From the NCBI GenBank assembly GCA_011364925.1, contig RDOA01000003.1, positions 1-64,000 of the forward strand: a stretch of DNA of 64,000 nucleotides, given 5' to 3'. The notes under the pieces were generated by a model. It saw nothing but the letters and a program-made list of their open reading frames with translations, ran no database searches and was not told where the DNA came from. Within the stretch, counting starts at the first letter, position 1. Each line of letters opens with the position of its first letter. Below are positions 1 through 64,000 of the stretch, piece by piece. Both the position numbers and the translations under genes were made by a program. Source of the stretch: Promethearchaeota archaeon. GTDB taxonomy: Archaea > Asgardarchaeota > Lokiarchaeia > Sigyniarchaeales > SOKP01.

Positions 1-1010
1 GCTATTAGGTTTGATAAGTTATTCTGAACTCTTTCTCTATTCAAATAGTGTTCTTCACACAATAATGTGTAAAGTTTTTGCTCAGAGGGAATATTCCAAG
101 AGATATTTTCATACTGAGATAATACATCAGGGAGTAAAAATATCTTTCTTACTTTCATCATAATTTCGTGGGTGAGAGAGGAAAAATCGTAGTTGGCTTT
201 CTCGTTATTGATAGTATTTTCTAAGTTCCTATACTTTTTTATGAACTTGAGCGCATGTTTCGGTCCTATGTTTGCGACTCCTGGAAAATAATCGTTCCCA
301 ATAAGAATCGCCATGTCGACTAATTGAAATTGATCGATTTCTAAACGCTTTAAATTTTCTTTTAGGTTAATCGAGAAGGGAATCACCTTCTCGTACCTCC
401 ATTTACCCTGAACCTTTCTTCTTAGCGACTTTGAAAGGTTTTGAACCATTCTAGGACATCCAAACAATAGTGAGTCAAAATCCTGCGAATTTGAATAGTG
501 AGCGATCTTATCTTTAACAAGTTGGGCGCATTGAGATTCAGCTGAGGCGGGAGAGTTCAAATATGGAACTCCCAACGCACCTAATAGCAGTTTGGATTCT
601 TGGATTAGGTTTGGCCATAGATATTCTTTTGACATCGCAATTTGACGCACGAGTTGTTTATCACCCGATTTGTAAGCTGATTCGTACAACTTCTGCGTGA
701 AGCGAAAATCGTTCAACCTATCCTTTGTTTTTATCTTTTTTAGCTCTGAATCGAGCCCGTCAAAACAAAAAATCGGGAATATCTTTTTTGAGTAATAAAA
801 GTTAATCCGATACAGTATCCCATAAAGATGGGAGATAGGACGCTGAGTGCGATCAAGAATTAAGTCCGCGTACGACTCATCAGGGTTCTTTCGTGCGAAG
901 TTAAACAGTCCCATGATTATATTGGGAGCGTCAACCGCAATAACTTTCCCCGCTAACTTGGCGATCTCAACTTTATTTCTTATAATGATATCTTGTAGCT
1001 TAACTCCCAT
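1..1010 (-). CDS. fen: FEN1/XPG-family 5' nuclease, divergent paralog; runs off the left edge
   Basis: Not in the ORF track. Hand translation from ATG 1010 gives MGVKLQDII...IAVDAPN...SHLYG...FCFDG...ESKLLLGALGVPYLNSPASAESQC...SQDFDSLLFG...GNDYFPGVANIGPK, open to position 1. Confidence 0.9.
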   Translation of the reverse strand, partial: MGVKLQDIIIRNKVEIAKLAGKVIAVDAPNIIMGLFNFARKNPDESYADLILDRTQRPISHLYGILYRINFYYSKKIFPIFCFDGLDSELKKIKTKDRLNDFRFTQKLYESAYKSGDKQLVRQIAMSKEYLWPNLIQESKLLLGALGVPYLNSPASAESQCAQLVKDKIAHYSNSQDFDSLLFGCPRMVQNLSKSLRRKVQGKWRYEKVIPFSINLKENLKRLEIDQFQLVDMAILIGNDYFPGVANIGPKHALKFIKKYRNLENTINNEKANYDFSSLTHEIMMKVRKIFLLPDVLSQYENISWNIPSEQKLYTLLCEEHYLNRERVQNNLSNLI

Positions 1011-1061
1011 AATCATAGGATACATGAGTGATATTTAAATAAAAAATAAAGTATGTTGGAA

Positions 1062-1074
1062 TTTTCCTTTATAA
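1062..1074 (+). promoter_or_regulatory. TTTTCC+TATA promoter motif (TTTTCCTTTATAA)
   Basis: TATA starts 41 nt before ATG 1109; the motif recurs before about 10 genes. Confidence 0.6.
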
Positions 1075-1108
1075 GGAGTCAATTAGTGTTGAGTATTAGT
1101 GATTTTAT

Positions 1109-1471
1109 ATGACTAAAAACCAATCAGTTTACATTTTAGAAAAGAAAAGAAAACCGAACAAATTTCTTTTAGTATTTATCAGTATTTTAGGTTTCGTAGC
1201 AATTTATGTGCCATTCTTCGGCTCAAACTTGCGATACATGACCGGTACCGCTTTCAAACTTATCTTCAACTATTTCGGAACCTTTTGTTTGATTGTAGGG
1301 GGTGCGTTCTTAGCAATTTGTGTTCTGAAAGTCATTGGTGGGAAAGTTGATATAGAAGGATTTGTAGTAAGCGTTCTCCTCTTGTGGATTGGTTCTTTTC
1401 TAACTGGAATTCCATTTGAAATCATGGGATTTGTATTCGGAGGGACCCAACCGCCTCAAGGATACCACTAA
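1109..1471 (+). CDS. small 3-TM membrane protein
   Basis: 120 aa, basic N-terminus followed by hydrophobic helices. Confidence 0.75.
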   Translation: MTKNQSVYILEKKRKPNKFLLVFISILGFVAIYVPFFGSNLRYMTGTAFKLIFNYFGTFCLIVGGAFLAICVLKVIGGKVDIEGFVVSVLLLWIGSFLTGIPFEIMGFVFGGTQPPQGYH

Positions 1472-1510
1472 TTTTTATTTAAAATCCCAAAAAAATTAGG
1501 TTATTATTTT

Positions 1511-1735
1511 CTACCTGAAAATTCTGAAGTATTTGAGTCCAGTGCTGAAGCCACAAACAACTAATAGAGCGAGAGAAACTAATGTCAATCCCATCATTTT
1601 GTAGCGTCGCCGGCTACTTCCCCACAATACAAAAATCAGCCCAATAATGAACCCTAATAATCCCACTAAAGAACCGAGGGCAATGAGAAACTCAACTCCC
1701 TCTAAAACAGCCTCGAAGTAATCAAACATTACCAT
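1511..1735 (-). CDS. 74-aa 2-TM hairpin protein with pilin-like (VirB2/CedA1-type) topology
   Basis: Two hydrophobic helices joined by a basic loop (SSRRRYK). The pilin call rests on topology only. Confidence 0.6.
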   Translation of the reverse strand: MVMFDYFEAVLEGVEFLIALGSLVGLLGFIIGLIFVLWGSSRRRYKMMGLTLVSLALLVVCGFSTGLKYFRIFR

Positions 1736-1786
1736 AATGATTATCGTATACTCTAAGTTTATTTAAATAAAAAATTGTGGAAGAAG

Positions 1787-1820
1787 TAGAAAGGTTAGAA
1801 AATGCTTTCTAACCAATCTA
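1787..1820. repeat. inverted repeat between divergent promoters
   Basis: GGTTAGAAA-atgc-TTTCTAACC at 1793-1814, extended by TAGA/TCTA. Confidence 0.7.
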
Positions 1821-1912
1821 AGAAATAGCTAAGGCGTTTTTTCAAAGAATTGCATGTCTAATGAAAAATCTCTGGCTTTAAAACAAAATCACTTCGCGAA
1901 ATTTCTGATTTT

Positions 1913-1925
1913 TTTTCCTTTAAAA
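1913..1925 (+). promoter_or_regulatory. TTTTCC+TATA promoter motif
   Basis: TTTTCCTTTAAAA; TATA starts 52 nt before ATG 1971. Confidence 0.6.
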
Positions 1926-1970
1926 GGGTAAAATTTGTGGTATCTTTAACTTAACTACAAGGCGTTTTTT

Positions 1971-2288
1971 ATGAAGAAAGTTGAAGAAATAGGCACCTGT
2001 CCCGACTGCTCGTGCTCTCTGACCATCTATAAGACAAGCAATTATAAAAGATTCGTGAAATGCGATATTTGCAATGTTTCATATCCGCTCCCTAAGAGCG
2101 GCAAAATTAGCAATTCCGCGCTAGAATGTCCCAAAAATAAGCTCCCATTGCTTATTGTTGAAAAACCTAATCAAATAGCTTATTTTTGGGTAGATCAACC
2201 GTGTTTCAGTTGTATAGATTACGATAGGTGCCCAATTGTAAAAGATTTGATTTCCGAATTCAAAGAATTGCAGGTGTATGGCTATTAA
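1971..2288 (+). CDS. stand-alone topoisomerase-IA-type C4 zinc-ribbon protein
   Basis: IGTCPDC...RFVKCDICNVSYPLP...CPKNKLP...CFSC...C resembles the TopA C-terminal Zn ribbons. Confidence 0.7.
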   Translation: MKKVEEIGTCPDCSCSLTIYKTSNYKRFVKCDICNVSYPLPKSGKISNSALECPKNKLPLLIVEKPNQIAYFWVDQPCFSCIDYDRCPIVKDLISEFKELQVYGY

Positions 2289-3321
2289 AACATGTCAAAA
2301 AGCGTTAATTGTAACTTGCCTAATGATCTCTGGTATAACCGTAGGGATATTATTAAGCAACTCATACTTTCAAGAGGATACAATTCTGATGCCTAATATT
2401 CATCCAATCAAAACACCTAGGACAAGTTCTGAAGAAGTGCTCGTGGATAAAGTTTTTACATTTCTCGCACCTAACGATGTTAAACAGTTTGATAATCTCG
2501 ACCTTCTGGAAGATCTCAACTATTTCGTTTTATTAGAGATTGTAACGCCCCATAATTGTCAGATTAACATATCGGTCATCGATCCGGATTTCGATGTTTA
2601 CCAGATTTTTCGCACCGAGGTTAACATATCTCAAGGGGATCAGTGGTTCGAAGTCTCGTTTGGAACGGCGATCGCGGGAAATTACACTTTTATTTTTTCA
2701 GTGATTGCTGCGTTAAACCTGAATCTGTATATTAAGATTCACTTCGATAGGGACGATAAATGTTTGTACGATATCATCGCTCCCGAATATCTCAACAATT
2801 TGGAGCTTTACCGTGTAAATAAATTTTCCGATGGAACCTTTTTCGAACACAATATCATGCTCAAAACGGATGTATCGTACAAATTTTACCTTGGACGAGT
2901 TTCAGCAATAGGAGGAAATCCGGTGGAAAAAGAAGTGGAAGTTGATTACAATTTAATTGACCCTCAAGATATTGAATTTATTATCTACCAAAACCGAACG
3001 TTAGAAACTGTTGGATCCATCCTCCAGTTCAATTTCGGGACAGCAATTGAAGGAATTTACACTGTTGAAATTAAAATTTTTTGCCAAGTTGATGTGGTAA
3101 ATGTGGCTTACGCAATTGCGGAAGATCATGCAATTAGTACCGGAGTAAATGGTACCACACCTGATCCTGTACCGAGCAATGGAACTAATAGCGGCGTTTT
3201 TTACATGCCAATGGAATGGACGATTGGTTTTGGAGTATTCGCTGGAGGAATCTTAGGATTATTAGTTGTTATTGGCAGCGTTCGCAGGAAAAGAAACTCG
3301 GTAAGCCTAAGAAGCAACTAA
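2278..3321 (+). CDS. cell-surface protein with signal anchor, two tandem beta-sandwich-like repeats and C-terminal TM
   Basis: Internal repeat (IDPD...FGTAIAGNYT vs IDPQ...FGTAIEGIYT); C-terminal TM followed by RRKR. Confidence 0.75.
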   Translation: MAIKTCQKALIVTCLMISGITVGILLSNSYFQEDTILMPNIHPIKTPRTSSEEVLVDKVFTFLAPNDVKQFDNLDLLEDLNYFVLLEIVTPHNCQINISVIDPDFDVYQIFRTEVNISQGDQWFEVSFGTAIAGNYTFIFSVIAALNLNLYIKIHFDRDDKCLYDIIAPEYLNNLELYRVNKFSDGTFFEHNIMLKTDVSYKFYLGRVSAIGGNPVEKEVEVDYNLIDPQDIEFIIYQNRTLETVGSILQFNFGTAIEGIYTVEIKIFCQVDVVNVAYAIAEDHAISTGVNGTTPDPVPSNGTNSGVFYMPMEWTIGFGVFAGGILGLLVVIGSVRRKRNSVSLRSN

Positions 3322-3453
3322 AAATTTTTTTTTTTTTCGATTTTTCGACAAATTTTCGACACATTTCGAATTCATTCATTACCTCAAAGATTTAAAATTC
3401 TCTAATTCAAAATACTCTATCGATTTAATTGAAAGCAATATAATTTTATACTT

Positions 3454-3627
3454 ATGGAACAACCCGACTCGTTTTACGACTGGGAGCAAAATTTTAAGAA
3501 AAAAGCAAAAGTTAAGAAACCTGAACCTAGAGAAGCTCGAATTCTTAACTCAATCGATCTTCCGCACAATTTTTTCAAGCGCTATCTAGAGCTATGGAAG
3601 TCTGAAAACATGAAAAACGAAAGATAA
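3454..3627 (+). CDS. 57-aa hypothetical protein
   Basis: MEQPDSFYDWEQNFKKK...NER*, below the track cutoff; A-rich BRE and TATA (aaagatttaaaa) upstream. Confidence 0.55.
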   Translation: MEQPDSFYDWEQNFKKKAKVKKPEPREARILNSIDLPHNFFKRYLELWKSENMKNER

Positions 3628-3840
3628 TTATAATATTAGAAAAAAAAATTTCTTAAACATGCATTAAATTCCTACTTTCATTTTAACTATAATATAAACC
3701 AAATCCTTTTGTAGAAGATTAAATGTAATATAAACTAAATAAATAAAAATTGAAAGTATATCACTTTTTCATTCTACAATAAAAAATTATATTTTCGTGC
3801 TTTCTCATAAGAAGATTTTTAATTTTGGTGAACGGTAAAG

Positions 3841-5481
3841 ATGGAAAATCGTAGATTTTCAAAGAAGAGGATAATAGTTTTAACTCTTGTGATTATTCCT
3901 TCAGTTACAACGATTGTTATTCTATCGGTGCTTTATACTTCTAATATTTCTCCTGAAAGCGAGGTTTTATTCGTTGAAGGCCCTCTTACAGAAAATACAA
4001 CTTGGTCTGGACTTGTTCATGTAGAAAATTCGGTTGTCGTTCCTGAAAACATCTCTTTAACCATACTTCCTGGAACATGGGTCGAGTTTAGGCACTATCG
4101 GGGGTATAAAGAAGATACTTCTGTAGGCTTATTCATTGCAGGAGGAACTGTAATCGCAATTGGAAGCCCAGATCAACAAATCTGGTTTACTTCCGATGCA
4201 GATTCGCCGATTAATGGTGATTGGGCGGGAATAAGTTGCATCGGTACTAACAACAGCGTGTTCAAATATGTTATAATTGAATTTGGAACAATAGGGCTTG
4301 AGCAACTTGATTCCAGCGTTATCATTTCAAATTCAATAGTGCGATGGGTAAATACGGAGGGTCTATACGCAGAACGATCTCGACCGATAATTGAATATAA
4401 TCTCATATATGGAAACGCTTACCATGAAATTGCTTTAGAACAATTTAATTACGATGTTCAGATTAGATATAATATTTTTAAAGGCGGTCACTTCGGAATT
4501 CACGCAGAAGCAACAAATGTCAACATCGAGGGTAATTATTTCGTCAATTACACGCGTGGAGCTATAACTGGAGGCCAATTTTCTAATTTAACTATAATTG
4601 GGAACAAATTTGAGAACATTTCAGCCATTCCAATTTTACTAGACCACACGACAACCAATATAACCTTAAATAATGATTTTGGATTTGATACCATTCCAAT
4701 TCCAAACCTTGATTTTCCTGATCGTAAACGTATTGAACTCGGTTATATTCCGGGTGATCCACAAGATCAATATTTATATATTTATCCAGTAATTGATGAA
4801 ACGCGCAGGGTTGTGAAAAGGCTAGAAAACGAAATTACCATAGGATCTGCACTAACTTTCTTAAATGGTAGTATATGGCGCTTTAATCTTGCTTCTTACT
4901 CGAAGGGAATCCACCAGGATTTTATCAAAATTGATCCTGCTACAGGAAATAACACAAAATTCTATTCAAACAACTACATTGTCAATCCTCGAGGATTAAC
5001 GAGCGATGGACAATATTTTTGGGTAAATGATTTTACGCTCAGAAAGATCTTTAAATTTAAAATCAATTCGAGCAACTCGCTTGAAATAATTGACTCATTT
5101 AGCGTTCCTAATTCAACTAAAGGAGGCTTATCAAGCCTAGTTTGCGATGGATCGTTTTTATACGCGGTAGGTCATGATGGATCATTAGTTTACAAAATGA
5201 ATTTTACGGGAAATCTAATTTCTCAAATTTCGTATCAAGGTGCACCACTCTGGGGTTCTTTAACTTGGACAGGATCGCACTTTTGGGGATACTCTGGGAT
5301 TTTTTTAACAAAATGGTTTCCTAATTGGACTTTAGCTGGTAAGATATATCCTCCAGCATGGGGCACGGATGCATTAGCTTGGGATGGGACATATTTGTGG
5401 TCCATACAAAAAACATGTGAGCTATGGGCTGATGGAAAGATATTCCAAATAGAAATTATTGATGATCACACACTTTCCTGA
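3841..5481 (+). CDS. secreted or anchored right-handed beta-helix (NosD-like) plus beta-propeller protein
   Basis: N-terminal TM; GxPDQQIWFTS...GDWAGI; repeated I-x-x-N strands; C-terminal GLTSDGQYFWV / LAWDGTYLW blades. Confidence 0.75.
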   Translation: MENRRFSKKRIIVLTLVIIPSVTTIVILSVLYTSNISPESEVLFVEGPLTENTTWSGLVHVENSVVVPENISLTILPGTWVEFRHYRGYKEDTSVGLFIAGGTVIAIGSPDQQIWFTSDADSPINGDWAGISCIGTNNSVFKYVIIEFGTIGLEQLDSSVIISNSIVRWVNTEGLYAERSRPIIEYNLIYGNAYHEIALEQFNYDVQIRYNIFKGGHFGIHAEATNVNIEGNYFVNYTRGAITGGQFSNLTIIGNKFENISAIPILLDHTTTNITLNNDFGFDTIPIPNLDFPDRKRIELGYIPGDPQDQYLYIYPVIDETRRVVKRLENEITIGSALTFLNGSIWRFNLASYSKGIHQDFIKIDPATGNNTKFYSNNYIVNPRGLTSDGQYFWVNDFTLRKIFKFKINSSNSLEIIDSFSVPNSTKGGLSSLVCDGSFLYAVGHDGSLVYKMNFTGNLISQISYQGAPLWGSLTWTGSHFWGYSGIFLTKWFPNWTLAGKIYPPAWGTDALAWDGTYLWSIQKTCELWADGKIFQIEIIDDHTLS

Positions 5482-5687
5482 TTTCACTTACTTAAAGTAA
5501 TCTAATACTAGTCAAATTGTTTGCAGAATTCTTTTTTAATTCAAATCCAAAATTCATCTAACTAGTTCTTGCATTAAAATTACCGGTAAAAATGGATAAT
5601 TGTTGGTGAAATTCGTTAAAATCTTTAAAAATCACAAGCCACACTAGAATTACAAGGCGAAATTCATAAGAATAAGAGGGAAAAATA

Positions 5688-5813
5688 ATGAGAGATGAAA
5701 CAGCTTTTTCACTGGTTTGCTACCTTGTTATAGCCATAATTGTGGGAATATTCCTCTTGGCCGGAGGATGGAAATTTGCACTCATGCTGTTCGTTGCGGC
5801 AGTCCACGGGTAA
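5688..5813 (+). CDS. 41-aa hydrophobic peptide
   Basis: MRDETAFSLVCYLVIAIIVGIFLLAGGWKFALMLFVAAVHG*, with GAGGG upstream. Confidence 0.45.
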   Translation: MRDETAFSLVCYLVIAIIVGIFLLAGGWKFALMLFVAAVHG

Positions 5814-5901
5814 TCTATAAGATGATCTGAATGATAAGTATAAATAGAAGTTATACGAAATTATTTACACCACATAAGTATCAATGAAGGAATGAATAAG
5901 A

Positions 5902-6453
5902 ATGAGCGACCCAGATTTTACAAAATATAAGATTCAAGAAGAACTTCAAAAAGGACTGCCATCCAAAAGAAAAATTTTATCTCTTTTGCTTGATTTGCTT
6001 AAAAAAGATATATACCCGTCTCTATCTGACTCCGAATTTTACGAAATTGTCGGATATACATATCAATTAAATCTCGATTACAAATTAAATCTTGACATGC
6101 TATTTTATCCTATCTACAATCAATTGCAGAAAAGGATCAAGAAACTGTACGGTGACGATAAAAGAGTCGAAATGGAACAATACCTGATAGAAAACTTTAA
6201 TTTCTCTAATCGTGTAAAAAAGAATGTTAGTCAAACACAGAATTTGAAAGAAGCACGCTCCACATCTTCTAAAGTCATAAGGTTTGTTTCTTTTTTGTTA
6301 TTTCTAATAGCAGGTATACTTGTACTTATCGTGGGAATCACTATATACTTCAGCTCCCCTTCAGTCTCCTTTTTTAAAAGAGGCTTCGTAATTGTAGTTA
6401 TTGCAGTTGGTGTGAGTTTAATTATAGTTAGTATATTTTTTGTATCCAGATAA
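5902..6453 (+). CDS. hypothetical protein with two C-terminal TM helices
   Basis: 183-aa ORF with a hydrophobic C-terminus. Confidence 0.65.
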   Translation: MSDPDFTKYKIQEELQKGLPSKRKILSLLLDLLKKDIYPSLSDSEFYEIVGYTYQLNLDYKLNLDMLFYPIYNQLQKRIKKLYGDDKRVEMEQYLIENFNFSNRVKKNVSQTQNLKEARSTSSKVIRFVSFLLFLIAGILVLIVGITIYFSSPSVSFFKRGFVIVVIAVGVSLIIVSIFFVSR

Positions 6454-6526
6454 AGGTTTTGTATTATTTTAGGATTAACTCCTTCTTTTTAAGAAATATT
6501 CCAAAAAGAATAAGAAAAAAAAATTT

Positions 6527-7762
6527 TTAGACGTTTAATAAGATTTTTGCATCTGCTTGCCACTCGACCACTTTTTTAGATGATACTCCGCTAAGAACAG
6601 AGGCAATTGCTTCAGGATCAGAATCAATCAAGTCTTCAACTGTATTTATCCCATTTTTTGCTAGATTTTTCGCAGTACCATCTCCGATTCCTCTCACTTC
6701 GACCAACGAATGTTCTCCATTAACTTTTTCTGATATTTGGTTTTCTTCAATATCATCCTCTTCCTCGAATAAAGTTTCGACTTCGAAATCCAATCCTGGA
6801 CCTTCCGAGACATCTCCTTTCTCAGTATCAGCAATTCCAACGCTTGTAATGTAAAACTCCGCTTCTTCAGGAGGTAAATCAGGAGCGTCTACGATTATCG
6901 CTCTACGCTTTAACGAATTGTTTGAGGAGAATCCCTTTGTTTTAAACATCACCCGGAAGTGACAACCATGCGCAACTATGTTTCCTCCAATAGCGTCATC
7001 GGCAGAGAACATGCCCATCATCTTAGTCGACACTTGATTGGTTAGCAGAATAGCACAATTATAGGTTTCGGCAACTCGCGATAATCCGTGAATCATGTTG
7101 TTGAGAACGCTCTGTCTACGAGCTAATAACCCGATGCCTACAAATTCTGCCCGTAAAAGCGCCATTAAACTGTCCACTACGATTAAACGCACATTCCGCG
7201 TCTTACATAGCGTTTCAGCCTTCTGGATCATTTGCATTTGGTGGTCGGACGAATAAATCCTGGCGTGGAATATTTGCGATAGCACCTTCTTAGGATCAAG
7301 TCCAAACCTTTTAGCAATTCTTTTTATTTTTTCTTTGGAAAAAGTATTTTCCGTATCTATATAAGCTACAGCTGCGCCCAAACCACCTTTCTTCTTAGGT
7401 AATTGGATCGTCACCGCGATCGTGTGAGCTAAATTCGTTTTCCCGCTTTTAAACGGACCATATACCTCGGTGAGCTTTCCTGTTTGAAATCCACCGCCCA
7501 ATATTCGATTTAGCTCAGAGGACCCGGTCGTAATGTATTCCGTGTTCTCGTCAATATCACCCGCTGCGATAAAGTCGGTCATACCTAAAGCGTTTCGCGC
7601 GTTCCAGATTAATTTCTTCGCCGTTTTATCTCCTAAACCTTCGATTTCAGAGATTATATTGTGCGGAGACATCGCAAGGGCTTCTGCTGTGCTAATTCCA
7701 CTTTCTTGAAGGAGCTTAATCTGTCTTGCGTTGATCGATTTTACTTGGTCTAAATCTGAAAT
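6527..7762 (-). CDS. radA: RadA/Rad51-family recombinase with an extra C-terminal HhH domain; probable ATT start at 7762
   Basis: Walker A GPFKSGKT, YIDTENTF, Walker B IVVDS, LTNQV, GGNIVAH. The N-terminal HhH (SDLDQVKSINARQIKLLQESGISTAEALA) extends in frame 30 codons upstream of ATG 7672. Confidence 0.9.
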   Translation of the reverse strand: MSDLDQVKSINARQIKLLQESGISTAEALAMSPHNIISEIEGLGDKTAKKLIWNARNALGMTDFIAAGDIDENTEYITTGSSELNRILGGGFQTGKLTEVYGPFKSGKTNLAHTIAVTIQLPKKKGGLGAAVAYIDTENTFSKEKIKRIAKRFGLDPKKVLSQIFHARIYSSDHQMQMIQKAETLCKTRNVRLIVVDSLMALLRAEFVGIGLLARRQSVLNNMIHGLSRVAETYNCAILLTNQVSTKMMGMFSADDAIGGNIVAHGCHFRVMFKTKGFSSNNSLKRRAIIVDAPDLPPEEAEFYITSVGIADTEKGDVSEGPGLDFEVETLFEEEDDIEENQISEKVNGEHSLVEVRGIGDGTAKNLAKNGINTVEDLIDSDPEAIASVLSGVSSKKVVEWQADAKILLNV

Positions 7763-7898
7763 TTTTCGATATCAACTCCTAGTTACATAATTTGAGATTA
7801 TATCACCTTAAAATCATCTACTTATAAAGAAAAAAATTGAATCTGATCTTTTACATTTAGGAATTATAATCTAGAGGTTTAAAAACATTAATTCCATC

Positions 7899-8378
7899 TT
7901 ATTTGATCCATGTTGGTTCTGGTGCTTTAATCGCAATGACTTCTGCCTTTGCGCACTCAGTCTTACCCGAAAAAACTTTACATGCGATAATTGCCTTGCG
8001 ATCCTTCAATTCTATAACTTTTGCTCTCAAAACAACGGGTTTTTTGATAGATATCGGTTTCATATGTCTCATGTTTATGGATCCTCCAGCAAATGGAATA
8101 AATGGTTTTGATCCAAGTTCGCGACCCTCTGATTTATAGAGAGCAGCAATTGCAGTATTTACACAGTGGCAATCAATTAATGTAGAAACAATTCCGCCGC
8201 ATAAAACTCCTAAACCTGCTTCATAAATTTCTGATGGCGTCCAGGTGCAAATTGTTTCATCCCCATCCCAAAAACTCTTTATTTGCAAACCTAACTTATT
8301 ATTTCTTCCACATCCAAAACAATGACTATACTGTTCTGGCCATAGATCTTGAAAAGCTTGTTGAGACATAATTTTCAT
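7899..8378 (-). CDS. PaaI/hotdog-fold thioesterase
   Basis: HCFGCG..N..GL, GGIVSTLIDCH. Confidence 0.85.
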   Translation of the reverse strand: MKIMSQQAFQDLWPEQYSHCFGCGRNNKLGLQIKSFWDGDETICTWTPSEIYEAGLGVLCGGIVSTLIDCHCVNTAIAALYKSEGRELGSKPFIPFAGGSINMRHMKPISIKKPVVLRAKVIELKDRKAIIACKVFSGKTECAKAEVIAIKAPEPTWIK

Positions 8379-8494
8379 ATTAAATATGGTTTTTTGATTT
8401 AACCTATATTATTATTTATTAGGTTAATCATCATTTTAAGAATTCCTCACGAGTACTCATTTTAAATACAAAATGAATCTGAATGTGGAATAAT

Positions 8495-8510
8495 CATGAA
8501 CATGTTCATG
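8495..8510. promoter_or_regulatory. perfect 16-bp palindrome, probable operator
   Basis: CATGAACATGTTCATG between the divergent thioesterase and fprA genes. Confidence 0.6.
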
Positions 8511-8598
8511 TGAGTAGTTTTTAAGAAGGTAATATTTCGTATAAATAATACCTAGAAGAGATATGGAAATAGAAAACATCACAGAAGAGGTAATAGAT

Positions 8599-9786
8599 AT
8601 GAGTTTTAAAATAAAAAGTAATGTATACTGGGTAGGAAAAACTGATTGGGAACTAAAAAAATTCCACGGGAATGAATATTCTACGCATCGTGGATCCACA
8701 TATAACTCTTACCTAATAAAGGAAGAAAAAAAAGTACTTATTGACACCGTCTGGATGCCGTTTGCAAAAGAATTTGTTGATAATCTTTCAAAGGAAATCA
8801 ACTTGGACGAAATTGATTATGTTATAGCTAACCACGCAGAGATTGACCATAGCGGAGCACTCCCAGAATTGATGAAAAGAATACCGGACACTCCAATTTA
8901 TTGTACTGCAAATGGTGTTAAGTCCTTAAAAGGTCATTATCATAAAGATTGGAACTTTCGACCGGTAAAGACTGGAGATACTTTAGACCTTGGAAATGAT
9001 AAGCAATTAATATTTGTAGAAATGAAAATGCTTCATTGGCCAGATAGTATGGCATGCTATATGACTAAGGATAATATTTTATTCAGTAACGACGCGTTTG
9101 GTCAACACTATGCTAATGAATATATGTACAATGACCTTGTAGATCAAAACGAACTCTTTACGGAATGTATTAAATATTACGCAAACATCCTTACTCCTTT
9201 CAGTTCTTTCGTTGATAAAAAAATAAAGGAAGTTTTGAGTCTTAATCTTCCTATTGATATTATTGCTACGAGTCACGGAGTTATATGGAGAGAGAATCCG
9301 ACACAAATTGTTGAAAAATACTTAGCTTGGGCGAATGATTATCAGACAAATCAAATTACAATATTGTATGATACAATGTGGAAGGGAACAAAGAGGATGG
9401 CGGAAGCAATTAGTAAGGGAATAGTGGAGACTGATAAAACTGTAAATGTGAAATTGTATAATATAGCAAATTCAGATAAAAACGATATAATCACAGAAAT
9501 CTTTAAATCCAAGACTATTTTAGTAGGCTCGCCTACAATTGGAGGAGGAATTATTTCAACAACTGCTGAAATTTTAGAGATGATTAAGGGTCTGCGTTTT
9601 AAGAATAAAAAGGCGGCTTCATTTGGATGTTACGGCTGGAGTGGAGAATCTGTAAAGGTGATAAGGGATCATTTAGAGAAGAGCGGTTTCACAATAATCA
9701 ATGATGGTATTCGTGCACTATGGAATCCCGATCAAGAAAGTATAGATAAATGCGTAGAATTCGGTAGAGAAATTGCTAAAAGTTAA
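8599..9786 (+). CDS. fprA: flavodiiron protein (FprA family, O2/NO reductase)
   Basis: HAEIDHSGA, HWPDSM, DAFGQH, SHG and a flavodoxin domain. The start is more likely ATG 8599, which follows GAGGT. Confidence 0.93.
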   Translation: MSFKIKSNVYWVGKTDWELKKFHGNEYSTHRGSTYNSYLIKEEKKVLIDTVWMPFAKEFVDNLSKEINLDEIDYVIANHAEIDHSGALPELMKRIPDTPIYCTANGVKSLKGHYHKDWNFRPVKTGDTLDLGNDKQLIFVEMKMLHWPDSMACYMTKDNILFSNDAFGQHYANEYMYNDLVDQNELFTECIKYYANILTPFSSFVDKKIKEVLSLNLPIDIIATSHGVIWRENPTQIVEKYLAWANDYQTNQITILYDTMWKGTKRMAEAISKGIVETDKTVNVKLYNIANSDKNDIITEIFKSKTILVGSPTIGGGIISTTAEILEMIKGLRFKNKKAASFGCYGWSGESVKVIRDHLEKSGFTIINDGIRALWNPDQESIDKCVEFGREIAKS

Positions 9787-9856
9787 CTTAATTCTTTTTA
9801 TTACTATTCTTTTATTTTTTAGAGTTTTATCAGGATTTTCCAATTCTTGAGAAAAT

Positions 9857-9994
9857 TTAGTTTAATTCTCTCCTAAATTCACCATGAGCTTTAATATCCT
9901 TACATACCTCTACCAAATGTTCAAAAAGAACTTCTCGAGTCCATTTAGGCAATTTAATATCGATTTTTTTGAGCTGTTCTGCTAATTTTCTCAT
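9857..9994 (-). CDS. possible 45-aa protein or gene remnant
   Basis: MRKLAEQLKKIDIKLPKWTREVLFEHLVEVCKDIKAHGEFRRELN* in an otherwise empty gap. Confidence 0.35.
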   Translation of the reverse strand: MRKLAEQLKKIDIKLPKWTREVLFEHLVEVCKDIKAHGEFRRELN

Positions 9995-10130
9995 AATAGA
10001 ATCATAAAATTATATACACTTTAAGAAAAAGAAGATCTTTAAAGAATTAATTCAAAATCAACTTGTGTGTATCAGTATCATGAAACAATGAATAGCGTGA
10101 ATAATTTTATATTTCATTTATTCTGATTAG

Positions 10131-10155
10131 TATGAAATATATGAAATGTATGAAA
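10131..10155 (+). promoter_or_regulatory. three TATGAAA direct repeats, 9-nt period, probable operator
   Basis: Copies at 10131, 10140 and 10149, just upstream of the AbrB-family gene. Confidence 0.55.
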
Positions 10156-10207
10156 AACTATTTATTTTGCTCAGCTTTTTGCCATTTAATTAGTTTATAA
10201 AGGGGAT

Positions 10208-10489
10208 ATTTTTACGTTTGGAAATTTAGAATTCTTCGGTAGTACGACAGTTGGTGAACGGGGTCAGGTTGTACTTCCGATCGAGTTACGCAAGAAGATG
10301 CAGCTTCAAGCTGGCGATAAGCTTATTGCGTTGGGAGCAATGGGCGATAACGTCGCTTTTTTACTCAAGGCAGATTTCTTAACTCAGATTCTTGGGAAAA
10401 TGGAAGAAGGTCAAAATGAATTGAGACAATTTTTAAAGGATTTTACTGATTCTGAGATAATTGAAGACACTAAAGTAGATTTCGAGTAA
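10208..10489 (+). CDS. AbrB/MazE/SpoVT-family transcriptional regulator; start codon non-canonical or uncertain
   Basis: FFGSTTVGERGQVVLPIELRKKMQLQAGDKL lies in frame upstream of ATG 10298. There is no ATG/GTG/TTG after the in-frame TAA at 10187. Confidence 0.85.
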   Translation: MFTFGNLEFFGSTTVGERGQVVLPIELRKKMQLQAGDKLIALGAMGDNVAFLLKADFLTQILGKMEEGQNELRQFLKDFTDSEIIEDTKVDFE

Positions 10490-10504
10490 ATATTTGGTGA
10501 TTTT

Positions 10505-12751
10505 ATGAAAAAAGTTAGAATGATTAAATACACAAAACCCTATCTCATCATGATTTTTATAGCTATAGGGTTGTTATATGCCCAAGCGAATTTCAACCTA
10601 ACGCTGCCTGACTATCTCTCGAAGATCGTGAATGTAGGCATTCAACAAGGAGGTGTGGAAGATGCTGTACCAGAAGCAATTCAGGAGATTGAAATGAACC
10701 GGACCTTATTGTTCCTTACCCCGGAAAACCAAACAGATGTGCTTAATGCTTATAAATTAGTAAATAATGGAACTACAGAAGCTAATCAGTATATTGACAA
10801 GTATCCAGTATTAATTAACCAATCTGTTTATGTATTAACCCACACAGACAGTGCAACAATCACACATTTAAATCCTATTATGGCTAGAGCCCTTTTAAAC
10901 GTGGCTTTCGTTGAATTGCTAATGGCAAATGATACTTTACTAAATAGTACAAATACTCTATTGGGACTTTCTCTCCCAGGGAACGGCACAGATTTGTTTG
11001 AGTATTTTGAAACGAATCCTATGGGACCTTATTCAAAAATGGTCATAATGGCTGTGGTTACCTCGCAATTAAACGCACTTGGAGATAAATTTATTATCCA
11101 AGCCGCAACTCAGGTTGTTAGGGCAGAGTACGAGGCGCTTGGAATGGATTTAAACCAGCTACAGTTAAACTATCTTCTATACTATGGAGGTCTTATGATT
11201 CTCTTAACGATACTTTCGATGGCATGTACGATTGCTGTGAGTTACTTATCCGCAAAGATTGCTACTGGAATAGCTCGCGATATGCGAAGAGATATATTCA
11301 AGAAGATTGAAAAATTTTCAAGCGCGGAATTTGATAGTTTTTCCACAGCATCTTTAATCACTCGATCAACGAACGACATCACACAGGTTCAAATGGCGGT
11401 AATGATGATTGTTCGTATGGTATTTTATGCTCCAATAATAGGGATCGGTGGGGTCATTCACGCTATTGAATTAGCTCCAACAATGTGGTGGATCATCGCA
11501 ATGGCAGTGGGCGTATTACTCGGTTTAATCCTCGTGGTTTTTTATATAGCCTTGCCTAAGTTTAAGAGTATCCAAAGATTGGTGGATCGTCTTAATCTTG
11601 TTGCTCGCGAAAGTTTAACGGGGATTATGGTGGTAAGAGCGTTTAATAAACAGCAATATGAAGAAGGTAGGTTCGATAAAGCTAATATCGATCTTACTAA
11701 GGTTTCACTGTTTATAAATCGAGTTATGGTAATCATGATGCCATTGATGATGATGCTGATGAATGTACTAACAATTGTAATTATATGGGTTGGATCTCAC
11801 GAGATCGCGAATGCAAATCTACAAGTTGGAGATATGATAGCTTTTATGCAATACGCCATCCAAGTTGCGTTTGCTTTCCTAATGTTGTCGCTAATGTTCA
11901 TTATTTTGCCTCGTGCTTCTGTATCTATTAGCCGTATAGCTGAAGTACTAAAAACTGACATAGTTATTCAAGATGCCGAAAATCCAAAGCTTTTCACCGA
12001 ACCGTTTAAAGGAACAATCGAATTCCGAAATGTCTCTTTTCGTTATGCTGGAGCACCTGAGGATGCGTTGCACAACATTTCATTTACTGCTCACTCAGGA
12101 GAAGTAACAGCTTTTATTGGACCTACAGGCTCTGGAAAGTCTACGCTCATAAATTTAGTTCCTCGTTTTTATGATGTTACCTCAGGGGCGATTTTGATCG
12201 ATGGTATTGATGTACGTGAAGTGAGTCAACATGACTTACGCGATAAGATTGGTTTCGTTCCCCAGAAAGATGTGCTATTTTCTGGCACCGTTGAGAGTAA
12301 CCTACTTTTTGCAGATGAAAATGCAAGTGAGGAAGAGCTCAAATATGCAATACAAACTGCCCAAATAACTGATTTTGTTGACGCTAAATCCGAAGGAATA
12401 GCTACTGAGATTGCTCAAGGCGGAACGAATGTGTCTGGAGGTCAAAAGCAGCGATTTGCAATCGCCCGAGCATTAGTCAAGAAAGCTCCAATAAATATTT
12501 TAGACGATAGCTTTTCCAATTTAGATTTTAAAACCGATGTTGCTTTACGCAAGGCCCTCCGAAAGTCTATATCAGCAAGCACAGTGCTTATTGTAACGCA
12601 GAGAGTTTCCACCATCAAAAATGCAGACCAAATCATTGTTATTAATGAGGGAAGAATTGTAGGGAAGGGGACGCATGTCGAACTTATGGAGACTTGTCCA
12701 ATATACAAAGATATAGCGATTTCACAACTTAAATTGGAGGAATTATTATGA
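10505..12751 (+). CDS. heterodimeric ABC exporter subunit with the degenerate nucleotide site and a large extracellular insert
   Basis: TMD plus GPTGSGKS, VSGGQ, Walker B LDDS and Q at the H-switch (TQR). Confidence 0.92.
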   Translation: MKKVRMIKYTKPYLIMIFIAIGLLYAQANFNLTLPDYLSKIVNVGIQQGGVEDAVPEAIQEIEMNRTLLFLTPENQTDVLNAYKLVNNGTTEANQYIDKYPVLINQSVYVLTHTDSATITHLNPIMARALLNVAFVELLMANDTLLNSTNTLLGLSLPGNGTDLFEYFETNPMGPYSKMVIMAVVTSQLNALGDKFIIQAATQVVRAEYEALGMDLNQLQLNYLLYYGGLMILLTILSMACTIAVSYLSAKIATGIARDMRRDIFKKIEKFSSAEFDSFSTASLITRSTNDITQVQMAVMMIVRMVFYAPIIGIGGVIHAIELAPTMWWIIAMAVGVLLGLILVVFYIALPKFKSIQRLVDRLNLVARESLTGIMVVRAFNKQQYEEGRFDKANIDLTKVSLFINRVMVIMMPLMMMLMNVLTIVIIWVGSHEIANANLQVGDMIAFMQYAIQVAFAFLMLSLMFIILPRASVSISRIAEVLKTDIVIQDAENPKLFTEPFKGTIEFRNVSFRYAGAPEDALHNISFTAHSGEVTAFIGPTGSGKSTLINLVPRFYDVTSGAILIDGIDVREVSQHDLRDKIGFVPQKDVLFSGTVESNLLFADENASEEELKYAIQTAQITDFVDAKSEGIATEIAQGGTNVSGGQKQRFAIARALVKKAPINILDDSFSNLDFKTDVALRKALRKSISASTVLIVTQRVSTIKNADQIIVINEGRIVGKGTHVELMETCPIYKDIAISQLKLEELL

Positions 12752-14607
12752 TGCAACGAGGTGGAGGTCCAATGAGGGGCCGTGGCCCGATGGGTGCTGC
12801 AATGAGTACTCGTGAGAAAGCAACCGACTTTCGAGGGACAATGGGTAAATTATTTCGTTATATGGGCAGATACAAGGGATTAGTAATACTAGTCTTCATA
12901 TTTGCTGCCGCATCAACAACAGCGAACATAATTGGTCCAAAAATACTCGGAAATGCAACGACAAGCCTTTTTGAAGGCGTAATTGCTAAAATTAGCGGCA
13001 CAGGAGAGATCGATTTCGTGTATATTGGGGGAATCTTATTGGAAGTACTAATAATATATGCTGTATCAGCGGTTTTTGGTTTTATCCAAGGCTGGATTAT
13101 GGCAAATATTTCAACGAATATCGCCTATCGCTTCCGTCGAGACATTGCTGAAAAGATAAATCGCCTACCACTTAAATATTTTGATAAAACTACTTACGGC
13201 GAAGTTCTTTCTCGTATTACAAACGATGTGGACACTATCAACCAATCATTAAGTCAAAGTCTTACACAGATCATCACATCAGTGGTGACCGTTGTTGGTG
13301 TTTTGATTATGATGTTTACTATAAGTTGGGTAATGACCTTGGTTGCGCTCGCAATGCTTCCGTTGTCGCTAATTTTTATGGGCGTAATTATTGGACGGTC
13401 CCAGAAGTACTTTAAACAACAACAGGATAACTTAGGGCACGTAAATGGTCACGTAGAAGAAATGTATGGTGGCCATGTTGTAATCAAAGCCTTTAGCGGT
13501 GAAGAGAAGAGTGTTAGGAAATTCAACCAGTTAAACGATAGTTGGTATACAGGATCTTGGAAAGCTAATTTTTTCTCAGGTTTGATGATACCAATAATGT
13601 TCTTCATAAGCAACTTGGGATATGTCGGTGTCGCAATTCTAGGTTCGTGGTTAGCAATCCAGAATACCATTACAGTGGGAGATATTCAAGCATTTATTCA
13701 ATATATTCGGTCGTTTACTCAACCCCTTAGCCAAATTGCTAATATTTCAAACGTTCTACAGCAAACTGCTGCTGCTGCTGAACGTGTATTTAACTTTCTC
13801 GAAGAGGAAGAAGAAACGCCCGATGTATCCGAGCCAGTAAGGTTAGACCAGATTAAAGGATTAGTGGAATTTCAAAATGTACAGTTTGGATATAATCCCG
13901 ACAAAATTATTATTAAAAATTTCTCTGCAGTAGCTCACCCAGGTCAAAAAGTCGCAATTGTTGGTCCTACAGGGGCAGGCAAAACCACTCTCGTTAAACT
14001 GTTAATGCGTTTCTACGAATTAAAAAGTGGTGCAATTTTAGTTGACGGGCATGATACTCGAAAATTTACCCGTGAAAGTTTACGTAGTATGTTTGGAATG
14101 GTGCTTCAAGATACGTGGCTATATAACGCTTCCATCATGGAGAACATCCGCTATGGTAATCAAAATGCTACTGACGATGAAGTTCTCACTGCAGCTCGTA
14201 TTGCTCATGTTGACCCTTTTGTCAAAACTTTACCAGAGGGATACAATATGGTGATAAATGAAGAAGTAACCAATGTCTCCCAAGGTCAAATGCAATTATT
14301 AACCATCGCTCGTGCTATTCTTGCGAATCCTCCTATCCTCATACTTGATGAAGCCACTAGTTCTGTAGACACTCACACGGAGATTTTGATCCAGGAAGCC
14401 ATGGATGCATTAATGAAAAATAGGACCAGTTTTGTCATTGCCCACCGCTTATCAACTATTCGTAACGCAGATTTGATCCTTGTAGTTCGAGACGGTGATA
14501 TTGTAGAGCAAGGCACGCATAATGAATTACTAGCAAGGGGTGATTATTATGCTGAATTATACAATAGCCAATTTCAAGAGAAAATGAATAATAACGAGAG
14601 CATTTAG
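12748..14607 (+). CDS. heterodimeric ABC exporter subunit with the consensus site
   Basis: TMD plus GPTGAGKT, VSQGQ, LDEATS and AHRLST. Confidence 0.92.
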   Translation: MMQRGGGPMRGRGPMGAAMSTREKATDFRGTMGKLFRYMGRYKGLVILVFIFAAASTTANIIGPKILGNATTSLFEGVIAKISGTGEIDFVYIGGILLEVLIIYAVSAVFGFIQGWIMANISTNIAYRFRRDIAEKINRLPLKYFDKTTYGEVLSRITNDVDTINQSLSQSLTQIITSVVTVVGVLIMMFTISWVMTLVALAMLPLSLIFMGVIIGRSQKYFKQQQDNLGHVNGHVEEMYGGHVVIKAFSGEEKSVRKFNQLNDSWYTGSWKANFFSGLMIPIMFFISNLGYVGVAILGSWLAIQNTITVGDIQAFIQYIRSFTQPLSQIANISNVLQQTAAAAERVFNFLEEEEETPDVSEPVRLDQIKGLVEFQNVQFGYNPDKIIIKNFSAVAHPGQKVAIVGPTGAGKTTLVKLLMRFYELKSGAILVDGHDTRKFTRESLRSMFGMVLQDTWLYNASIMENIRYGNQNATDDEVLTAARIAHVDPFVKTLPEGYNMVINEEVTNVSQGQMQLLTIARAILANPPILILDEATSSVDTHTEILIQEAMDALMKNRTSFVIAHRLSTIRNADLILVVRDGDIVEQGTHNELLARGDYYAELYNSQFQEKMNNNESI

Positions 14608-14634
14608 ATAAAAAGATGCTAGAGATTAGTTCTT

Positions 14635-15030
14635 TTACGATTTTTCGCTCGATTTCAACTCTTTTTCTAAGACTTTTATTTGGCTATCAATTTCCTTCGT
14701 CTTAGTTTTCTTTTCTTTTTCAATTGCCTTCATTTCATAGCTTAAGAATTTCTGTTTTTCTTTTTCTAAATTATTGTAATCGGATTCCAATTTCTTAATG
14801 ATAGAAAGGAGTTCTTTCTTTTTTGCCGTTAATTCGTTAATCTTCTGAAGGATATCATTTAAGATGTTCTGATGATGAAGCAATTTTTCTCCCAATTCCT
14901 TAATTTGAGGATCGTAATCTTCATTACATTTATTTGTAATATAATTTTCTTTCTGTTTGGCGACATCTTCAACTTTCTGGATTTTCACTGCTATCTTAGT
15001 GATCTGATCCCTTATTTCTTCGTCTGACAT
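14635..15030 (-). CDS. coiled-coil protein
   Basis: K/E-rich heptad pattern throughout. Confidence 0.7.
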   Translation of the reverse strand: MSDEEIRDQITKIAVKIQKVEDVAKQKENYITNKCNEDYDPQIKELGEKLLHHQNILNDILQKINELTAKKKELLSIIKKLESDYNNLEKEKQKFLSYEMKAIEKEKKTKTKEIDSQIKVLEKELKSSEKS

Positions 15031-15156
15031 TTTAAATTTCCGTGGTTTTATTAATTTCTTGCTTTTAAGCTAATTCGATAATAATAAAGAATCTTTAATT
15101 CATTTTGCTTAATAAGAATACCGCGTGATTTCTATATAAACTTTGATTCTTTTTTG

Positions 15157-15540
15157 TTAAACAAAACCTTGTTCGACATAGAGGGAAAGTTCTTTTAAAA
15201 ATTCTTCTGGGGTAATTCCGTAAGTTAAAACTTTATGCCACAATTTAATATTCTGCGAGTGGAAATTAGCCTTGCCTTCGTCTAAATCTATCGCGAATTC
15301 GACGATTACGTCTTTGATAGAGAACTTAGATTTATCGCGGGCTCCAAAATATTCCCCAAACGCAAAAAACATGTTAATAATCATATCTATATCCTCGTTT
15401 GAGAAACGCCGCTTACATAAGTCGCAAACAATGCCGAGTTTTAAGCTGGATTGATACGCTTTATTACGTTCTTTTATGTCGGCGTGGCAAATCGAGCATT
15501 TTAACTTGTTTGAGACTTTAGACTTTGGCGTGTTGATCAT
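15157..15540 (-). CDS. C4 zinc-finger hypothetical protein
   Basis: CSIC...CDLC. Confidence 0.7.
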   Translation of the reverse strand: MINTPKSKVSNKLKCSICHADIKERNKAYQSSLKLGIVCDLCKRRFSNEDIDMIINMFFAFGEYFGARDKSKFSIKDVIVEFAIDLDEGKANFHSQNIKLWHKVLTYGITPEEFLKELSLYVEQGFV

Positions 15541-15562
15541 ATACTATAGTTATAACTGATGT

Positions 15563-15575
15563 ATTTAAAGGAAAA
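15563..15575 (-). promoter_or_regulatory. TTTTCC+TATA promoter motif
   Basis: Reverse complement TTTTCCTTTAAAT; TATA starts 29 nt before ATG 15540. Confidence 0.6.
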
Positions 15576-15643
15576 GAAAAAATGGCTAAAGAAATTTATC
15601 CTTTATATATAGATCAATTCAAATCTCACTACATCTCAAAATG

Positions 15644-16359
15644 TTAGCCTCGTGATAATCCGCACTCCTTAATTTCATACTTGAACTTTCTTGATATTAA
15701 GTAATCGCCGCTTATTATCTCCATCTCTTTAAACTTTGAATTAAAGCGTGATGACAGAGATACGTTAATGGCTTGAATTCTCGAATATAATTTGTTAAAA
15801 AAAGGTTGATTTCTGCCCAAATTTGGATCAAACGATACCTCGTGGATTAATATCAAAATTATCTTTTCTCTCAGACACCGCATAATAAGAGGAAATAACT
15901 GCGAATTAAAGAATCTATCAAGAAGGATATTTCTTCTCCGAATATCTGAATACATAGAAGCTGCGAAGCGTAAATGGTGGGATATGTTATCGATTACAAT
16001 AAACTTTGCATTAGACGGTAATAAACTGGTTCCAATGTTGCTTAAAAAAAGTGTTTGTTCATTGAAGTTAGAAAACGGCTTTTTTGCAGGACACACAAAT
16101 ACATTTCTCAGTAAATAATTAATTTTACCAGGGAAATTCTTGAAAAGTACTATCAAACGCTTCTTGGAAAACGGTTCGCTAGCTTGTATCCAAACACAAC
16201 TATTTTTATAAGGTGTGCCCCTCGTTAATATTGTACTTATTATTTGAAGCGCAAGGGTGGTCTTTCCCGTTCCTGACTCACCAGAAATAGATATGATACT
16301 TTGGTTCTTCTGTGAGAGATTGTATATGTATGAAAAACAGTATTGCCTAGCTCAATCAT
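15644..16359 (-). CDS. RadB-like RecA-family paralog; N-terminus out of frame (T5 run) or non-canonical start
   Basis: Walker A SGESGTGKTT lies upstream of the track's TTG start; Walker B FIVIDNIS. ATG 16359 joins the frame only if the T5 run at 16333-16337 were T6. Confidence 0.75.
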
Positions 16360-16362
16360 AAT

Positions 16363-16707
16363 CTAATCGTTGCTCAGCAAATCTAAAACTTCTCGTTGAG
16401 TTTTCTCGATTTCATCTCGCCTCTTCCTCGATTCTTCAGATATTTGCTTTGATGCCGTATTATTCTGAGGATTGCTCGAAACGAGCTGTTGGAGCATCAT
16501 TAATGTCAGTAAATCGTCAAAATTTCTATCTTGAGCCGATTGTTGACCACTAAAAAATGATCCCACCACTCCTTTTCCGCTTTTTTTAGCCTTGTAATAA
16601 AGATATATAGCCAGTCCTGTACCCACGATAATGACCGTGTACACCGGCTCTTTCTGGAAGAAAATCAACATCACGATTGCTACTGCGATTAAACAATACC
16701 CTTTCAC
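16363..16707 (-). CDS. 2-TM membrane protein with a cytoplasmic helical tail
   Basis: Abuts the protease gene and lies 3 nt upstream of the RadB-like ATG. Confidence 0.7.
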   Translation of the reverse strand: MKGYCLIAVAIVMLIFFQKEPVYTVIIVGTGLAIYLYYKAKKSGKGVVGSFFSGQQSAQDRNFDDLLTLMMLQQLVSSNPQNNTASKQISEESRKRRDEIEKTQREVLDLLSND

Positions 16708-17475
16708 TTACCATTGCGCCTCCTTTTCGATTTGTTTGTTAAACTCTTTAAACCTCCGTTTCCGAGTCAAGAACTTTGGACTTGACACATCATTTTTGCC
16801 AAATTTACCTCTTATCATGCTGAATGCTTTTCCCATAGTCCAAAATACGAATTTAAAAATATAATAAAATAGAATCATAATCATAAAGTATTCGATGTAA
16901 TACAACACCTCAAATGGAAGGGATACAAAATAGAGATCAATGAATGCCCACACTAACACTCCCGAGAGTAAAACTAAGAAAATTTGATAAAGAGAATATC
17001 TTGGATTTTTGTTAAAAGTAATCCCAACTAATCTAACATCTTGTCTAGATGGCGCTGAACCTATAAGTAGTGAAAAACAGAATACAACGGTGACTATGTT
17101 TACCCAGATCTCTGTATCTATATGAAAAATCACATCAAGACCAAACATGAATAGAAATGTCGATATGAATAAGGGGGCAAAACTTATCATGAAAGTTTGC
17201 ATAAAAGAATTGCGCTCGAACTCGGGATTACCAACTGAACCATGAGGAGCAACTCTACGACTACCCGTCCTATGATAAGCAATGCTAATCTTTCCCATTT
17301 TAGTACCAAAGAGAACACCAAGAGTATAGTGTGATAATTCGTGAACCACCACTCCTATAAACATGAGAACATCAAACATTGTCTTAAAACCTGGCGTGTG
17401 TGCGCGCCTATAAAGTGCTCGAGTTCCCATTGAAACTAATAACATAACGAAGATCCAAAGATAAAATTCAATCAT
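16708..17475 (-). CDS. membrane zinc metalloprotease (M50/site-2-protease-like)
   Basis: GVVVHELSH in a TM segment, SFAPL, APSRQD; multiple TMs. Confidence 0.75.
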   Translation of the reverse strand: MIEFYLWIFVMLLVSMGTRALYRRAHTPGFKTMFDVLMFIGVVVHELSHYTLGVLFGTKMGKISIAYHRTGSRRVAPHGSVGNPEFERNSFMQTFMISFAPLFISTFLFMFGLDVIFHIDTEIWVNIVTVVFCFSLLIGSAPSRQDVRLVGITFNKNPRYSLYQIFLVLLSGVLVWAFIDLYFVSLPFEVLYYIEYFMIMILFYYIFKFVFWTMGKAFSMIRGKFGKNDVSSPKFLTRKRRFKEFNKQIEKEAQW

Positions 17476-18048
17476 ATGATAAAATCATTGTCAGATGAAG
17501 ATTTATAAACAAAAAATTTCAAGGGCTTTTTATAATCGATTTTTCACAATTTTATGGTAAACTTTAATAATTACCTAAGATGTATTTTCAACGGGAGACT
17601 TAAGGAAAGTCGAAGGATTGGAGCTTAATTCCTAATATCATTTAAAAGGTCTAAGGGATTATATAGAGTTTTGATTTATCTTTAGTAATATCAAAATATC
17701 TTCTCATCATTAATTTTAATCAGCTTTTGGAAATTTATTCCATTACAATCCCTTCTAAACTCTCAATTTATACTACAGTAATATAGAGCGTGAAATCAAT
17801 ATTGCATTCGATCTAATTAGATTCGAAAAAACATTCAATATTGCATGGATCTTAGAAAAAATAACTTTTTATCTTTTAGGTATTAAACTTTATCCCCACA
17901 AGTGAGGGATCTCTTTGAAGAATTTATTGTAATTTTCCTAAATTTTAGAGCATAGAATTTTTATTAGCTTTTAAAGCAACTTCTCATCGTTCCCAAAAAA
18001 TTTTTAAATAACACTCCCGATCTTCATCCTTTGAAAAAAAAAAATAAA

Positions 18049-19338
18049 ATGTTGAGTAAAAAAATGGCAACACATAATGTAGAAAAATTTGATTCGGTAG
18101 GTATCGATCCTAACCAGAATCCTTTAGAATGTTGTGATGTTTGCAATTCTCAGGATATTGTTGAAACCCAGGAGGGTTATGTTTGCGCTAACTGTGGAAT
18201 AGTTTTGGAAATTCAAAAGTTAGAATACTATCGACCTTACGATAGGGATATCGTTCAATGCGCGGTTTTAAATAAAACACAAATGGGATATAGAAGTGAA
18301 AGATTAAATTCTAAAAATTCCCATCGATTAGAGGAATTGAGCAAGTTAGATTCCTTACGATCAAGTGAAGAAAGCGTAACCGTTCTAGCTCGCGTCGAGA
18401 TAAAACGCATTTTAACGGCGCTAGGTTTCCCTTTAACCGATGTTGACCCTCTTATGGAGAAGTTCAAATACAATCGGACTCAATTAGGGAAAGGAACTAA
18501 ATATCGCAGTCCTCAAATGTTGGTCCCATGTATCGTTTACGCGTATTATAAAGAAAACAATAAACCAATTCGAGAAAAAGACTTGTTAGAATTGACGAAT
18601 ATCTCTAAAAAAGACTTTAACGCCTTCAAGTTTTCGATTTTGCGTATCTGGCCAGAATATCAAGAACGTAACAGAAAGGAATACATCACTCAAAGAATCC
18701 TAGAAGTCACAGAGCATTTTGATCTTAATATGTCTTTTTTCTATCAATCAAAAAGGATTCTTAATAAGTTTTACGATAACATAAAAGGAACAAAAGATGA
18801 TGTAATAATTGGACTTGTTACTTCAATAACTCTCCTCTGCTCACAGCAAAAAGGAGTAAGTATTTCCGCCTTGTGTAATAGATTAGACATAAAGATGTCC
18901 ACAATTCACAGACAGGTAGAAAAACGGGTAATGCAAAGGTTTAAAATATCTGGATTTAAAAGTTTAGTAAAATCAGCTGACCTTTTAAAAAAGGTTATGA
19001 CTAAATTAGGAGTGCTCGATGCTTCACTTAATGACAATGAAGATAACTCTAAAGATATGGCGGATCACGACGATTTAATTCAAGTAACCTTAGGAAATGC
19101 GAAACCCATCTTTAATAACTTGAATACCAATGATAATTATTGTTTATTTACAAAAGGCTATAATGAAATTTTAGGAATGTCTATTATTGATAATAATAGT
19201 AATACTAACCTTAATCATATTCTTCAAACTAATGAACTTAAAAGTTCTAACAAAATTAAGAAAGTTGATAACAAGGATAAAGTAATGTTAGAATTGTGGA
19301 GATTTTCACCTCCTAAGGGCCCTCCGATAAGTTGTTAG
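18049..19338 (+). CDS. divergent TFIIB/TFB paralog (Zn ribbon plus two cyclin folds, with a C-terminal extension)
   Basis: CDVCNSQDIVETQEGYVCANCGIVLE; cyclin-like repeats (PCIVYAYYK...LLELTNIS; VSISALCNRLDIKMSTI). The start could be 18031, 18049 or 18064. Confidence 0.8.
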   Translation: MLSKKMATHNVEKFDSVGIDPNQNPLECCDVCNSQDIVETQEGYVCANCGIVLEIQKLEYYRPYDRDIVQCAVLNKTQMGYRSERLNSKNSHRLEELSKLDSLRSSEESVTVLARVEIKRILTALGFPLTDVDPLMEKFKYNRTQLGKGTKYRSPQMLVPCIVYAYYKENNKPIREKDLLELTNISKKDFNAFKFSILRIWPEYQERNRKEYITQRILEVTEHFDLNMSFFYQSKRILNKFYDNIKGTKDDVIIGLVTSITLLCSQQKGVSISALCNRLDIKMSTIHRQVEKRVMQRFKISGFKSLVKSADLLKKVMTKLGVLDASLNDNEDNSKDMADHDDLIQVTLGNAKPIFNNLNTNDNYCLFTKGYNEILGMSIIDNNSNTNLNHILQTNELKSSNKIKKVDNKDKVMLELWRFSPPKGPPISC

Positions 19339-19409
19339 TCTTATATTCCTACTTTTTTTTCTTTTCTCTTTCTGGTATTATCTTTTTGTTGTAATTATCC
19401 CATCATGAT

Positions 19410-19422
19410 TTTTCCTTTAAAA
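19410..19422 (+). promoter_or_regulatory. TTTTCC+TATA promoter motif
   Basis: TTTTCCTTTAAAA; TATA starts 49 nt before ATG 19465. Confidence 0.5.
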
Positions 19423-19464
19423 ATTCCTGATTAATCCATATTTAAGACTTTAACAACACACTTT

Positions 19465-22410
19465 ATGAGAAGTATTATGAAAATAAAAAAAACAGTAGGA
19501 TTGATTGTAGTAATTTCTGTCGTATTTTTATCTTGTCTTGTAGTAGTTAATACTAGCAGTAATAATTCAATTGCTGAAGGTAACATTGAGAAGACTAAAA
19601 GTTTTGATTTTCCTCAAACTTCAGACGCGTCGAACTTGGATATTATCCAAGCTATATTTGATTCAAAGAATAGCGAATATTCTTCGAAAGGGTATTATCC
19701 TGAGATTTATTCAAGCTCAATTCAAGCGACATACTATGCGCTCTCAATTCTGGAGGCAATAGGGAAGATTAGCGAAATTGATCAACAAGAAGTAGTTAAT
19801 TATATCATGACTTTTTACAACTCGAGTTCCTTTCAATTTATGGACGAGAACGCGTTGAGGTATTTAGCGTCTGAAATTCCTCGTTTGTATCTTCCGTTAT
19901 CTACGTTGTTAGAAGTGAATAGTTACGCAATATTTTCGCTTAGTATGTTAAACAGCTTGGATCAAATTGATACATCAAAAATGATTGATTTCATTTGGGA
20001 CTGCTTCAATCCCGATATTCACGGTTTTATAGGGAGACCGTACGATTCTTCGTTAGACGATGGATTTAAAATTGCGACTGCAGACAACACATATTACGCG
20101 GTGTTGACGCTAAATTTACTTGGTATCGACTGGAATCAGTTTTCTCAAGAAAGAAGCGGTATAGTTTCGTTCGTCGAGAACCTACAATCCTTAAGTTCTG
20201 ATACGGGATTCTTTAACGACTACGATTTTTTGTTTGATTCTCTCATGGAACGGGAACCGACTCAGTTCGCTTCTTACTATTGTATTAAAACATTGGAAGC
20301 GCTTGGACCGGCATACGTTAATGTAATTGACATATCTAAGTTTCACGAGCATCTAACGGCTTTATATAATCCGAACGACTACTATTTTGTTTTATCATCG
20401 TCTATAGGGTATGGAAACTACTCGAATATTGTGGCGACTACTATTAACTTAGAACTTTCTGATATAACTGGGTTTACGAGTTTTGATAGAACCAAGGTGG
20501 TAAATTTCATTTTAGAAAATAGAGATTATCTAGGAGGCTGGGAAGCGTCTACAACGGTAAAGTATCACGAGTTGATAGATACTTTCCAAATCGTAAGGTC
20601 TCTTTCTCACACAGGTGTTATCTCAAGTTTAACTTACAGTGAAAAATCAGAGATTGCATCATTTGTTAAATATTTTTGTCAAGAAAGGGGTTATTCCTTG
20701 CTTTCAGAGGATTATACCTCTGTAGATTTGATTCATTCGATTGTATCATCCTACGAATATTTTGACCGTCTTGGCGAGTTAGACTTTCAAGAATTGTACG
20801 ATCTATTAGAGACGACAGTGCGAGTACCCGCAGGAAGATACTGGCTTTTTGCCTGCACGAACCTCGATTCATCAATAATAGATTTCCGAACTAAACCAAT
20901 CGACTATTATTCTATAGGTTATGATAAGTATTTAGACAAAATAAACTCAATAAGGTCCAACGAAAATATTTTCAAATTACTTGACTCTCTCCAAAAAATG
21001 TTTAAGCTAAACGATTTTGCAGCGAGTTATAATTTAAATAAAATTTTACAAGTGATAATCGATTCTCAATTTCTCGATCCTCTGTACACTCAAAATTTTG
21101 GCGCGTTTATGGTCAATAATGTTAATATGTCTTCTAAATACAAGAATGATTTAATATATTTGAAATATTCATATTACGCGGTTAAAGCAATGGAAGTTAT
21201 CGCAGATTATTTATCTTTAGGTAATATTACCGGGCAATACTTTTCTAACTTAGGCTTTGACAGGTTAGCTCTAACTACATATATCACCAGAAACATGATA
21301 GAAACGCCGACAGAACTCTACTTCGATGTTCCTTATTCTGATTCTTCCGCTTTAACTTTAGAACATCTTTATCAGTCCATTTACATTTTAAAAGCACTTA
21401 ATCAATTCAACCTAAATGTAAATAAAATTAGGACTTTTGTATACAACCACTTAAACGATTCAAACATAAAAAACGTGTATTACTGCTACAAAATATCAGA
21501 AGTCCTAGATTTACAGATTTCTTTCGACATCCAACAAACACATTCTTTAATTCAATCGATATACTCTGAAGAGTATCACGAGTTCTATTTAACCACAGAT
21601 CGAATTGAACTAGAGCAGAAAGCGTTCTTATGGGTGTGCGAAATGGCAAAAAACGACAAGGTAAGGATCAACGCCAGTTATTCTGATTCTGTTATGCTGG
21701 GGGGGAGTAATAATTTTGTAGTTTCGCTGGTTAACCTCATTCTTTCTGATTTTGGTCAATACACTACGGTTAAACTCGAGAGTGTACAACTTGGCACTTT
21801 CGTATTCGATCAAGGAATTAACAATACTCACCAAAAGGAGATTCATATTCCTGTAGATCCAAACAATTACCCAACAATTCTCGGAGAATTAACTGTTTAC
21901 GACGGGAGTCTTAAGATCGCGCAATTACCCATATCGTTCACCACCCACTTTGACTCAATATATGGAGTTTCAATTTCGAAAACACCCTCGCGAATTGAGA
22001 TTGTGGTAAACGCATCTCATCGATTCGCCTCAGGGGAACAACCTATTTTTGACGGCGAGATGCTTGCTCATGTTTACAGAGGGGGCGATTATATCGACAC
22101 AGTGTTTTTGGCTTCGGAAAACGGACTCCAGAGTACTGAATTTACTTTAATCTATCGCCCTTCTTACAGTGGAGTCTACGATTTAGACCTCTACCTAAAC
22201 GATGCTTATCACACCAGCCCACAATTCGTAGTAGACGCAACCTATACCTACACAGGAGCTGGCCCCATACCAGGAGAACAGCCAATTAACGGTTTCGAAA
22301 ACGACGCGCTTATAACTTTGCCCTTGATTATTATGTTAATCGGAGCACCGGTAGGAGTAGTATTTACCACCTCAAAATCAAAAAATCTCAAAAAATCCAA
22401 AACCAAGTGA
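19465..22410 (+). CDS. large membrane-anchored extracellular protein with prenyltransferase/squalene-oxidase-type (alpha/alpha barrel) repeats
   Basis: Signal anchor; repeated TYYALSIL / TYYAVLTL / SYYCIKTL / SYYAVKAM helices with GGW/GF loops; C-terminal TM and Lys tail. Confidence 0.75.
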   Translation: MRSIMKIKKTVGLIVVISVVFLSCLVVVNTSSNNSIAEGNIEKTKSFDFPQTSDASNLDIIQAIFDSKNSEYSSKGYYPEIYSSSIQATYYALSILEAIGKISEIDQQEVVNYIMTFYNSSSFQFMDENALRYLASEIPRLYLPLSTLLEVNSYAIFSLSMLNSLDQIDTSKMIDFIWDCFNPDIHGFIGRPYDSSLDDGFKIATADNTYYAVLTLNLLGIDWNQFSQERSGIVSFVENLQSLSSDTGFFNDYDFLFDSLMEREPTQFASYYCIKTLEALGPAYVNVIDISKFHEHLTALYNPNDYYFVLSSSIGYGNYSNIVATTINLELSDITGFTSFDRTKVVNFILENRDYLGGWEASTTVKYHELIDTFQIVRSLSHTGVISSLTYSEKSEIASFVKYFCQERGYSLLSEDYTSVDLIHSIVSSYEYFDRLGELDFQELYDLLETTVRVPAGRYWLFACTNLDSSIIDFRTKPIDYYSIGYDKYLDKINSIRSNENIFKLLDSLQKMFKLNDFAASYNLNKILQVIIDSQFLDPLYTQNFGAFMVNNVNMSSKYKNDLIYLKYSYYAVKAMEVIADYLSLGNITGQYFSNLGFDRLALTTYITRNMIETPTELYFDVPYSDSSALTLEHLYQSIYILKALNQFNLNVNKIRTFVYNHLNDSNIKNVYYCYKISEVLDLQISFDIQQTHSLIQSIYSEEYHEFYLTTDRIELEQKAFLWVCEMAKNDKVRINASYSDSVMLGGSNNFVVSLVNLILSDFGQYTTVKLESVQLGTFVFDQGINNTHQKEIHIPVDPNNYPTILGELTVYDGSLKIAQLPISFTTHFDSIYGVSISKTPSRIEIVVNASHRFASGEQPIFDGEMLAHVYRGGDYIDTVFLASENGLQSTEFTLIYRPSYSGVYDLDLYLNDAYHTSPQFVVDATYTYTGAGPIPGEQPINGFENDALITLPLIIMLIGAPVGVVFTTSKSKNLKKSKTK

Positions 22411-22559
22411 ATAATCAGAGCAAAATAATTCATATTTTTTTAATTTTGATTTTTTCTATTATTTCTTTTTATTCATTATTCACATTTATAACCAATGATA
22501 TCTATTTAATCGTACTACACTATTTATTTGACAAAAATATAAAAGGAAGTGTAAAAAAG

Positions 22560-24323
22560 TTGAGTAATAGAAAGCATGTAATAAATTTCGTAATGACTTT
22601 CGTGATTGGGATCGCGTTTTTATTTCTTGGATTAACCATAACATTTTTTTATACGAGGTTAATGCCAGGCGATCCAACCGCTGCTTACTTACCCATTAAC
22701 GCTACTATTGAACAAAGAGAAGCTGTTATACGTTACTTAGGTTTGGATCAACCTTTGATAATACAATATTTCAGATTCATTGGAAATTTTTTAACTGGAA
22801 ACTGGGGGTTATCTTCTAGTATTTCAAAGGGGCAAGCTGTTGTAGCTTTAATAGGAGACCGATTTCCACGCACAAGTGAAATTCTAATTTTACCCTTGTT
22901 AATCGCTGCTATCATAGGATATTTATTTGGGAGAGTTTCAAATCGAACCAAACGCAATTGGCTAAAAATGGGGATACAAGTATTAAGCGCTGTTTGCATA
23001 GCAGTTCCAATTTTTGGATTTGGTATGTTTTTACAATACACGCTCGCTTATCAAGTTGATCTGTTTCCAGCAACAGGATATAAGAGCCCTGGTTATCCAG
23101 ATCCACCTTTCATTACGGGATTTCGGTTATTAGATTCATTAATGTCTGGACAATTATATTTAGCATTTGACACAATACTACACTATACCTTACCATGGAT
23201 TATATTAACTATGTTATTTACTGCGTTAATCACGAGAGTCCTTAGTTCAAAAATGGCAGAAGATATCTATAAAAAAAAGACTATCCTTTCAAATGCTGCC
23301 AAAACTAGTGCGATCTTTGGAGTTCTGATTATATCACTATTTCTAATCGACCTAACATTTAATTTAAGAGGCATAACTAATCTCCTTTTAACTGCAATTA
23401 GTCACTACGATTACTACGCGATCCAGGGACTTATCTTTGTTGTAATAATTCTATTTGTACTCACAATAATCGTCTCGAATTTGATTTTTAGCATTATAAC
23501 ATTAGTTAAAGATAAAAAAGGTAGATTTGTCGAAGTAGAAAAGATTGCGGAAAGAGAAGCTGAACCCACTATGGTGATAGATTTAAAGAATTATTCCAAA
23601 AAACTAGTACGATCCCCACTGACGATCATTGGAGTGGTAGCCGTCCTGATTCCTATTATTTTATCGTTGTTTGCGGAGCTAATTTCGGGATATACCTATA
23701 CCGAAGCTAGTGGCATATATCCAGGGGCATGGAATCCTCCATCTCCAGATCATCTCCTCGGAACAGGAGATTTTGGAAGGGATGTATTAGCGCGTTCGTT
23801 ATATGGTACTGGTGGCGCGTTATTATTTGGTATTGGAGCTGTTTTTGTAGGTCTGGTCGGAGGTTTGCACTTAGGGGGGTTAGCCCAATTGCATCGCGTT
23901 GTTCGCGTTATAATTATGAGTTTTACTTTAGTATTTTACATACTGCCAGGAATACTCATTATATTGCTTTTAGTCGGAATCATGGGACCCTCACCTGGAT
24001 TGCTAATGATTACAACTGGTTTACTTCTTATTCCAAGCTTTACGCGAATAGTGGCGAACGCAGAGTTCCGAGTTATTCCTATTGGAAAAAAGATCCTAGC
24101 GTATATCCCGTTATTCATGGGATTTTCGATATTATTTTATGCATCGTTAGGATTTTTAGGGTTTACCAATCCTTTTACAATTCAGCTAGGAATGGATATT
24201 AGTGAAGCACGAGCTTTCATGTACGTTGCGCCATGGGCTATCATTTGGCCAGGATTGGCGATATTCTTGATAGTGGTGAGCCTTTTTATATTACACGAAG
24301 GATTAGCGAAGCACTCCAGATAA
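22560..24323 (+). CDS. fused DppB-DppC-type ABC permease, copy 1
   Basis: MPGDP...GLDQPLIIQY...GNWGLS and PPSPDHLLGTGDFGRDV. TTG 22560 gives 587 aa, the same length as copy 2. Confidence 0.85.
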   Translation: MSNRKHVINFVMTFVIGIAFLFLGLTITFFYTRLMPGDPTAAYLPINATIEQREAVIRYLGLDQPLIIQYFRFIGNFLTGNWGLSSSISKGQAVVALIGDRFPRTSEILILPLLIAAIIGYLFGRVSNRTKRNWLKMGIQVLSAVCIAVPIFGFGMFLQYTLAYQVDLFPATGYKSPGYPDPPFITGFRLLDSLMSGQLYLAFDTILHYTLPWIILTMLFTALITRVLSSKMAEDIYKKKTILSNAAKTSAIFGVLIISLFLIDLTFNLRGITNLLLTAISHYDYYAIQGLIFVVIILFVLTIIVSNLIFSIITLVKDKKGRFVEVEKIAEREAEPTMVIDLKNYSKKLVRSPLTIIGVVAVLIPIILSLFAELISGYTYTEASGIYPGAWNPPSPDHLLGTGDFGRDVLARSLYGTGGALLFGIGAVFVGLVGGLHLGGLAQLHRVVRVIIMSFTLVFYILPGILIILLLVGIMGPSPGLLMITTGLLLIPSFTRIVANAEFRVIPIGKKILAYIPLFMGFSILFYASLGFLGFTNPFTIQLGMDISEARAFMYVAPWAIIWPGLAIFLIVVSLFILHEGLAKHSR

Positions 24324-24511
24324 AAAATAAAAACTTTTTTCTTCTAATATTTTTCGCATATTGCTAAGTCCATTTCTCAGGATAGATCAAAATTATCTAT
24401 AGATAACCAACCAAATCGTACTTAGCATCCTTTAACTTTATAACGAATGATATCTAAATAATCGTACTACATTATCTATTTGACAAAAATATAAAACAAA
24501 GTGTTTAAAAG

Positions 24512-26275
24512 TTGAGTAATAGAAAGCATGTAATAAATTTCGTAATGACTTTCGTGATTGGGGTTGCATTTTTATTTCTAGGATTAACGCTAGCATTCAT
24601 TTTTACGAGGTTGCTACCGGGTGATCCAGTCCTCGCTTACTTACCACCTAGTTATACTCCAGCACAATACGAAGCTATGAGACAATATTTAGGTTTTGAT
24701 AAACCTATCTTTATTCAATATTTAAGATATATTGGAGATATGTTTACTGGAAACTGGGGACTATCTTCTAGTATCTCAAAAGGTCAACCCGTCGGGGATT
24801 TAATAGGACCACGATTTTCACGTACAATTGAAATTCTAGCTTTACCTTTAATAATCGCAGCTAATATAGGATATTTATTTGGGAGAGTTTCAAAGCGAAC
24901 GGAACGCAATTGGTTAAAAATGGGGATACAATTATTAAGCGCTGTATGCATAGCAGTTCCAATTTTTGGATTTGGTATGTTTTTACAGTACACTCTCTCT
25001 TATCAAGTTGATCTGTTTCCAGCAATAGGATTTAAGACTCCTGGTTTTCCAGATCCAACTTTTGTTACTGGATTTCGGATATTAGACTCATTAATCACAG
25101 GAAGATTAGATTTAGCGTTGGATACTATGCTACATTATGCATTACCCATGATCATATTAACGGTGCTATTTTCTGCGTTAATAACGAGAGTAGTTAGTTC
25201 AAAAATGACAGAAGATGCCTACAAAAAAAAGACTATCCTTTCAAATAGTGCCAAAACTAGTAGGATCTTTGGAATTCTGATTATATCTTTAATTCTAATC
25301 GATGTGACGTTTAATTTAAATAGTATAGGTTATCTATTTATAAGAGCAATTAACCAATACGATATCTTCGTGACTCGGGGACTTACATTTATTGTAATAA
25401 TTCTATTTGTAATCGCAATAATCGTCTCGAATTTGACCTTTAGCATCGTAACATTAGTTAAAGACAAAAAAGGTAAATTCGTTGAAGTAGAAGAGTTTAC
25501 GGAAAGAGAACCTAACACCACTATAGTTATAGATTTGAAGAATTATTCCAAAAAACTAGTACGATCCCCCCTTACAATCATTGGAGTTGTAGTTGTCCTG
25601 ATACCTATTATCTTATCAATTTTTGCGGAGTTAATTTCGGGATATTCTTATACCGAAGCTATTGGGATATATATGGGGTCATGGGCCCCTCCATCTCCAG
25701 ATCACCTCCTCGGAACAGGAGATTTTGGAAGAGACGTACTAGCGCGCTCGTTGTATGGAGCAGGTGACGCTTTACTCTTCGGTATCGTAGCTGTTTTTAT
25801 AGGTTTGGTCGGAGGATTAACATTAGGTTTGTTAACCCGATTGCATCGCGTTGTTCGCGTTATAATAATGAGTTTTACTTTGGTATTTTATGTATTACCA
25901 GGAATACTCATTGTGTTGTTTTTAATCGGAGTTATAGGCCCTCTGCTTGAATTAATATTGATTACCACTGGTTTACTTCTTATTCCAAGCTTTACGCGAA
26001 TAGTTGCGAACACAGAATTTCGAATCGTTCCTATTGGGAAAAAAATCCTTGCGTATATCCCGTTATTCATGGGATTTTCGATATTATTTTATGAATCGTT
26101 GGGATTTTTGGGCTTTACCAGTCCTCTTACAATACAGCTAGGTGCGGACATTAGTGATGCGAGATTACATTTGTACGATGCACCTTGGGCAAGCTTTTGG
26201 CCTGGATTTATGATATTCTTTATCACAGTAAGCCTTTTTATATTACACGAAGGATTAGCGAAGCATTCCAGATAA
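24512..26275 (+). CDS. fused DppB-DppC-type ABC permease, copy 2
   Basis: Tandem paralog; the upstream promoter region is also duplicated. Confidence 0.85.
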   Translation: MSNRKHVINFVMTFVIGVAFLFLGLTLAFIFTRLLPGDPVLAYLPPSYTPAQYEAMRQYLGFDKPIFIQYLRYIGDMFTGNWGLSSSISKGQPVGDLIGPRFSRTIEILALPLIIAANIGYLFGRVSKRTERNWLKMGIQLLSAVCIAVPIFGFGMFLQYTLSYQVDLFPAIGFKTPGFPDPTFVTGFRILDSLITGRLDLALDTMLHYALPMIILTVLFSALITRVVSSKMTEDAYKKKTILSNSAKTSRIFGILIISLILIDVTFNLNSIGYLFIRAINQYDIFVTRGLTFIVIILFVIAIIVSNLTFSIVTLVKDKKGKFVEVEEFTEREPNTTIVIDLKNYSKKLVRSPLTIIGVVVVLIPIILSIFAELISGYSYTEAIGIYMGSWAPPSPDHLLGTGDFGRDVLARSLYGAGDALLFGIVAVFIGLVGGLTLGLLTRLHRVVRVIIMSFTLVFYVLPGILIVLFLIGVIGPLLELILITTGLLLIPSFTRIVANTEFRIVPIGKKILAYIPLFMGFSILFYESLGFLGFTSPLTIQLGADISDARLHLYDAPWASFWPGFMIFFITVSLFILHEGLAKHSR

Positions 26276-26322
26276 TTAATAAAAATTTTTTCTTTTTATT
26301 TTTATAATAAATTAATTAAGTA

Positions 26323-26898
26323 ATGGTTTATCCCGCTAAATTTAAGCAGTTATATCAATTAATATCTGCTTTAGATAAGTTTCAAACAAGGGAAAAGAAC
26401 ACGATTAGACTTAGTAAATTAGCCACATTTCTCCAAATATCCGAAGAAGATCTAAATGAGATTCTTGAACTCGTGTTTCGATTTCAGCACTTATTTAATT
26501 CTGTATTTAAAGAATACTATCTTTTTAAAAAGTGGAAAAACAACAAAACTTGTCTGGTCTTAAAATTGAAATCGGAAGTAAAAAACCTTAATAATACCGA
26601 ACCCAAAGAGATTGAAATCAATCAAGATCAAGTCAAGGTGTTAAATGACATCGTGTATTATTTTCAGCATATTAGCATTGGAAAAGGGTTCGATATCAAG
26701 CAACCTACAACCGAATTCTCTAAAAAAGTAAAAGAACTTAAAAGAGCTCACCCGCAATTCTTTGAGTATAGAGGAAACGGATTGGTTTATCCTTCTAAAC
26801 TCGCGATTGAAGCGGGAAAACTAATATCGTTTCACAATAAGAGTAAAAAACTGATTACTAAATTGGAAGTAGAAAAATATCTCATTCAACTTGTATGA
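26323..26898 (+). CDS. putative winged-helix protein, first gene of the hef operon
   Basis: HTH-like IRLSKLATFLQISEEDL; ends 13 nt before the hef ATG. Confidence 0.6.
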   Translation: MVYPAKFKQLYQLISALDKFQTREKNTIRLSKLATFLQISEEDLNEILELVFRFQHLFNSVFKEYYLFKKWKNNKTCLVLKLKSEVKNLNNTEPKEIEINQDQVKVLNDIVYYFQHISIGKGFDIKQPTTEFSKKVKELKRAHPQFFEYRGNGLVYPSKLAIEAGKLISFHNKSKKLITKLEVEKYLIQLV

Positions 26899-26911
26899 TG
26901 GAGTTAAAGCG

Positions 26912-29065
26912 ATGATTGAATTAGAAAAGAGAGCTTACTTACGGGAGAAGCACTTAGAACATAGAGAGTATCAATTAAAAATTGCAAAAGAGTGCGTATC
27001 AAAAAATTCGCTTGTTGTTCTTCCTACTGGTTTAGGCAAGACGGTTATCGGTGTGTATGTCGCTGCGGAAACTTTAGAAAAATTCCCTTCTAAAAGTAAA
27101 ATACTCGTTTTAGCTCCGACCAGACCATTGATCAACCAACATTACGACTCTTTTAAAAATTTAATGACAATACCCGAAGACCAATTTTTAGTGTTAACCG
27201 GAAAAACCGTTCCTGAAAAGAGAGTAGAGTTGTTCCAAGAAAACCAAATAATATTTTACACACCCCAAACATTACGAAACGATTTAGTGAATAAAAAGTA
27301 CAATTTAGAAGACGTTTGTTTGATAATTTTCGACGAGGCTCATCATGCTACAGGTGATTACGCGTATACTCTGATCGCGGATGAGTATGTTGATCAAAAT
27401 CCAGACGGAACAATCTTAGGCTTGACTGCAAGCCCTGGAGCATCGAAAGAAAAGATTAAAATTTTGTGCAATAACTTACACATTCCGCTCACCAACATCC
27501 ATACCCGCACGAGAAAAGACATCGATGTAAAAACTTATTTGAAACCTATGGATGTCTACAAAATCGGCGTTAATCTTACCGAGCTTATGAGAGACGCTTA
27601 CTTAGCAATTCAAACTTTGCTAGAAGAACGATTGCAGTATCTTTCTCAACTAGGCTTTTTAACAACGAAAGCTAGTGAGCTACATACAAAAGTTATTCGA
27701 AAGGATTTAATCGCGTTAAACACAGAATTAATTCGATTAGTGAAAGGAGATGGGGATAAAACAGGAGTTTACAGCGCGTTATCTGTAAATGCTCAAGCTT
27801 TAATCTTGTATCACATGCTTGAGTTGATCGAACAACAAGGATTAGATGTATTACTGATCTATTTAATGAAATTAAAGCAGGACGCTCGAAAAAAGACTAG
27901 TTCTAAAGCAGTTAAAATTCTAGCTTCAGACCATAGAGTTAATCAAATTTACATTGAATTGAAGAAAAATGAAGATCTCTCTCCTAAACAATTGATCCAC
28001 CCCAAGTTTTACATTCTTGAAAAATTGCTCTTACAAGAGTTCAAAAACAACCCAGATTCAAGGATATTAGTTTTTGTAAAGTTGCGCGATTCGGTTAAAA
28101 ATATTGTAAACAAATTAAAGTTAAGCAATCATGAGACCATTAAGCCAACGAGGTTCGTAGGACAATCAACCAAATCGAAGGATGATAAAGGATTACCCCA
28201 GAAAAAGCAATTAGAGATATTGGAACAGTTCAAACAAGGACATTGCAATATATTGGTAAGTACTAATGTAGGAGAGGAAGGTCTGGATATAGCAGAATGC
28301 GATTTAGTTATTTTTTACGATGTTGTTGCCTCCGAAATTAGGTTTATCCAGAGAAAGGGAAGAACTGCTCGCCATCGTGAAGGGAAAGTTATTATACTGT
28401 ATTGTAAGGCAACGCACGATGAGATCTACATGAACATCGCTTTAAGTAGATTAAAGAAAATGAATATCAACCTTAAGAGCGATCAACAGTTAAAAACAGC
28501 TTATACAAGAAGTCCAAAAGAAATGAAAATTGAAGAAAGCAGTATAGAAGATTCTAAATATGAACTTCCAAAGATGGCTAAATCTCATCAGAAGCAAGGA
28601 AATTTGGAATCGTTTTTAGGTGAATCAGTCAGTCCACTCGATGTGAAGGATAATAGTCAAAAAGCGACCGAAATCAGGATAAGTCAATCTCTTCCGGTAA
28701 AATTCGGAATAAGAAAAAAACTGCAAGAAGATAACATTCCTTTCGACGTTGTAAAGTCAATCAACCATATAACATTATTCGACCGAATCATAATCCAAGT
28801 TGTAGATCCACGCCAATTCGAAGAAGGAAAGTTGATGAGAAAGATTTCTCATTTAAATAAAAAATACCCTCTTTTTATTTCGATATTTGATTTTGTGAAC
28901 TTTTCTAACGATTATCAAGACGAAGAACGGCTTCTCAAACAAAAAGTAAAGAATTGGGGTTCAATTAGCGGTTTAAAAGCGATTCCGATCGACCTTCCCG
29001 AAGAATTATATTTCATCGTTAAAAATGTATATTTACACTCAACTGTAGAACATGAGGTTTCGTAA
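26912..29065 (+). CDS. hef: Hef/FANCM-like SF2 helicase with a degenerate C-terminal nuclease-like region
   Basis: REYQ, LPTGLGKT, APTRPL, DEAHH, GLTASPG, EEGLDI, QRKGRTAR; no ERKxxxD motif in the C-terminus. Confidence 0.88.
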   Translation: MIELEKRAYLREKHLEHREYQLKIAKECVSKNSLVVLPTGLGKTVIGVYVAAETLEKFPSKSKILVLAPTRPLINQHYDSFKNLMTIPEDQFLVLTGKTVPEKRVELFQENQIIFYTPQTLRNDLVNKKYNLEDVCLIIFDEAHHATGDYAYTLIADEYVDQNPDGTILGLTASPGASKEKIKILCNNLHIPLTNIHTRTRKDIDVKTYLKPMDVYKIGVNLTELMRDAYLAIQTLLEERLQYLSQLGFLTTKASELHTKVIRKDLIALNTELIRLVKGDGDKTGVYSALSVNAQALILYHMLELIEQQGLDVLLIYLMKLKQDARKKTSSKAVKILASDHRVNQIYIELKKNEDLSPKQLIHPKFYILEKLLLQEFKNNPDSRILVFVKLRDSVKNIVNKLKLSNHETIKPTRFVGQSTKSKDDKGLPQKKQLEILEQFKQGHCNILVSTNVGEEGLDIAECDLVIFYDVVASEIRFIQRKGRTARHREGKVIILYCKATHDEIYMNIALSRLKKMNINLKSDQQLKTAYTRSPKEMKIEESSIEDSKYELPKMAKSHQKQGNLESFLGESVSPLDVKDNSQKATEIRISQSLPVKFGIRKKLQEDNIPFDVVKSINHITLFDRIIIQVVDPRQFEEGKLMRKISHLNKKYPLFISIFDFVNFSNDYQDEERLLKQKVKNWGSISGLKAIPIDLPEELYFIVKNVYLHSTVEHEVS

Positions 29066-29599
29066 ATGGAAGAAAATGCTTTTAAGAAAGATATAACACC
29101 GTATTTGATATTCGCGTGTAAAAGATGCCAGCAATATTCTTACGTTAAAACAACTCAAAAAACAAAAAAGTGTCTTAGGTGTGGGCATTCATACCAAGTA
29201 AAAGAACTGCTTAAAGAAGGCGAAATAGTGAGCGGCATATCAAATGCTGTCGATGCGGTGACTAGGAAACAAAACGAGCTCTCGGTTCCCGAGTTTAGGT
29301 CTCAAGGTGATTTTGTAATTAACACTAGCGATAAAATTCCAAAAAAACAAACCTTGCTTTATCTTCCGAAGGGAGATTTCAAAAAAAGGAATGAAGCTGA
29401 CGTGAAATTTAAAGCTCTCCTATACAATCTTTCAAATCTTTATGGAAAATTTCCAAGATATATGATTGAAATTATGGCAGAAAATAGCGGAATCTCAGGT
29501 GAAGAGATACCGCGCCTAATTGAAATCTTTGAAAAGCAGGGAATTCTCGTCCAATTAAAAGATGATGGTTTCTATTACCAAATTTCTCGCGAACATTAG
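29066..29599 (+). CDS. DUF1922-like Zn-ribbon protein with a C-terminal winged-helix-like region
   Basis: YLIFACKRC...KTKKCLRCG; abuts hef. Confidence 0.7.
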   Translation: MEENAFKKDITPYLIFACKRCQQYSYVKTTQKTKKCLRCGHSYQVKELLKEGEIVSGISNAVDAVTRKQNELSVPEFRSQGDFVINTSDKIPKKQTLLYLPKGDFKKRNEADVKFKALLYNLSNLYGKFPRYMIEIMAENSGISGEEIPRLIEIFEKQGILVQLKDDGFYYQISREH

Positions 29600-29605
29600 C
29601 AAAAT

Positions 29606-29854
29606 TTATTCTAGTTTACGAACTGATTGTATTACCTTGGCAAATTCTTCTCTCATTATACTCTTATAGAGTGGATCCCGTTTTTCGAAAGGAATTTCCT
29701 CGTAGCCAGAATAGATATTTGGTGGATTTGTCGTTTTTAATAGTTCTGAAAATGGAATCAGCATTTCAGTAAGCGCTTGCTCCATATTTTCATAATCGGA
29801 TATCTCAATAATTAAGGGTTCGTGTTTCTTATTCTTTTCAACTTCAAGACCCAT
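29606..29854 (-). CDS. hypothetical protein
   Basis: 82 aa with AGGT upstream and a T-rich TATA promoter. Confidence 0.6.
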   Translation of the reverse strand: MGLEVEKNKKHEPLIIEISDYENMEQALTEMLIPFSELLKTTNPPNIYSGYEEIPFEKRDPLYKSIMREEFAKVIQSVRKLE

Positions 29855-29965
29855 CCTATATACCTTTTTCTCAGTTCTAAATCCTAAATATAACGGTTCT
29901 ATATAAAGAACAAATTGTTTGTTAAAACAAAAAAGAGATTTATTGCTTTCCTTTGTCTTAAAGGA

Positions 29966-30544
29966 TTATCTAGCAACTACTTCCTTAGTCAGATCAGAGT
30001 AAATTGAGCTCCATATTTTATGAGTAGGTTGCTTATATCCATGAGTTGGGCAAGATAATGTAAGCAAGGTCCAAGGTCCTGAGATTTTCACAAAATCTAC
30101 AGTAGCCTTTTGCCCGCATTTAACACACCGGAACACCGCATCTCGAAAGTAGGGAATAGATTGATTTTTTAACCTCAGAGGAATTCTTAGAATTCTCACC
30201 TTGTTAGGAGGACAGCTCTCTTTAACTAGAACATGATCTTTAACGAGTTTTATTAGCTTTATAGCACTTTTAGTTCCACTAACAGGGCATTCGAACATTT
30301 TAATTAAATCTGTTTCAGACATTGAGCTTAAATTCTTTTGCCGTTCGCTTTTTACAAAGTATGAGATTATAAAGTAAATCATGAGGAAGATTCCAAAGCC
30401 TAAACTCAGAAAAGATGCTAAAACACTCTTTTTTGTAGAGTCGTGAGCTACCCACTCAGAGTTAATCAATACGAAAAAAAGCCAAATAAAAAATCCGCCA
30501 AGTGCCAGAAACAGAATTAAAACAAATTCTTTACCATATTTCAT
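29966..30544 (-). CDS. 2-TM protein with cytoplasmic Cys/His Zn-binding repeats
   Basis: FECPVSG...SCPP; FRCVKCG...SCPTHG. Confidence 0.7.
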   Translation of the reverse strand: MKYGKEFVLILFLALGGFFIWLFFVLINSEWVAHDSTKKSVLASFLSLGFGIFLMIYFIISYFVKSERQKNLSSMSETDLIKMFECPVSGTKSAIKLIKLVKDHVLVKESCPPNKVRILRIPLRLKNQSIPYFRDAVFRCVKCGQKATVDFVKISGPWTLLTLSCPTHGYKQPTHKIWSSIYSDLTKEVVAR

Positions 30545-30670
30545 TCGTAATCAGCTCAATTTTACTTTTCGTAAACACTAAGATTTCGTATAATAATACT
30601 TTTGTCAACATAATATTTAAACAATTTCTTAAATAATGAAATTGGAAATCAATATTTCTCGAATTGTTCT

Positions 30671-30955
30671 TTACTCAGAGTATTCTTTGTTCACTTCTTC
30701 AAGAAAAAGTTTTATAAAATACCGTTGTCGCTTAAGATAATCCTTGATTCGGTCTGATTTTAGGTCAGGTTGGTTTTTGATTATTTTTTGGATGTACTCA
30801 AGCGCTTCTAATGTCTGTTCTTTCGTCTTTTCAAACTCTTTAATGATGTAGTTATCTTGTTCGTCATTCAATCCTTTAAAAACGAGAAATTCCTTTATCT
30901 TAATTTTCTTTCTGCTGTGTAAGTCAAACGGATCTTGATGTTCTTTAGAATCCAT
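30671..30955 (-). CDS. hypothetical helical protein
   Basis: 94 aa; TTTTCC+TATA motif at 31002-31015, 54 nt upstream. Confidence 0.65.
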   Translation of the reverse strand: MDSKEHQDPFDLHSRKKIKIKEFLVFKGLNDEQDNYIIKEFEKTKEQTLEALEYIQKIIKNQPDLKSDRIKDYLKRQRYFIKLFLEEVNKEYSE

Positions 30956-31093
30956 CGTATTTTCTGGTTTTATTTAGGATAGATCACATAGATTTCAAAT
31001 GCTTAAAAAGGAAAAATTATGTTATCCAATGCAGTTGGTATCATTGAGATCACATTTCATTTTATATATTTAAAAAATCCGGTTAAGATTGTT

Positions 31094-31498
31094 ATGCCAG
31101 AAGTTGATTTCTTACTTGATTTCTTTGTTTTAGCAGATGGCGGCAAAGTTATATTTAGCCATTGTTCTTTGCTGCAATGTGATGAAACGCTTATTGGTGC
31201 GTACTTTCACGCCATAAATTCCATCTACAGAATTTGCTTTAAGCGAGATATGCAAAAAGTATCCTTGAACGAATATCGCTTGCATTTTAAGAAACTTGAA
31301 CCGTTCTTCTTCATCGGGATTTCAACCATTCATGTCAAGACTAAGACGGCAAACGAGAACTTTGAGATTCTGTCAAACCTCTTTTACGATAGATACCATA
31401 ATAAACTTACTAAAAATTGGGAAAGCGATGTGGCACTATTTCAAAACTTTAATTCCGAAGTAGACAAGCGCGTTAAGGAGATTGAACTTTCAAAGTAA
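31094..31498 (+). CDS. longin-like domain protein (eukaryotic-signature type)
   Basis: FFVLADGGKVIFSH...LIGAYFHAI...FFFIGIS...FYDRY...W..DVALF pattern; start likely ATG 31094. Confidence 0.6.
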   Translation: MPEVDFLLDFFVLADGGKVIFSHCSLLQCDETLIGAYFHAINSIYRICFKRDMQKVSLNEYRLHFKKLEPFFFIGISTIHVKTKTANENFEILSNLFYDRYHNKLTKNWESDVALFQNFNSEVDKRVKEIELSK

Positions 31499-31525
31499 GT
31501 CAAACCCGAGTTGAAGATTGATTTT

Positions 31526-34045
31526 TTAATCTCCTTTGATAATCTTTTTACACAGATTAATTCCCAAACCAGTTTTTCGATCTAGAACATAGGGATTTTG
31601 CTTCTTTACTTGGGTCGCAGTGTGGAATCCCGCATTATACAGGATCCTTGCCCTAACTCTCGCTACATTATCCAACCTTAATATTAAATCAAACAATTCC
31701 TCGTGGATGCCATAATGAATTCTGATTTTAAGCGTTTCTACCATTTCAGCGATCCTTGTCATGTCTTCTTGTATTGTTAAATCTGATTCGCTTAAATGAA
31801 CTGCGATTATGCCGATAAACGTTATTATCCTTTCTATGTTGTCTTTTGTAGTGTAGAGGTCCCCAGTCATAATGTTATGGCGCTCCATTATACTGTCGAG
31901 AGACTCTTCGTCGCACCATTCCAGAATAGGTTGGAGGAGTCTGTAATCGCGCACTTTTTGTTCTGCTTTTAATACTTCATAAGCTTCTTTTACAATATCT
32001 TGGAATGTGTCTAACACAGCGTTTTCAAGTTTATATCTAATGAGCACGCCAGAAACGGGATAAAGGTACAACCTTATTATCAATTTCCCGAACTGTGAAC
32101 ACTTAATAGTCCCGTTATCCCTCAATGTAATTAAGCCTTTTTCAAACAAGTAATTTAACACATATTGGTTCTTAACTGACTTAGGAACGATATCAATCAC
32201 GTACTTTTGAAAATTGTTATCAGGAACATTTATTAAATGCAGTAAAAATGCTGTAATGTGATCGCAGAACTCAAACATAAATTGTTCGTTAGCGTAGTCG
32301 TTAGATATACCGTTTTGAAATCCGCACGAACATCGGATGCCAACATCCGTGTCGAATTCGGTATAAAATAATCCGAAATTGGTCCTTACATATCCTGATA
32401 TATTTGATTTAGATAGCTTTGTAATTTTTATCTGGTGGTGATTGCTTTTTAATTGTTGAACTTTTTGAGGATCGGAATGGAGTTTTAAAATATTAATTGG
32501 AGTGATTTCTTTAATCATAAGCAATTCGTCGATCGGAATCCCTTGTTGACCCATTTTATCTTTTATTCCGTACCAAAAGTAAGTTTTTTGGAAAAACGCA
32601 TTCAATTTCTCCAGATTGATATTTTTTTCTTCGTAAATTCGAAGGAGCACTTGTTCTTTTAATGTGTGTATCCGATTTAGCCCCGAAATTAGATCGTTAT
32701 ACTTAGGTTTATAGGTTCGCGATTGTGAAACGATTTGGAAGTAATGGTCTTCTACCCAATCTTTCTCGTCTATATCGTTTACCAACAAGTAACCAAATCC
32801 TTCATTATCTAAACCGGGTCGACCGGCTCGACCAAGCATTTGAAATATTGCATTAGCAGAAAAAGGTATGAAATAGGAAAATCCATCTCCGTTCTCGTAA
32901 TAACCAGAGAAATTTTTTATGTTGTGCCCAGAGGTAACATATTTCTTAAAGTCTTTGACTATAACTACTCGGCTAGGGAGGTTTACCCCAGCGCTTAAGG
33001 TGGTTGTAGAGCAGATGACTTTAATAATACGTTTACGATACGCATCTTCTATTAATTTTCTCTCTCGTGGAAGTAAGCCCGCATGGTGGAAAGCAACGCC
33101 GAATTTTACGAGTTTTTTAAGTTCAGAGTGTCTTCCTTTAATATTACTTAGTCTATTTTCGACCCTTTTACAAGCTTTAAGTTCAGATTCGGAGATATGA
33201 GATTTAACCAAATTTTTAAGGTTTGCTGCCATCTGATGCGTTGATTTTCTTTTATTTAAAAAGATTAATATTTGACCTCCGTTATCTAAAGTAGCTTTGG
33301 TTATTTTTTTTATTGTGGAATCTTTATTTTGGGTCGTCTCAATTCTGTATTGGAGAGGAACAGGTCGATCATCTGATGTGATGAGCGTTGTTTTATTTCC
33401 AAGAGAAGATAGCCATTCGTTAAAAAATTCAGGATTTGCTATCGTTGCTGAAAGTCCTATAATCTGAGGATTGTTCAAAAACTCGTTTAACCTTACGATT
33501 AACGACTCTAGTCGGGGTCCTCGAGATCCACTGGCGTCGCCAAGGATGTGAATCTCATCAATAATGATTGTTGAAATGTTAAAAATCCATTCTTGATCGC
33601 TAAAATTTCGTAATATTGAATCCATTTTTTCGTACGTAGTTACTAAAACATCCACATTCGCAAGTCTTGAATCGTCTATATCGTAATCTCCAATAGACAA
33701 CTCGATTTTAATCCCAAATCTGTCGTAACTTTTTTTAAAGTGTACATATTTTTCAGTTGCTAACGCTTTGAACGGAACAAGATAAATACTTTTACCGAAT
33801 TTTTGAAAAACATTATTTACTGCGCAAATCTCACCTATAAGAGTTTTACCGGATCCTGAAGGAGCGCAAACCAAAAAAGACTTTTGGAAAAATATGCCTT
33901 TTCTAATAGCTTCTTTCTGAATGTCACGTAACTTAAATATCTTTAACTCGAGAAGAACTCTTAATATCCTCTCGTCAGTAACGTATTGAAAAATCTCATC
34001 TGTTCTCTTTTTTTCTTTGGTCGGTTCCGAGTCGGTAAATTTCAT
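31526..34045 (-). CDS. Hel308/Ski2-like helicase with an inserted SWIM zinc finger
   Basis: APSGSGKT, PFKALA, DEIH, LSAT, FHHAGL, TLSAGVNLP, QMLGRAGR; insert CSC..(21)..CDH. Confidence 0.88.
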   Translation of the reverse strand: MKFTDSEPTKEKKRTDEIFQYVTDERILRVLLELKIFKLRDIQKEAIRKGIFFQKSFLVCAPSGSGKTLIGEICAVNNVFQKFGKSIYLVPFKALATEKYVHFKKSYDRFGIKIELSIGDYDIDDSRLANVDVLVTTYEKMDSILRNFSDQEWIFNISTIIIDEIHILGDASGSRGPRLESLIVRLNEFLNNPQIIGLSATIANPEFFNEWLSSLGNKTTLITSDDRPVPLQYRIETTQNKDSTIKKITKATLDNGGQILIFLNKRKSTHQMAANLKNLVKSHISESELKACKRVENRLSNIKGRHSELKKLVKFGVAFHHAGLLPRERKLIEDAYRKRIIKVICSTTTLSAGVNLPSRVVIVKDFKKYVTSGHNIKNFSGYYENGDGFSYFIPFSANAIFQMLGRAGRPGLDNEGFGYLLVNDIDEKDWVEDHYFQIVSQSRTYKPKYNDLISGLNRIHTLKEQVLLRIYEEKNINLEKLNAFFQKTYFWYGIKDKMGQQGIPIDELLMIKEITPINILKLHSDPQKVQQLKSNHHQIKITKLSKSNISGYVRTNFGLFYTEFDTDVGIRCSCGFQNGISNDYANEQFMFEFCDHITAFLLHLINVPDNNFQKYVIDIVPKSVKNQYVLNYLFEKGLITLRDNGTIKCSQFGKLIIRLYLYPVSGVLIRYKLENAVLDTFQDIVKEAYEVLKAEQKVRDYRLLQPILEWCDEESLDSIMERHNIMTGDLYTTKDNIERIITFIGIIAVHLSESDLTIQEDMTRIAEMVETLKIRIHYGIHEELFDLILRLDNVARVRARILYNAGFHTATQVKKQNPYVLDRKTGLGINLCKKIIKGD

Positions 34046-34106
34046 TAACGAGATTTACAATCACCAAGATCTATTACATGTTCTTAACTTATCTCCAAAT
34101 TTAAAG

Positions 34107-34214
34107 AAAAAAAAAAAGTGTTCGTGCCAAAGTACAAGCCCATCTAATAAGGATTAGAGATACAGATGTTTATGACATTTTGGGCTAAAATTTGACAAGA
34201 ACAATCTAGGGTGT
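34107..34214 (-). ncRNA. candidate structured ncRNA or leader (three-way junction) with its own TATA box and U11 tail
   Basis: Nested stems 34203-34191/34131-34119 and 34186-34181/34142-34137 enclose two hairpins. A G-U pair favours the minus strand. Confidence 0.5.
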
Positions 34215-34296
34215 ATCTAATATTTAATACAGAGAATCTATATAAACAAAAATTTTATCTGAACTTGTCTAATTTGTCTAAAATGGAAAAATCTCT

Positions 34297-34749
34297 CTAT
34301 ATATGTATTAATAGAATGAATTGAAAATTTCTATTTATTTTCACGATATGATATGGTTGAGTTAAAGCCATTGTCACGCAATCAAATGGCGAGGGACTTG
34401 TTTCTCTTATGTATACCCATCTAAACAACCCACTTTCTCTAGTACTAGTAATTTCAATACGATAACCTCCAGTAACACGTTCTCCCATAAAAACGGCAAT
34501 AACTAGATGAGAATTGAAATTAACATATGGAGGTTCCGAAGAAGACGAATGAACTTTTTGCCATAATTCTTCCCATTCTTGTTGTGTTTGAATGATGTAA
34601 TCGCATCTTTCACGATGAGCACCAAAATATCCTAGTTCAATAGTTTCAAAATTTAAATTAGCTTTAGTAAAGGGTAAAAAAGCAACTAATATACTGAACG
34701 AGGTGATTAAAGAAACTAAAATGTAATTATAGTAAAGCGATTTCATCAT
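34297..34749 (-). CDS. PrcB C-terminal domain secreted protein
   Basis: Signal peptide; PYVNF...VIAVFMGERVTGGYRIEI...ALTQPYHIV. Confidence 0.8.
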   Translation of the reverse strand: MMKSLYYNYILVSLITSFSILVAFLPFTKANLNFETIELGYFGAHRERCDYIIQTQQEWEELWQKVHSSSSEPPYVNFNSHLVIAVFMGERVTGGYRIEITSTRESGLFRWVYIRETSPSPFDCVTMALTQPYHIVKINRNFQFILLIHI

Positions 34750-34819
34750 GATTTATACATTCATGTAAACTTAAATTTTTTTGTTTAAATATAAAGGCTA
34801 CATGTGATCTTCGATCCCT

Positions 34820-36538
34820 ATGACAAATGTGTTTGAAAATGCTCAGAGATTAGATGCCGAAGAACTCAAGGAAAAACCACTAAAATCGGATTTAACGGAA
34901 GATTTAACTATAATTAATGGAATTGGTCCCAGTACCGCTTCAAAGTTAAATAAAGCTAATATCAACACGATCAAACAGCTTGCAGATATTACGCCGAGTG
35001 AGCTTTCAGTAATTTCTGGGGTTAGCATCAATGCAGCACAAAAATTCATATCTGAAGCCAAAAACCTTCTTCCTGGATACGATTTTGAAACATTCGATGT
35101 TGCAGAGATATATTTTGAAGAGAAATTCCTACAAGAAGATAGTAATGGAGACTCAGAAATGTTCACATCTTCTCAACAAGAGGATCCCTCAATTTCAGAA
35201 AATCAATCGCAAGAGCATGAGTTAGTGATCGAGCAAATCCAAGATCGATCTCAGGAACAAATGGAAAATACATTCAATGAAGAATCTTTTATGGTTGAAG
35301 AACCTATATTCTTAGAAGAAGACTCTCGTGAAGAAACTCCGCTTGTTCCTGAGATACATGAAATGCAGGAGATTGAAACTATTCCGGAAGCATTCGAATC
35401 ATCAACAGAATTAGATATATTTGAGAATATGGTCGAACAATCGTTGAGAGCATCAGGATACTATATAATTCCAAATTCAATTAACTCATTAAACTCTATT
35501 ATGGATAATATTGACTATCTTGGATGTAAAGTTGTTCGCGTTTCGAGAAGTATCAACCACATTATCATAATTCCAATTAAGCTTTTAGATGTGGAAGAGA
35601 CCGTTTTAGTTAATGAATCGCAACTAAATTCTACTAATGTCGATTCTAGGAATAGGATACGACATTGTTATAAAGATTTATTAAAAACTGGAGATTTAAT
35701 ATTCGATGATATTTTGAACGACAATAAGCTCCGGGAATTCTTTCAAAAATATTTGCAGGTGAACTTAATACTTGAAAAAAGCGTAGAAAACAAAAAATTA
35801 TTTTTCATATCTGGTCAAACTCAGTATAAGATATTAATCGAACCAATTCTGGTCTGTAGAACGCCCCCAAGATGCATGGAAAAATCCATTTTGTTTCCAT
35901 ATCAAAGAAATACCAATGTTCATGTCGTGCAACACTCTTATTTATCCCAACTATTAGATTTTATAGAGCAAAAATACGGTTTTATCGAAACTCGCGGAAA
36001 AAGTTCGAATCCTGTCGAGGATTACCAGAAAAAAGACCATAAATTTCGAACAAACGTACGAGTCATTTCAATTCCGGTAATAGGCTATGCTATTGCGTTA
36101 GCAGTTATTTATTTCGCGGAACTCTATTTCTTGCTTAGGCTATTTAATAGTATTGGGTTTGCTATCGTAGGGATTTATCTCACAATGTTAAGCTACTTAT
36201 ACTCCAAGTCTTATAAAGCGAAAAAACAACTCGCCCTCGAATTTGAAACGCCGTATTACCTGCAAAATTTAGAATTTAGCGAAGCTGATTTATTAGAGTT
36301 TAAAGATATGTTCTCTACTGAGCTTTTAACGCAATTTGGGTACGAATGTTTTGGAAAAGAGAAGAGGTTCAAAGTTTTAGATAAGGTTGAGCAAGAAGAT
36401 TATATGAACAGCCTTCAGAAACATAAAAAAGAAGATATGTCTCATATCGTACACGAATCGAATAAAACTAATAAAAATTTTTTAACAGACGAAAATCCCG
36501 CTTATAACAGTAAGTATCTCTCATTCTTAGAAGATTAG
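34820..36538 (+). CDS. membrane-anchored helix-hairpin-helix protein
   Basis: DLTIINGIGPSTASKLNKANINTIKQLA (Rad51-N-like HhH), acidic linker, globular domain, two TMs. Confidence 0.75.
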   Translation: MTNVFENAQRLDAEELKEKPLKSDLTEDLTIINGIGPSTASKLNKANINTIKQLADITPSELSVISGVSINAAQKFISEAKNLLPGYDFETFDVAEIYFEEKFLQEDSNGDSEMFTSSQQEDPSISENQSQEHELVIEQIQDRSQEQMENTFNEESFMVEEPIFLEEDSREETPLVPEIHEMQEIETIPEAFESSTELDIFENMVEQSLRASGYYIIPNSINSLNSIMDNIDYLGCKVVRVSRSINHIIIIPIKLLDVEETVLVNESQLNSTNVDSRNRIRHCYKDLLKTGDLIFDDILNDNKLREFFQKYLQVNLILEKSVENKKLFFISGQTQYKILIEPILVCRTPPRCMEKSILFPYQRNTNVHVVQHSYLSQLLDFIEQKYGFIETRGKSSNPVEDYQKKDHKFRTNVRVISIPVIGYAIALAVIYFAELYFLLRLFNSIGFAIVGIYLTMLSYLYSKSYKAKKQLALEFETPYYLQNLEFSEADLLEFKDMFSTELLTQFGYECFGKEKRFKVLDKVEQEDYMNSLQKHKKEDMSHIVHESNKTNKNFLTDENPAYNSKYLSFLED

Positions 36539-36663
36539 CATCTCAATTTAATTTAAAATTAATTATTCATACTTATTTTTACTTAGGACTCCTTATTATT
36601 ATAATAATGAATAAATAAATTTCTAATACTACAAAAAAGACAATCGTTAAAATAATTAAACAG

Positions 36664-37611
36664 ATGACGCAAAAAATAGTCTTAATAATCGGGTACCCGG
36701 CTTCTGGAAAAACCGTAGCTGCTAAAAAGTACGTAGATCAAGGTTATCACCGCTTAAATCGCGACGAAATAGGGGGCAAATTAGATGATCTTGTTGATCA
36801 CTTAGAAAGATTACATAAAGACAAGGGGATATCTAATTTCGTCATGGACAATACATATTCGACTAAAAAATCTCGTGAGAGCGTTGTTCGATGGGCTCGT
36901 GAAAATAATTTCGAGATAGTGTGTGAGTGGATTGATCTAGATGTGGGAGACGCTCTCTATAACGCCGCACAAAGAATGATTAACACATACGGAAAAATAT
37001 TGACTCCCGAACAAATTAAGAATTGTAACGACATAGGAGTTTACCCTCCAGTGGTGATTTACAAGATACGGAAAGCTTTTGAAGAACCGAATATTGAAGA
37101 AGGGTTCAATAATGTTGTAAGAGTTAAATTTAAGCGAGAATTAGATAAATCTGTATATACAAATAAAGCAATTGTGTTAGATTATGACGGAACATTAAGA
37201 ACGACAAAATCGGGGGAAAAGTATCCTAAAACTCCCGACGACATTAAAATCCTTCCTAATAGAACTGAAATCCTAAAAAGATACGTAAAGGAAGGATATT
37301 TATTGTTAGGCGCTTCGAATCAATCTTTTGTTTCTAAAAAAGTAATGACTGAAGAACAAGCAATCGAATGCTTTGATAAATCAAATAAATTGCTAGATTT
37401 GAATATAGATTATAAGTTTTGCCCACACCCTTCGTATCCTCAGATTTGTTATTGCCGAAAGCCTATGCCGGGAATGGCTGTGGAGTTTATAGAAAAATAC
37501 AAGTTAGATCCATCGCAGTGTATTATGGTTGGAGATTCGAAAACGGATAAAACCTTTGCTAACCGTTGTGGATTTCAATACATTAAACCTGAAGTGTTTT
37601 TCAATAAATAG
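36664..37611 (+). CDS. bifunctional polynucleotide kinase / HAD-IIIA phosphatase (PNKP-like)
   Basis: GYPASGKT..RLNRD..MDNT kinase half; DYDGT..ASNQ..CPH..CYCRKP..GD...D phosphatase half. Confidence 0.8.
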   Translation: MTQKIVLIIGYPASGKTVAAKKYVDQGYHRLNRDEIGGKLDDLVDHLERLHKDKGISNFVMDNTYSTKKSRESVVRWARENNFEIVCEWIDLDVGDALYNAAQRMINTYGKILTPEQIKNCNDIGVYPPVVIYKIRKAFEEPNIEEGFNNVVRVKFKRELDKSVYTNKAIVLDYDGTLRTTKSGEKYPKTPDDIKILPNRTEILKRYVKEGYLLLGASNQSFVSKKVMTEEQAIECFDKSNKLLDLNIDYKFCPHPSYPQICYCRKPMPGMAVEFIEKYKLDPSQCIMVGDSKTDKTFANRCGFQYIKPEVFFNK

Positions 37612-37632
37612 CAACTTCTTCTGATTCTTTAA

Positions 37633-38130
37633 TTAATTGTGAGGTGGCAAATAATGTTCATTAGATGAAATGATGGTTCCATTTATAAGATAATAGTTGA
37701 TTGCTTTTTCCCAATGTTTCATTTGTTGATTAAAACTCTCCTCAGTAAATTTCTCCACTTCAGCATTTCCTCTTTCAGTTAAACCTGTCTTAGTGTACCT
37801 AATGGTTGTTTTAGTATGCTTATTATCATGATTTACTAATTGAATATTAATACTAACAACCATTATGCTAGGAATAACATATATCATTTCAATCAGACTA
37901 TTTGGATTGTATTTTGTGATAATCCAAGTGATTGATACATCACCATGGAAAGTTTGAAAAATTGCTCCATCTTCTGAAATTCCTGTTGAAGAATAAACGA
38001 TTTCTGCTTTAAAATGTGGAAGCCATTCTGATTCCCTAACAGGACATAATAAAGGAAATACTTTTTCAGGTTGTCCTGCATTCATTTGTATATATTCACG
38101 CGTAATCCTTTTTGATAGAAATTTTGACAT
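37633..38130 (-). CDS. SRPBCC/START-like protein
   Basis: PEKVFPLLCPVRESEWL...W..AINYYL..G. Confidence 0.7.
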   Translation of the reverse strand: MSKFLSKRITREYIQMNAGQPEKVFPLLCPVRESEWLPHFKAEIVYSSTGISEDGAIFQTFHGDVSITWIITKYNPNSLIEMIYVIPSIMVVSINIQLVNHDNKHTKTTIRYTKTGLTERGNAEVEKFTEESFNQQMKHWEKAINYYLINGTIISSNEHYLPPHN

Positions 38131-38251
38131 GAGTAAACTTTGTGTTTTTTTTTATAAAATTATCTTTTAGAATGAATAGCCATTTATTAACCTCTAAGCG
38201 TTAGAAATGTTTTTTGAGAGATTGACTACATTTAAATTTTTTATTAGAATT

Positions 38252-38264
38252 TTTTCCTTTATAT
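38252..38264 (+). promoter_or_regulatory. TTTTCC+TATA promoter motif of the VirB4-like operon
   Basis: TTTTCCTTTATAT; TATA starts 55 nt before ATG 38313. Confidence 0.65.
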
Positions 38265-38312
38265 ATTTCTACCCTCTTATATGATATAGGAATTATAAGA
38301 GTTTAGTTCAAT

Positions 38313-39062
38313 ATGCCGATAAATTTTAAGTCAGTTTGCAAAGGACTATTTGTAATTGGGTTACTACTGGGATTTGTTTCTGTCTTCTTAGATTGGTATT
38401 ATTTACAGGGTATTAGTGATTCTGGAGAAACAGTAGTGTGTTGGATTTACAATGTTTTGTTTGACTGGAGCACCCCCTTTTCCGAGGGTGCGTTCTTCAA
38501 CGAAACGTACCAACCAAAGAACGCAACAATGCCGGTTTTGATTATTATAGTTTTTCTTATTACACTGTTCGTGTCTACCTATTCTGTGTTATTTCACGAT
38601 GTTGAACGAGGAGATAAGTTGTTAAAAGTAAGAAAATTTAATTTCGTAAACTTGTCATTGGTGATGTTATTTGGTTTCTTTATATTAGTATTCCCTTTAT
38701 TTTTTTTGTTGCCAAACGGCCTTTATTACCCGTATTTATTGTTTCATGATTACGATTTAAACATCACATTTTACTATTCAATTGGTCCTGGCTATTTTAT
38801 TCAGTTCATCTCTTTTAGCTGTACGTTTCCCTACGCTTTATTTAATCACTCTGTCATTACTACTTTCGATAAGGAACAATCCAGCGTAGAAAACACAGTT
38901 AATCGATACATTTCAAGCGTTCGGGAGGAGTTGGATTTAGACAAACTTATCGCCAAGGAAGAATTCGAGCTTGAATCGACAAATAGTACCCAAAGTCAAG
39001 TTCCTAAAAGTCAAGAGGAAGAAATTTACGAGGATTTTTTAGCAACTAGGGGGAGAAAATGA
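38313..39062 (+). CDS. 4-TM membrane protein with an acidic cytoplasmic tail
   Basis: Four hydrophobic segments; ATGA overlap with the next gene. Confidence 0.75.
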   Translation: MPINFKSVCKGLFVIGLLLGFVSVFLDWYYLQGISDSGETVVCWIYNVLFDWSTPFSEGAFFNETYQPKNATMPVLIIIVFLITLFVSTYSVLFHDVERGDKLLKVRKFNFVNLSLVMLFGFFILVFPLFFLLPNGLYYPYLLFHDYDLNITFYYSIGPGYFIQFISFSCTFPYALFNHSVITTFDKEQSSVENTVNRYISSVREELDLDKLIAKEEFELESTNSTQSQVPKSQEEEIYEDFLATRGRK

Positions 39063-39913
39063 ACGAACAACTGTTGGACTTAAAATTAAAAAGGTTGATT
39101 CAACTTTGTAGAGAAACTCAAAACTATAAAAAGTTAGCGGTTGTTAGTTTTGTTCTTACAAGTAATACAGTTGACGAGATCGGGATTAAGCTTGGGATGA
39201 GACCGAGAGAAAAAAATGCTGGCGAAAAGATTTTTGAGTATATGGAGCTCGTGAACAAAGTTTTTTCACTCAATTTTAATATAAAGGTGTTTAAACCTGA
39301 GATTGTCGAAGGGCTCTCCCAAATCGAACTTCTATTCCTCAAAAAAGAAGGGGAAATAGGATTAGAATACATAAGAGAAGTTTTTGGTATTTACTACGAA
39401 CTTAGGAAGCTAGAAGTTCCTAATTTGCACGAGAACTTAAACTCAGACATATTAGATCGGAATAGGGCAATATCGTTATTTTCGTTCTTATCTGGAGGGC
39501 AGAGCTCGCGAAAGAATAAAGACGGGGCGTTTAATCCGATCCTTCTGCACAAAATTAGAGAAGAAGAAAAAGCTCTCCAAATTCAGCTCGAGCGAGAGTT
39601 CGATAAGGACACTTTCGAGAAGATCTTACACCTCAAAACTATGAGAAAAAACATCGAGCACCGTTCCAAGGGAAAAATTGTTATTTCCGGCTCATTAAAG
39701 GACAATATATCCTATAGGCAATCAAAAGAAAGAATTGGACAGTTTTTAATCTTCGGACTGATTGTATTATTCGCTATGATTGGAATTATAACTGCAATCG
39801 AATCATTCATGTATGGTGTGTTATCAGAAGCTATTGGTTATAACATGCTTATCTGTTTTGGAGCAATAATCGTGCTCTATTTTATTAATAAAAGCTACTA
39901 TAGGAGAGGGTGA
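39059..39913 (+). CDS. helical protein with two C-terminal TMs
   Basis: Overlapping start/stop codons with both neighbours. Confidence 0.75.
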   Translation: MNEQLLDLKLKRLIQLCRETQNYKKLAVVSFVLTSNTVDEIGIKLGMRPREKNAGEKIFEYMELVNKVFSLNFNIKVFKPEIVEGLSQIELLFLKKEGEIGLEYIREVFGIYYELRKLEVPNLHENLNSDILDRNRAISLFSFLSGGQSSRKNKDGAFNPILLHKIREEEKALQIQLEREFDKDTFEKILHLKTMRKNIEHRSKGKIVISGSLKDNISYRQSKERIGQFLIFGLIVLFAMIGIITAIESFMYGVLSEAIGYNMLICFGAIIVLYFINKSYYRRG

Positions 39914-42900
39914 TAAATAGTTTGGTAAAATCGTACGCGCACATGTTAAAAAATTCAGATAAAAAGAAAGGTAAAACTTTTTCGGCAGAATTTACTAAAA
40001 TAGACGACCAGGAGAAGAAATTTTTAAAGATTTGGAAAGTTAATCCGTCTTATAAGGACATAGAAAAAAAAGAAACTCTCCTTAAGACGGGTTCTCTAAC
40101 AATCCTTGGATTTATATTTTTTAGCTGTGCGCTATACGCAACGAGGAACCTTGTTTTATCGATTATCATTACTTCTATTATCGTGATTAGTTACGTTGTA
40201 GTATTTCATAAAAGTATTTTTAGCTTGAAACATGTTTTCGAGTTTAAATCCTTCGATCCTTTTCAAAAACTCGTATTCTGGCAACCAATATACGACAAAT
40301 CCATCTTATTTTTTACTAATCATAAAGACTTGACTACAACAGGAATGAGAATATTTCAGATCAAAGTTATCCCTGAAAACGTTCACGCAAACTTGAAACG
40401 ATTCATTAAAGGTTTGCATGCCGTAAAAGTGCCGTATTCTTATCAAATTATTCAAAAGCCTTTGCAAATTGCTAATGACACGCGTTCTGGGGCACAGATT
40501 TCTTCGTTCGAAACCTTAATCTACTTCAGCACTTTTTACTTCTTCAATGGGAGAGTAACCGAATCAAAAATGCTAAAACTCGTCGAATCATTGCGAGAGT
40601 ACACAGTATCTTTACAATCAGCTTTTGCTTCTAACTTTCACCACTTTAAAATCGCGCTTTTAACTGAGTCAGAGTTGATAGAAGTATTTAGAAATTCGGT
40701 TTTGAAACAAAATATAGGAATAGAAAACGAATCTACTAACGCCTCACATAAGCCTTATACGCATGAAAAAGTTAATTCTATTATAAAGCTTATTTATATT
40801 CTTTCGATCGTAATATCTCTTGATTTCTTTCTTTTAATTTTAAGCTTCCCTATAGGAATCCGGATATTGTTAATCGCTTTTATTATAGCAAGCTCAATTT
40901 TAATTTGGTGGCGTGAGTTGCTGTTCCAAGTTAACAAAGGAAAGCTGTTTAAATCGAAAGATATTGAAGTTCTGGCTCCCTTTTCGGGAATTCAGTTCTA
41001 TAAGTCTAGTAAAACGCCAGAAACTCTTTTTTTCAAGGCCAAGGGAAGTTTAATTGGAGGATTAAAGATGCTCAATCTTAATTTTAGTTATCCTCCTTCT
41101 TACTGTTCTCCCGATAAATTTTACGCGGCGTTAATTAGGGATAGTATGCCCTTTACAGTTACTTTTCAGTTAAGACCGTTAACCTTCAGCCAATTTGATA
41201 AAGAGGGATTTAAATACTTAAGAGATAACATAAAGAAAAAGCTGCTTTCTAAAACAGAAAAGTTCATTGACGGTAATAATTGGCTTAGCTTACGTTCGGG
41301 AATTTGGAGCACTATCGGAACGTATTCCACATGCGTAGTGTTTAATTCTCCGGATTTCACCTATGAGTTAGTGGATAAGATGGAACAAAAGCTAATTACC
41401 CAAAAAACGGTTCTATACAACACATTTAAGCAATTCTTCACTAATTTCGAAATTATTCCTCTTAGACATAATAAATTGGAGGCGGGGTTTCTGTTCGAAA
41501 ATTTGAAAAATAAGTTTTTCTTAAGAAATGGAACTCATCTAAATTACATATTATACCAAGGTATAAACTTATGTTATATAGCAGCGTTATCTGACCAATT
41601 TAAAAAGGGAGTAGAAACAAAGTTAGCAACAGAATTCAATACACCGTTACAATTAACTAACTACGTTACGGTAGGAAATACGATTAATACCGAATTCCTT
41701 GAAGGAGAAGTCCCAGCAGGATTTCTATTAAATCAACTACGAAACATACTTATCACAAATGGAACTTACTCGAATCGAGAATTACTTGCTCAAAAAATCG
41801 TAATCGAACTAGTTAAAATGGGACATAACGCGGTAATCTTCGATTTTACGGGGAACTGGTCTAAAGTTATGAATTGGTTTAGAGGAACTCGATATGAAGA
41901 TCAATTCATATACCATAAATTAGGCAAAACATTTGTGATCAATCCTCTTCGTTCTGGGATTCCTTACGATACTGATAATCCAGGATTTTTAGATTACATG
42001 CTCGATGTATACGCTATGTGCTTTAAAAAAGATGAAAAAACTATAGAAACTTTTAGGAACACCATCTTACGCAACCCAGATATCGATGTCTCCACACTCG
42101 TTTTGGATTTAACTACTATGCGTGAATGGGATAAGTCTGCTGTAACTGACACGTTGCTTTCTTTTTTTAAAGAATTTACGCCACACGATTCGAATTTTAT
42201 TCCCCAGCAACAAGTTGATACTCAGGATAATACTTTTGCTTACGAATTTATCACTAATGATAAAACGGTAATAATTGACCTTTCAGATTTAAACGATTAC
42301 GATAAACAATGCTATTTCTCTTTTGTAGCAATTTCTAAATTCATTCACTATTTAAAAACTGGAAAATCCTTTAATCCCAAATTTATAGTGATGCCGCACA
42401 TTGACATCATCTTCGATGGATTTTTCCTTGAAAGTAAAATTCAGTACGGTAAAATTGATAAGTTTTTCAGACCACTACTTGAAAACAATTTTGGGACTAT
42501 ATTCTCTGCGTCTCAGATTAGGTATCTTCATACCAATGTGTTTAACTTCTTAGTTAATATTGTGGCATTTCGGGCAACCGATAATCGAGACATCGCAGTA
42601 TTTAACGGTCAGATGAACTTAGAGAGCCTTCATGGAGTAGGGTACTACAGCACTAGTAGAAACGAAGGATATCAAGCGAGGTACATTGGGAACATGAAAC
42701 AAGACGAAGCCGTAGTTAAAAGAGATGATATTTATCAATCTTTTCCTGTTAAGTTTGATTTAGACGACATTCGAAATATGGAGCCGCTATCCTGGCAAGA
42801 AATCGTAAGTTATATGAAAAATCAAGGCTACGATCTTGAGAATACTGAACGAAAAGTCATGAAGAGGGCTCAGACAACGCTATTTGAATCCGATTTCGCG

Positions 42901-43686
42901 GGTTACAGCAACTTAGTTGACGGTATTATTAAATTTTTAAACAACCTCCAAGCAGTAGATAAAGTGGGAAATATGTACAGAAAGAAAATAAGGGAAGAGC
43001 TCCAAAAGGTATTACACCCTTACATTTTAAAAATAACTCGAGAGAAAAAAAGAGAAAAAGATATTGTTGATAGAGTGTTCGCTATTTTAATTAGACAGCA
43101 ATACTTAATAGAGAGCCATCCCAAAAGAGCGAGCGGTTCAGAATCGATGCAAACATCGTTCGCGGTCGGTCCACGATATCAAAAAGTTTTAAAAGATTAC
43201 TACGAATCCCGGGACAGCTCAATCATCAGTTACGAACCAATAGATCTCGAATCCGATATAACACCTCAAACAGAGCGTACGAATACTACTAATTTAAAAA
43301 ACGCGTTAACAGAACACTTTGCACCTATTCTATATTACGAATTTTTCAATATTCATAAATTCATCGCTCAGCAAAAATACGAAAAAGCTTTGAAAATAGC
43401 AAAAACGCTTCTGAGAAGATATCTTTACGAAGTTTACAATAGCTATTATAGCGTTGATTACACAATAACGAGCGCAGACATAAATAAATTTATAACTCTT
43501 ATGACCACTACAGAGAATTTTCCATTTACAGAAAAGGAGTTAAGCACATTCTTGTCTATGTGTGATGAAATTACTCCGGACGAAAAGAACCTAAAGCAAC
43601 AGAGTAAAAACTTATTCAACTCTTATTCAAAACTTTTCAACAAGTTCAAATCCTACTTAGAAGGAGAGGTGGAAGTAGTATCGTAG
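39910..43686 (+). CDS. membrane-anchored VirB4/HerA-like protein with degenerate Walker motifs
   Basis: AVIFDFTGNW, FVINPL, VIIDLS, GTIFSASQ, N...NIVAFR. The Walker A position reads ITNGTYSNRE and Walker B reads FIVMPHID. The N-terminal 2TM+domain module is duplicated. Confidence 0.65.
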   Translation: MINSLVKSYAHMLKNSDKKKGKTFSAEFTKIDDQEKKFLKIWKVNPSYKDIEKKETLLKTGSLTILGFIFFSCALYATRNLVLSIIITSIIVISYVVVFHKSIFSLKHVFEFKSFDPFQKLVFWQPIYDKSILFFTNHKDLTTTGMRIFQIKVIPENVHANLKRFIKGLHAVKVPYSYQIIQKPLQIANDTRSGAQISSFETLIYFSTFYFFNGRVTESKMLKLVESLREYTVSLQSAFASNFHHFKIALLTESELIEVFRNSVLKQNIGIENESTNASHKPYTHEKVNSIIKLIYILSIVISLDFFLLILSFPIGIRILLIAFIIASSILIWWRELLFQVNKGKLFKSKDIEVLAPFSGIQFYKSSKTPETLFFKAKGSLIGGLKMLNLNFSYPPSYCSPDKFYAALIRDSMPFTVTFQLRPLTFSQFDKEGFKYLRDNIKKKLLSKTEKFIDGNNWLSLRSGIWSTIGTYSTCVVFNSPDFTYELVDKMEQKLITQKTVLYNTFKQFFTNFEIIPLRHNKLEAGFLFENLKNKFFLRNGTHLNYILYQGINLCYIAALSDQFKKGVETKLATEFNTPLQLTNYVTVGNTINTEFLEGEVPAGFLLNQLRNILITNGTYSNRELLAQKIVIELVKMGHNAVIFDFTGNWSKVMNWFRGTRYEDQFIYHKLGKTFVINPLRSGIPYDTDNPGFLDYMLDVYAMCFKKDEKTIETFRNTILRNPDIDVSTLVLDLTTMREWDKSAVTDTLLSFFKEFTPHDSNFIPQQQVDTQDNTFAYEFITNDKTVIIDLSDLNDYDKQCYFSFVAISKFIHYLKTGKSFNPKFIVMPHIDIIFDGFFLESKIQYGKIDKFFRPLLENNFGTIFSASQIRYLHTNVFNFLVNIVAFRATDNRDIAVFNGQMNLESLHGVGYYSTSRNEGYQARYIGNMKQDEAVVKRDDIYQSFPVKFDLDDIRNMEPLSWQEIVSYMKNQGYDLENTERKVMKRAQTTLFESDFAGYSNLVDGIIKFLNNLQAVDKVGNMYRKKIREELQKVLHPYILKITREKKREKDIVDRVFAILIRQQYLIESHPKRASGSESMQTSFAVGPRYQKVLKDYYESRDSSIISYEPIDLESDITPQTERTNTTNLKNALTEHFAPILYYEFFNIHKFIAQQKYEKALKIAKTLLRRYLYEVYNSYYSVDYTITSADINKFITLMTTTENFPFTEKELSTFLSMCDEITPDEKNLKQQSKNLFNSYSKLFNKFKSYLEGEVEVVS

Positions 43687-43733
43687 TCCAAGACCAGAAA
43701 AGAAGAACCTACGAGCAAATCATAGAAAAAATT

Positions 43734-44072
43734 GTGTTCGACGAAGATGAATTAAACAAACTTAAAGATAAAATTCGGGATTTAGTCGAGGGTAAGATTC
43801 AAGCTAAGCAGCTTAAACAAAATTTGTTGCAATCAAGAGATCGTATAGTCAAAGATTTATCGAAATTTTTAATTTTTTGCATCGAACGTGTGGAAAGTAA
43901 CAATCAAAATCGAAACCTTGAAAAAAACTCGGCTTCTAATAAACCAGATTTGGAATTTGAACGATTACGTAAAGATATAGCAGAAAAAAATGAGTTTTTA
44001 GAAATCGTTGCTAAAAAAGTTGATAATCTTGTGTCTAAAGTTAAGGTCGCTAATAAATCTGAAATTTCATGA
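43734..44072 (+). CDS. coiled-coil protein, last gene of the operon
   Basis: 112 aa, heptad-rich. Confidence 0.65.
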   Translation: MFDEDELNKLKDKIRDLVEGKIQAKQLKQNLLQSRDRIVKDLSKFLIFCIERVESNNQNRNLEKNSASNKPDLEFERLRKDIAEKNEFLEIVAKKVDNLVSKVKVANKSEIS

Positions 44073-45022
44073 CCTATAAGATTAAAAAAAAGTGAAAAAA
44101 CGCTTTTAATATTCTAGATTTGATAAAAACGCTTCCCGTATTTCCATGTTTATGTAATCATACCCTTTCAGGTGCGGTGCTAAGTTCTTTGGTTTTATTC
44201 CTAAAATACCAGAAAAGATTATGTCAACAGAGAGTAAGTCAGAAGTTATTCTCACAAAAGGTGTGAAAGATCGAGCTCCGATATTTCCTGACATCATCTC
44301 TTCAAAAATTCCGGGTTCGCGGTCGTATTTTTCTCTAACTCCTGGTATCGTAAAAACTTTTGGCAACAACGCCTGGTAAGTTGCGAGGTTAATCTCGCTT
44401 TTCAGGTTAGTGAGTTCATAATAATCGAATTCTTTAGTGTCTAAACCGTAGCAAGTTTCGTAATCGACGCTTTCAGGAGTAAACCACCAAGTAAACAAGA
44501 ATGGGATCCCCCAAGACTCGATCATCGGAATCCCATGCTTACGACTTTCCCTAGCAATAAAAATCGAAGTTGCAGGATCGTCTAAAGTTAATGCTACAAC
44601 CTTTACATCTTTAAGGACAGAATCTATGTTATTCTGTGTAATTTTAGAGAGCTTTTTTATACTTACTTCGGGATCGATTTTATGTAAAAACGATTCTAAT
44701 ACATCAATTTTCCTTTTACCTATATCTTCAGTAGTACATATCTGTCGATTCAGGTTAGACTCATCAAACACATCAGAATCGCATATCACTAAGTTTTGGC
44801 AACCAGCTCTTATCAGATTCTCGGATAATGGCCCACCTAACCCACCTACTCCAAGAACTGCTACGCGCGATGTCCGAATAGTTTCTTGCTCTTGGAAGGT
44901 AATCGGACCTATATTTCGATTTATATGTTCCCAATAAGGATCCGACCAAGACTGTAATTTTTGATTAGCAAACATAATTTCACCTTATCTTTATTTTTTT
45001 GATTTTATGACCTATAAAATTA
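44064..45022 (+). repeat. 21-bp direct repeats flanking the ThiF gene
   Basis: ATTTCATGACCTATAAGATTA (44064-44084) vs ATTTTATGACCTATAAAATTA (45002-45022), 19 of 21 identical. Confidence 0.6.
44106..44975 (-). CDS. ThiF/E1-like adenylyltransferase without CxxC zinc motifs
   Basis: VAVLGVGGLG, CDSDVFDESNLNRQ, IGKRKID. Confidence 0.88.
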   Translation of the reverse strand: MFANQKLQSWSDPYWEHINRNIGPITFQEQETIRTSRVAVLGVGGLGGPLSENLIRAGCQNLVICDSDVFDESNLNRQICTTEDIGKRKIDVLESFLHKIDPEVSIKKLSKITQNNIDSVLKDVKVVALTLDDPATSIFIARESRKHGIPMIESWGIPFLFTWWFTPESVDYETCYGLDTKEFDYYELTNLKSEINLATYQALLPKVFTIPGVREKYDREPGIFEEMMSGNIGARSFTPFVRITSDLLSVDIIFSGILGIKPKNLAPHLKGYDYINMEIREAFLSNLEY

Positions 45023-45131
45023 TGAGGACTATATAAAAAAAAATCCAGAGGCTGTTTTAGTCTCTTTTTGTTATTTATATATTCTCATTGGGTGGGTTAA
45101 GTAATCAATAACAGCAGTTACCATTTAAAAA

Positions 45132-46367
45132 ATGATCACTCAAGAAGTTGTATCCTGCCCTATAATCCCCTATAAGAAGTTAAATCCCGGTTCCGTAGAC
45201 GAATTTTTAGGCATATTTGAGGATGTGTTAAACTTAGACCTAGAACGCGGTATGGAATTAGACTTCGTGATCGACAGTAAATTAGGTAATAATAAAATTA
45301 GTCCGACTCTCGTGCTTGCCAAACCTTGCGATGCAGAAGATATTGCCAATATTTGTAAAGAAGTGTACGAATGCTCGTATCCCTATAAAGAGATTGAGGA
45401 CAAGCATAGTGTCAAAAAAATGATTGAAAGTCCCGAACATCATTTTATCCTCTTTAAAATAGGTGATGATATAGCCGGATGCTTCAGATGTGCGTTAGAT
45501 TTCGAGCATAAAAAGGGGTATACCGGTGGGTTCATGGTCAGAAAGGAATATCAGAAGTCCCTTGATGTTACCAAAGCAATTATAGGTTCGTATGCTTGGA
45601 TGTGGAGCACCTATCGAAAGGAAATTCTGATGTGGTATTGCGAGAATCGGACAGCACACGCAGCTTCCCAGTATATTACTTCCGTTTGCGGTATCAATAC
45701 TGTCGCGTTTTTTCCAAACAAAGATGTCTTTTACAATCGAGTAGAATCCGATGTTATGGGTGTCATTTATCAAGAAAAAGCTTTAATCGAACAGAGAGAG
45801 CGTCAAACTCCTAGCCTAATTAGGAGCGCCCTCGATAGTTTTTTACATTGCGATAACCTATATGGATTGGGAGGGTTCAAGTTAGTTTCTCCTGATCTTA
45901 TGATTGATTACGCGAAGGTTTCGGAACTACAAAAAAGGTTTCGAAAGGATGTGATCGCAGATAAATACGGCTACAAATATTATCAATTTTTTTTAAGTGG
46001 AACAAAATCATATTTTACATTTTTACACACGCCTAACATTCAGAATATAGAGAAAACTAAGTATTACGTTAATTCCTTGGAAGAATTATATGTATATTTA
46101 GAAGAGTTATTGAAGTGTATAAAAGAAAACGCTATTAGATATAGCGAAGTGTTTGTTTCTGCTTTCTGTCCAGAGCACCAACAATTGTTTTATGAGTTTG
46201 GATTTAGAGCGAGAGGATATGTGCCATGTTGGGCTTACAATAAATCAGAAAATGTGTTTGAGGATTATGTCGTTTTTAACTATTTCGAAGGAGAAGTGTC
46301 TCAAGCTGAGCTTCTACCGATAGGCCAAGAGCTATTCGATATTTTAAATCTACAAATTAATGTTTAA
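45132..46367 (+). CDS. GNAT-family acyltransferase, tandem-domain size
   Basis: GGFMVRKEYQK...CENRTAHAASQ; C-terminal QLFYEFGFRARGYVP. Confidence 0.7.
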   Translation: MITQEVVSCPIIPYKKLNPGSVDEFLGIFEDVLNLDLERGMELDFVIDSKLGNNKISPTLVLAKPCDAEDIANICKEVYECSYPYKEIEDKHSVKKMIESPEHHFILFKIGDDIAGCFRCALDFEHKKGYTGGFMVRKEYQKSLDVTKAIIGSYAWMWSTYRKEILMWYCENRTAHAASQYITSVCGINTVAFFPNKDVFYNRVESDVMGVIYQEKALIEQRERQTPSLIRSALDSFLHCDNLYGLGGFKLVSPDLMIDYAKVSELQKRFRKDVIADKYGYKYYQFFLSGTKSYFTFLHTPNIQNIEKTKYYVNSLEELYVYLEELLKCIKENAIRYSEVFVSAFCPEHQQLFYEFGFRARGYVPCWAYNKSENVFEDYVVFNYFEGEVSQAELLPIGQELFDILNLQINV

Positions 46368-46411
46368 TTGAATTACCAACTTTTAAATAACGAATTTTGT
46401 TATTAAAGTTT

Positions 46412-46996
46412 ATGAATAAATTTCCAAGAGATAAATACGAAATTATAGATCTAATTTTTACATTCCTTTTTGCTATAAGTTTTACCTTAACAGCTCTCCT
46501 CCTTTTAGATAATTTGATAGTTTCTATAATTTATATCATTTTAGTTGGTCTTTTTTCGCTTGTAACCATATTTTTGTGGTTTGTACAGAATCCATTTAAT
46601 ATGTATTTAGTCAGAACATTTGCCTTTACCAACTTTTTATTCACATTTATAGCGATTATTGCTTACGTTTTACCACCAATTGAAGATGTAGTAAATCCAT
46701 ATATCTCAATTATTATGATATTGCTGCTTATCCCTTCAATTTTCTATCTCGCAATTACAACTAGGTTTGTAGCAACTTCAACCCTTAAGTATAAAAGAAC
46801 AGGGGCAGCGCTAGCTTTTATGGGAAGAATTAAAAATGTCGAGCAAGCTTTATATGGAGATACAGTAGAGAATAAAATAAGACGAGAAGAAGCAATGGCT
46901 AAAATCAAGAAAGCATACAACCAAAAAATCGTAATAGTGTTATGCATCGTTTTTGCTTTATGTAGTATTTCTGCACTAATTTTTGGATTTTATTAG
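46412..46996 (+). CDS. 5-TM membrane protein, paralog A
   Basis: Paralog of 47075 (EIIDLIFT, NPF, FAFTNFLF, GAALAF.G.IKN). Confidence 0.75.
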   Translation: MNKFPRDKYEIIDLIFTFLFAISFTLTALLLLDNLIVSIIYIILVGLFSLVTIFLWFVQNPFNMYLVRTFAFTNFLFTFIAIIAYVLPPIEDVVNPYISIIMILLLIPSIFYLAITTRFVATSTLKYKRTGAALAFMGRIKNVEQALYGDTVENKIRREEAMAKIKKAYNQKIVIVLCIVFALCSISALIFGFY

Positions 46997-47074
46997 GTTT
47001 GTAAATTGAGTAAATGAAATTTATATCTAATCTATATACGAATATTTATATGCCGAATTGTATCAGTATAGTGT

Positions 47075-47659
47075 ATGAACGATCTTCCTAGAAAGAAATC
47101 CGAAATTCTGGATTTAACATTTACAATTCTTTTCACAATAAGTATGGTGTTAAACGTTTTATTTCTTCGTTTGAATTTAATAATATCTACAACATCTGTC
47201 ATTATATTCTTTCTCTTATCCGCTCGGGTTATACTTTATTGGATAGCAAGGAATCCTTTTAAAACATTATTAATTAGATCGTTTGCTTATACTAATTTCT
47301 TGTTTAGTATTGTAGCACTCATAACTTTAACGAGGCCTTCTTTTTCCGATACTCCAGACTATTTTCCATTTGGTATTGTATTTCTCCTCTTTTTACCATC
47401 TGGGATTTATACCTTACTTGCGATTTTCTCTCATAGAAGCTCAAGCCCCTTGGATAAAATTGCAGGGGCTGAGTTAGCTTTTTATGGGAAAATTAAAAAT
47501 ATTGAAATCGCTTTGTTTGGAGATAGCTTAGAGGTTGAAAAGAAGAGAAAAGAAGCAATTACTCAATTGAAAACAGTCTACAGGTATAAATTGATTGTAA
47601 TATTAAGTGTTCTATTTCCGATAATCAGTTTTATAGCTCTTATCATTGGATTTTTGTAA
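47075..47659 (+). CDS. 5-TM membrane protein, paralog B
   Basis: Tandem paralog of 46412. Confidence 0.75.
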   Translation: MNDLPRKKSEILDLTFTILFTISMVLNVLFLRLNLIISTTSVIIFFLLSARVILYWIARNPFKTLLIRSFAYTNFLFSIVALITLTRPSFSDTPDYFPFGIVFLLFLPSGIYTLLAIFSHRSSSPLDKIAGAELAFYGKIKNIEIALFGDSLEVEKKRKEAITQLKTVYRYKLIVILSVLFPIISFIALIIGFL

Positions 47660-47746
47660 TGGAATTTAGCCTTCAAATTTTGATTTTTTCCTTTATATAC
47701 ATACCTTGGAGAATTGGTTATAGAACTAAAAAAATGTGATTATAGA

Positions 47747-48916
47747 GTGGAAATTAGTTTAAAAAAACCAGTTCACCAGGAAGTTGTAGTTTTTAACACA
47801 CGCAAGATCGCTGAGATTCAATTAGTGTTGACAGAAATTTTATACGTACCTAACGAAAAATTAAAACTTGTAGTCGTTTTAGAATTACTTGATTATTTAA
47901 AAGACAAGTTTTCAAAGCCAAACTATAAAATCGAATTCGTTTACACAAAAGAAGGAAATGTCATCACGGGTTTTGTAGTGTGTCAAATAGATACAGATTA
48001 CAGAAGTTACGGCATGAAATGTCCGAGTTTTGGGTGGCTTCACGCTAAGGATTTTCGCTCCTGTGAACTACTAATGAACGAGTGCGAAGATTTTGTAAGG
48101 AGGAATAAATTTCGAAAAATTCGAGGTCCAATCAATTTTCCAAAAAAAATAGGGGGAATTGGATTTCAAACTGAAGGTTTTGAGGCTCCTATGCTTAGTG
48201 GAGTCGCGTTCAACGAGCCAAGTTCGAGAATCTTGGAGTACTTAGAGGAGTTGGGTTATAAAAAGGACTCAAAATATAGCTGTGTGGAAGTAATCCAAAC
48301 GAATTGGAAGAAGGGGTACGCACTAGATAAGAATCTAATAATGCGATTTCTGCCTTTGAATGAAATCAGAAAATTACGCTCTGAAATATTATCTCTTGCT
48401 CAACATTCCTTTCACTCGGTTTTAGCAGATGCTCTAGGAGGTCACTCTCGTTTCGAAGAGTTCATGGATTCGTATAAGCATCTTTATGGAGAAGGGGCTG
48501 AAATTAAAAAAGAATTGGATCAAAGCTCTTATTCGTCAATACCTGAGTTCATCGAGATGTGGGAATCAATAGATTTCAATAGTATCGTTCCTTGTTGTGA
48601 TATGGCTTTCGATCGAACCACGGGTGAACTTGTGGGAATAATAATGGCCTTTCCCAACTTATTCCAGTTATGGAGTAGGGAACCACTCACCCAATTAAAT
48701 ATCGATACGGTGATTATCAAAAAAGAGTACGCGGGACGCGGTATATTTTCTTCTCTGGGCAATGTAGGGCAATTAACATGTAAATTATACGGTCTTGATT
48801 ACCTTGAAGGTACAACCATTTGGGCAAACAACGATCGCGCCGTAAAAACCATTTTTCCTCATTGTAAACCAGTTAGAACGCATTATGTTGTTCAGAAGCG
48901 GATTTTAAGAAAATAA
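47747..48916 (+). CDS. tandem GNAT-family protein
   Basis: FGWL...IRGPINF...LEELGYKK; KEYAGRGIFS...GTTIWANN. GTG 47747 lies 55 nt after the TTTTCC+TATA motif at 47686-47698. Confidence 0.75.
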   Translation: MEISLKKPVHQEVVVFNTRKIAEIQLVLTEILYVPNEKLKLVVVLELLDYLKDKFSKPNYKIEFVYTKEGNVITGFVVCQIDTDYRSYGMKCPSFGWLHAKDFRSCELLMNECEDFVRRNKFRKIRGPINFPKKIGGIGFQTEGFEAPMLSGVAFNEPSSRILEYLEELGYKKDSKYSCVEVIQTNWKKGYALDKNLIMRFLPLNEIRKLRSEILSLAQHSFHSVLADALGGHSRFEEFMDSYKHLYGEGAEIKKELDQSSYSSIPEFIEMWESIDFNSIVPCCDMAFDRTTGELVGIIMAFPNLFQLWSREPLTQLNIDTVIIKKEYAGRGIFSSLGNVGQLTCKLYGLDYLEGTTIWANNDRAVKTIFPHCKPVRTHYVVQKRILRK

Positions 48917-49032
48917 TTTTTCCTTTTTTTATTTTTACTGGGCTGTAAAGTCGATTTTTGCTATACTTTTTATATTTATTCACTATTATTAATGTAAATA
49001 TTATTTTTTCGATAAAATAAGGATGATTTGAT

Positions 49033-49497
49033 ATGGAGAAATTTAATTTAGAACTTATTAAAAAATACTTCTGGCTGATAAATTTAGTCACAGGGTTATT
49101 GGGAGTTGTTTCGGCGTTCATTCCATCTTGGGGTGGTACAGAGGGAGCAAATCTGATAAGTGTGTGGTACTGGGGATTTTATTACTTGGAAGGATTTCAT
49201 GATCTTGAGGAGCCGGCAATAACAGCTACTGGAGTAGTAGTAGCAATTATGTTATTGGTAGGAGCAGCCTTAATCCTCTATTCCGCAATATCGGCTAAAA
49301 GAAAGGAAGAACCTAAAAAATTATTTACCTTAATAGGCGGAATCCTCTATCTTGTAGCACCAAGTTTGTTTATGATTACCATGGCAGGTCTTATGGATAC
49401 CTTTTGGGTCGAATACTTTGCTAGTGTTGGTTTGATTTTTCCCTATATTGCCGGTGTGATCACAATATTTAGTTGGTTTTCGCTAAGACGGAATTAA
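49033..49497 (+). CDS. 4-TM membrane protein
   Basis: Four hydrophobic helices. Confidence 0.75.
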   Translation: MEKFNLELIKKYFWLINLVTGLLGVVSAFIPSWGGTEGANLISVWYWGFYYLEGFHDLEEPAITATGVVVAIMLLVGAALILYSAISAKRKEEPKKLFTLIGGILYLVAPSLFMITMAGLMDTFWVEYFASVGLIFPYIAGVITIFSWFSLRRN

Positions 49498-49634
49498 TTT
49501 CGAAATTAATTCTTTTTTTTTTGTTTACACATCCGCTTTCTACAAACTTGTAAAACCTTAAATATCTCCGAATAACTTTAATAATTACTAGAAAATCTAA
49601 TCGTAAAAATTAAAAAAACAAAGAGGAAATAATC

Positions 49635-49958
49635 ATGCCATATATTATTGTATATATTACGTACCCTTCTGATATAAATGATGAGGTAAGGGATAAGTTT
49701 TTTGAGGTAGTAAAAGAATTTCCTTTCGAAAAGGAGCTTGGAAAAGAGACGATTCAAGTCGCTTCAAATACTAATGCTCACGGTGTAGAAGTAGTAAGCG
49801 TTGTGGATGTAAAACAAGGGAAATTAGAAGAAGCCTGGAAATGGGCTCGTAATAGAATGAGACCCTTCCAGAGTATTAAGGGTTTAGAGTACGATCTGAG
49901 GCTCTGGAACACGCTAGCTGAAGCTTTAGAAGGAACTGGGCGTTCTCCCCCAGAGTAA
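49635..49958 (+). CDS. hypothetical protein, possibly a ferredoxin-like fold
   Basis: 107 aa with GAGGA RBS. Confidence 0.7.
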   Translation: MPYIIVYITYPSDINDEVRDKFFEVVKEFPFEKELGKETIQVASNTNAHGVEVVSVVDVKQGKLEEAWKWARNRMRPFQSIKGLEYDLRLWNTLAEALEGTGRSPPE

Positions 49959-49987
49959 ACTATCCAAAATTATTTTTAACTTTTTTT

Positions 49988-50530
49988 TTAACTTCTAGTT
50001 CTTAAACCGATAATTCGACGAGTTAATGCATTAACAGCATCTTCGACCACCTTAATATCATCTGGACTGGCTTCTACATACAACCCGCCTTCCCTTTCGG
50101 CAAAAGCTCTTGCTTCTTCTCGATCAATGACTTCTCCTACATCTTCGAGGAGATCTGCTTTATTACCAATTAAAACAAACGGAATGTTTTCATTACTGAA
50201 CTCTCGAACTTCAGTGAGCCATTTCCTTGTTTCTAGATAATTCTGCTCCCGAGTTAGGTCGAAAACCAATAAGGCACCAGCCGCACCTTTATAAAAAGTT
50301 GATCTTATGAACTCAAACTTTTGTTGCCCTCCAATATCCCATATTGAAAGCGTTGCAACCTCTCCGGGTATAAACTCCACATCTTTGGTGAGGATGTCTA
50401 CTCCGACCGTTAACTTGTAATTCGCAGCAAATCGGTTTTTGATAATTCTTTGAATTACCCGATTATTAGCTAAATTCCTTCCAATCAGCAATATTTTCAA
50501 TTTAAAACTCGACATTATTTGCTTCGACAA
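49988..50530 (-). CDS. Rab-like small GTPase with a degenerate P-loop
   Basis: G2 TVGVD, G3 WDIGGQ, FYKGAAGALLVFD, G4 NKAD, G5 EAS; G1 reads IGRNLANNR. Confidence 0.88.
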   Translation of the reverse strand: MSKQIMSSFKLKILLIGRNLANNRVIQRIIKNRFAANYKLTVGVDILTKDVEFIPGEVATLSIWDIGGQQKFEFIRSTFYKGAAGALLVFDLTREQNYLETRKWLTEVREFSNENIPFVLIGNKADLLEDVGEVIDREEARAFAEREGGLYVEASPDDIKVVEDAVNALTRRIIGLRTRS

Positions 50531-50644
50531 AACCCATGTTGTTATAAGAAAATCTAGACTTATAAATAGATTCCATATATGGATTATCAGTTTGAAATTT
50601 TTCCTTTAAATTATGATGAATATTTTGAGTTATAACTAAATTAG

Positions 50645-52351
50645 ATGATAATTAATTCGAGTTTAAAAAGAATGACACTAGCGTTAGTCAAAGTATCGTG
50701 TATTAACGATCGCCTAATCCCTTTAGGTTTGGCGTGTTTACAGGCGTATTTGAAGCAACAGACACAACCAGTTCGCGTTTTTAACTTCAGGACTTCGAAT
50801 TACACTTTGCCAAAAGTGATGTTCGATCCTCTCATTCAATTAGATTTAACAGATTTCATTATGAACCATCAAGACTTTCCAATAATGATTCCCCTCGTGG
50901 ACGATCTCCTTCGAAATCTTCGACCTAACTTTGAGGAAGGCGTATATCCTGAGATCGTGAAAGATTATTCTAAGAGGATGTTCGAAGCTCCGGAAACGAC
51001 CATAAAGCGTTTTGAAGCGATGATGAAGTATTGTAAGAGTACTGTTCTAGAAGAATTAAAAGAATATGATATAATTGCATTTTCGGTGAATTACCTTAAC
51101 ATTTTGGAAACAGTGATTTCTTCTTGCTTCTTAAAGCAACATAATCCAGACTGTATAATCGTTTGGGGCGGACCCTCCATCACTCAATCCTTTGAAGCGT
51201 ACAAGCTTTTTTTGAGGAGAAGAATATGTAATGGCCTTGTAATTGGAGAAGGAGAAAATCCGTTATTAGAAATTGCAAAAGGAACGGAGTTAACCAAAAT
51301 AAAGGGCGTAATGACCTTAGATCACCAACAAAATTATAGTTATTCACCTGGAATTCAACTTGATTTAGATACACTTCCTACTCCCGATTACACCGATATC
51401 CCATTAGATACCTATTATCAAATTGCTTCAACCTATAGATCGCGTGGGTGTACAAATAGGTGTCAATTTTGTGCCGAGTGGAAGCTCTTCGGTCCGCGTT
51501 TTAGAATTCGGTCAGTAGAAAAAGTAGTCCAAGATATAGAGATCATCGTGCGAACATTTAAACCGAGGTTCATGTTGTTTGGAGAGTCGTTAATCAACGA
51601 TAATCTCGAATATTTTGAGCAACTTTGCGATCAACTTATAGAAAAGCACTTAAATATCAAGTTTGGAACTCATTTTCGAGCCAACATTACTCCGAGCCTC
51701 GCTAGAAAGGCAAAATTAGCGGGATTTGAGGACGCGTGGGTGGGACTCGAAGCGTTCTCAGATTCGGAACTTAAAGAAATGAATAAAGGAACCAGCGTTA
51801 ACCATAACATGGAAACCATTGAAAACCTAACTCAGGCGGGTGTAAACGTGCTCGCGATGCTTGTTGTAGGTTATAGCGATTACGAGAACGAGATAGCCAA
51901 CTGTAACAATGTGATCCGAACGATAGAACACTTCTCTAAACAATATTACGTTGATCTGAAGGGAATTGAGCGTCCGCTTCCGATTCAATTTCGTCCAGCA
52001 CCAATGTATATCGTCCCTGGTTCATTTGATTACCAAGCGAAAAAAGGTACCGCGACATTTCCGTGGATATGTGCTTTTAAGAGTCAGAAGAACACACAAC
52101 AGATTACTGAATTAGAAAAAGAGTTAAGTGATATACCTTATTCGTTTGACCGTCCGATATCTAAGGACCAAATAGTAAGTTTTATGGCGCAAATTCAAGA
52201 CGCTGATAGAAATGCCGGTTTTATGATTGGTGGCGTTATGAAATATGCGATCGAATACACTATGGAAATGAGGAGAAAGAACCGTCAGAATCGAAAAACT
52301 GAAAGAATAGGAATATCAGCTCAGAGATTCGAAGCGAAAGTCAAACATTAA
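50645..52351 (+). CDS. B12-binding-domain radical SAM enzyme
   Basis: PLGLACL, VWGGP, GEGE, SRGCTNRCQFC, VGLEAFS..L..MNKG; TTTTCC+TATA motif at 50599-50611. Confidence 0.88.
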   Translation: MIINSSLKRMTLALVKVSCINDRLIPLGLACLQAYLKQQTQPVRVFNFRTSNYTLPKVMFDPLIQLDLTDFIMNHQDFPIMIPLVDDLLRNLRPNFEEGVYPEIVKDYSKRMFEAPETTIKRFEAMMKYCKSTVLEELKEYDIIAFSVNYLNILETVISSCFLKQHNPDCIIVWGGPSITQSFEAYKLFLRRRICNGLVIGEGENPLLEIAKGTELTKIKGVMTLDHQQNYSYSPGIQLDLDTLPTPDYTDIPLDTYYQIASTYRSRGCTNRCQFCAEWKLFGPRFRIRSVEKVVQDIEIIVRTFKPRFMLFGESLINDNLEYFEQLCDQLIEKHLNIKFGTHFRANITPSLARKAKLAGFEDAWVGLEAFSDSELKEMNKGTSVNHNMETIENLTQAGVNVLAMLVVGYSDYENEIANCNNVIRTIEHFSKQYYVDLKGIERPLPIQFRPAPMYIVPGSFDYQAKKGTATFPWICAFKSQKNTQQITELEKELSDIPYSFDRPISKDQIVSFMAQIQDADRNAGFMIGGVMKYAIEYTMEMRRKNRQNRKTERIGISAQRFEAKVKH

Positions 52352-52421
52352 TATTGTTTATTCTAAACACCGTACTAAAAATTTAAATAAGAAGCATTCA
52401 ATTTCAAACTTGGTTACAAAA

Positions 52422-52820
52422 ATGTCGAATCCAACAAAAGAAGATGCAGCATTATTACTTCAATTAATGTCGTATTTTGCTGCGAATGAAAAAAATAGTC
52501 TAGCCTCCGACTGGGTTTACGAAAAATTTAGCGAAAAGAGCTATGATGATTTCAAAACCAAGTATCCGCCTGGGAGTGAAGGATATAAAAACGTAATGCG
52601 AGTAGCTAGTAATGGGGAGCTTATCGGCATGCTCGTTAACAAAGATCTTCTCAGTGAAGATCTAGTCTTTGATTTAATGGGAGCTTTGCTTTGGGAAAAA
52701 TTAGGACCTATTGTTCATGGTATCCGAAAGGACGCAAATATGTCTAGACTTTTCGAAAATTATGAAGTTTGTGCCAAGAAATATCAAGCATGGGCAGATC
52801 AAAATCCTCCTAAAGTTTAG
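52422..52820 (+). CDS. DUF4760-like hypothetical protein
   Basis: PTKEDA.LLLQL...YPPGSEG...ELIGMLV...LFENYE. Confidence 0.6.
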   Translation: MSNPTKEDAALLLQLMSYFAANEKNSLASDWVYEKFSEKSYDDFKTKYPPGSEGYKNVMRVASNGELIGMLVNKDLLSEDLVFDLMGALLWEKLGPIVHGIRKDANMSRLFENYEVCAKKYQAWADQNPPKV

Positions 52821-52998
52821 AAAATTAAAATTTTTTACAATTTTTTTTTTAATTGAAAACTATTCTAATTCAACTTAAATAAACGCTAAATTTTCTTTAT
52901 AAGATTGAAAATGTTTATTCTTTCGTTTAATGAATTAATTAAATTTATTAACTGCTATTTTTTTTCAATTATAAAAATGAAGTAGTTGATTTTGCTCT

Positions 52999-53259
52999 AT
53001 GGATCAAATTACTGGTATACTTTCAGCAGAAGTAGTTGGAAAAGGTACTAAATCTGAAGGCCCAAAGTATTTTCTACAACCGTTAGACGATTACGCTACT
53101 AAATGGTCTAAAATACTAGTGAGAAAGCAAGCTCATTTATGGGAAAACGATCGAGTCCTTCACCATTATGTAGGTAAAAAAGTGGTGATTTTAGGCAAGA
53201 TCACTGAAACTAAAAGCACTATAACAGTAGATTATGAGTTCGTGGAAGAAGTAGATTGA
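52999..53259 (+). CDS. small beta-barrel (OB-like) protein
   Basis: GKGTKSEGP...VGKKVVILG. Confidence 0.65.
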   Translation: MDQITGILSAEVVGKGTKSEGPKYFLQPLDDYATKWSKILVRKQAHLWENDRVLHHYVGKKVVILGKITETKSTITVDYEFVEEVD

Positions 53260-53264
53260 GGAAG

Positions 53265-53489
53265 TTATACTTTCATTTTTTCAGTTTTAAGGTACTTGCA
53301 GAAATAATCGTCTTTACGAGCATCGTTTTGTTTAGATTTTCGTTCCCGCAGCACTTCGTTTATCAATTCTACGCTACCTCTTTTTAAAAACATTCGAATA
53401 AATTTTAATTCGTTTACACTGATATTGAGCGTTTGTAAGAATTCGGGATGACGATACTGCCCCCAATCTAAATTACGAATCTTTCTCAT
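53265..53489 (-). CDS. 74-aa hypothetical protein
   Basis: ATG 53489 follows GAGGT and has an ATGA overlap with the upstream ORF. Confidence 0.65.
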   Translation of the reverse strand: MRKIRNLDWGQYRHPEFLQTLNISVNELKFIRMFLKRGSVELINEVLRERKSKQNDARKDDYFCKYLKTEKMKV

Positions 53490-53641
53490 GGCGGTAACCT
53501 CTTTTTTATGTATGATCGCATCACAATGTCCCAATATTCAGGACTATAACATCCAGCATCGATTGTGTTCTCAAACGAGTGAAAGTCGCGTTTAAAATCA
53601 TCCCCCTTGATTGGTTCTCTTCCTAATTTAAACTTATAAAT
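53486..53641 (-). CDS. 51-aa protein with a probable ATT start
   Basis: (M)YKFKLGREPIKGDDFKRDFHSFENTIDAGCYSPEYWDIVMRSYIKKRLPP*. GGTG lies 7 nt upstream, the promoter motif 54 nt upstream, and the stop overlaps the next ATG. Confidence 0.5.
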   Translation of the reverse strand: MYKFKLGREPIKGDDFKRDFHSFENTIDAGCYSPEYWDIVMRSYIKKRLPP

Positions 53642-53804
53642 TTTAACGCACCATTGACTTGTTTATACTTTCTAAATACCCCTAAACTATTTAAAGGAAA
53701 ATTTGAAAATCGACTATTAGAACAATTTTGACAAAATTTTTTTTTAAATAAAAATAAATCTTTAATTCCTCAATATAATCAAATTTAGTTATCTGAAACC
53801 AATA

Positions 53805-54149
53805 ATGACATGCGAATTTTGCGGTATTTCGCTTAAAGGATCTAGAAAGAAAACTGTCGAGCACATTAACATATCGCAACCACATCAAACTCATCATTTC
53901 TGCTCGTTATCTTGTAAAGATAGATGGTGTTTACAGCTTCAGAGATACAAAGCTCGACTTATAGTTATTTGGTCAATAGGTTCTTATGCAGGAAGGTATT
54001 TTTTCGTGAAGAAACTAATGAAAGTTCGAAGTCCATCTTTGTTAAGCTTAGCAACGAATAGATCTTATTTTAAACCTAAGCTTCAAGAGATTGAATTATT
54101 ACAATTAGTAAATTTACATGATAGAAAGGTATTGAAGGTAAGGGACTGA
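53805..54149 (+). CDS. TRASH/YHS-like metal-binding protein
   Basis: CEFC...HHFCSLSC. Confidence 0.65.
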   Translation: MTCEFCGISLKGSRKKTVEHINISQPHQTHHFCSLSCKDRWCLQLQRYKARLIVIWSIGSYAGRYFFVKKLMKVRSPSLLSLATNRSYFKPKLQEIELLQLVNLHDRKVLKVRD

Positions 54150-54165
54150 AAGTAAAGAGGATTTT

Positions 54166-54456
54166 TTACTTTCGCGGTTCAATATGCTCAAGAGAAGTAA
54201 GATGACTCATCGAATAATCGTGATATCCGTCATTAGCAGGCGATTTAATACCTTCTGCCCGGATGTAGTGCCCAACGCGTGGTAAAAAACCGTAGGTATT
54301 AATTTTGGAAGAATTCACCAGCACAGAATACATCTCCGTTCCTACTCGAACAGTTAACGACATGTATCCATAAGTATAGCTACGAGAAATTCTTCTTTCG
54401 CCACCCCTAACTTCTACTATTCTTCCTTCGATGGTACTTCTTCCTTTATGAGACAT
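54166..54456 (-). CDS. small basic OB-fold-like protein
   Basis: IEGRIVEV...SLTVRVG...PRVGHYIRAEG. Confidence 0.65.
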   Translation of the reverse strand: MSHKGRSTIEGRIVEVRGGERRISRSYTYGYMSLTVRVGTEMYSVLVNSSKINTYGFLPRVGHYIRAEGIKSPANDGYHDYSMSHLTSLEHIEPRK

Positions 54457-54587
54457 TAATTAATTCACATCAATTTGAAAACTTAATAACAAACAAGAAA
54501 GAAATACTTTTGTTTCATAGTTTAATTGATCATTAGTAGGAACTCCTGAGCATTTCTTGCTTATAGACAGAAAGAAGAAACTGAAAT

Positions 54588-54608
54588 TGGATTTTCAATC
54601 AAAATCCA
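54588..54608 (-). terminator. hairpin after the TPR gene
   Basis: TGGATTTT-caatc-AAAATCCA. Confidence 0.4.
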
Positions 54609-54629
54609 GTGAAAATTTCAAGATCTTTC

Positions 54630-55034
54630 TTAAAAAAAAGGTCCAAACTTTTCGTAAACGCGAATGAGATTATCGCGGTAGAATTGAATCTTTTCATCAA
54701 GTGGATTTAATTCAACCGCAGTTTTCATTACTTCTTGTGCTTTCTGGAGATCTCCTTTGTCCATATAAGTTAATGTGAGTAACCCCCAAGCTTCTATCAT
54801 AGCGTTGTCTAATTCCGTAGCGGTTTCAAAACTACTAATGGCGATATCTAATTTTCCCATGCGGCGATTTACAATACCTAAATAGAGCCAAGCGTTTTCG
54901 TTTGTAGGATCCTTATCTAATAAGTCGTTTACAGCAGCTAACGCTTTATGGTTTTCCTTATCTGCTAAGAATTTATTGATCTGTTCAATGGCTTGCTTGT
55001 TTTTAATTTCGTCGAGTTCCAAGATATGCTTCAC
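54630..55034 (-). CDS. TPR protein
   Basis: DPTNENAWLYLG...AISSF...EAWGLL...AVELNP. Confidence 0.85.
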   Translation of the reverse strand: MKHILELDEIKNKQAIEQINKFLADKENHKALAAVNDLLDKDPTNENAWLYLGIVNRRMGKLDIAISSFETATELDNAMIEAWGLLTLTYMDKGDLQKAQEVMKTAVELNPLDEKIQFYRDNLIRVYEKFGPFF

Positions 55035-55161
55035 AAATAATTTTTTCCTAATTATAACTTACCCACACTTATTTAAATAGATATAACATACCCTTTTAAA
55101 AAAAAAGAATACGATAGGTATATCACATAGTAAGAAAGATAAAAAGGAGATTAAATTTCCT

Positions 55162-55413
55162 TTAAAATAACGCAGGATGCTTTTTCTCAATGTTATTTAA
55201 GGTAGATACGAGATCGTAAAGGAGTTTTTCGTCTTGGCATTGATTAATTGACTCAGACAATTTATTTAGGAGCGCATTAGCAAGGTTTTTTTCGTATTCC
55301 GTAGGCCGATTTGTTGTTTGCTTAAAAATTTCATCGAACTCTGCTTCAAACCACCGTAACTGTTCCTGGAATTCCTCCTTTTGAAGGTTTTCACTATTGT
55401 AGTTTAGAAACAT
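55162..55413 (-). CDS. hypothetical helical protein
   Basis: ATG 55413 follows GAGGAG; the longer track ORF is probably over-extended. Confidence 0.65.
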   Translation of the reverse strand: MFLNYNSENLQKEEFQEQLRWFEAEFDEIFKQTTNRPTEYEKNLANALLNKLSESINQCQDEKLLYDLVSTLNNIEKKHPALF

Positions 55414-56013
55414 ATGTCTCCTCAACTCACTTTTTTTATAAATTATTGAGCTAAAATAATAGTTATATAACTTATTTAAAAACTTAAGCAAGTCTGCGGG
55501 TTTTCTAATATTTCCTACGACAAACGGGAAAACGAATCGTATCATATTACACTGAAATACGTCGGATCAGACAATTCCAATTATTTAACGATTAGAGCGC
55601 TTGTTCTTAAATTTAACGGGAATAATACTATGAAAGTATTTTTGTCGGGATTCTAAAAAAAAGGAAAAAAAGTAGGTATTGTCGAAATCATATAACCAGT
55701 AAGACACCTATAATACTAATAGTTAAGATTAAAAAGAGATTACCGAAATTTACTGCGATTACGAAAACAACGAATTGGAGAATAAGGGTAAATTGAATAA
55801 CCACTCCTATCTCTTTCACGTAGCACCTATTGGCTAATAAAATCCTAACAACCATGTTGACAACAAATGACAACCGTTATTAACTGTCAAGGAAAAAATT
55901 CTCTTTATTTGTAGCTTCTATCTCTATTACATTAGCTTTATTATATGCATGATTCCTATTGTGGTAAGATTTAAATAGAGAACTAACAAAAATGTATAAT
56001 AGAGGTCGTAATC

Positions 56014-56517
56014 ATGATCGAAAAAGAACCATTTTCTGAGAAGCAAGCTGACGAAAAACTCAGAAGCGAAATTAAGGAAGAAATAAAACGGGAAATGCGA
56101 GAAGAGCAAAGAGTAAAATCAGGGAAATCGAGAAAAACAGCGGGTGTAATTATAAGCGGCGTTGGTGCGATATTATATCTTATTTTTGGATTCTTTCTTT
56201 TAATATTAGGTTCAGGAATGGGAATTATGCGCAACATCGCTATTATGATGTTAATTGCAGGAGGAATTTCAATCACAGGAGTAATAGTAGCAATGTATAA
56301 AGTAAAAATAGGCGGTATAATCACTTTAATCTCAATACCGATCGCTATCGTTATTGGAATAATCTTACAGTTCACGGAACTTCATTACTATTATTATTAT
56401 TACTGGTTATATCTCCTTGAATATATGTTGGCGTATACACCGTATGCATATTTACACGTCATACCTGGTGGAATTATATGTTTAACTGCTAATGACATGG
56501 AAGAAATTAGCCGGTAA
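56014..56517 (+). CDS. 4-TM Tyr-rich membrane protein, array copy 1
   Basis: EIKEEIK helix, KTAG.IISGVGA, KVKIGGII, LHVIPGGIICL. Confidence 0.8.
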   Translation: MIEKEPFSEKQADEKLRSEIKEEIKREMREEQRVKSGKSRKTAGVIISGVGAILYLIFGFFLLILGSGMGIMRNIAIMMLIAGGISITGVIVAMYKVKIGGIITLISIPIAIVIGIILQFTELHYYYYYYWLYLLEYMLAYTPYAYLHVIPGGIICLTANDMEEISR

Positions 56518-56742
56518 AACGAACTACATATAATTTTTTTATTTTAATTTATTTTTTCCGATTTAGTAAAGTCGTGAGAAATTCTTAGCAGTATTATTTC
56601 CTACTAAGATTGTGAAAGTCAAAAAAATTCTCTTTATTTATAGCTTCTACCTCTATTTCATTAGCTTTATTATATCCATGATACCTATTATGTAAAGATT
56701 TAAATAGAGAACTAACAAAAATGTATAATAGAGGTCGTAATC

Positions 56743-57234
56743 ATGATCGAAAAAAAACCATTTTATGAAGAAGAAGCTGACGAAAAACTCAGAAGCGAAA
56801 TTAAAGAAGAAATAAAAAGGGAATTGAAAGAAGAAAAAAGAGTAAAATCAAGGAAATCGAGAAAAACAGCGGGAATAATTATAAGTGGTGTTGGTGCGAT
56901 ATTATATCTTGTTTTTGGATTCTTTTTTTTAATATTGGGCTCGTCATATGGATATATGCGCGATGCTGCTGTTTCTATGTTGATTGCGGGAGGAATTTCA
57001 ATTGCAGGTATAATAGTAGCATTATATAAAGTAAAAATAGGAGGCATAATCACTTTAATCTCAATTCCGATCGCTATCGTTATTGGAGTAATCTTAATGC
57101 TCATGGAACCTTATTCTTATTATTATTACTGGTTAAATTTCATCCAATACGTAATATTTCCTCTCCCTATTCCGCACTCGTTACACGTCATCCCTGGTGG
57201 AATTATATGTTTAACTGCTAAGGACATAGAATAA
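56743..57234 (+). CDS. array copy 2
   Basis: Paralog of 56014. Confidence 0.8.
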   Translation: MIEKKPFYEEEADEKLRSEIKEEIKRELKEEKRVKSRKSRKTAGIIISGVGAILYLVFGFFFLILGSSYGYMRDAAVSMLIAGGISIAGIIVALYKVKIGGIITLISIPIAIVIGVILMLMEPYSYYYYWLNFIQYVIFPLPIPHSLHVIPGGIICLTAKDIE

Positions 57235-57476
57235 AATAGACATCAAAACGATCTAAATATCCTTTTTTTATTTTAATTTATTTTTTCCGATTTAATAAAG
57301 TCGTGAGAAATTCTTAGCAGTATTATATCCTAATAAGATCGTATAAGGCGAAAAATTTCTATTTATTTATAGTTTCTATCTCTATTTCGTTATCTTTATT
57401 TATTATAAGAGAGATTTTCGATGATGTAAACATTTAAATAACCTAACCACAAAGATGTATATCAGAGGTCGTAATC

Positions 57477-57971
57477 ATGAACGAAGGAGAGCCAATTTCT
57501 GAAAATCAAGTTAAAGAAAAACCCAGAAACGAAATCAAAGAAGAAATAAAACGGGAAATGCGAGATGGACAAAGAGAAAAAAAAGGGGAGTCAAGAAAAA
57601 CAGCGGGAATAATTATAAGTGGTGTTGGTGCGGTATTATATCTTGGTTTTGGATTTCTTTTTTTAACTTTGGATTTTGGATATAGTTATTTGCGCAGCTT
57701 CCCTCTTACATTAGTGGTTATTGGAGGAATTTCAATGACAGGAGTAATAGTAGCGCTGTCTAAAGTAAAAATAGGTGGTATAATTACTTTAATTTCGTTG
57801 CCGATTGCATTCGTTATTGGAATCGCCATGGAACCTTATTACTATACCTATTACTCGACGTATCCTCTTCTATATATGTTGATATATGGTACACCATTTG
57901 GGTATTTACATGTCATACCCGGTGGAATTATATGTTTGACTGCTAGCGATGTAGAATTAAGTACCCACTAA
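57477..57971 (+). CDS. array copy 3
   Basis: Paralog of 56014. Confidence 0.8.
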   Translation: MNEGEPISENQVKEKPRNEIKEEIKREMRDGQREKKGESRKTAGIIISGVGAVLYLGFGFLFLTLDFGYSYLRSFPLTLVVIGGISMTGVIVALSKVKIGGIITLISLPIAFVIGIAMEPYYYTYYSTYPLLYMLIYGTPFGYLHVIPGGIICLTASDVELSTH

Positions 57972-58207
57972 ACCAATCTTAATTTCCTTTTTTTACTTTA
58001 ATATACTTCCTTATTAAGTAAACTCGTGAGAAATTCTTAGCAGTAGTATTTCCACGATCTTAAAAGATCTTTATTTATAGTTTTTATTAAGAGTATCAAT
58101 TTTTTATGATAGATTCTTGTCTATCTGATGATCCAGCTTTGTATACTTTTATATAGAGGTTCGACAATAATGTATTATTATACAATAATAATCGGTTATC
58201 AAGGGTA

Positions 58208-58624
58208 ATTCCAATTTCTGAAATTGAAAATCACGTTGAAGAAAAAGTTGAAGAAAAAAAAAAAAGAGAAGTTACTGAAGAATTAACCAAAAAAAAGAGC
58301 GGTGTGCCCATCAAAAAGGTAGCAGCTTTAATTCTAAGCGGTATTGGAGGCGGAATATATCTCTTCGTAGGCATCATGTTTCGAGTCGGATGGTGGAGTT
58401 CTGTTAGCCCAACACTCATAGCTGCCGGGATAATTTCACTGATAGGAACAGGAATAGGAGCAGTAAGAATAAAAATAGGTGGTGTGGTCATTTTGCTTTC
58501 AATTCCGCTTTCTATCCTTATTGGAATTTCTGGTGGGATTTATAGTATTCTTTTTGTATTAATTCCAGTCCCGTTCCCACATTCAATATTGGTTATGATT
58601 GGCGGTATTCTTTGCGAATTCTAA
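58208..58624 (+). CDS. array copy 4, divergent; start uncertain
   Basis: In-frame PISEIENHVEEKVEEKKKREV upstream of GTG 58304 matches the PISENQVKEK N-terminus of copy 3; KIGGVVIL, PFPHS. Confidence 0.7.
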   Translation: MPISEIENHVEEKVEEKKKREVTEELTKKKSGVPIKKVAALILSGIGGGIYLFVGIMFRVGWWSSVSPTLIAAGIISLIGTGIGAVRIKIGGVVILLSIPLSILIGISGGIYSILFVLIPVPFPHSILVMIGGILCEF

Positions 58625-58834
58625 AATTAAACAAGTAAAACCGATTATATCATAAATAATTTTTTTTTTTAATCCAATATAACTCCCATTAATTCTTATT
58701 ACAATATGATCGTGAAAGCAGACTTTTACGAAGAAAATCTAATCGCTTATTCTTTTAAGTTTTTTAAAAGAGGGAAGTTTTTATAATCTTCAAGACTCTC
58801 AATCCTTTTAATTTTTGATTTTCATTTTATAAAT

Positions 58835-59314
58835 GTGGACAAAAGGATAAAAGATTCAGCAAATTCATCTACAAAGCATAGTATAGTAGATTATAAAGAA
58901 TGTTAAAAATGTAGAGTATTATATCCAAGCACTTCAGAACATTTCTATAAGAATAAAAATCGTAAAATGGGACTAGATGCATGGTGTAAAAAATGTAAGA
59001 AGGATTATGATCATAAACGACATAAAGTCTATAGATACGGTATAAGTTTACAAAAAGTAAATGAATAAATTGCTGCGCAAGAGAAGAAATGTGCGATATG
59101 TGGACGACTATTTGATGATATTTTTAACACATACAAGGATAAGAATACGATACGCTCTCCGAGAGTTGATCACGACCATAAATCGGGAAAAATTAGAGGA
59201 ATTTTATGCAACCGATGCAATATCCTCTTGGGGTTAGTAAAAGATAGTATATCAATATTATGTAGAGCAATAAATTACCTCAATGAAGAAAGAAAGGAGA
59301 TTAAAAAAAAGTAA
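58835..59314 (+). pseudogene. endonuclease VII (His-Me finger) pseudogene
   Basis: KEC*KC...WCKKC...RYGIS...Q..KCAICG...VDHDHKSGKIRGILCNRCN.LLG...AINYL, with in-frame TAA at 58904 and 59066. Confidence 0.85.
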
Positions 59315-59438
59315 ATTAGATCCTTGTAAACATTTATTAAATTTTAACATAGAAATAGAATTAATATATACAAGCTATGCATAAGTACATATTAAATACC
59401 AATTGTTTGAAATTACAACAAAAGAAAGGTAATTTGTA

Positions 59439-59663
59439 ATGAGAAAGAGAAATATCGCTTTTATTTTGTTTGCCGTTGCGGGAGTTAACCTTCTAACGCT
59501 TCCTATATTAATTCTTATATATACACCGTTATTTGCACAACTTGGATTGCCATCTACCGTTGTAAACAGGGTTATGATGACTGTTGCTATATCTGGAGTA
59601 ATCCCAGCTATCGCCCTCATAATCGCGGGAATAATAGTTCTTATTAAATTTAGAAATACTTGA
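59439..59663 (+). CDS. 74-aa 2-TM protein
   Basis: Basic N-terminus and two hydrophobic helices; AGGT upstream. Confidence 0.65.
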   Translation: MRKRNIAFILFAVAGVNLLTLPILILIYTPLFAQLGLPSTVVNRVMMTVAISGVIPAIALIIAGIIVLIKFRNT

Positions 59664-59729
59664 ATTATTTTTGATTCAAAATTTTTACTTTTTCCTCTTT
59701 ATTATCGATTGAATTACGAATTAGAGGTT

Positions 59730-60473
59730 TCAGTCTTGAAAAAAATCAATGTTAAATTCTTCTAGATCATCTGGCGGCCATGCAGAAGGCGTTTTGGAGT
59801 TTTTTACGAACCTATGGGTGCATAGTGGAGCGCCAAATCCAAGCGTTTTGTCTCGAGAGAAGCCAAATCCTAAACCTTCTGCTTCGTAATAATCCCCTAA
59901 ACAAATTAACGGTAAGTATTTCTCGTCTCCTAATTTCTTATAAGCTTTTTGAACCCCACACTCCGTTATATCCCACCCCCATTCAAACTTTTTGCCATCG
60001 CCTTCCACGAATTCCATAACCCAATCGTCTGGATAAACCCTCAATTGTGTTTCTTGAGTAAGTTTCTTTTGATAATCAACATACACGGGATCAAAAGGAT
60101 ATTGCGAAGGATCTCTTCCCGTGCTTTCTAATAATTCTTTTCTCTTCTTTTGGTCGCATAGGACATAGTGATAGTGAAATTCTCCTATTTCCCTAAACGA
60201 AAGTCCTGCTCTTTCTAATACGCGAAAAACTGCCAAATCAGACATGCATTTGACTAAGACTAGTGTAGTTGGATTCTTCTGTCCTCCTATGTATGGAATA
60301 TCAGGCAGAATTTTCTCGAATTCTTCTCGCATTTGATTTAACAAATCTTCAGTTTTCTTCTCGTCAAATTTCACTTTTAGTTCTGAGCTTACAGCCTTTA
60401 AACGCTCGTTAAAACCATTCATGAATTTAGATTTCTTTTTAACGTAAAAGTCTTCAACAATTTTAGGAGTCAT
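59730..60473 (-). CDS. L-2-amino-thiazoline-4-carboxylate hydrolase-family protein
   Basis: IPYIGG, DITECG, CLGDY, R.KTLG.GA..C.HRF. Confidence 0.78.
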   Translation of the reverse strand: MTPKIVEDFYVKKKSKFMNGFNERLKAVSSELKVKFDEKKTEDLLNQMREEFEKILPDIPYIGGQKNPTTLVLVKCMSDLAVFRVLERAGLSFREIGEFHYHYVLCDQKKRKELLESTGRDPSQYPFDPVYVDYQKKLTQETQLRVYPDDWVMEFVEGDGKKFEWGWDITECGVQKAYKKLGDEKYLPLICLGDYYEAEGLGFGFSRDKTLGFGAPLCTHRFVKNSKTPSAWPPDDLEEFNIDFFQD

Positions 60474-60631
60474 AGTAATTTATGATGAGTTCTTTTTATA
60501 TCAATTTAACTGAGGATCGTTCTCTAGATCTTCTTTTCTAGTGTTATACTAGAACAAAATTAAATATTTCAACTCTAATTATTAAGGTATACTTTATTTG
60601 ATAATTCAATCGATCATTAAAAGATGAGTTA

Positions 60632-60907
60632 ATGGACATAATTAAGCATCTTGCAAGCAGATTAGCGGAATTAATAAATATTAGTGCTCCCGCTGCTCGA
60701 GGTTTAATTAAATTAGCTATTAAAGACGAGATTGGTCCTTTCAGGCCGTTAAATCAAGTTTCTTTTAATGAATTTAAAAGTACAATAGAAAATTCGCTAA
60801 AAAAAAGGTTAATTAATTTGGAGATAGCTACGCACGAATTGATCGTACAGTATTTAGTCAGAGAACTTACAGAATATCAGTCATTAATTACATTAGGAGG
60901 TGTGTAA
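60632..60907 (+). CDS. small helical protein paired with the 7-TM gene
   Basis: AARGLIKLAIKDE; ends 2 nt before the next start. Confidence 0.7.
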   Translation: MDIIKHLASRLAELINISAPAARGLIKLAIKDEIGPFRPLNQVSFNEFKSTIENSLKKRLINLEIATHELIVQYLVRELTEYQSLITLGGV

Positions 60908-60909
60908 AG

Positions 60910-61704
60910 TTGACTCCTGAGCTTTTCTACATTGTGTTCGTGATCCTGTTTGGGATTTTTATTATCACTTTAGCGGTTATGGGCATTTTTCTTCTGATTA
61001 AAGGAGTAAGAAATAAGATGATTAACATCGTGCTGGTAGGATTAGCATTTATTTCACTACCAATTGGATTTATTGGAAATTTCATTTTTCAGTTGGGTTC
61101 AATTTTTCAAGAAACATTTATTGTGGCATGTTTTATTTTAACTGTGATTTTCACCAATTTAACATTTTATAAGAATAGGGGTTCATTTTCAAAGATACTT
61201 TTGTGTACAGTAATAATTTTAGCGTGCATTCAGTTATGGTTTTTCTTTATATCAGTTTACGGTGAATGGACTTATTATCTCTATTACATCCGTGTTGCTT
61301 TTGATTTTCCATATACATTTATAGTTTTTAACTGGTTATCGTATTCAGCTTATTCGGCTTATAAGCTCGTTAAATCGCAGAATATAGACCCGTGGATTAA
61401 GTTTAGATATAAGATGCTCGCAATATTCTCCTTTATCTTTAGTTTTCACAGTATTCCAGAATTTTTCCAACCTCCCGGAACTGTGTGGGGTGATCCTTAT
61501 AATATTGTGAGTTTAGCGGTTTTTGGAGGAACTGCTATTTTAGTAGTTGTATTCTCAATAGGATTTTCAACCGCTTGGATTATGCCGGGATGGTTGAAAA
61601 CCAGACTAAATAGAAACTACCACGCAATTGAAGACAAAGATTATCAAGAAAAAGAATTACTTGAATTGATAAAAAAAGAATTATCACAAAAAAGAACGCT
61701 CTAA
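60910..61704 (+). CDS. 7-TM receptor-like membrane protein
   Basis: About 7 hydrophobic helices; DPWIKFRY, AWIMPGW. Confidence 0.7.
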   Translation: MTPELFYIVFVILFGIFIITLAVMGIFLLIKGVRNKMINIVLVGLAFISLPIGFIGNFIFQLGSIFQETFIVACFILTVIFTNLTFYKNRGSFSKILLCTVIILACIQLWFFFISVYGEWTYYLYYIRVAFDFPYTFIVFNWLSYSAYSAYKLVKSQNIDPWIKFRYKMLAIFSFIFSFHSIPEFFQPPGTVWGDPYNIVSLAVFGGTAILVVVFSIGFSTAWIMPGWLKTRLNRNYHAIEDKDYQEKELLELIKKELSQKRTL

Positions 61705-61769
61705 TGTCGAATGTTCAATCCTTTTAATTTTATTTTCCTTTTAATTATTAACAAGAAATAAGTAATACA

Positions 61770-62765
61770 GTGGACTCAAACTTGAATATTAATAGAAAAC
61801 AAGAATTCATCGCCTATGCATTACTCATAGTGACATCGATTATTTGGGGAGGTACGTGGCCATTGGGGCGATGGTTAGTATCGGAGGAGGTTGGTGGAGC
61901 AACCATCCCTCCATTGATGATTGCAACTATTCGCTATTTTCTCGCGGTAGTTTGCTTTCTTCTAATCCTTAAGCTTAAAGAAGGAACATTAAACTGGAAG
62001 TTTGCGAAAAAGTACTGGAAGACAATAGTTATGATGGGAATGTTGTCGGTGACAATATATCAAGCTGGTTATTTAATAGGAGAATTACTTACAAGTGCGA
62101 GTGATGCGAGCATAACGATTGCAACTAATGCTGTTTGGGTAGTCATACTTTCAAGCATCTTTTTAAAGACCGAGAAGTTTTCGTGGAACAAGATCGTTGG
62201 TTTATTATTAGCATTTATAGCAGTAGTGTTTGTAGTAGGCTTTTCTCCTAATGTAAATGTTGCAAATCGAATCGTTGGCGATATTATTATCCTCCTAGCA
62301 GCATTAGGATACGCAGCGTACACGGTCATATCTCGTTACTTTTTTAATAAAACTCGTGAAATCGAAGAATTGTTTAAACCAAGTTCACTTTGGCTAATAA
62401 CCTGGGTTTCCTTGTTTGGCTTTTTGATAACCCTCCCAATATCCTTAATTGTAAGCCCAGAATATTTAATTCCAGTGACATATTTGACAATTCCATCTCG
62501 AGTTTGGATCGGGATCTCATATCTTGCTTTCATTTCTACTATAGGAGCATATACTTTCTACCTAGAAGGAGTTAAGCGCCTAGACGCTAGTAGAGCAGCG
62601 ATTTTTCAGGCTTTAGTCCCTCTTTTTGGCGTTCTTTTTTCAGCACTGTTTTTACAAGAAAAGTTTGATTTCTTTATATATCCACTCTCCCTTTTGTTAG
62701 TTGTTGTAGGAATTATACTTGTAAACCTTAAAAAAAATCGAGATAATCCCAGTGATTTAAAATGA
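61770..62765 (+). CDS. DMT/EamA-family transporter
   Basis: IIWGGTW, RYFLA, GDIIILLAALGYAAY, ASRA....LVPLF; TTTTCC+T-rich TATA motif at 61733-61745. Confidence 0.88.
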   Translation: MDSNLNINRKQEFIAYALLIVTSIIWGGTWPLGRWLVSEEVGGATIPPLMIATIRYFLAVVCFLLILKLKEGTLNWKFAKKYWKTIVMMGMLSVTIYQAGYLIGELLTSASDASITIATNAVWVVILSSIFLKTEKFSWNKIVGLLLAFIAVVFVVGFSPNVNVANRIVGDIIILLAALGYAAYTVISRYFFNKTREIEELFKPSSLWLITWVSLFGFLITLPISLIVSPEYLIPVTYLTIPSRVWIGISYLAFISTIGAYTFYLEGVKRLDASRAAIFQALVPLFGVLFSALFLQEKFDFFIYPLSLLLVVVGIILVNLKKNRDNPSDLK

Positions 62766-63223
62766 GAATACCGATACAGGTTTTAGTTTACCCAGTTAGG
62801 AGGATTAAGAAAGGATGGGAGTATCTAATGCTCAAAAGGGTTGAGAGCCGAGGAGGATTTTGGCAAGGAGTAACAGGAGCCCCTGAAAATAGCGAGACTA
62901 TTACTAAAGGAGCATATAGAGAGTTGATAGAAGAAACAGGTTATACATCGTTTATTCTAATCAAAACCGATATCTCTTATACAATTCCTATGGAGGAAAG
63001 ATGGGAGAATATCTATCCCAAAGGGACTAAAGAAATTCCTGAATATCTTTTTATAGCGCTAATCCACCAATCAATTCCACCTAAAATAGATCCAAATGAA
63101 CATACAGAATGGAAATGGTGTACATTCGAAGAAGCAATGCAACTTCTCAAATGGGACGATAATAAGAGCGCTCTCAAGTGTGTAAAAAAATATATAAACG
63201 AAGATAAGAAAAAAAAAGATTAA
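62762..63223 (+). CDS. NUDIX hydrolase (NudB-like)
   Basis: FWQGVTG...E....GAYRELIEETG, NEHTEWKW. Confidence 0.85.
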   Translation: MRIPIQVLVYPVRRIKKGWEYLMLKRVESRGGFWQGVTGAPENSETITKGAYRELIEETGYTSFILIKTDISYTIPMEERWENIYPKGTKEIPEYLFIALIHQSIPPKIDPNEHTEWKWCTFEEAMQLLKWDDNKSALKCVKKYINEDKKKKD

Positions 63224-63229
63224 CTTAAT

Positions 63230-63472
63230 TTAATCTGACCTTCTTGCTCTTAATATCAAAAGAAGTATCCCTACGCAAATTAAAATAATTCCAATTATTA
63301 GTCCTGAATACAAGACTACCCAAACCGCAGGAACTATATCTGGTCCTGGATATTCAGCTTCCAAATCTAAACCGAACTTGAGCAGAAAACCAAAAATAAA
63401 CGAAAGTATCGCACCACCTACAGTACTAATAATACCAAAAACTAAGAAGACATTTTTTGACACTCTTAACAC
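63230..63472 (-). CDS. 2-TM protein, paralog A
   Basis: Similar to 63584 (VGGAI...Q/E-F/Y-PG...RAR.D); start uncertain. Confidence 0.6.
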   Translation of the reverse strand: MLRVSKNVFLVFGIISTVGGAILSFIFGFLLKFGLDLEAEYPGPDIVPAVWVVLYSGLIIGIILICVGILLLILRARRSD

Positions 63473-63583
63473 CATTCTTTTATAGATTTCTTTAAGATAT
63501 GCAAGAATAGTTTCTTGTGTATTTAAGTTTAACACATTAGTCAATAATTATCGCATCAAAAAATAAAAAAAATAGAATTTGAA

Positions 63584-63826
63584 TTAATCTTTTACTCGGG
63601 CTCTTACAATAAAGAGAATAATCGACACAACTATTAATGCAATACCCATAGAAAAGAAGAAATATAAGAAAAAATAACCTTGAGGATCCATTGTAGCTCC
63701 AGGAAATTGTGATGTTATAGCCACATGTAACATGACAATAATAGCACCAAGTGTCGTAAAGATTGCTCCTCCAACTAAGGTTAATATCGCAAATATTAAT
63801 AGAACTGTTCTTGCCACCTTATTCAC
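63584..63826 (-). CDS. 2-TM protein, paralog B
   Basis: Tandem paralog of 63230. Confidence 0.65.
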   Translation of the reverse strand: MNKVARTVLLIFAILTLVGGAIFTTLGAIIVMLHVAITSQFPGATMDPQGYFFLYFFFSMGIALIVVSIILFIVRARVKD

Positions 63827-64000
63827 CTAAACTTTAAGACTTTGATATGACATATAAGGTTCGTTTCTTAAGTATTTAAGTTTTACATTTTCGTCTATTC
63901 TGTTAATTTATTGACAAAATTGTTAAGGATCTATGAAAATGTTTTTACACTTCGACTTAATTACTTTTTCTCCTACATTTGCAACCCTACGAGCTAACTC

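Follow-up and report, generated by a model that had tools for sequence, protein, structure and literature searches.

A T-tract/C promoter type confined to a conserved island of Loki-type Asgard archaea, with a divergent TFB as its probable reader

Does the hexamer TTTTCC, which recurs directly before the TATA box in a stretch of Lokiarchaeia DNA, mark a second class of archaeal promoters, and if so, which protein reads it? A sequence-only reading of the window—the whole analysed stretch of 64,000 nucleotides—had proposed such a class, with TTTTCC as its core and a TFB paralog encoded in the same stretch as its alternative-sigma-like factor. On recount, each of the ten motif coordinates it gave was exact. 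The motif TTTTCCTTTWWA occurs ten times in the 64-kb window, whereas dinucleotide-preserving shuffles averaged 0.58 copies, had three at most and reached ten in 0 of 100 cases; all ten copies are intergenic and, by our gene calls, at least nine are aimed at a nearby gene 5′ end. When EM was run without a seed on 53 upstream regions from the window, the top motif was TTTTT(T/C)C-TTTAWAT, with T (76%), T (91%), T/C (68/30%), T (76%), T (80%), C/T (45/48%) and C (70%) at matrix positions −7 to −1, and C or G at position −1 in ~75% of sites.

The island core promoters (Table 1) have an ordinary TATA box (TTTAWA), with TTTAWA(T/A) at all sites, preceded at the BRE position, 6-7 bp directly 5′ of TATA, by a T-tract that ends with C, CC or G; the element is strand-specific and stands in the BRE register, at zero spacing from the TATA box. 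None of these sites carries the purine- or A-rich BRE of the canonical archaeal promoter, and what they have in common is a distinct core-promoter feature absent from other promoters of the genome, whose general promoter motif is A-rich at the BRE position (the A-rich contexts reported at ~56695 and ~57428 are indeed present). About 16 transcription units of the ~62-kb island use this T-tract/C promoter type, including the T-run variants previously noticed at radA, the protease operon, 29901-29914(-), hel308 and 34776-34789(+). As a defining core, TTTTCC did not hold, being only a local variant: at orthologous promoters one finds T-run+C, T-run+CC, T-run+G or a T-run by itself, and the conserved core is a T-tract with C adjoining the TATA box.

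Table 1. Coordinates of the T-tract/C sites and of the TFB gene within the window
Feature	Position	Strand	Context
Island promoter ATTTTCCTTTATAA	1061..1074	+	before 1109-1471, divergent gap
Island promoter TTTTTCCTTTAAAA	1912..1925	+	before 1971-2288; kept in G014, G015
Island promoter, TTTTTCTTTATA core	7822..7835	-	before RadA paralog 6527-7762; in the longer reading from 7762, NCBIfam RadA model matched from the N-terminus
Island promoter CTTTTCCTTTAAAT	15563..15576	-	before 15157-15540; kept in G014, G015, G017
Island promoter TTTTTTGTTTATAA, G variant	17503..17516	-	before M50-like protease operon 15644-17475; divergent from TFB gene; orthologs in G014, G017 are TTTTTCCTTTATA
TFB gene's own promoter, canonical type	17995..18027	+	A-run 17995-18000, TATA 18001-18010, box CACTCCCGATCTTCAT 18012-18027
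Island TFB gene	18064..19338	+	424 aa; Zn ribbon, two cyclin folds, ~100-aa C-terminal extension ending PPKGPP
Island promoter TTTTTCCTTTAAAA	19409..19422	+	before 19465-22410 (981-aa protein, alpha-toroid domain)
Island promoter TTTTTTCTTTTTAT	26286..26299	+	before 26323-26898 and Hef-like helicase 26891-29065
Island promoter TTTGTTCTTTATAT	29901..29914	-	before 29606-29854; another T-run+G site just upstream
Island promoter TTTTTCCTTTTTAA	31003..31016	-	before 30671-30955, divergent gap
Island promoter TTTTTTCTTTAAAT, T11 run	34099..34112	-	before Hel308 paralog 31526-34045
Island promoter TTTTTTGTTTAAAT	34776..34789	+	before HhH membrane protein 34820-36538; overlaps back-to-back CC-TTTATAT site serving 34297-34749(-)
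Island promoter TTTTTCCTTTATAT	38251..38264	+	before membrane operon 38313-44072
Island promoter TTTTTCCTTTATAT	47685..47698	+	before 47714/47747-48916
Island promoter TTTTTCCTTTAAAT	50598..50611	+	before radical-SAM gene 50645-52351, divergent gap
Exact motif copy	53690..53701	-	no gene start verified in the 90 nt that follow
Island promoter ATTTTCCTTTTAAT	61732..61745	+	before EamA transporter 61770-62765; last site of the cluster

The TATA-to-start distances given earlier were reproduced for eight sites (41, 52, 29, 49, 54, 55, 40 and 31 nt) and differ at two: at 47686, 55 nt requires GTG 47747 as the start, while the listed TTG 47714 gives 22 nt, and at 53701(-) the start at 54 nt is unconfirmed, ATG 53654 running into a stop after three codons and the next candidates being ATG 53601 and TTG 53534. 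Distances of 29-60 nt to the start codon would be compatible with leaderless or short-leader mRNAs. T-runs also act as archaeal terminators, and intrinsic termination was considered for these tracts and rejected as a general account: at 7 of 16 sites the gap is divergent and has no gene ending in it, so these tracts are not terminators, while the remaining 9, in tandem gaps just past the upstream gene, could have a dual role, some of them perhaps doubling as terminators.

The 3.92-Mb assembly contains 56 exact copies, 10 of them inside the window; of the 46 outside (3.86 Mb), 34 lie within genes and 12 are intergenic, the latter without bias to gene starts, and the other 80 kb of the same contig hold none. 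PWM matches, scored at 12 bits or more, were counted on promoter sides and on control sides (facing 3′ ends). The promoter side of the window has 15 (11.6 per 10 kb) and the rest of the genome 40 (0.66 per 10 kb) versus 43 on the control side (1.0), a ~17-fold density gap between island and non-island promoter sides; 15 of 18 intergenic matches are directed to a 5′ end, and any other 40-kb stretch of the genome has at most three. EM on 450 upstream regions elsewhere in the genome gave A-rich+TTTAAA, and drifted off the island motif even when seeded with it. The proposed second class exists, being oriented, adjacent to TATA at the BRE position and conserved in orthologous promoters, but it is not genome-wide: outside the window the motif is no more enriched on the promoter side than on the control side, and the class is confined to one island.

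This island recurs in related genomes. Of 36 genomes of the genus, 29 yielded orthologs of its TFB; gene order is conserved across the genus, and in eight other members the neighbourhood of the orthologous TFB has the same promoter type. With the PWM trained on the present window, nine syntenic TFB regions (305 kb) gave 71 promoter-side versus 9 control-side matches, and the corresponding counts in five control regions of those contigs (200 kb) were 3 and 1; EM on one relative by itself (G014) recovered the same motif. T-tract and TATA box are retained at orthologous promoters, whose flanks have diverged. Islands of the G015 type have few PWM matches (3 in 40 kb), because many promoters there are bare T-runs. 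The sister family has a recognisable version of the island in a complete one-contig genome, and in its member G050, where the island is present with a TFB 28% identical, a common promoter element was sought and none could be defined.

The ~62-kb region, which forms the beginning of its contig, is a chromosomal island conserved in Loki-type Asgard archaea, with a second, divergent recombination gene set, comprising paralogs of RadA, FEN, Hel308, Hef and PNKP, together with a large membrane operon, membrane/transport genes and many small proteins without family match. Neither integrase nor capsid families were found among ~50 ORFs scanned, and no TBP gene was found in the island, which fits the unchanged TATA box; a literature search found no paper describing this island.

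The assignment of the gene at 18049/18064 to the TFB family was borne out, with the addition that its BRE-recognition helix is rewritten: the product is a true but very divergent TFB, a member by profile and fold only. Comparison of 25 orthologs with the eight canonical TFBs by hhalign gave a probability of 98% (E 2.4e-13, 258 columns), and the best 41 Foldseek matches of an AF2 model (core pLDDT 80-90) were all TFIIB, TFB or Brf chains, including TFBc in PDB 1D3U (1d3u_B, TMt 0.79, rmsd 3.2); both methods recover the two cyclin-like repeats. The N-terminal region aligns to the canonical ribbon, with a weak match to the TFIIB ribbon 1pft, and C24, C27, C41 and C44 of the Zn ribbon are invariant in the 25 orthologs. 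No match to Pfam PF00382 TFIIB or NCBIfam models was obtained at E ≤0.01, and phmmer against PDB returned nothing. The B-reader/B-linker aligns as LEYYRPYD versus a canonical GPEWRAF-like stretch, in a low-confidence part of the model (pLDDT 33-58).

The changes fall where a TFB reads its promoter, helix 3 of the CLR/HTH2 contacting BREup in the major groove (PMC4581349). The canonical HTH2 signature G-V-T-E-V-T-x-R-x-R is absent, the aligned island residues being D-I-K-M-S-T-I-H-R-Q; the T, E, T, R and R of this region, invariant in 8/8 canonical paralogs, are replaced throughout the island family. The recognition helix itself is present (H278-291), with its turn and N-terminal half rewritten (K-M-S-T-I-H-R-Q versus T-E-V-T-I-R-x-R; altered stretch M278-Q284, KMSTIHRQ). 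The eight canonical paralogs that the host genome encodes besides the island TFB also vary at helix positions (RNRY, RSRY, RMRV, RSRS, RSRA), and within the genus the island helix occurs as IKMSTIHRQ, IRMSTIHKQ and IQMSTIQRQ, with no clear relation to whether the element has C, CC or no C.

The promoter of the TFB gene is of the canonical type: the island motif was found upstream of none of 25 orthologs, and across these the TATA box is conserved together with a box immediately 3′ of it. Just downstream of TATA is a typical site for archaeal repressors, and the conserved box is a putative repressor site.

The explanation that we consider best, and probable, is that the island encodes a TFB that reads T-tract/C promoters, much as a bacterial alternative sigma factor reads its own; this role is inferred from co-location, co-inheritance and the changed helix. 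Host TBP would bind the TATA box, the island TFB would contact the T-tract/C element through its altered helix, and RNA polymerase would be recruited through the Zn ribbon. Canonical TFBs would use these promoters poorly, so the island would be switched on as one unit, and only when its own TFB is made; the canonical promoter of the TFB gene, with its conserved box, would place the factor at the top of a two-step cascade. For the fuller proposal—an Asgard TFB paralog of orthogonal specificity, with T-tract/C in place of an A-rich BRE, dedicated to a ~60-kb recombination and possibly DNA-transfer island and heading such a cascade via an operator-like box—we see an even chance; if true, archaea would have in it a genuine equivalent of an alternative sigma factor, complete with a promoter code.

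Another protein, either a canonical TFB paralog or a separate island activator, might read T-tract/C instead, leaving the divergent TFB in a different role. The differences among the eight canonical paralogs at variable helix positions speak for this, as do the many family-less small island ORFs that could bind DNA and the unclear covariation of helix and motif within the genus. Yet the element abuts TATA in the exact BRE register, where a second protein would have to compete with TFB, promoters outside the island show no enrichment, which is unexpected for a general paralog, and the one TFB whose reading helix is rewritten is encoded in the island and co-inherited with it; we regard a different reader as unlikely. 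Less likely again is a tract that works without any dedicated factor, as rigid poly(dA:dT), through histone exclusion or DNA shape, or as a terminator-insulator inherited with the island. Such an account would draw on the terminator function of T-runs, the 9/16 sites right after an upstream gene, the absence of C in some relatives, where only a bare T-run is present, and the slightly higher frequency of the motif on control sides than at promoters elsewhere in the genome; however, there is nothing to terminate in the 7/16 divergent gaps, the tract keeps to one strand and to a fixed register with the TATA box, C or G at −1 marks ~75% of sites, and a structural device would be expected genome-wide, not restricted to the island as it is in this genome and eight relatives.

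That the region is foreign DNA with a promoter style of its own, whether through integration of a mobile element or through chimerism of the contig or bin, seems very unlikely. The motif does end at ~62 kb, with zero copies in the remaining 80 kb, the window begins at a contig end, and TFB homologs are known from viruses and mobile elements of Asgard archaea (bioRxiv 10.1101/2021.07.29.453957). Against this, the G+C content of the window (0.33-0.37) is like that of the whole genome (0.33), the scanned ORFs include no integrase or capsid family, the TFB has orthologs in 29/36 genomes, and the gene order is conserved across the genus, with a version of the island in the sister family's complete genome; an ancient mobile origin of the island would be compatible with a dedicated island TFB. 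Chance or composition can be counted as already refuted: although T-runs are common at 33% G+C and 12.9 matches are expected in the window once one mismatch is allowed, the ten exact copies against 0.58 expected, unmatched in 100 shuffles, the ~17-fold promoter-side density and the independent replication in eight other genomes argue otherwise.

Compared with known systems, the island promoter resembles the canonical BRE-TATA arrangement of P. woesei (PDB 1D3U/1AIS; PMC4581349) in its AT-rich TATA, its 6-7 bp element directly upstream and its orientation to the gene, and differs in the element itself, a T-tract ending in C and not a purine- or A-rich sequence; likewise the island TFB shares the Zn ribbon, two cyclin folds and C-terminal HTH of the canonical protein (1D3U/1AIS), but has its invariant helix residues replaced and escapes the Pfam TFIIB model. 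At the haloarchaeal hsp5 core promoter, BRE and TATA determine which TFB paralog is used (TFBb/TFB2; PMC2396416). Regulation directed by a general transcription factor, proposed here, is common to both cases; the haloarchaeal paralogs, ordinary TFBs backed by experimental evidence, have scattered targets, whereas in the present sequence a single extremely divergent TFB goes with one physical island and a sharply different element. TFB2 of Sulfolobus acidocaldarius, which turns on a cell-division gene set as a wave, has a regulon with near-identical TATA boxes and similar BREs that differ in BRE-TATA spacing (bioRxiv 10.64898/2026.09.06.749720). It would share with the island TFB a defined gene set, but in the island the spacing is unchanged, the element differs and the targets cluster beside the gene of the factor. 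Sulfolobales TFB3 is reportedly a truncated TFB without the DNA-binding core, acting as an activator alongside TFB1. Its part in the DNA-damage response offers a likeness of gene content only, a TFB paralog tied to recombination and possibly DNA-exchange genes, which does not extend to a DNA-damage role; the island TFB, unlike TFB3, has a full core and its own HTH. The logic is also that of bacterial ECF-type sigma factors, which recognise a −35 element of their own and are likewise paralogous initiation factors with changed promoter-reading residues, encoded beside their regulon and separately controlled, although they belong to a different protein family and no anti-factor was identified for the island TFB; the M50-like protease operon next to the TFB gene would be a further parallel, if only a suggestive one.

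All ten copies of TTTTCCTTTWWA listed by the sequence-only reading match exactly at their positions in the window, where dinucleotide-preserving shuffles give a mean of 0.58 and a maximum of 3. Genes were called across the whole assembly (3.92 Mb, 33% G+C, 112 contigs; the window takes up the opening 64 kb of a contig of 144 kb) with its own hexamer model, and on these calls all ten copies are intergenic and nine are oriented to the 5' end of the next gene. Eight of the ten proposed TATA-to-start distances are reproduced, the other two failing as stated: that for 47686 hinges on GTG 47747 being taken as the start, and no credible start codon was found at the claimed 54 nt from 53701 (-). The assembly holds 56 exact copies, with none in the other 80 kb of the same contig; of the 46 outside the window, 34 are within genes, and the 12 intergenic ones face a 5' end in four cases and a 3' end in eight. 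The relaxed pattern TTTT[CG]C?TTTWWA behaves similarly in intergenic DNA, with 17 sense and 2 antisense copies among all those of the window, against 31 sense and 41 antisense within 90 nt of a gene boundary in the rest of the genome.

An expectation-maximization (EM) search of 53 upstream regions of the window, with every 14-mer as seed, returned TTTTT(T/C)C-TTTAWAT as the best motif, to which about 60% of the regions were assigned. At 12 bits or more, the resulting matrix finds 15 promoter-side matches in the window (11.6 per 10 kb), as opposed to 40 (0.66 per 10 kb) on the promoter side and 43 (1.0 per 10 kb) facing 3' ends in the rest of the genome, so that in the convergent-gap comparison proposed by the sequence-only reading the motif stands out in the window and is background-like elsewhere. 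No further 40-kb stretch of the genome has more than three matches at 12 bits. EM on 450 upstream regions from elsewhere gives a weak motif, A-rich followed by TTTAAA, about 60 nt before starts, and drifts off the island motif when seeded with it; in 52-56% of sense-oriented TTTATATA and TTTAAATA copies, position -3 is A. The ordinary promoters of this genome therefore have the usual A-rich BRE context, and the T-tract motif is local to the window rather than genome-wide. Strand-asymmetric k-mers from all upstream regions and positional base composition were also tried and gave only a Shine-Dalgarno (SD) signal.

The informative positions are 7 bp that abut the TATA box at zero spacing (T, T, T/C, T, T, C/T, C, then TTTAWA; G replaces the final C in three sites) and occupy the register of a BRE, the distance to the start codon not being fixed. 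T-tracts might be read as terminators, and nine of the 16 best sites indeed follow a gene of the same direction, for which they could double as terminator; the other seven (1061, 17516, 31016, 34776, 38251, 50598 and 53701) lie in divergent gaps, where no gene ends upstream and a terminator role is impossible. Nor are the sites copies of a repeated mobile segment, since their flanks are dissimilar. Canonical promoters are retained by some units of the window, among them the TFB gene and a set of three 4-TM genes at 56014-57971 (aagatttaaata). In the 70-nt divergent gap at 34750-34819, two overlapping back-to-back promoters, TTTTTTTG-TTTAAATA on the + strand and CC-TTTATATT on the - strand, share one AT-rich core. 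At 15596-15607 (+), TTATCCTTTATA faces no sense gene and lies 20 nt from the 15576 (-) promoter, an inverted arrangement kept in the relative G014; it could act in antisense or as a decoy. TTTTTCCTTTTTTT at 48917-48930 (+) and 55656-55669 (-) scores as the island motif with a TATA part that lacks A; the former directly follows a stop codon and is more likely a terminator.

The divergent TFB-family protein of the island is labelled 'hypothetical protein' almost throughout public records, which makes it relevant to annotation. Searches with phmmer (against PDB), Pfam and NCBIfam give nothing beyond Zn-ribbon hints, and the Pfam TFIIB model, which detects eight other TFBs in the genome, misses it, so that the protein had to be placed by profile-profile and fold comparison. 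When 25 orthologs are aligned, their profile matches the eight canonical TFBs (hhalign probability 98%, E 2.4e-13) across the Zn ribbon and both cyclin repeats, up to the last helix. The best structural matches of an AlphaFold2 model (pLDDT 80-90 over residues 100-320) are all TFIIB/TFB, including P. woesei TFBc of the BRE-TATA complex 1D3U (TMt 0.79, rmsd 3.2 Å). Turn and recognition helix read G-V-T-E-V-T-(I/L/V)-R-x-R in the eight canonical paralogs (T, E, T, R, R invariant) and D-I-K-M-S-T-I-H-R-Q at the same aligned positions in the island family (M, S, T, I, Q nearly invariant). The recognition helix belongs to the second cyclin repeat and is the one inserted into the major groove at BREup (PMC4581349). 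The island has no TBP gene and the genome one full TBP, on contig C20, which fits the unchanged TATA box. A C-terminal extension of about 100 aa (19020-19338, residues ~320-424) is of low confidence in the model; its LGNA..VFN and ELW..PKGPP motifs are kept in all long orthologs, and two relatives of ~310 aa (L035 and L038) are without it.

Within the genus, orthologs of this TFB were found in 29 of the 36 genomes sampled, and one sister-family genus also has them (25-29% identity). Nine regions around such orthologs (305 kb) contain 71 matches to the window-trained matrix on the promoter side and 9 on the control side, compared with 3 and 1 in five control regions (200 kb) of those contigs, and EM on G014 alone recovers the same motif at about 20 promoters. 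Gene order is kept in G014, G015 and G017 and recognisable in the one-contig sister-family genome G050. At orthologous promoters the flanks diverge and the T-tract and TATA box persist, with C, CC, G or nothing directly before the TATA box; TTTTCC is thus a species-level flavour of the T-tract element, and because most orthologous sites have a single C, exact-motif counts in relatives are only modestly enriched. Taken together, the second promoter class that had been proposed stands as an oriented element in BRE register in the window and in relatives, and falls to background in the rest of the genome.

Among the relatives, 6-mer enrichment per genome was too noisy for use. EM on the G015, G017 and G050 regions converged on purine-rich SD-like motifs, so no sister-family promoter was defined; TTGGGA enrichment in G050 is mostly beside start codons and thus SD-like, and GGC-TTTATA precedes just two of the G050 island genes, too few for a claim. 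Within the genus, helix variants show no visible tracking of motif variants. G025 and G036 have the island and island-type promoters on contigs that break at or beside the TFB position, and are therefore uninformative on an island without its TFB; G029 has neither the TFB nor the island Hel308. The 4.9-Mb genome G008, of the same genus, carries at least three full-length TFB copies (58-60% identity to the query) on separate contigs (its C20, C49 and C12), so the island or its factor can be multiplied.

TFB3 reportedly activates DNA-damage genes. For the haloarchaeal hsp5 promoter it is established that a general transcription factor can direct regulation through BRE/TATA (PMC2396416), BREs of the Sulfolobus TFB2 regulon are similar with different spacing (bioRxiv 10.64898/2026.09.06.749720), and TFBs are encoded by Asgard viruses and mobile elements (bioRxiv 10.1101/2021.07.29.453957). 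Promoter bias by TFB paralogs is known from haloarchaea and Sulfolobus, and in the published cases consulted the differences are subtle (hsp5 BRE/TATA context, TFB2 BRE-TATA spacing), whereas in the island the cis element departs sharply from the canonical one, the DNA-reading helix has a rewritten sequence, and the factor and its presumed targets share one locus and are co-inherited. The sequence comparisons partly support a putative TFB-paralog regulon with an unusually clean, testable cis/trans pair. Neither a T-tract BRE class nor this TFB family turned up in a literature search, and neither is mentioned in a 2026 Asgard review. Such a pair bears on the diversification of TFIIB-family factors and on whether orthogonal expression tools for archaea could be built from pairs of this kind.

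Upstream of the 25 orthologous TFB genes the island motif is absent throughout; what lies there is a TATA promoter of the A-rich type with a conserved box directly after it (ACTGGTGATCTTCAT, CACTCCCGATCTTCAT or CACTCCCCATCTTC), which here is CACTCCCGATCTTCAT at 18012-18027 (+), directly downstream of the TATA box. Archaeal repressors commonly sit just downstream of the TATA box, and this box is a candidate operator for the control of the island. The genome contains a single further match to the box, a weak one (C48:133184), after the TATA-like taaatat. Island promoters precede both neighbours of the TFB gene, the one immediately downstream and the divergently oriented protease operon; a canonical promoter on the TFB gene between them suggests a cascade in which canonical TFB would drive the island TFB, and the latter the island. 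The ORF-free gap between protease operon and TFB gene (17476-18063, 590 nt) is far longer than two promoters require.

Genes of the window, with coordinates and strand where given
Feature	Coordinates	Strand	Basis
FEN paralog	3-1025		family scan
RadA paralog, HhH domains at both ends	6527-7762	-	family scans
Two ABC exporters			family scans
M50-like protease operon			family scans
Island TFB gene (424 aa)	18064-19338	+	profile-profile and fold comparison
981-aa protein with alpha-toroid domain			family scans
ABC-permease-like proteins			family scans
Hef-like helicase			571 bits to Hef model
Hel308 paralog			family scans
HhH membrane protein			family scans
PNK/phosphatase			family scans
Four-gene membrane operon (its 1258-aa protein matches no family)			family scans
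ThiF, Ras-like GTPase, radical-SAM enzyme, EamA transporter			family scans

A further question touched by this system is how Asgard archaea activate a second set of genes for recombination and membrane functions. The recombination genes of the island are second copies in the genome: RadA is 46% identical to the C81 and C29 copies, FEN 34% to the C16 copy and Hel308 38% to the C22 copy. Family scans of the window found no integrase or capsid family, its G+C equals that of the genome, and its proteins have their close homologs in MAGs that carry the label Lokiarchaeota or Hermodarchaeota. In the island RadA the N-terminal HhH is the usual one and the second follows the ATPase core; an upstream in-frame extension is kept in G014, G015 and G050. 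The housekeeping-type RadA matches (tblastn-style) at C81:13323-14171 and C29:22763-23590 contain one in-frame stop each (TGA and TAG, respectively), which could reflect interrupted genes or introns.

Follow-up and report, generated by a model that had tools for sequence, protein, structure and literature searches.

The closest described archaeal systems are Ced (CedB/CedD) of Sulfolobales and Ted (TedB) of Thermoproteales, domesticated type IV secretion systems (T4SS) that import DNA and are linked to recombination genes (PMC9905601). In Ced, half of a VirB4 N-terminal domain is found in each of CedB and CedD (PMC11868833), and CedB has been described as the ATPase powering import. A different precedent comes from Rickettsia, where VirB4b (RvhB4-II), a conserved full-length VirB4 with a substituted NTP-binding cleft, has been proposed to be a gate or stabiliser that does not power transport; VirB4 active-site mutants are also known to still stabilise partner proteins (PMC2653234). 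Related ATPase folds occur outside T4SS, in HerA (HerA-NurA; Sir2-HerA, or Nezha; DUF4297-HerA) and in the C-terminal domain of DndH. In this report we describe an operon from a Promethearchaeota archaeon, located in a window of 64,000 nucleotides (the whole stretch of DNA analysed), whose central gene had been read in an earlier note, made from the sequence alone, as a VirB4/HerA-like pseudo-ATPase with an internal duplication, the catalytically dead scaffold of a putative translocation or cell-contact machine. By its predicted structure, this protein is a VirB4 homolog of full length without the canonical ATP site, and its family is tied to a Hel308-like helicase across Asgard archaea. We found no published description of this family.

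Results

A conserved chromosomal operon of four genes

The operon (38313-44072, forward strand) consists of four co-directional genes: g1 (38313..39062; 249 aa), g2 (39059..39913; 284 aa), g3 (39910..43686; 1258 aa from a GTG start), which encodes the VirB4-like pseudo-ATPase, and g4 (43734..44072; 112 aa). The first three genes do overlap at their start and stop codons, as the earlier note had claimed, by 4 nt each (ATGA for g1/g2 and GTGA for g2/g3). An alternative TTG start for g3 at 39922 would give the MVKSY N terminus of its orthologs and 1254 aa, the length of the closest homolog. Reading of the sequence and a pattern search identified a promoter-like box on the same strand (38249..38265; a T-run plus TTTATATA), which lies ~48 nt before the start codon of g1 (ATG) and occurs nine times in the window, where 0.16 occurrences would be expected. 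This box is a general promoter element of the genome and nothing specific to the g1-g4 system.

The operon is vertical, chromosomal and conserved. Of 68 genomes sampled from the host's own family, 50-54 have it, usually in single copy and with stable neighbours, and g3 itself is present in 54. There are more than 120 full-length Asgard homologs of g3 as well as shorter one-module (~780 aa) and split forms, the g3 domain profile matching in 135 of 301 Asgard genomes and in 1744 representative clusters at E<=1e-3; the named members of this superfamily are all Asgard, and some genomes have two or three g3 paralogs. Synteny of g1, g2 and g4 with g3 extends across related loci, where a ThiF gene and a 411-aa neighbour are likewise conserved. 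The absence of a relaxase or integrase near the operon, also put forward earlier, holds, and neither a relaxase nor VirD4 was found among the neighbour genes scanned.

The partners of g3 are two membrane proteins and a small hydrophilic protein. g1, which also precedes g2-g3 in 29 related loci, had been taken for a four-TM protein, of which hydropathy supports three strong hydrophobic segments and a fourth that is only weak; its loops carry N-x-S/T sequons and its C-terminal tail is acidic. It has no match in Pfam, NCBIfam, PADLOC or PDB sequences, and its only matches in the Atlas are hypothetical Promethearchaeota proteins. The two TM segments predicted for g2 form a hairpin at its C terminus, after a conserved cytoplasmic domain of ~220 aa, and searches of Pfam, NCBIfam and PADLOC, together with further sequence searches, matched it to no known family. 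The g2 profile is found in 50 of the 68 genomes of the host's own family, in single copy in nearly all of them, and essentially nowhere else among the 301 Asgard genomes. g4, which is rich in K, E and L, lacks a TM segment, remains downstream of g3 in 15 loci and had no family match in sequence searches. No effector domain (nuclease, Sir2 or HEPN motif) was found in g1-g4, and among g1, g2 and g4 sequence searches recognised neither a VirB2-like pilin nor a VirB6-like channel nor any further component of a T4SS.

The duplicated modules of g3 form a VirB4-type N-terminal domain

The N-terminal half of g3 (all coordinates on the forward strand) contains TM hairpin 1 (aa 59-106; 40084..40227; seen in hydropathy and as helices 2-20 and 23-40 of the AF2 model), α/β module 1 (aa 107-285; 40228..40764), TM hairpin 2 (aa 286-339; 40765..40926; hydropathy and AF2 model) and α/β module 2 (aa 340-560; 40927..41589). 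The duplication of a TM hairpin plus α/β unit that had been noticed by eye is real: hhalign aligns aa 59-285 with aa 286-560 over 219 columns (probability 98.8%, E 1.2e-16). In shorter relatives, the single module is closest to module 2. When the AF2 model of this region (pLDDT 84) was searched with Foldseek, TrwK/VirB4 was the sole significant match (E 1e-9); 13 of the 14 matches were TrwK/VirB4 chains (E<=1e-3), and the 14th was an unrelated enzyme (E 2.9e-3). In a VIA comparison, residues 57-502 of the model superpose on residues 15-397 of TrwK with Z 26.5 and rmsd 3.7 Å over 324 aligned residues. The two modules thus correspond to the first and second halves of a VirB4-type N-terminal domain, with hairpin 2 inserted between them and hairpin 1 sitting where VirB3 does in VirB3-VirB4 fusions. 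Since together they superpose on the complete TrwK/VirB4 N-terminal domain, g3 as modelled has the whole VirB4 architecture, and it is more than a HerA-like core: a full-length VirB4 homolog with built-in TM hairpins. The earlier VirB4/HerA reading holds for the core fold, and the modules are not extras attached to a HerA-type ATPase.

The ATPase-fold domain has a degenerate ATP site

Residues ~570-965 (41617..42804) are predicted to form a RecA-like domain of the HerA/VirB4/DndH type (AF2, pLDDT 81), with the ATPase fold itself spanning about aa 578-957. The structural search that had been suggested supports this fold, with Foldseek matches to HerA (4d2i; E 1.8e-12) and VirB4 (4ag5; E 2.1e-9), and VIA scores of Z 24.7 for DndH-C, 24.3 for VirB4 (4ag5; 333 residues) and 23.9 for HerA. 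The family profile run against PDB sequences found the HerA of Sir2-HerA (8j4u; E 2.5e-4), while g3 has no match in Pfam or NCBIfam, including PF03135 (CagE_TrbE_VirB) and PF12846 (AAA_10). The Walker A position (aa 612-624; 41743..41781), placed by alignment and the AF2 model, reads NILIT-NGT-YSNRE, with Arg at the Lys position, the glycine-rich loop lost and a predicted strand-to-helix loop three residues long. At the Walker B position (aa 825-836; 42382..42417; FIVM-PHID-IIFD), found by alignment, including an HMM alignment to HerA LLLEEAH, Pro-His replaces the expected Asp-Glu. The loss of the Walker residues had been seen in this one copy, and the conservation check extends it to every relative examined: the NGxxxxRE and PHID replacements are present in all 32 full-length relatives aligned, and one-module and split forms have GG[TS]xxxR in place of the P-loop. 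Because the replacement is family-wide, it is a conserved trait and not the mark of a decaying copy. From sequence and model, we infer that g3 lacks ATPase activity; the Arg that is conserved in place of the Lys might, however, support an unusual nucleotide or phosphate site.

The earlier suggestion of an active partner ATPase encoded elsewhere fared only partly well, since HerA-type ATPases with intact Walker motifs are indeed encoded elsewhere in the genome but show no link to the operon. A search of the genome with PF03135 gave no match and one with PF12846 hit only an unrelated contig, so that no active VirB4 was found.

Downstream of the ATPase-fold domain, aa 1000-1100 (42907..43209) are conserved, with the motif YL-E-HP-RASGSE. 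MAGE-domain matches in three of 29 family members, and PadR/wHTH matches at the equivalent position in short relatives, make this region a probable winged helix, on weak sequence evidence. It is followed by a poorly conserved, probably helical tail (aa 1101-1258; 43210..43683).

A Hel308-like helicase is genomically linked to the g3 family

The conserved partner that has a working motor is a non-canonical Hel308-like helicase of a system-linked type (31526..34045, reverse strand; 839 aa), identified by profile matches and trees. In this genome it is oriented divergently and lies upstream of the operon, at a distance of 4.3 kb from g1 and ~5.9 kb from the g3 start. Between it and the operon lie unrelated-looking PrcB-like and PNKP-like genes, a 165-aa ORF and a helix-hairpin-helix (HhH) membrane protein (34820..36538, forward strand; 572 aa; HHH_5 match, RadA-N-type HhH; TM region at ~aa 411-457), the gene for which is directly upstream of g1 in three loci (L001-L003). 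Position tables compared by eye place the helicase within 2 kb of the VirB4-like gene in at least 40 one-module genomes, and on the same contig, 6-16 kb off, in ~33 genomes of the host's own family; the two genes overlap in L038, L039 and L045. In Thor-type genomes the VirB4-like and helicase pair belongs to operons that include RadA-like, XPD and FEN1-like genes; in one of these operons, RadA-like, XPD, two RadB-like and XPG/FEN1-like genes surround the pair. The linkage of helicase and g3 could be inherited synteny.

Linked helicases score 350-390 bits, confined to their motor half, whereas the unlinked, canonical Hel308 copy reaches 853 bits across its full length. Canonical Hel308 forms a clade with 100% support, outside which the host's linked helicase falls, and a tree uniting the two in one clade was rejected (p-AU 1.4e-4). 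A clade of linked helicases plus a sister-family copy, a grouping named after the free tree, was not rejected (p 0.48); in the free tree itself, the host's helicase clade has no firm position relative to other linked helicases. No canonical Hel308 was found in the host genome, and the linked helicase may therefore double as the housekeeping Hel308 of this lineage.

Discussion

The first finding in this study is that a VirB4 homolog of complete architecture is conserved with its canonical ATP-site motifs replaced. g3 has in common with VirB4/TrwK (PDB 7o42, 7o43, 8rtb, 8rtd and 4ag5, the last being VirB4 of T. pseudethanolicus) a two-part architecture, and with VirB3-VirB4 fusions an N-terminal TM hairpin at the VirB3 position. 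It differs from VirB4 in having a second hairpin between the halves of the N-terminal domain, in two additions at its end, a conserved and probably winged-helix region followed by ~160 aa of helical tail, and in its motifs, where GxxGxGK[ST] has become NGTYSNRE and hhhhDE has become FIVM-PH. The g3 family is also chromosomal and Asgard-wide, and no VirB2, B6, B8, B9, B10, VirD4 or relaxase was recognised with g3 by sequence. The parallel with Rickettsia VirB4b is close in that both are conserved full-length proteins with a substituted cleft. However, VirB4b coexists with an active VirB4a in a complete T4SS, whereas the phylum-wide g3 family comprises nothing but dead forms. From HerA, with which it shares the ATPase fold, g3 is set apart by its membrane embedding, its lost catalytic motifs and an N-terminal region that models as VirB4-type α/β modules where the HerA type has a HAS-barrel; no NurA, Sir2 or DUF4297 partner gene was detected at the locus.

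The second is the resemblance in genes and predicted structure to Ced and Ted, which, like the g3 family, are archaeal, with chromosomal, VirB4-derived membrane proteins (PMC9905601, PMC11868833). In both cases there are recombination genes nearby and small TM-hairpin and polytopic membrane partners, and the half-VirB4 forms of Ced, CedB and CedD, find a counterpart in the one-module and split members of the g3 family. There are differences too. Sequence similarity between the operon proteins and Ced/Ted parts was not detected, including in searches of g1 and g2 for a VirB2-like pilin (CedA1/TedC) or a VirB6-like channel (CedA/TedA). No pilin was identified with g3, a Hel308-like helicase takes the place of HerA/Rad50, and g3 has lost the ATP site that in CedB would power import. 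We see an even chance that g3 is the non-catalytic, VirB4-type hub of a membrane module for DNA exchange or import, with the helicase as its likely motor. Together with g1, g2 and g4, g3 would form a chromosomally encoded complex, in which it might be a membrane-embedded ring or hub acting as a gate or docking platform and not as a motor. The motor would most likely be supplied by the Hel308-type helicase paralog, as its genomic link suggests, and the most likely task would be handling DNA at the membrane, its import or exchange feeding homologous recombination by a logic analogous to that of the crenarchaeal Ced and Ted.

Other readings have to be weighed against this hub. That the system serves conflict or defence, with a HerA-type ring at the membrane that senses or threads the nucleic acid of invaders and a Hachiman-like (HamB-type) helicase as its partner, in the manner of Sir2-HerA, DUF4297-HerA and DndFGH, is suggested by a C-terminal domain that matches DndH-C and these HerA proteins as well as VirB4, by HamB profile matches of the helicase (E 4e-44) and by the multiple paralogs in some genomes. 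We consider this unlikely, because the N-terminal domain is specifically VirB4-type, the HamB likeness is that of the general Ski2/Hel308 fold and the companions in other lineages are recombination enzymes; moreover, PADLOC models match none of g1-g4, which lack effector domains, and the high prevalence and stable neighbours are not those of a variable defence island. Recombination enzymes, the helicase and the HhH protein also make it improbable that g3 belongs to a T4SS-like platform with no DNA substrate, serving a surface filament, protein export or cell-cell contact, in which the dead VirB4 would stabilise membrane partners as active-site mutants do for pilus biogenesis. Such a role would fit the VirB4 architecture with its built-in hairpins, the glycosylation sequons in extracytoplasmic loops of g1 and the ATPase-independent structural roles of VirB4 (PMC2653234), but no pilin-like or secreted-substrate gene was recognised and the operon has no active assembly ATPase.

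Two further readings concern what g3 itself would do. It would be the motor if it were an NTPase with a non-canonical site, Arg standing in for Lys together with Asp 832, which is conserved. Five residues show little or no variation (Arg 623, Asp 645, Lys 810, Asp 832 and Arg 917), and the Walker B position often still reads hhhhD[DE] in one-module relatives. Against this, GK[ST] is missing from the entire superfamily, no glycine-rich loop is left where the predicted loop has only three residues, and the Glu of FD..GE[YW] is replaced, as are both Walker B acids, so that we hold little expectation of catalysis. Least probable of all, in our judgement, is that g3 anchors the chromosome to the membrane in the manner of FtsK, for segregation or repair where the cell divides and not for transfer between cells. 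The order of TM segments, HerA/FtsK-fold domain and probable C-terminal winged helix does parallel FtsK, motor domains of which are among the structural matches; at Z 14, however, these score far below VirB4, HerA and DndH, the N-terminal domain is of VirB4 type, and division genes were not found nearby.

Returning to the g3 hub, a bolder version of it, which we regard as possible but rather doubtful, is a phylum-wide, vertically inherited Asgard apparatus in which an ATP-dead VirB4 ring would be the conduit for cell-to-cell transfer of chromosomal DNA. Pulling in and recombining that DNA would fall to a Hel308/HELQ-type helicase dedicated to the task, with RadA-, XPD- and FEN1-type enzymes of its own. 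The Asgard-wide tie of the g3 family to a Hel308-type helicase suggests that this may be an undescribed machine handling DNA at the membrane.

Results

The large product of the four-gene membrane operon, g3 (39910–43686, + strand, 1258 aa), is predicted to be a complete VirB4 homolog. A model of residues 540–1000, built from a 34-sequence alignment (pLDDT 81), matches HerA (4d2i, E 1.8e-12), DndH-C, VirB4 (4ag5) and TrwB in Foldseek, with VIA-align Z scores of 24.7 for DndH-C, 24.3 for VirB4, 23.9 for HerA and 22 for TrwB, which bears out the HerA/VirB4-type fold that an earlier note had proposed. By sequence alone, the g3 family profile picks up the HerA of Sir2-HerA among PDB sequences (E 2.5e-4); g3 as a single sequence has no match there, so that the family profile is required. 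Of the 14 significant Foldseek matches to a model of residues 59–560 (pLDDT 84), one is an unrelated enzyme (E 2.9e-3) and 13 are chains of TrwK/VirB4 from plasmid R388 (E 1e-9). In VIA-align, residues 57–502 superpose on TrwK 15–397 with Z 26.5 and an rmsd of 3.7 Å over 324 aligned residues, and the next unrelated match has Z 12.7. The earlier note had also described an internal duplication, and its two modules are indeed homologous (hhalign probability 98.8%, E 1.2e-16); given the superposition on TrwK, the two copies of [TM hairpin + alpha/beta] jointly make up the whole VirB4 N-terminal domain. One hairpin lies at the VirB3 position, and the second is inserted between the halves of this domain. 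The conserved stretch after the ATPase fold (YL-E-HP-RASGSE) is probably a winged helix, as is weakly suggested by PadR/wHTH matches in short relatives and MAGE-domain matches in 3 of 29 members, and the protein ends in a poorly conserved helical tail.

The ATP site of this fold has been replaced. At the Walker A position g3 reads NILIT-NGT-YSNRE, as against hhhh-GxxGxGK[ST] in VirB4 and HerA, with a predicted strand-to-helix loop of three residues and a conserved Arg where the Lys would be. At Walker B it reads FIVM-PH, as against hhhh-DE, with a conserved Asp three residues on, and the FD..GE[YW] motif has likewise lost its Glu. The Walker substitutions are kept in all 32 full-length relatives, to ~35% identity, while shorter relatives carry GG[TS]xxxR instead of a P-loop. 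On sequence evidence the replacement is thus a trait of the whole g3 family, and we infer that catalysis has been lost. Since the substitutions are conserved in relatives, the doubt raised in the earlier note, that orthologs might keep intact motifs and this copy be decaying, does not hold; a decaying pseudogene was rejected, the reading frame being intact as well.

The other three genes, all co-directional with g3 in a window of ~34% G+C from an Asgard archaeon (Promethearchaeota/Lokiarchaeia type), are the ORFs g1 (38313–39062, 249 aa), g2 (39059–39913, 284 aa) and g4 (43734–44072, 112 aa), with overlaps of ATGA at g1/g2 and GTGA at g2/g3; g3 may alternatively start at TTG 39922, matching the ortholog N terminus MVKSY. 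Pfam, NCBIfam and PADLOC gave no usable match for g1–g4, weak ones (DUF1878, STAS, PRD and others) being dismissed as under their cut-offs. The ESM Atlas returned no usable match for g2 and, for g1, nothing beyond the cluster of hypothetical proteins to which it belongs. PDB profile searches with g1, g2 and the g3 C-terminal region yielded chance-level matches only, and neither g2, g4 nor the g3 tail shows a conserved HEPN-type Rx4-6H motif. A box consisting of a T-run and TTTATATA lies 48 nt upstream of g1. Boxes of the form ATTTTT-N1-3-TTTAWATA occur nine times in the window (at 1032, 1760, 34239, 34775, 38249, 45030, 47683, 53736 and 57023) vs 0.16 expected, and this looks like the strong general promoter of the genome, a T-rich BRE-like element plus TATA, and no regulon mark. 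A promoter shared specifically by the g1–g4 system was rejected, the same box also preceding unrelated genes.

The g3 family is large and has several forms. There are more than 120 full-length homologs, every one annotated as hypothetical and all named ones from Asgard archaea. In a sample of 301 Asgard genomes, 54 of the 68 that belong to the window's own family have the full-length form, which is seldom found outside it, and the g3 domain profile finds matches in 135 of the 301, including 51/76 and 6/6 in two other families; searched against 1.8 billion representative proteins, it retrieves 1744 clusters at E ≤ 1e-3. Three related loci came from genome contigs and the remainder from the search of sampled genomes. 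The family has three architectures: a two-module form of ~1260 aa; a ~780-aa form made up of a single TM hairpin, a single module, the ATPase fold and a winged helix; and a split form, a ~285-aa gene matching g3 residues 101–277 followed by a ~530-aa gene. The single modules of shorter relatives are slightly nearer module 2 than module 1. Within the window's own family g1, g2 and g4 are syntenic with g3, and a ThiF-family gene, convergent with g4, and a 411-aa gene are further conserved neighbours. The g2 profile matches 50 of the 68 genomes, nearly always in single copy, and is essentially absent elsewhere. The locus is a stable chromosomal one, neither a mobile element nor a variable island. 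Some genomes of the window's own family, such as G008 (contigs C47, C59, C76), G168 (C22, C23) and G138 (C200, C185), have two to three full-length g3 paralogs and a single g2, and the extra copies are therefore without operon partners. In the nearly closed genome G144 (10 contigs) the locus is rearranged (C5:218845–225986 and C10:108322–111660), with g2 beside a Hel308-like helicase and the g3 homolog on another contig.

VirB4-like genes are linked to a non-canonical Hel308-family helicase, encoded in the window at 31526–34045 (− strand, 839 aa). A comparison of hit position tables by eye places helicase relatives no more than 2 kb from the VirB4-like gene in at least 40 genomes with one-module forms, the two genes overlapping at loci L038, L039 and L045. 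In the window's own family, the two share a contig in ~33 genomes, at a distance of 6–16 kb. Exceptions are mostly on short contigs; those in G204 and G144 look real. For the window's helicase the score is 391 bits, gained over the motor half only and under every equivalog cut-off. Thor-type genomes have two Hel308-like genes, an unlinked one that matches the Hel308 model over its full length (853 bits) and a linked one matching the motor half only (352–369 bits). In a tree of 29 sequences (IQ-TREE quick search, LG+G4), the window's helicase falls outside a canonical Hel308 clade with 100% support, and forcing its clade together with the canonical one is rejected (p-AU 1.4e-4), so that neither scores nor tree support an ordinary Hel308. 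Placing all linked helicases in one clade with the sister-family copy, a grouping defined after the tree was seen, is not rejected (p 0.48). No canonical Hel308 was found in the window's genome (rated 100% complete), in agreement with a report that most Lokiarchaeota genomes lack it (PMC10946056), and the linked helicase may therefore have housekeeping duties as well. The only other Hel308-like match in this genome (G000:C22:45476–48154; L044:476–3154) is an 892-aa protein, extended by 240 aa at its N terminus, that Hel308 models match over ~270 residues only. A promoter-like box at 34239–34253 (− strand, in the region 34046–34253) lies ~190 nt upstream of the helicase ATG, and there is therefore either a long leader or a small RNA located there.

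Genes of DNA metabolism lie near such pairs. One Thor-type genome has both the VirB4-like and the helicase gene in a long co-directional operon with RadA-like, XPD, two RadB-like and XPG/FEN1-like nuclease genes, and further lineages also have XPD and RadA-like genes as neighbours. A Thor-type operon (L045:1352–16831; G075:C1) has ~14 co-directional genes, among them several for unannotated proteins (249, 147, 150, 204, 198, 488 and 305 aa) around the pair, none similar to g1, g2 or g4 in BLAST. BLAST of accessory genes from Thor-type operons likewise found no similarity to g1, g2, g4 or the HhH protein. The latter, a 572-aa membrane protein (34820–36538, +) with an N-terminal RadA-type HhH and a TM region at ~aa 411–457, is directly upstream of g1 in the related loci L001–L003 (29–54% identity) and is probably part of the module. 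It is followed by a PNKP-like kinase-phosphatase gene (36664–37611, +; AAA_33 + PNK3P/HAD), not conserved at this position in L001–L003; both lie between the helicase and the operon. Elsewhere in the window, 30 kb from the operon, a RadA/Rad51-family protein (6527–7672, −) with a C-terminal instead of N-terminal HhH may be an extra RadA paralog, and a second SF2 helicase (26891–29599, +; 724 aa, DEAD and helical-bundle "RNA helicase" domains) is translationally coupled to a small DUF1922/DUF5817 zinc-ribbon protein. The genome also has five HerA/DUF87 genes, at least three with an intact Walker A, none linked to the g1–g4 locus.

Discussion

VirB4 is normally an essential ATPase and, to our knowledge, the sole universal component of conjugation and type IV secretion machines. 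We class the g1–g4 system with VirB4/T4SS-derived systems, as a variant; a full-text literature search found no description of a VirB4-like protein or T4SS-derived system in Asgard archaea. The best-supported reading is that a membrane complex handling DNA would have g3 as its non-catalytic, VirB4-type hub and the Hel308-like helicase as its probable motor. There is precedent in Rickettsia VirB4b for a VirB4 with a proposed role other than powering transport, and VirB4 active-site mutants still stabilise partner proteins (PMC2653234). In function the proposed complex would resemble Ced and Ted, domesticated T4SS that import DNA and are associated with recombination genes (PMC9905601). The one-module and split forms parallel Sulfolobales CedB and CedD, which have one half each of the VirB4 N-terminal domain (PMC11868833).

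Several observations count against this hub: no pilin, VirB6-like channel or DNA-binding activity was identified for the g1–g4 system, its accessory proteins are without recognisable relatives, and in the window's lineage the helicase is divergently oriented and several genes off. Four other readings are less probable than a hub: a system for defence, a platform for a filament or for secretion, an FtsK-like chromosome anchor, and a g3 that is still an active if unusual NTPase.

In g3, selection across Asgard archaea has preserved a complete VirB4 architecture with a replaced ATP site, and a distinct lineage of Hel308-type helicases is its partner. The finding may explain why canonical Hel308 was reported to be lacking in most Lokiarchaeota genomes (PMC10946056). 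The hypothetical proteins of this large family (>1700 representative clusters) gain a name and a testable role, and, if the pairing of g3 and helicase is functional, DNA passage through a T4SS-derived conduit would be powered in a different way.
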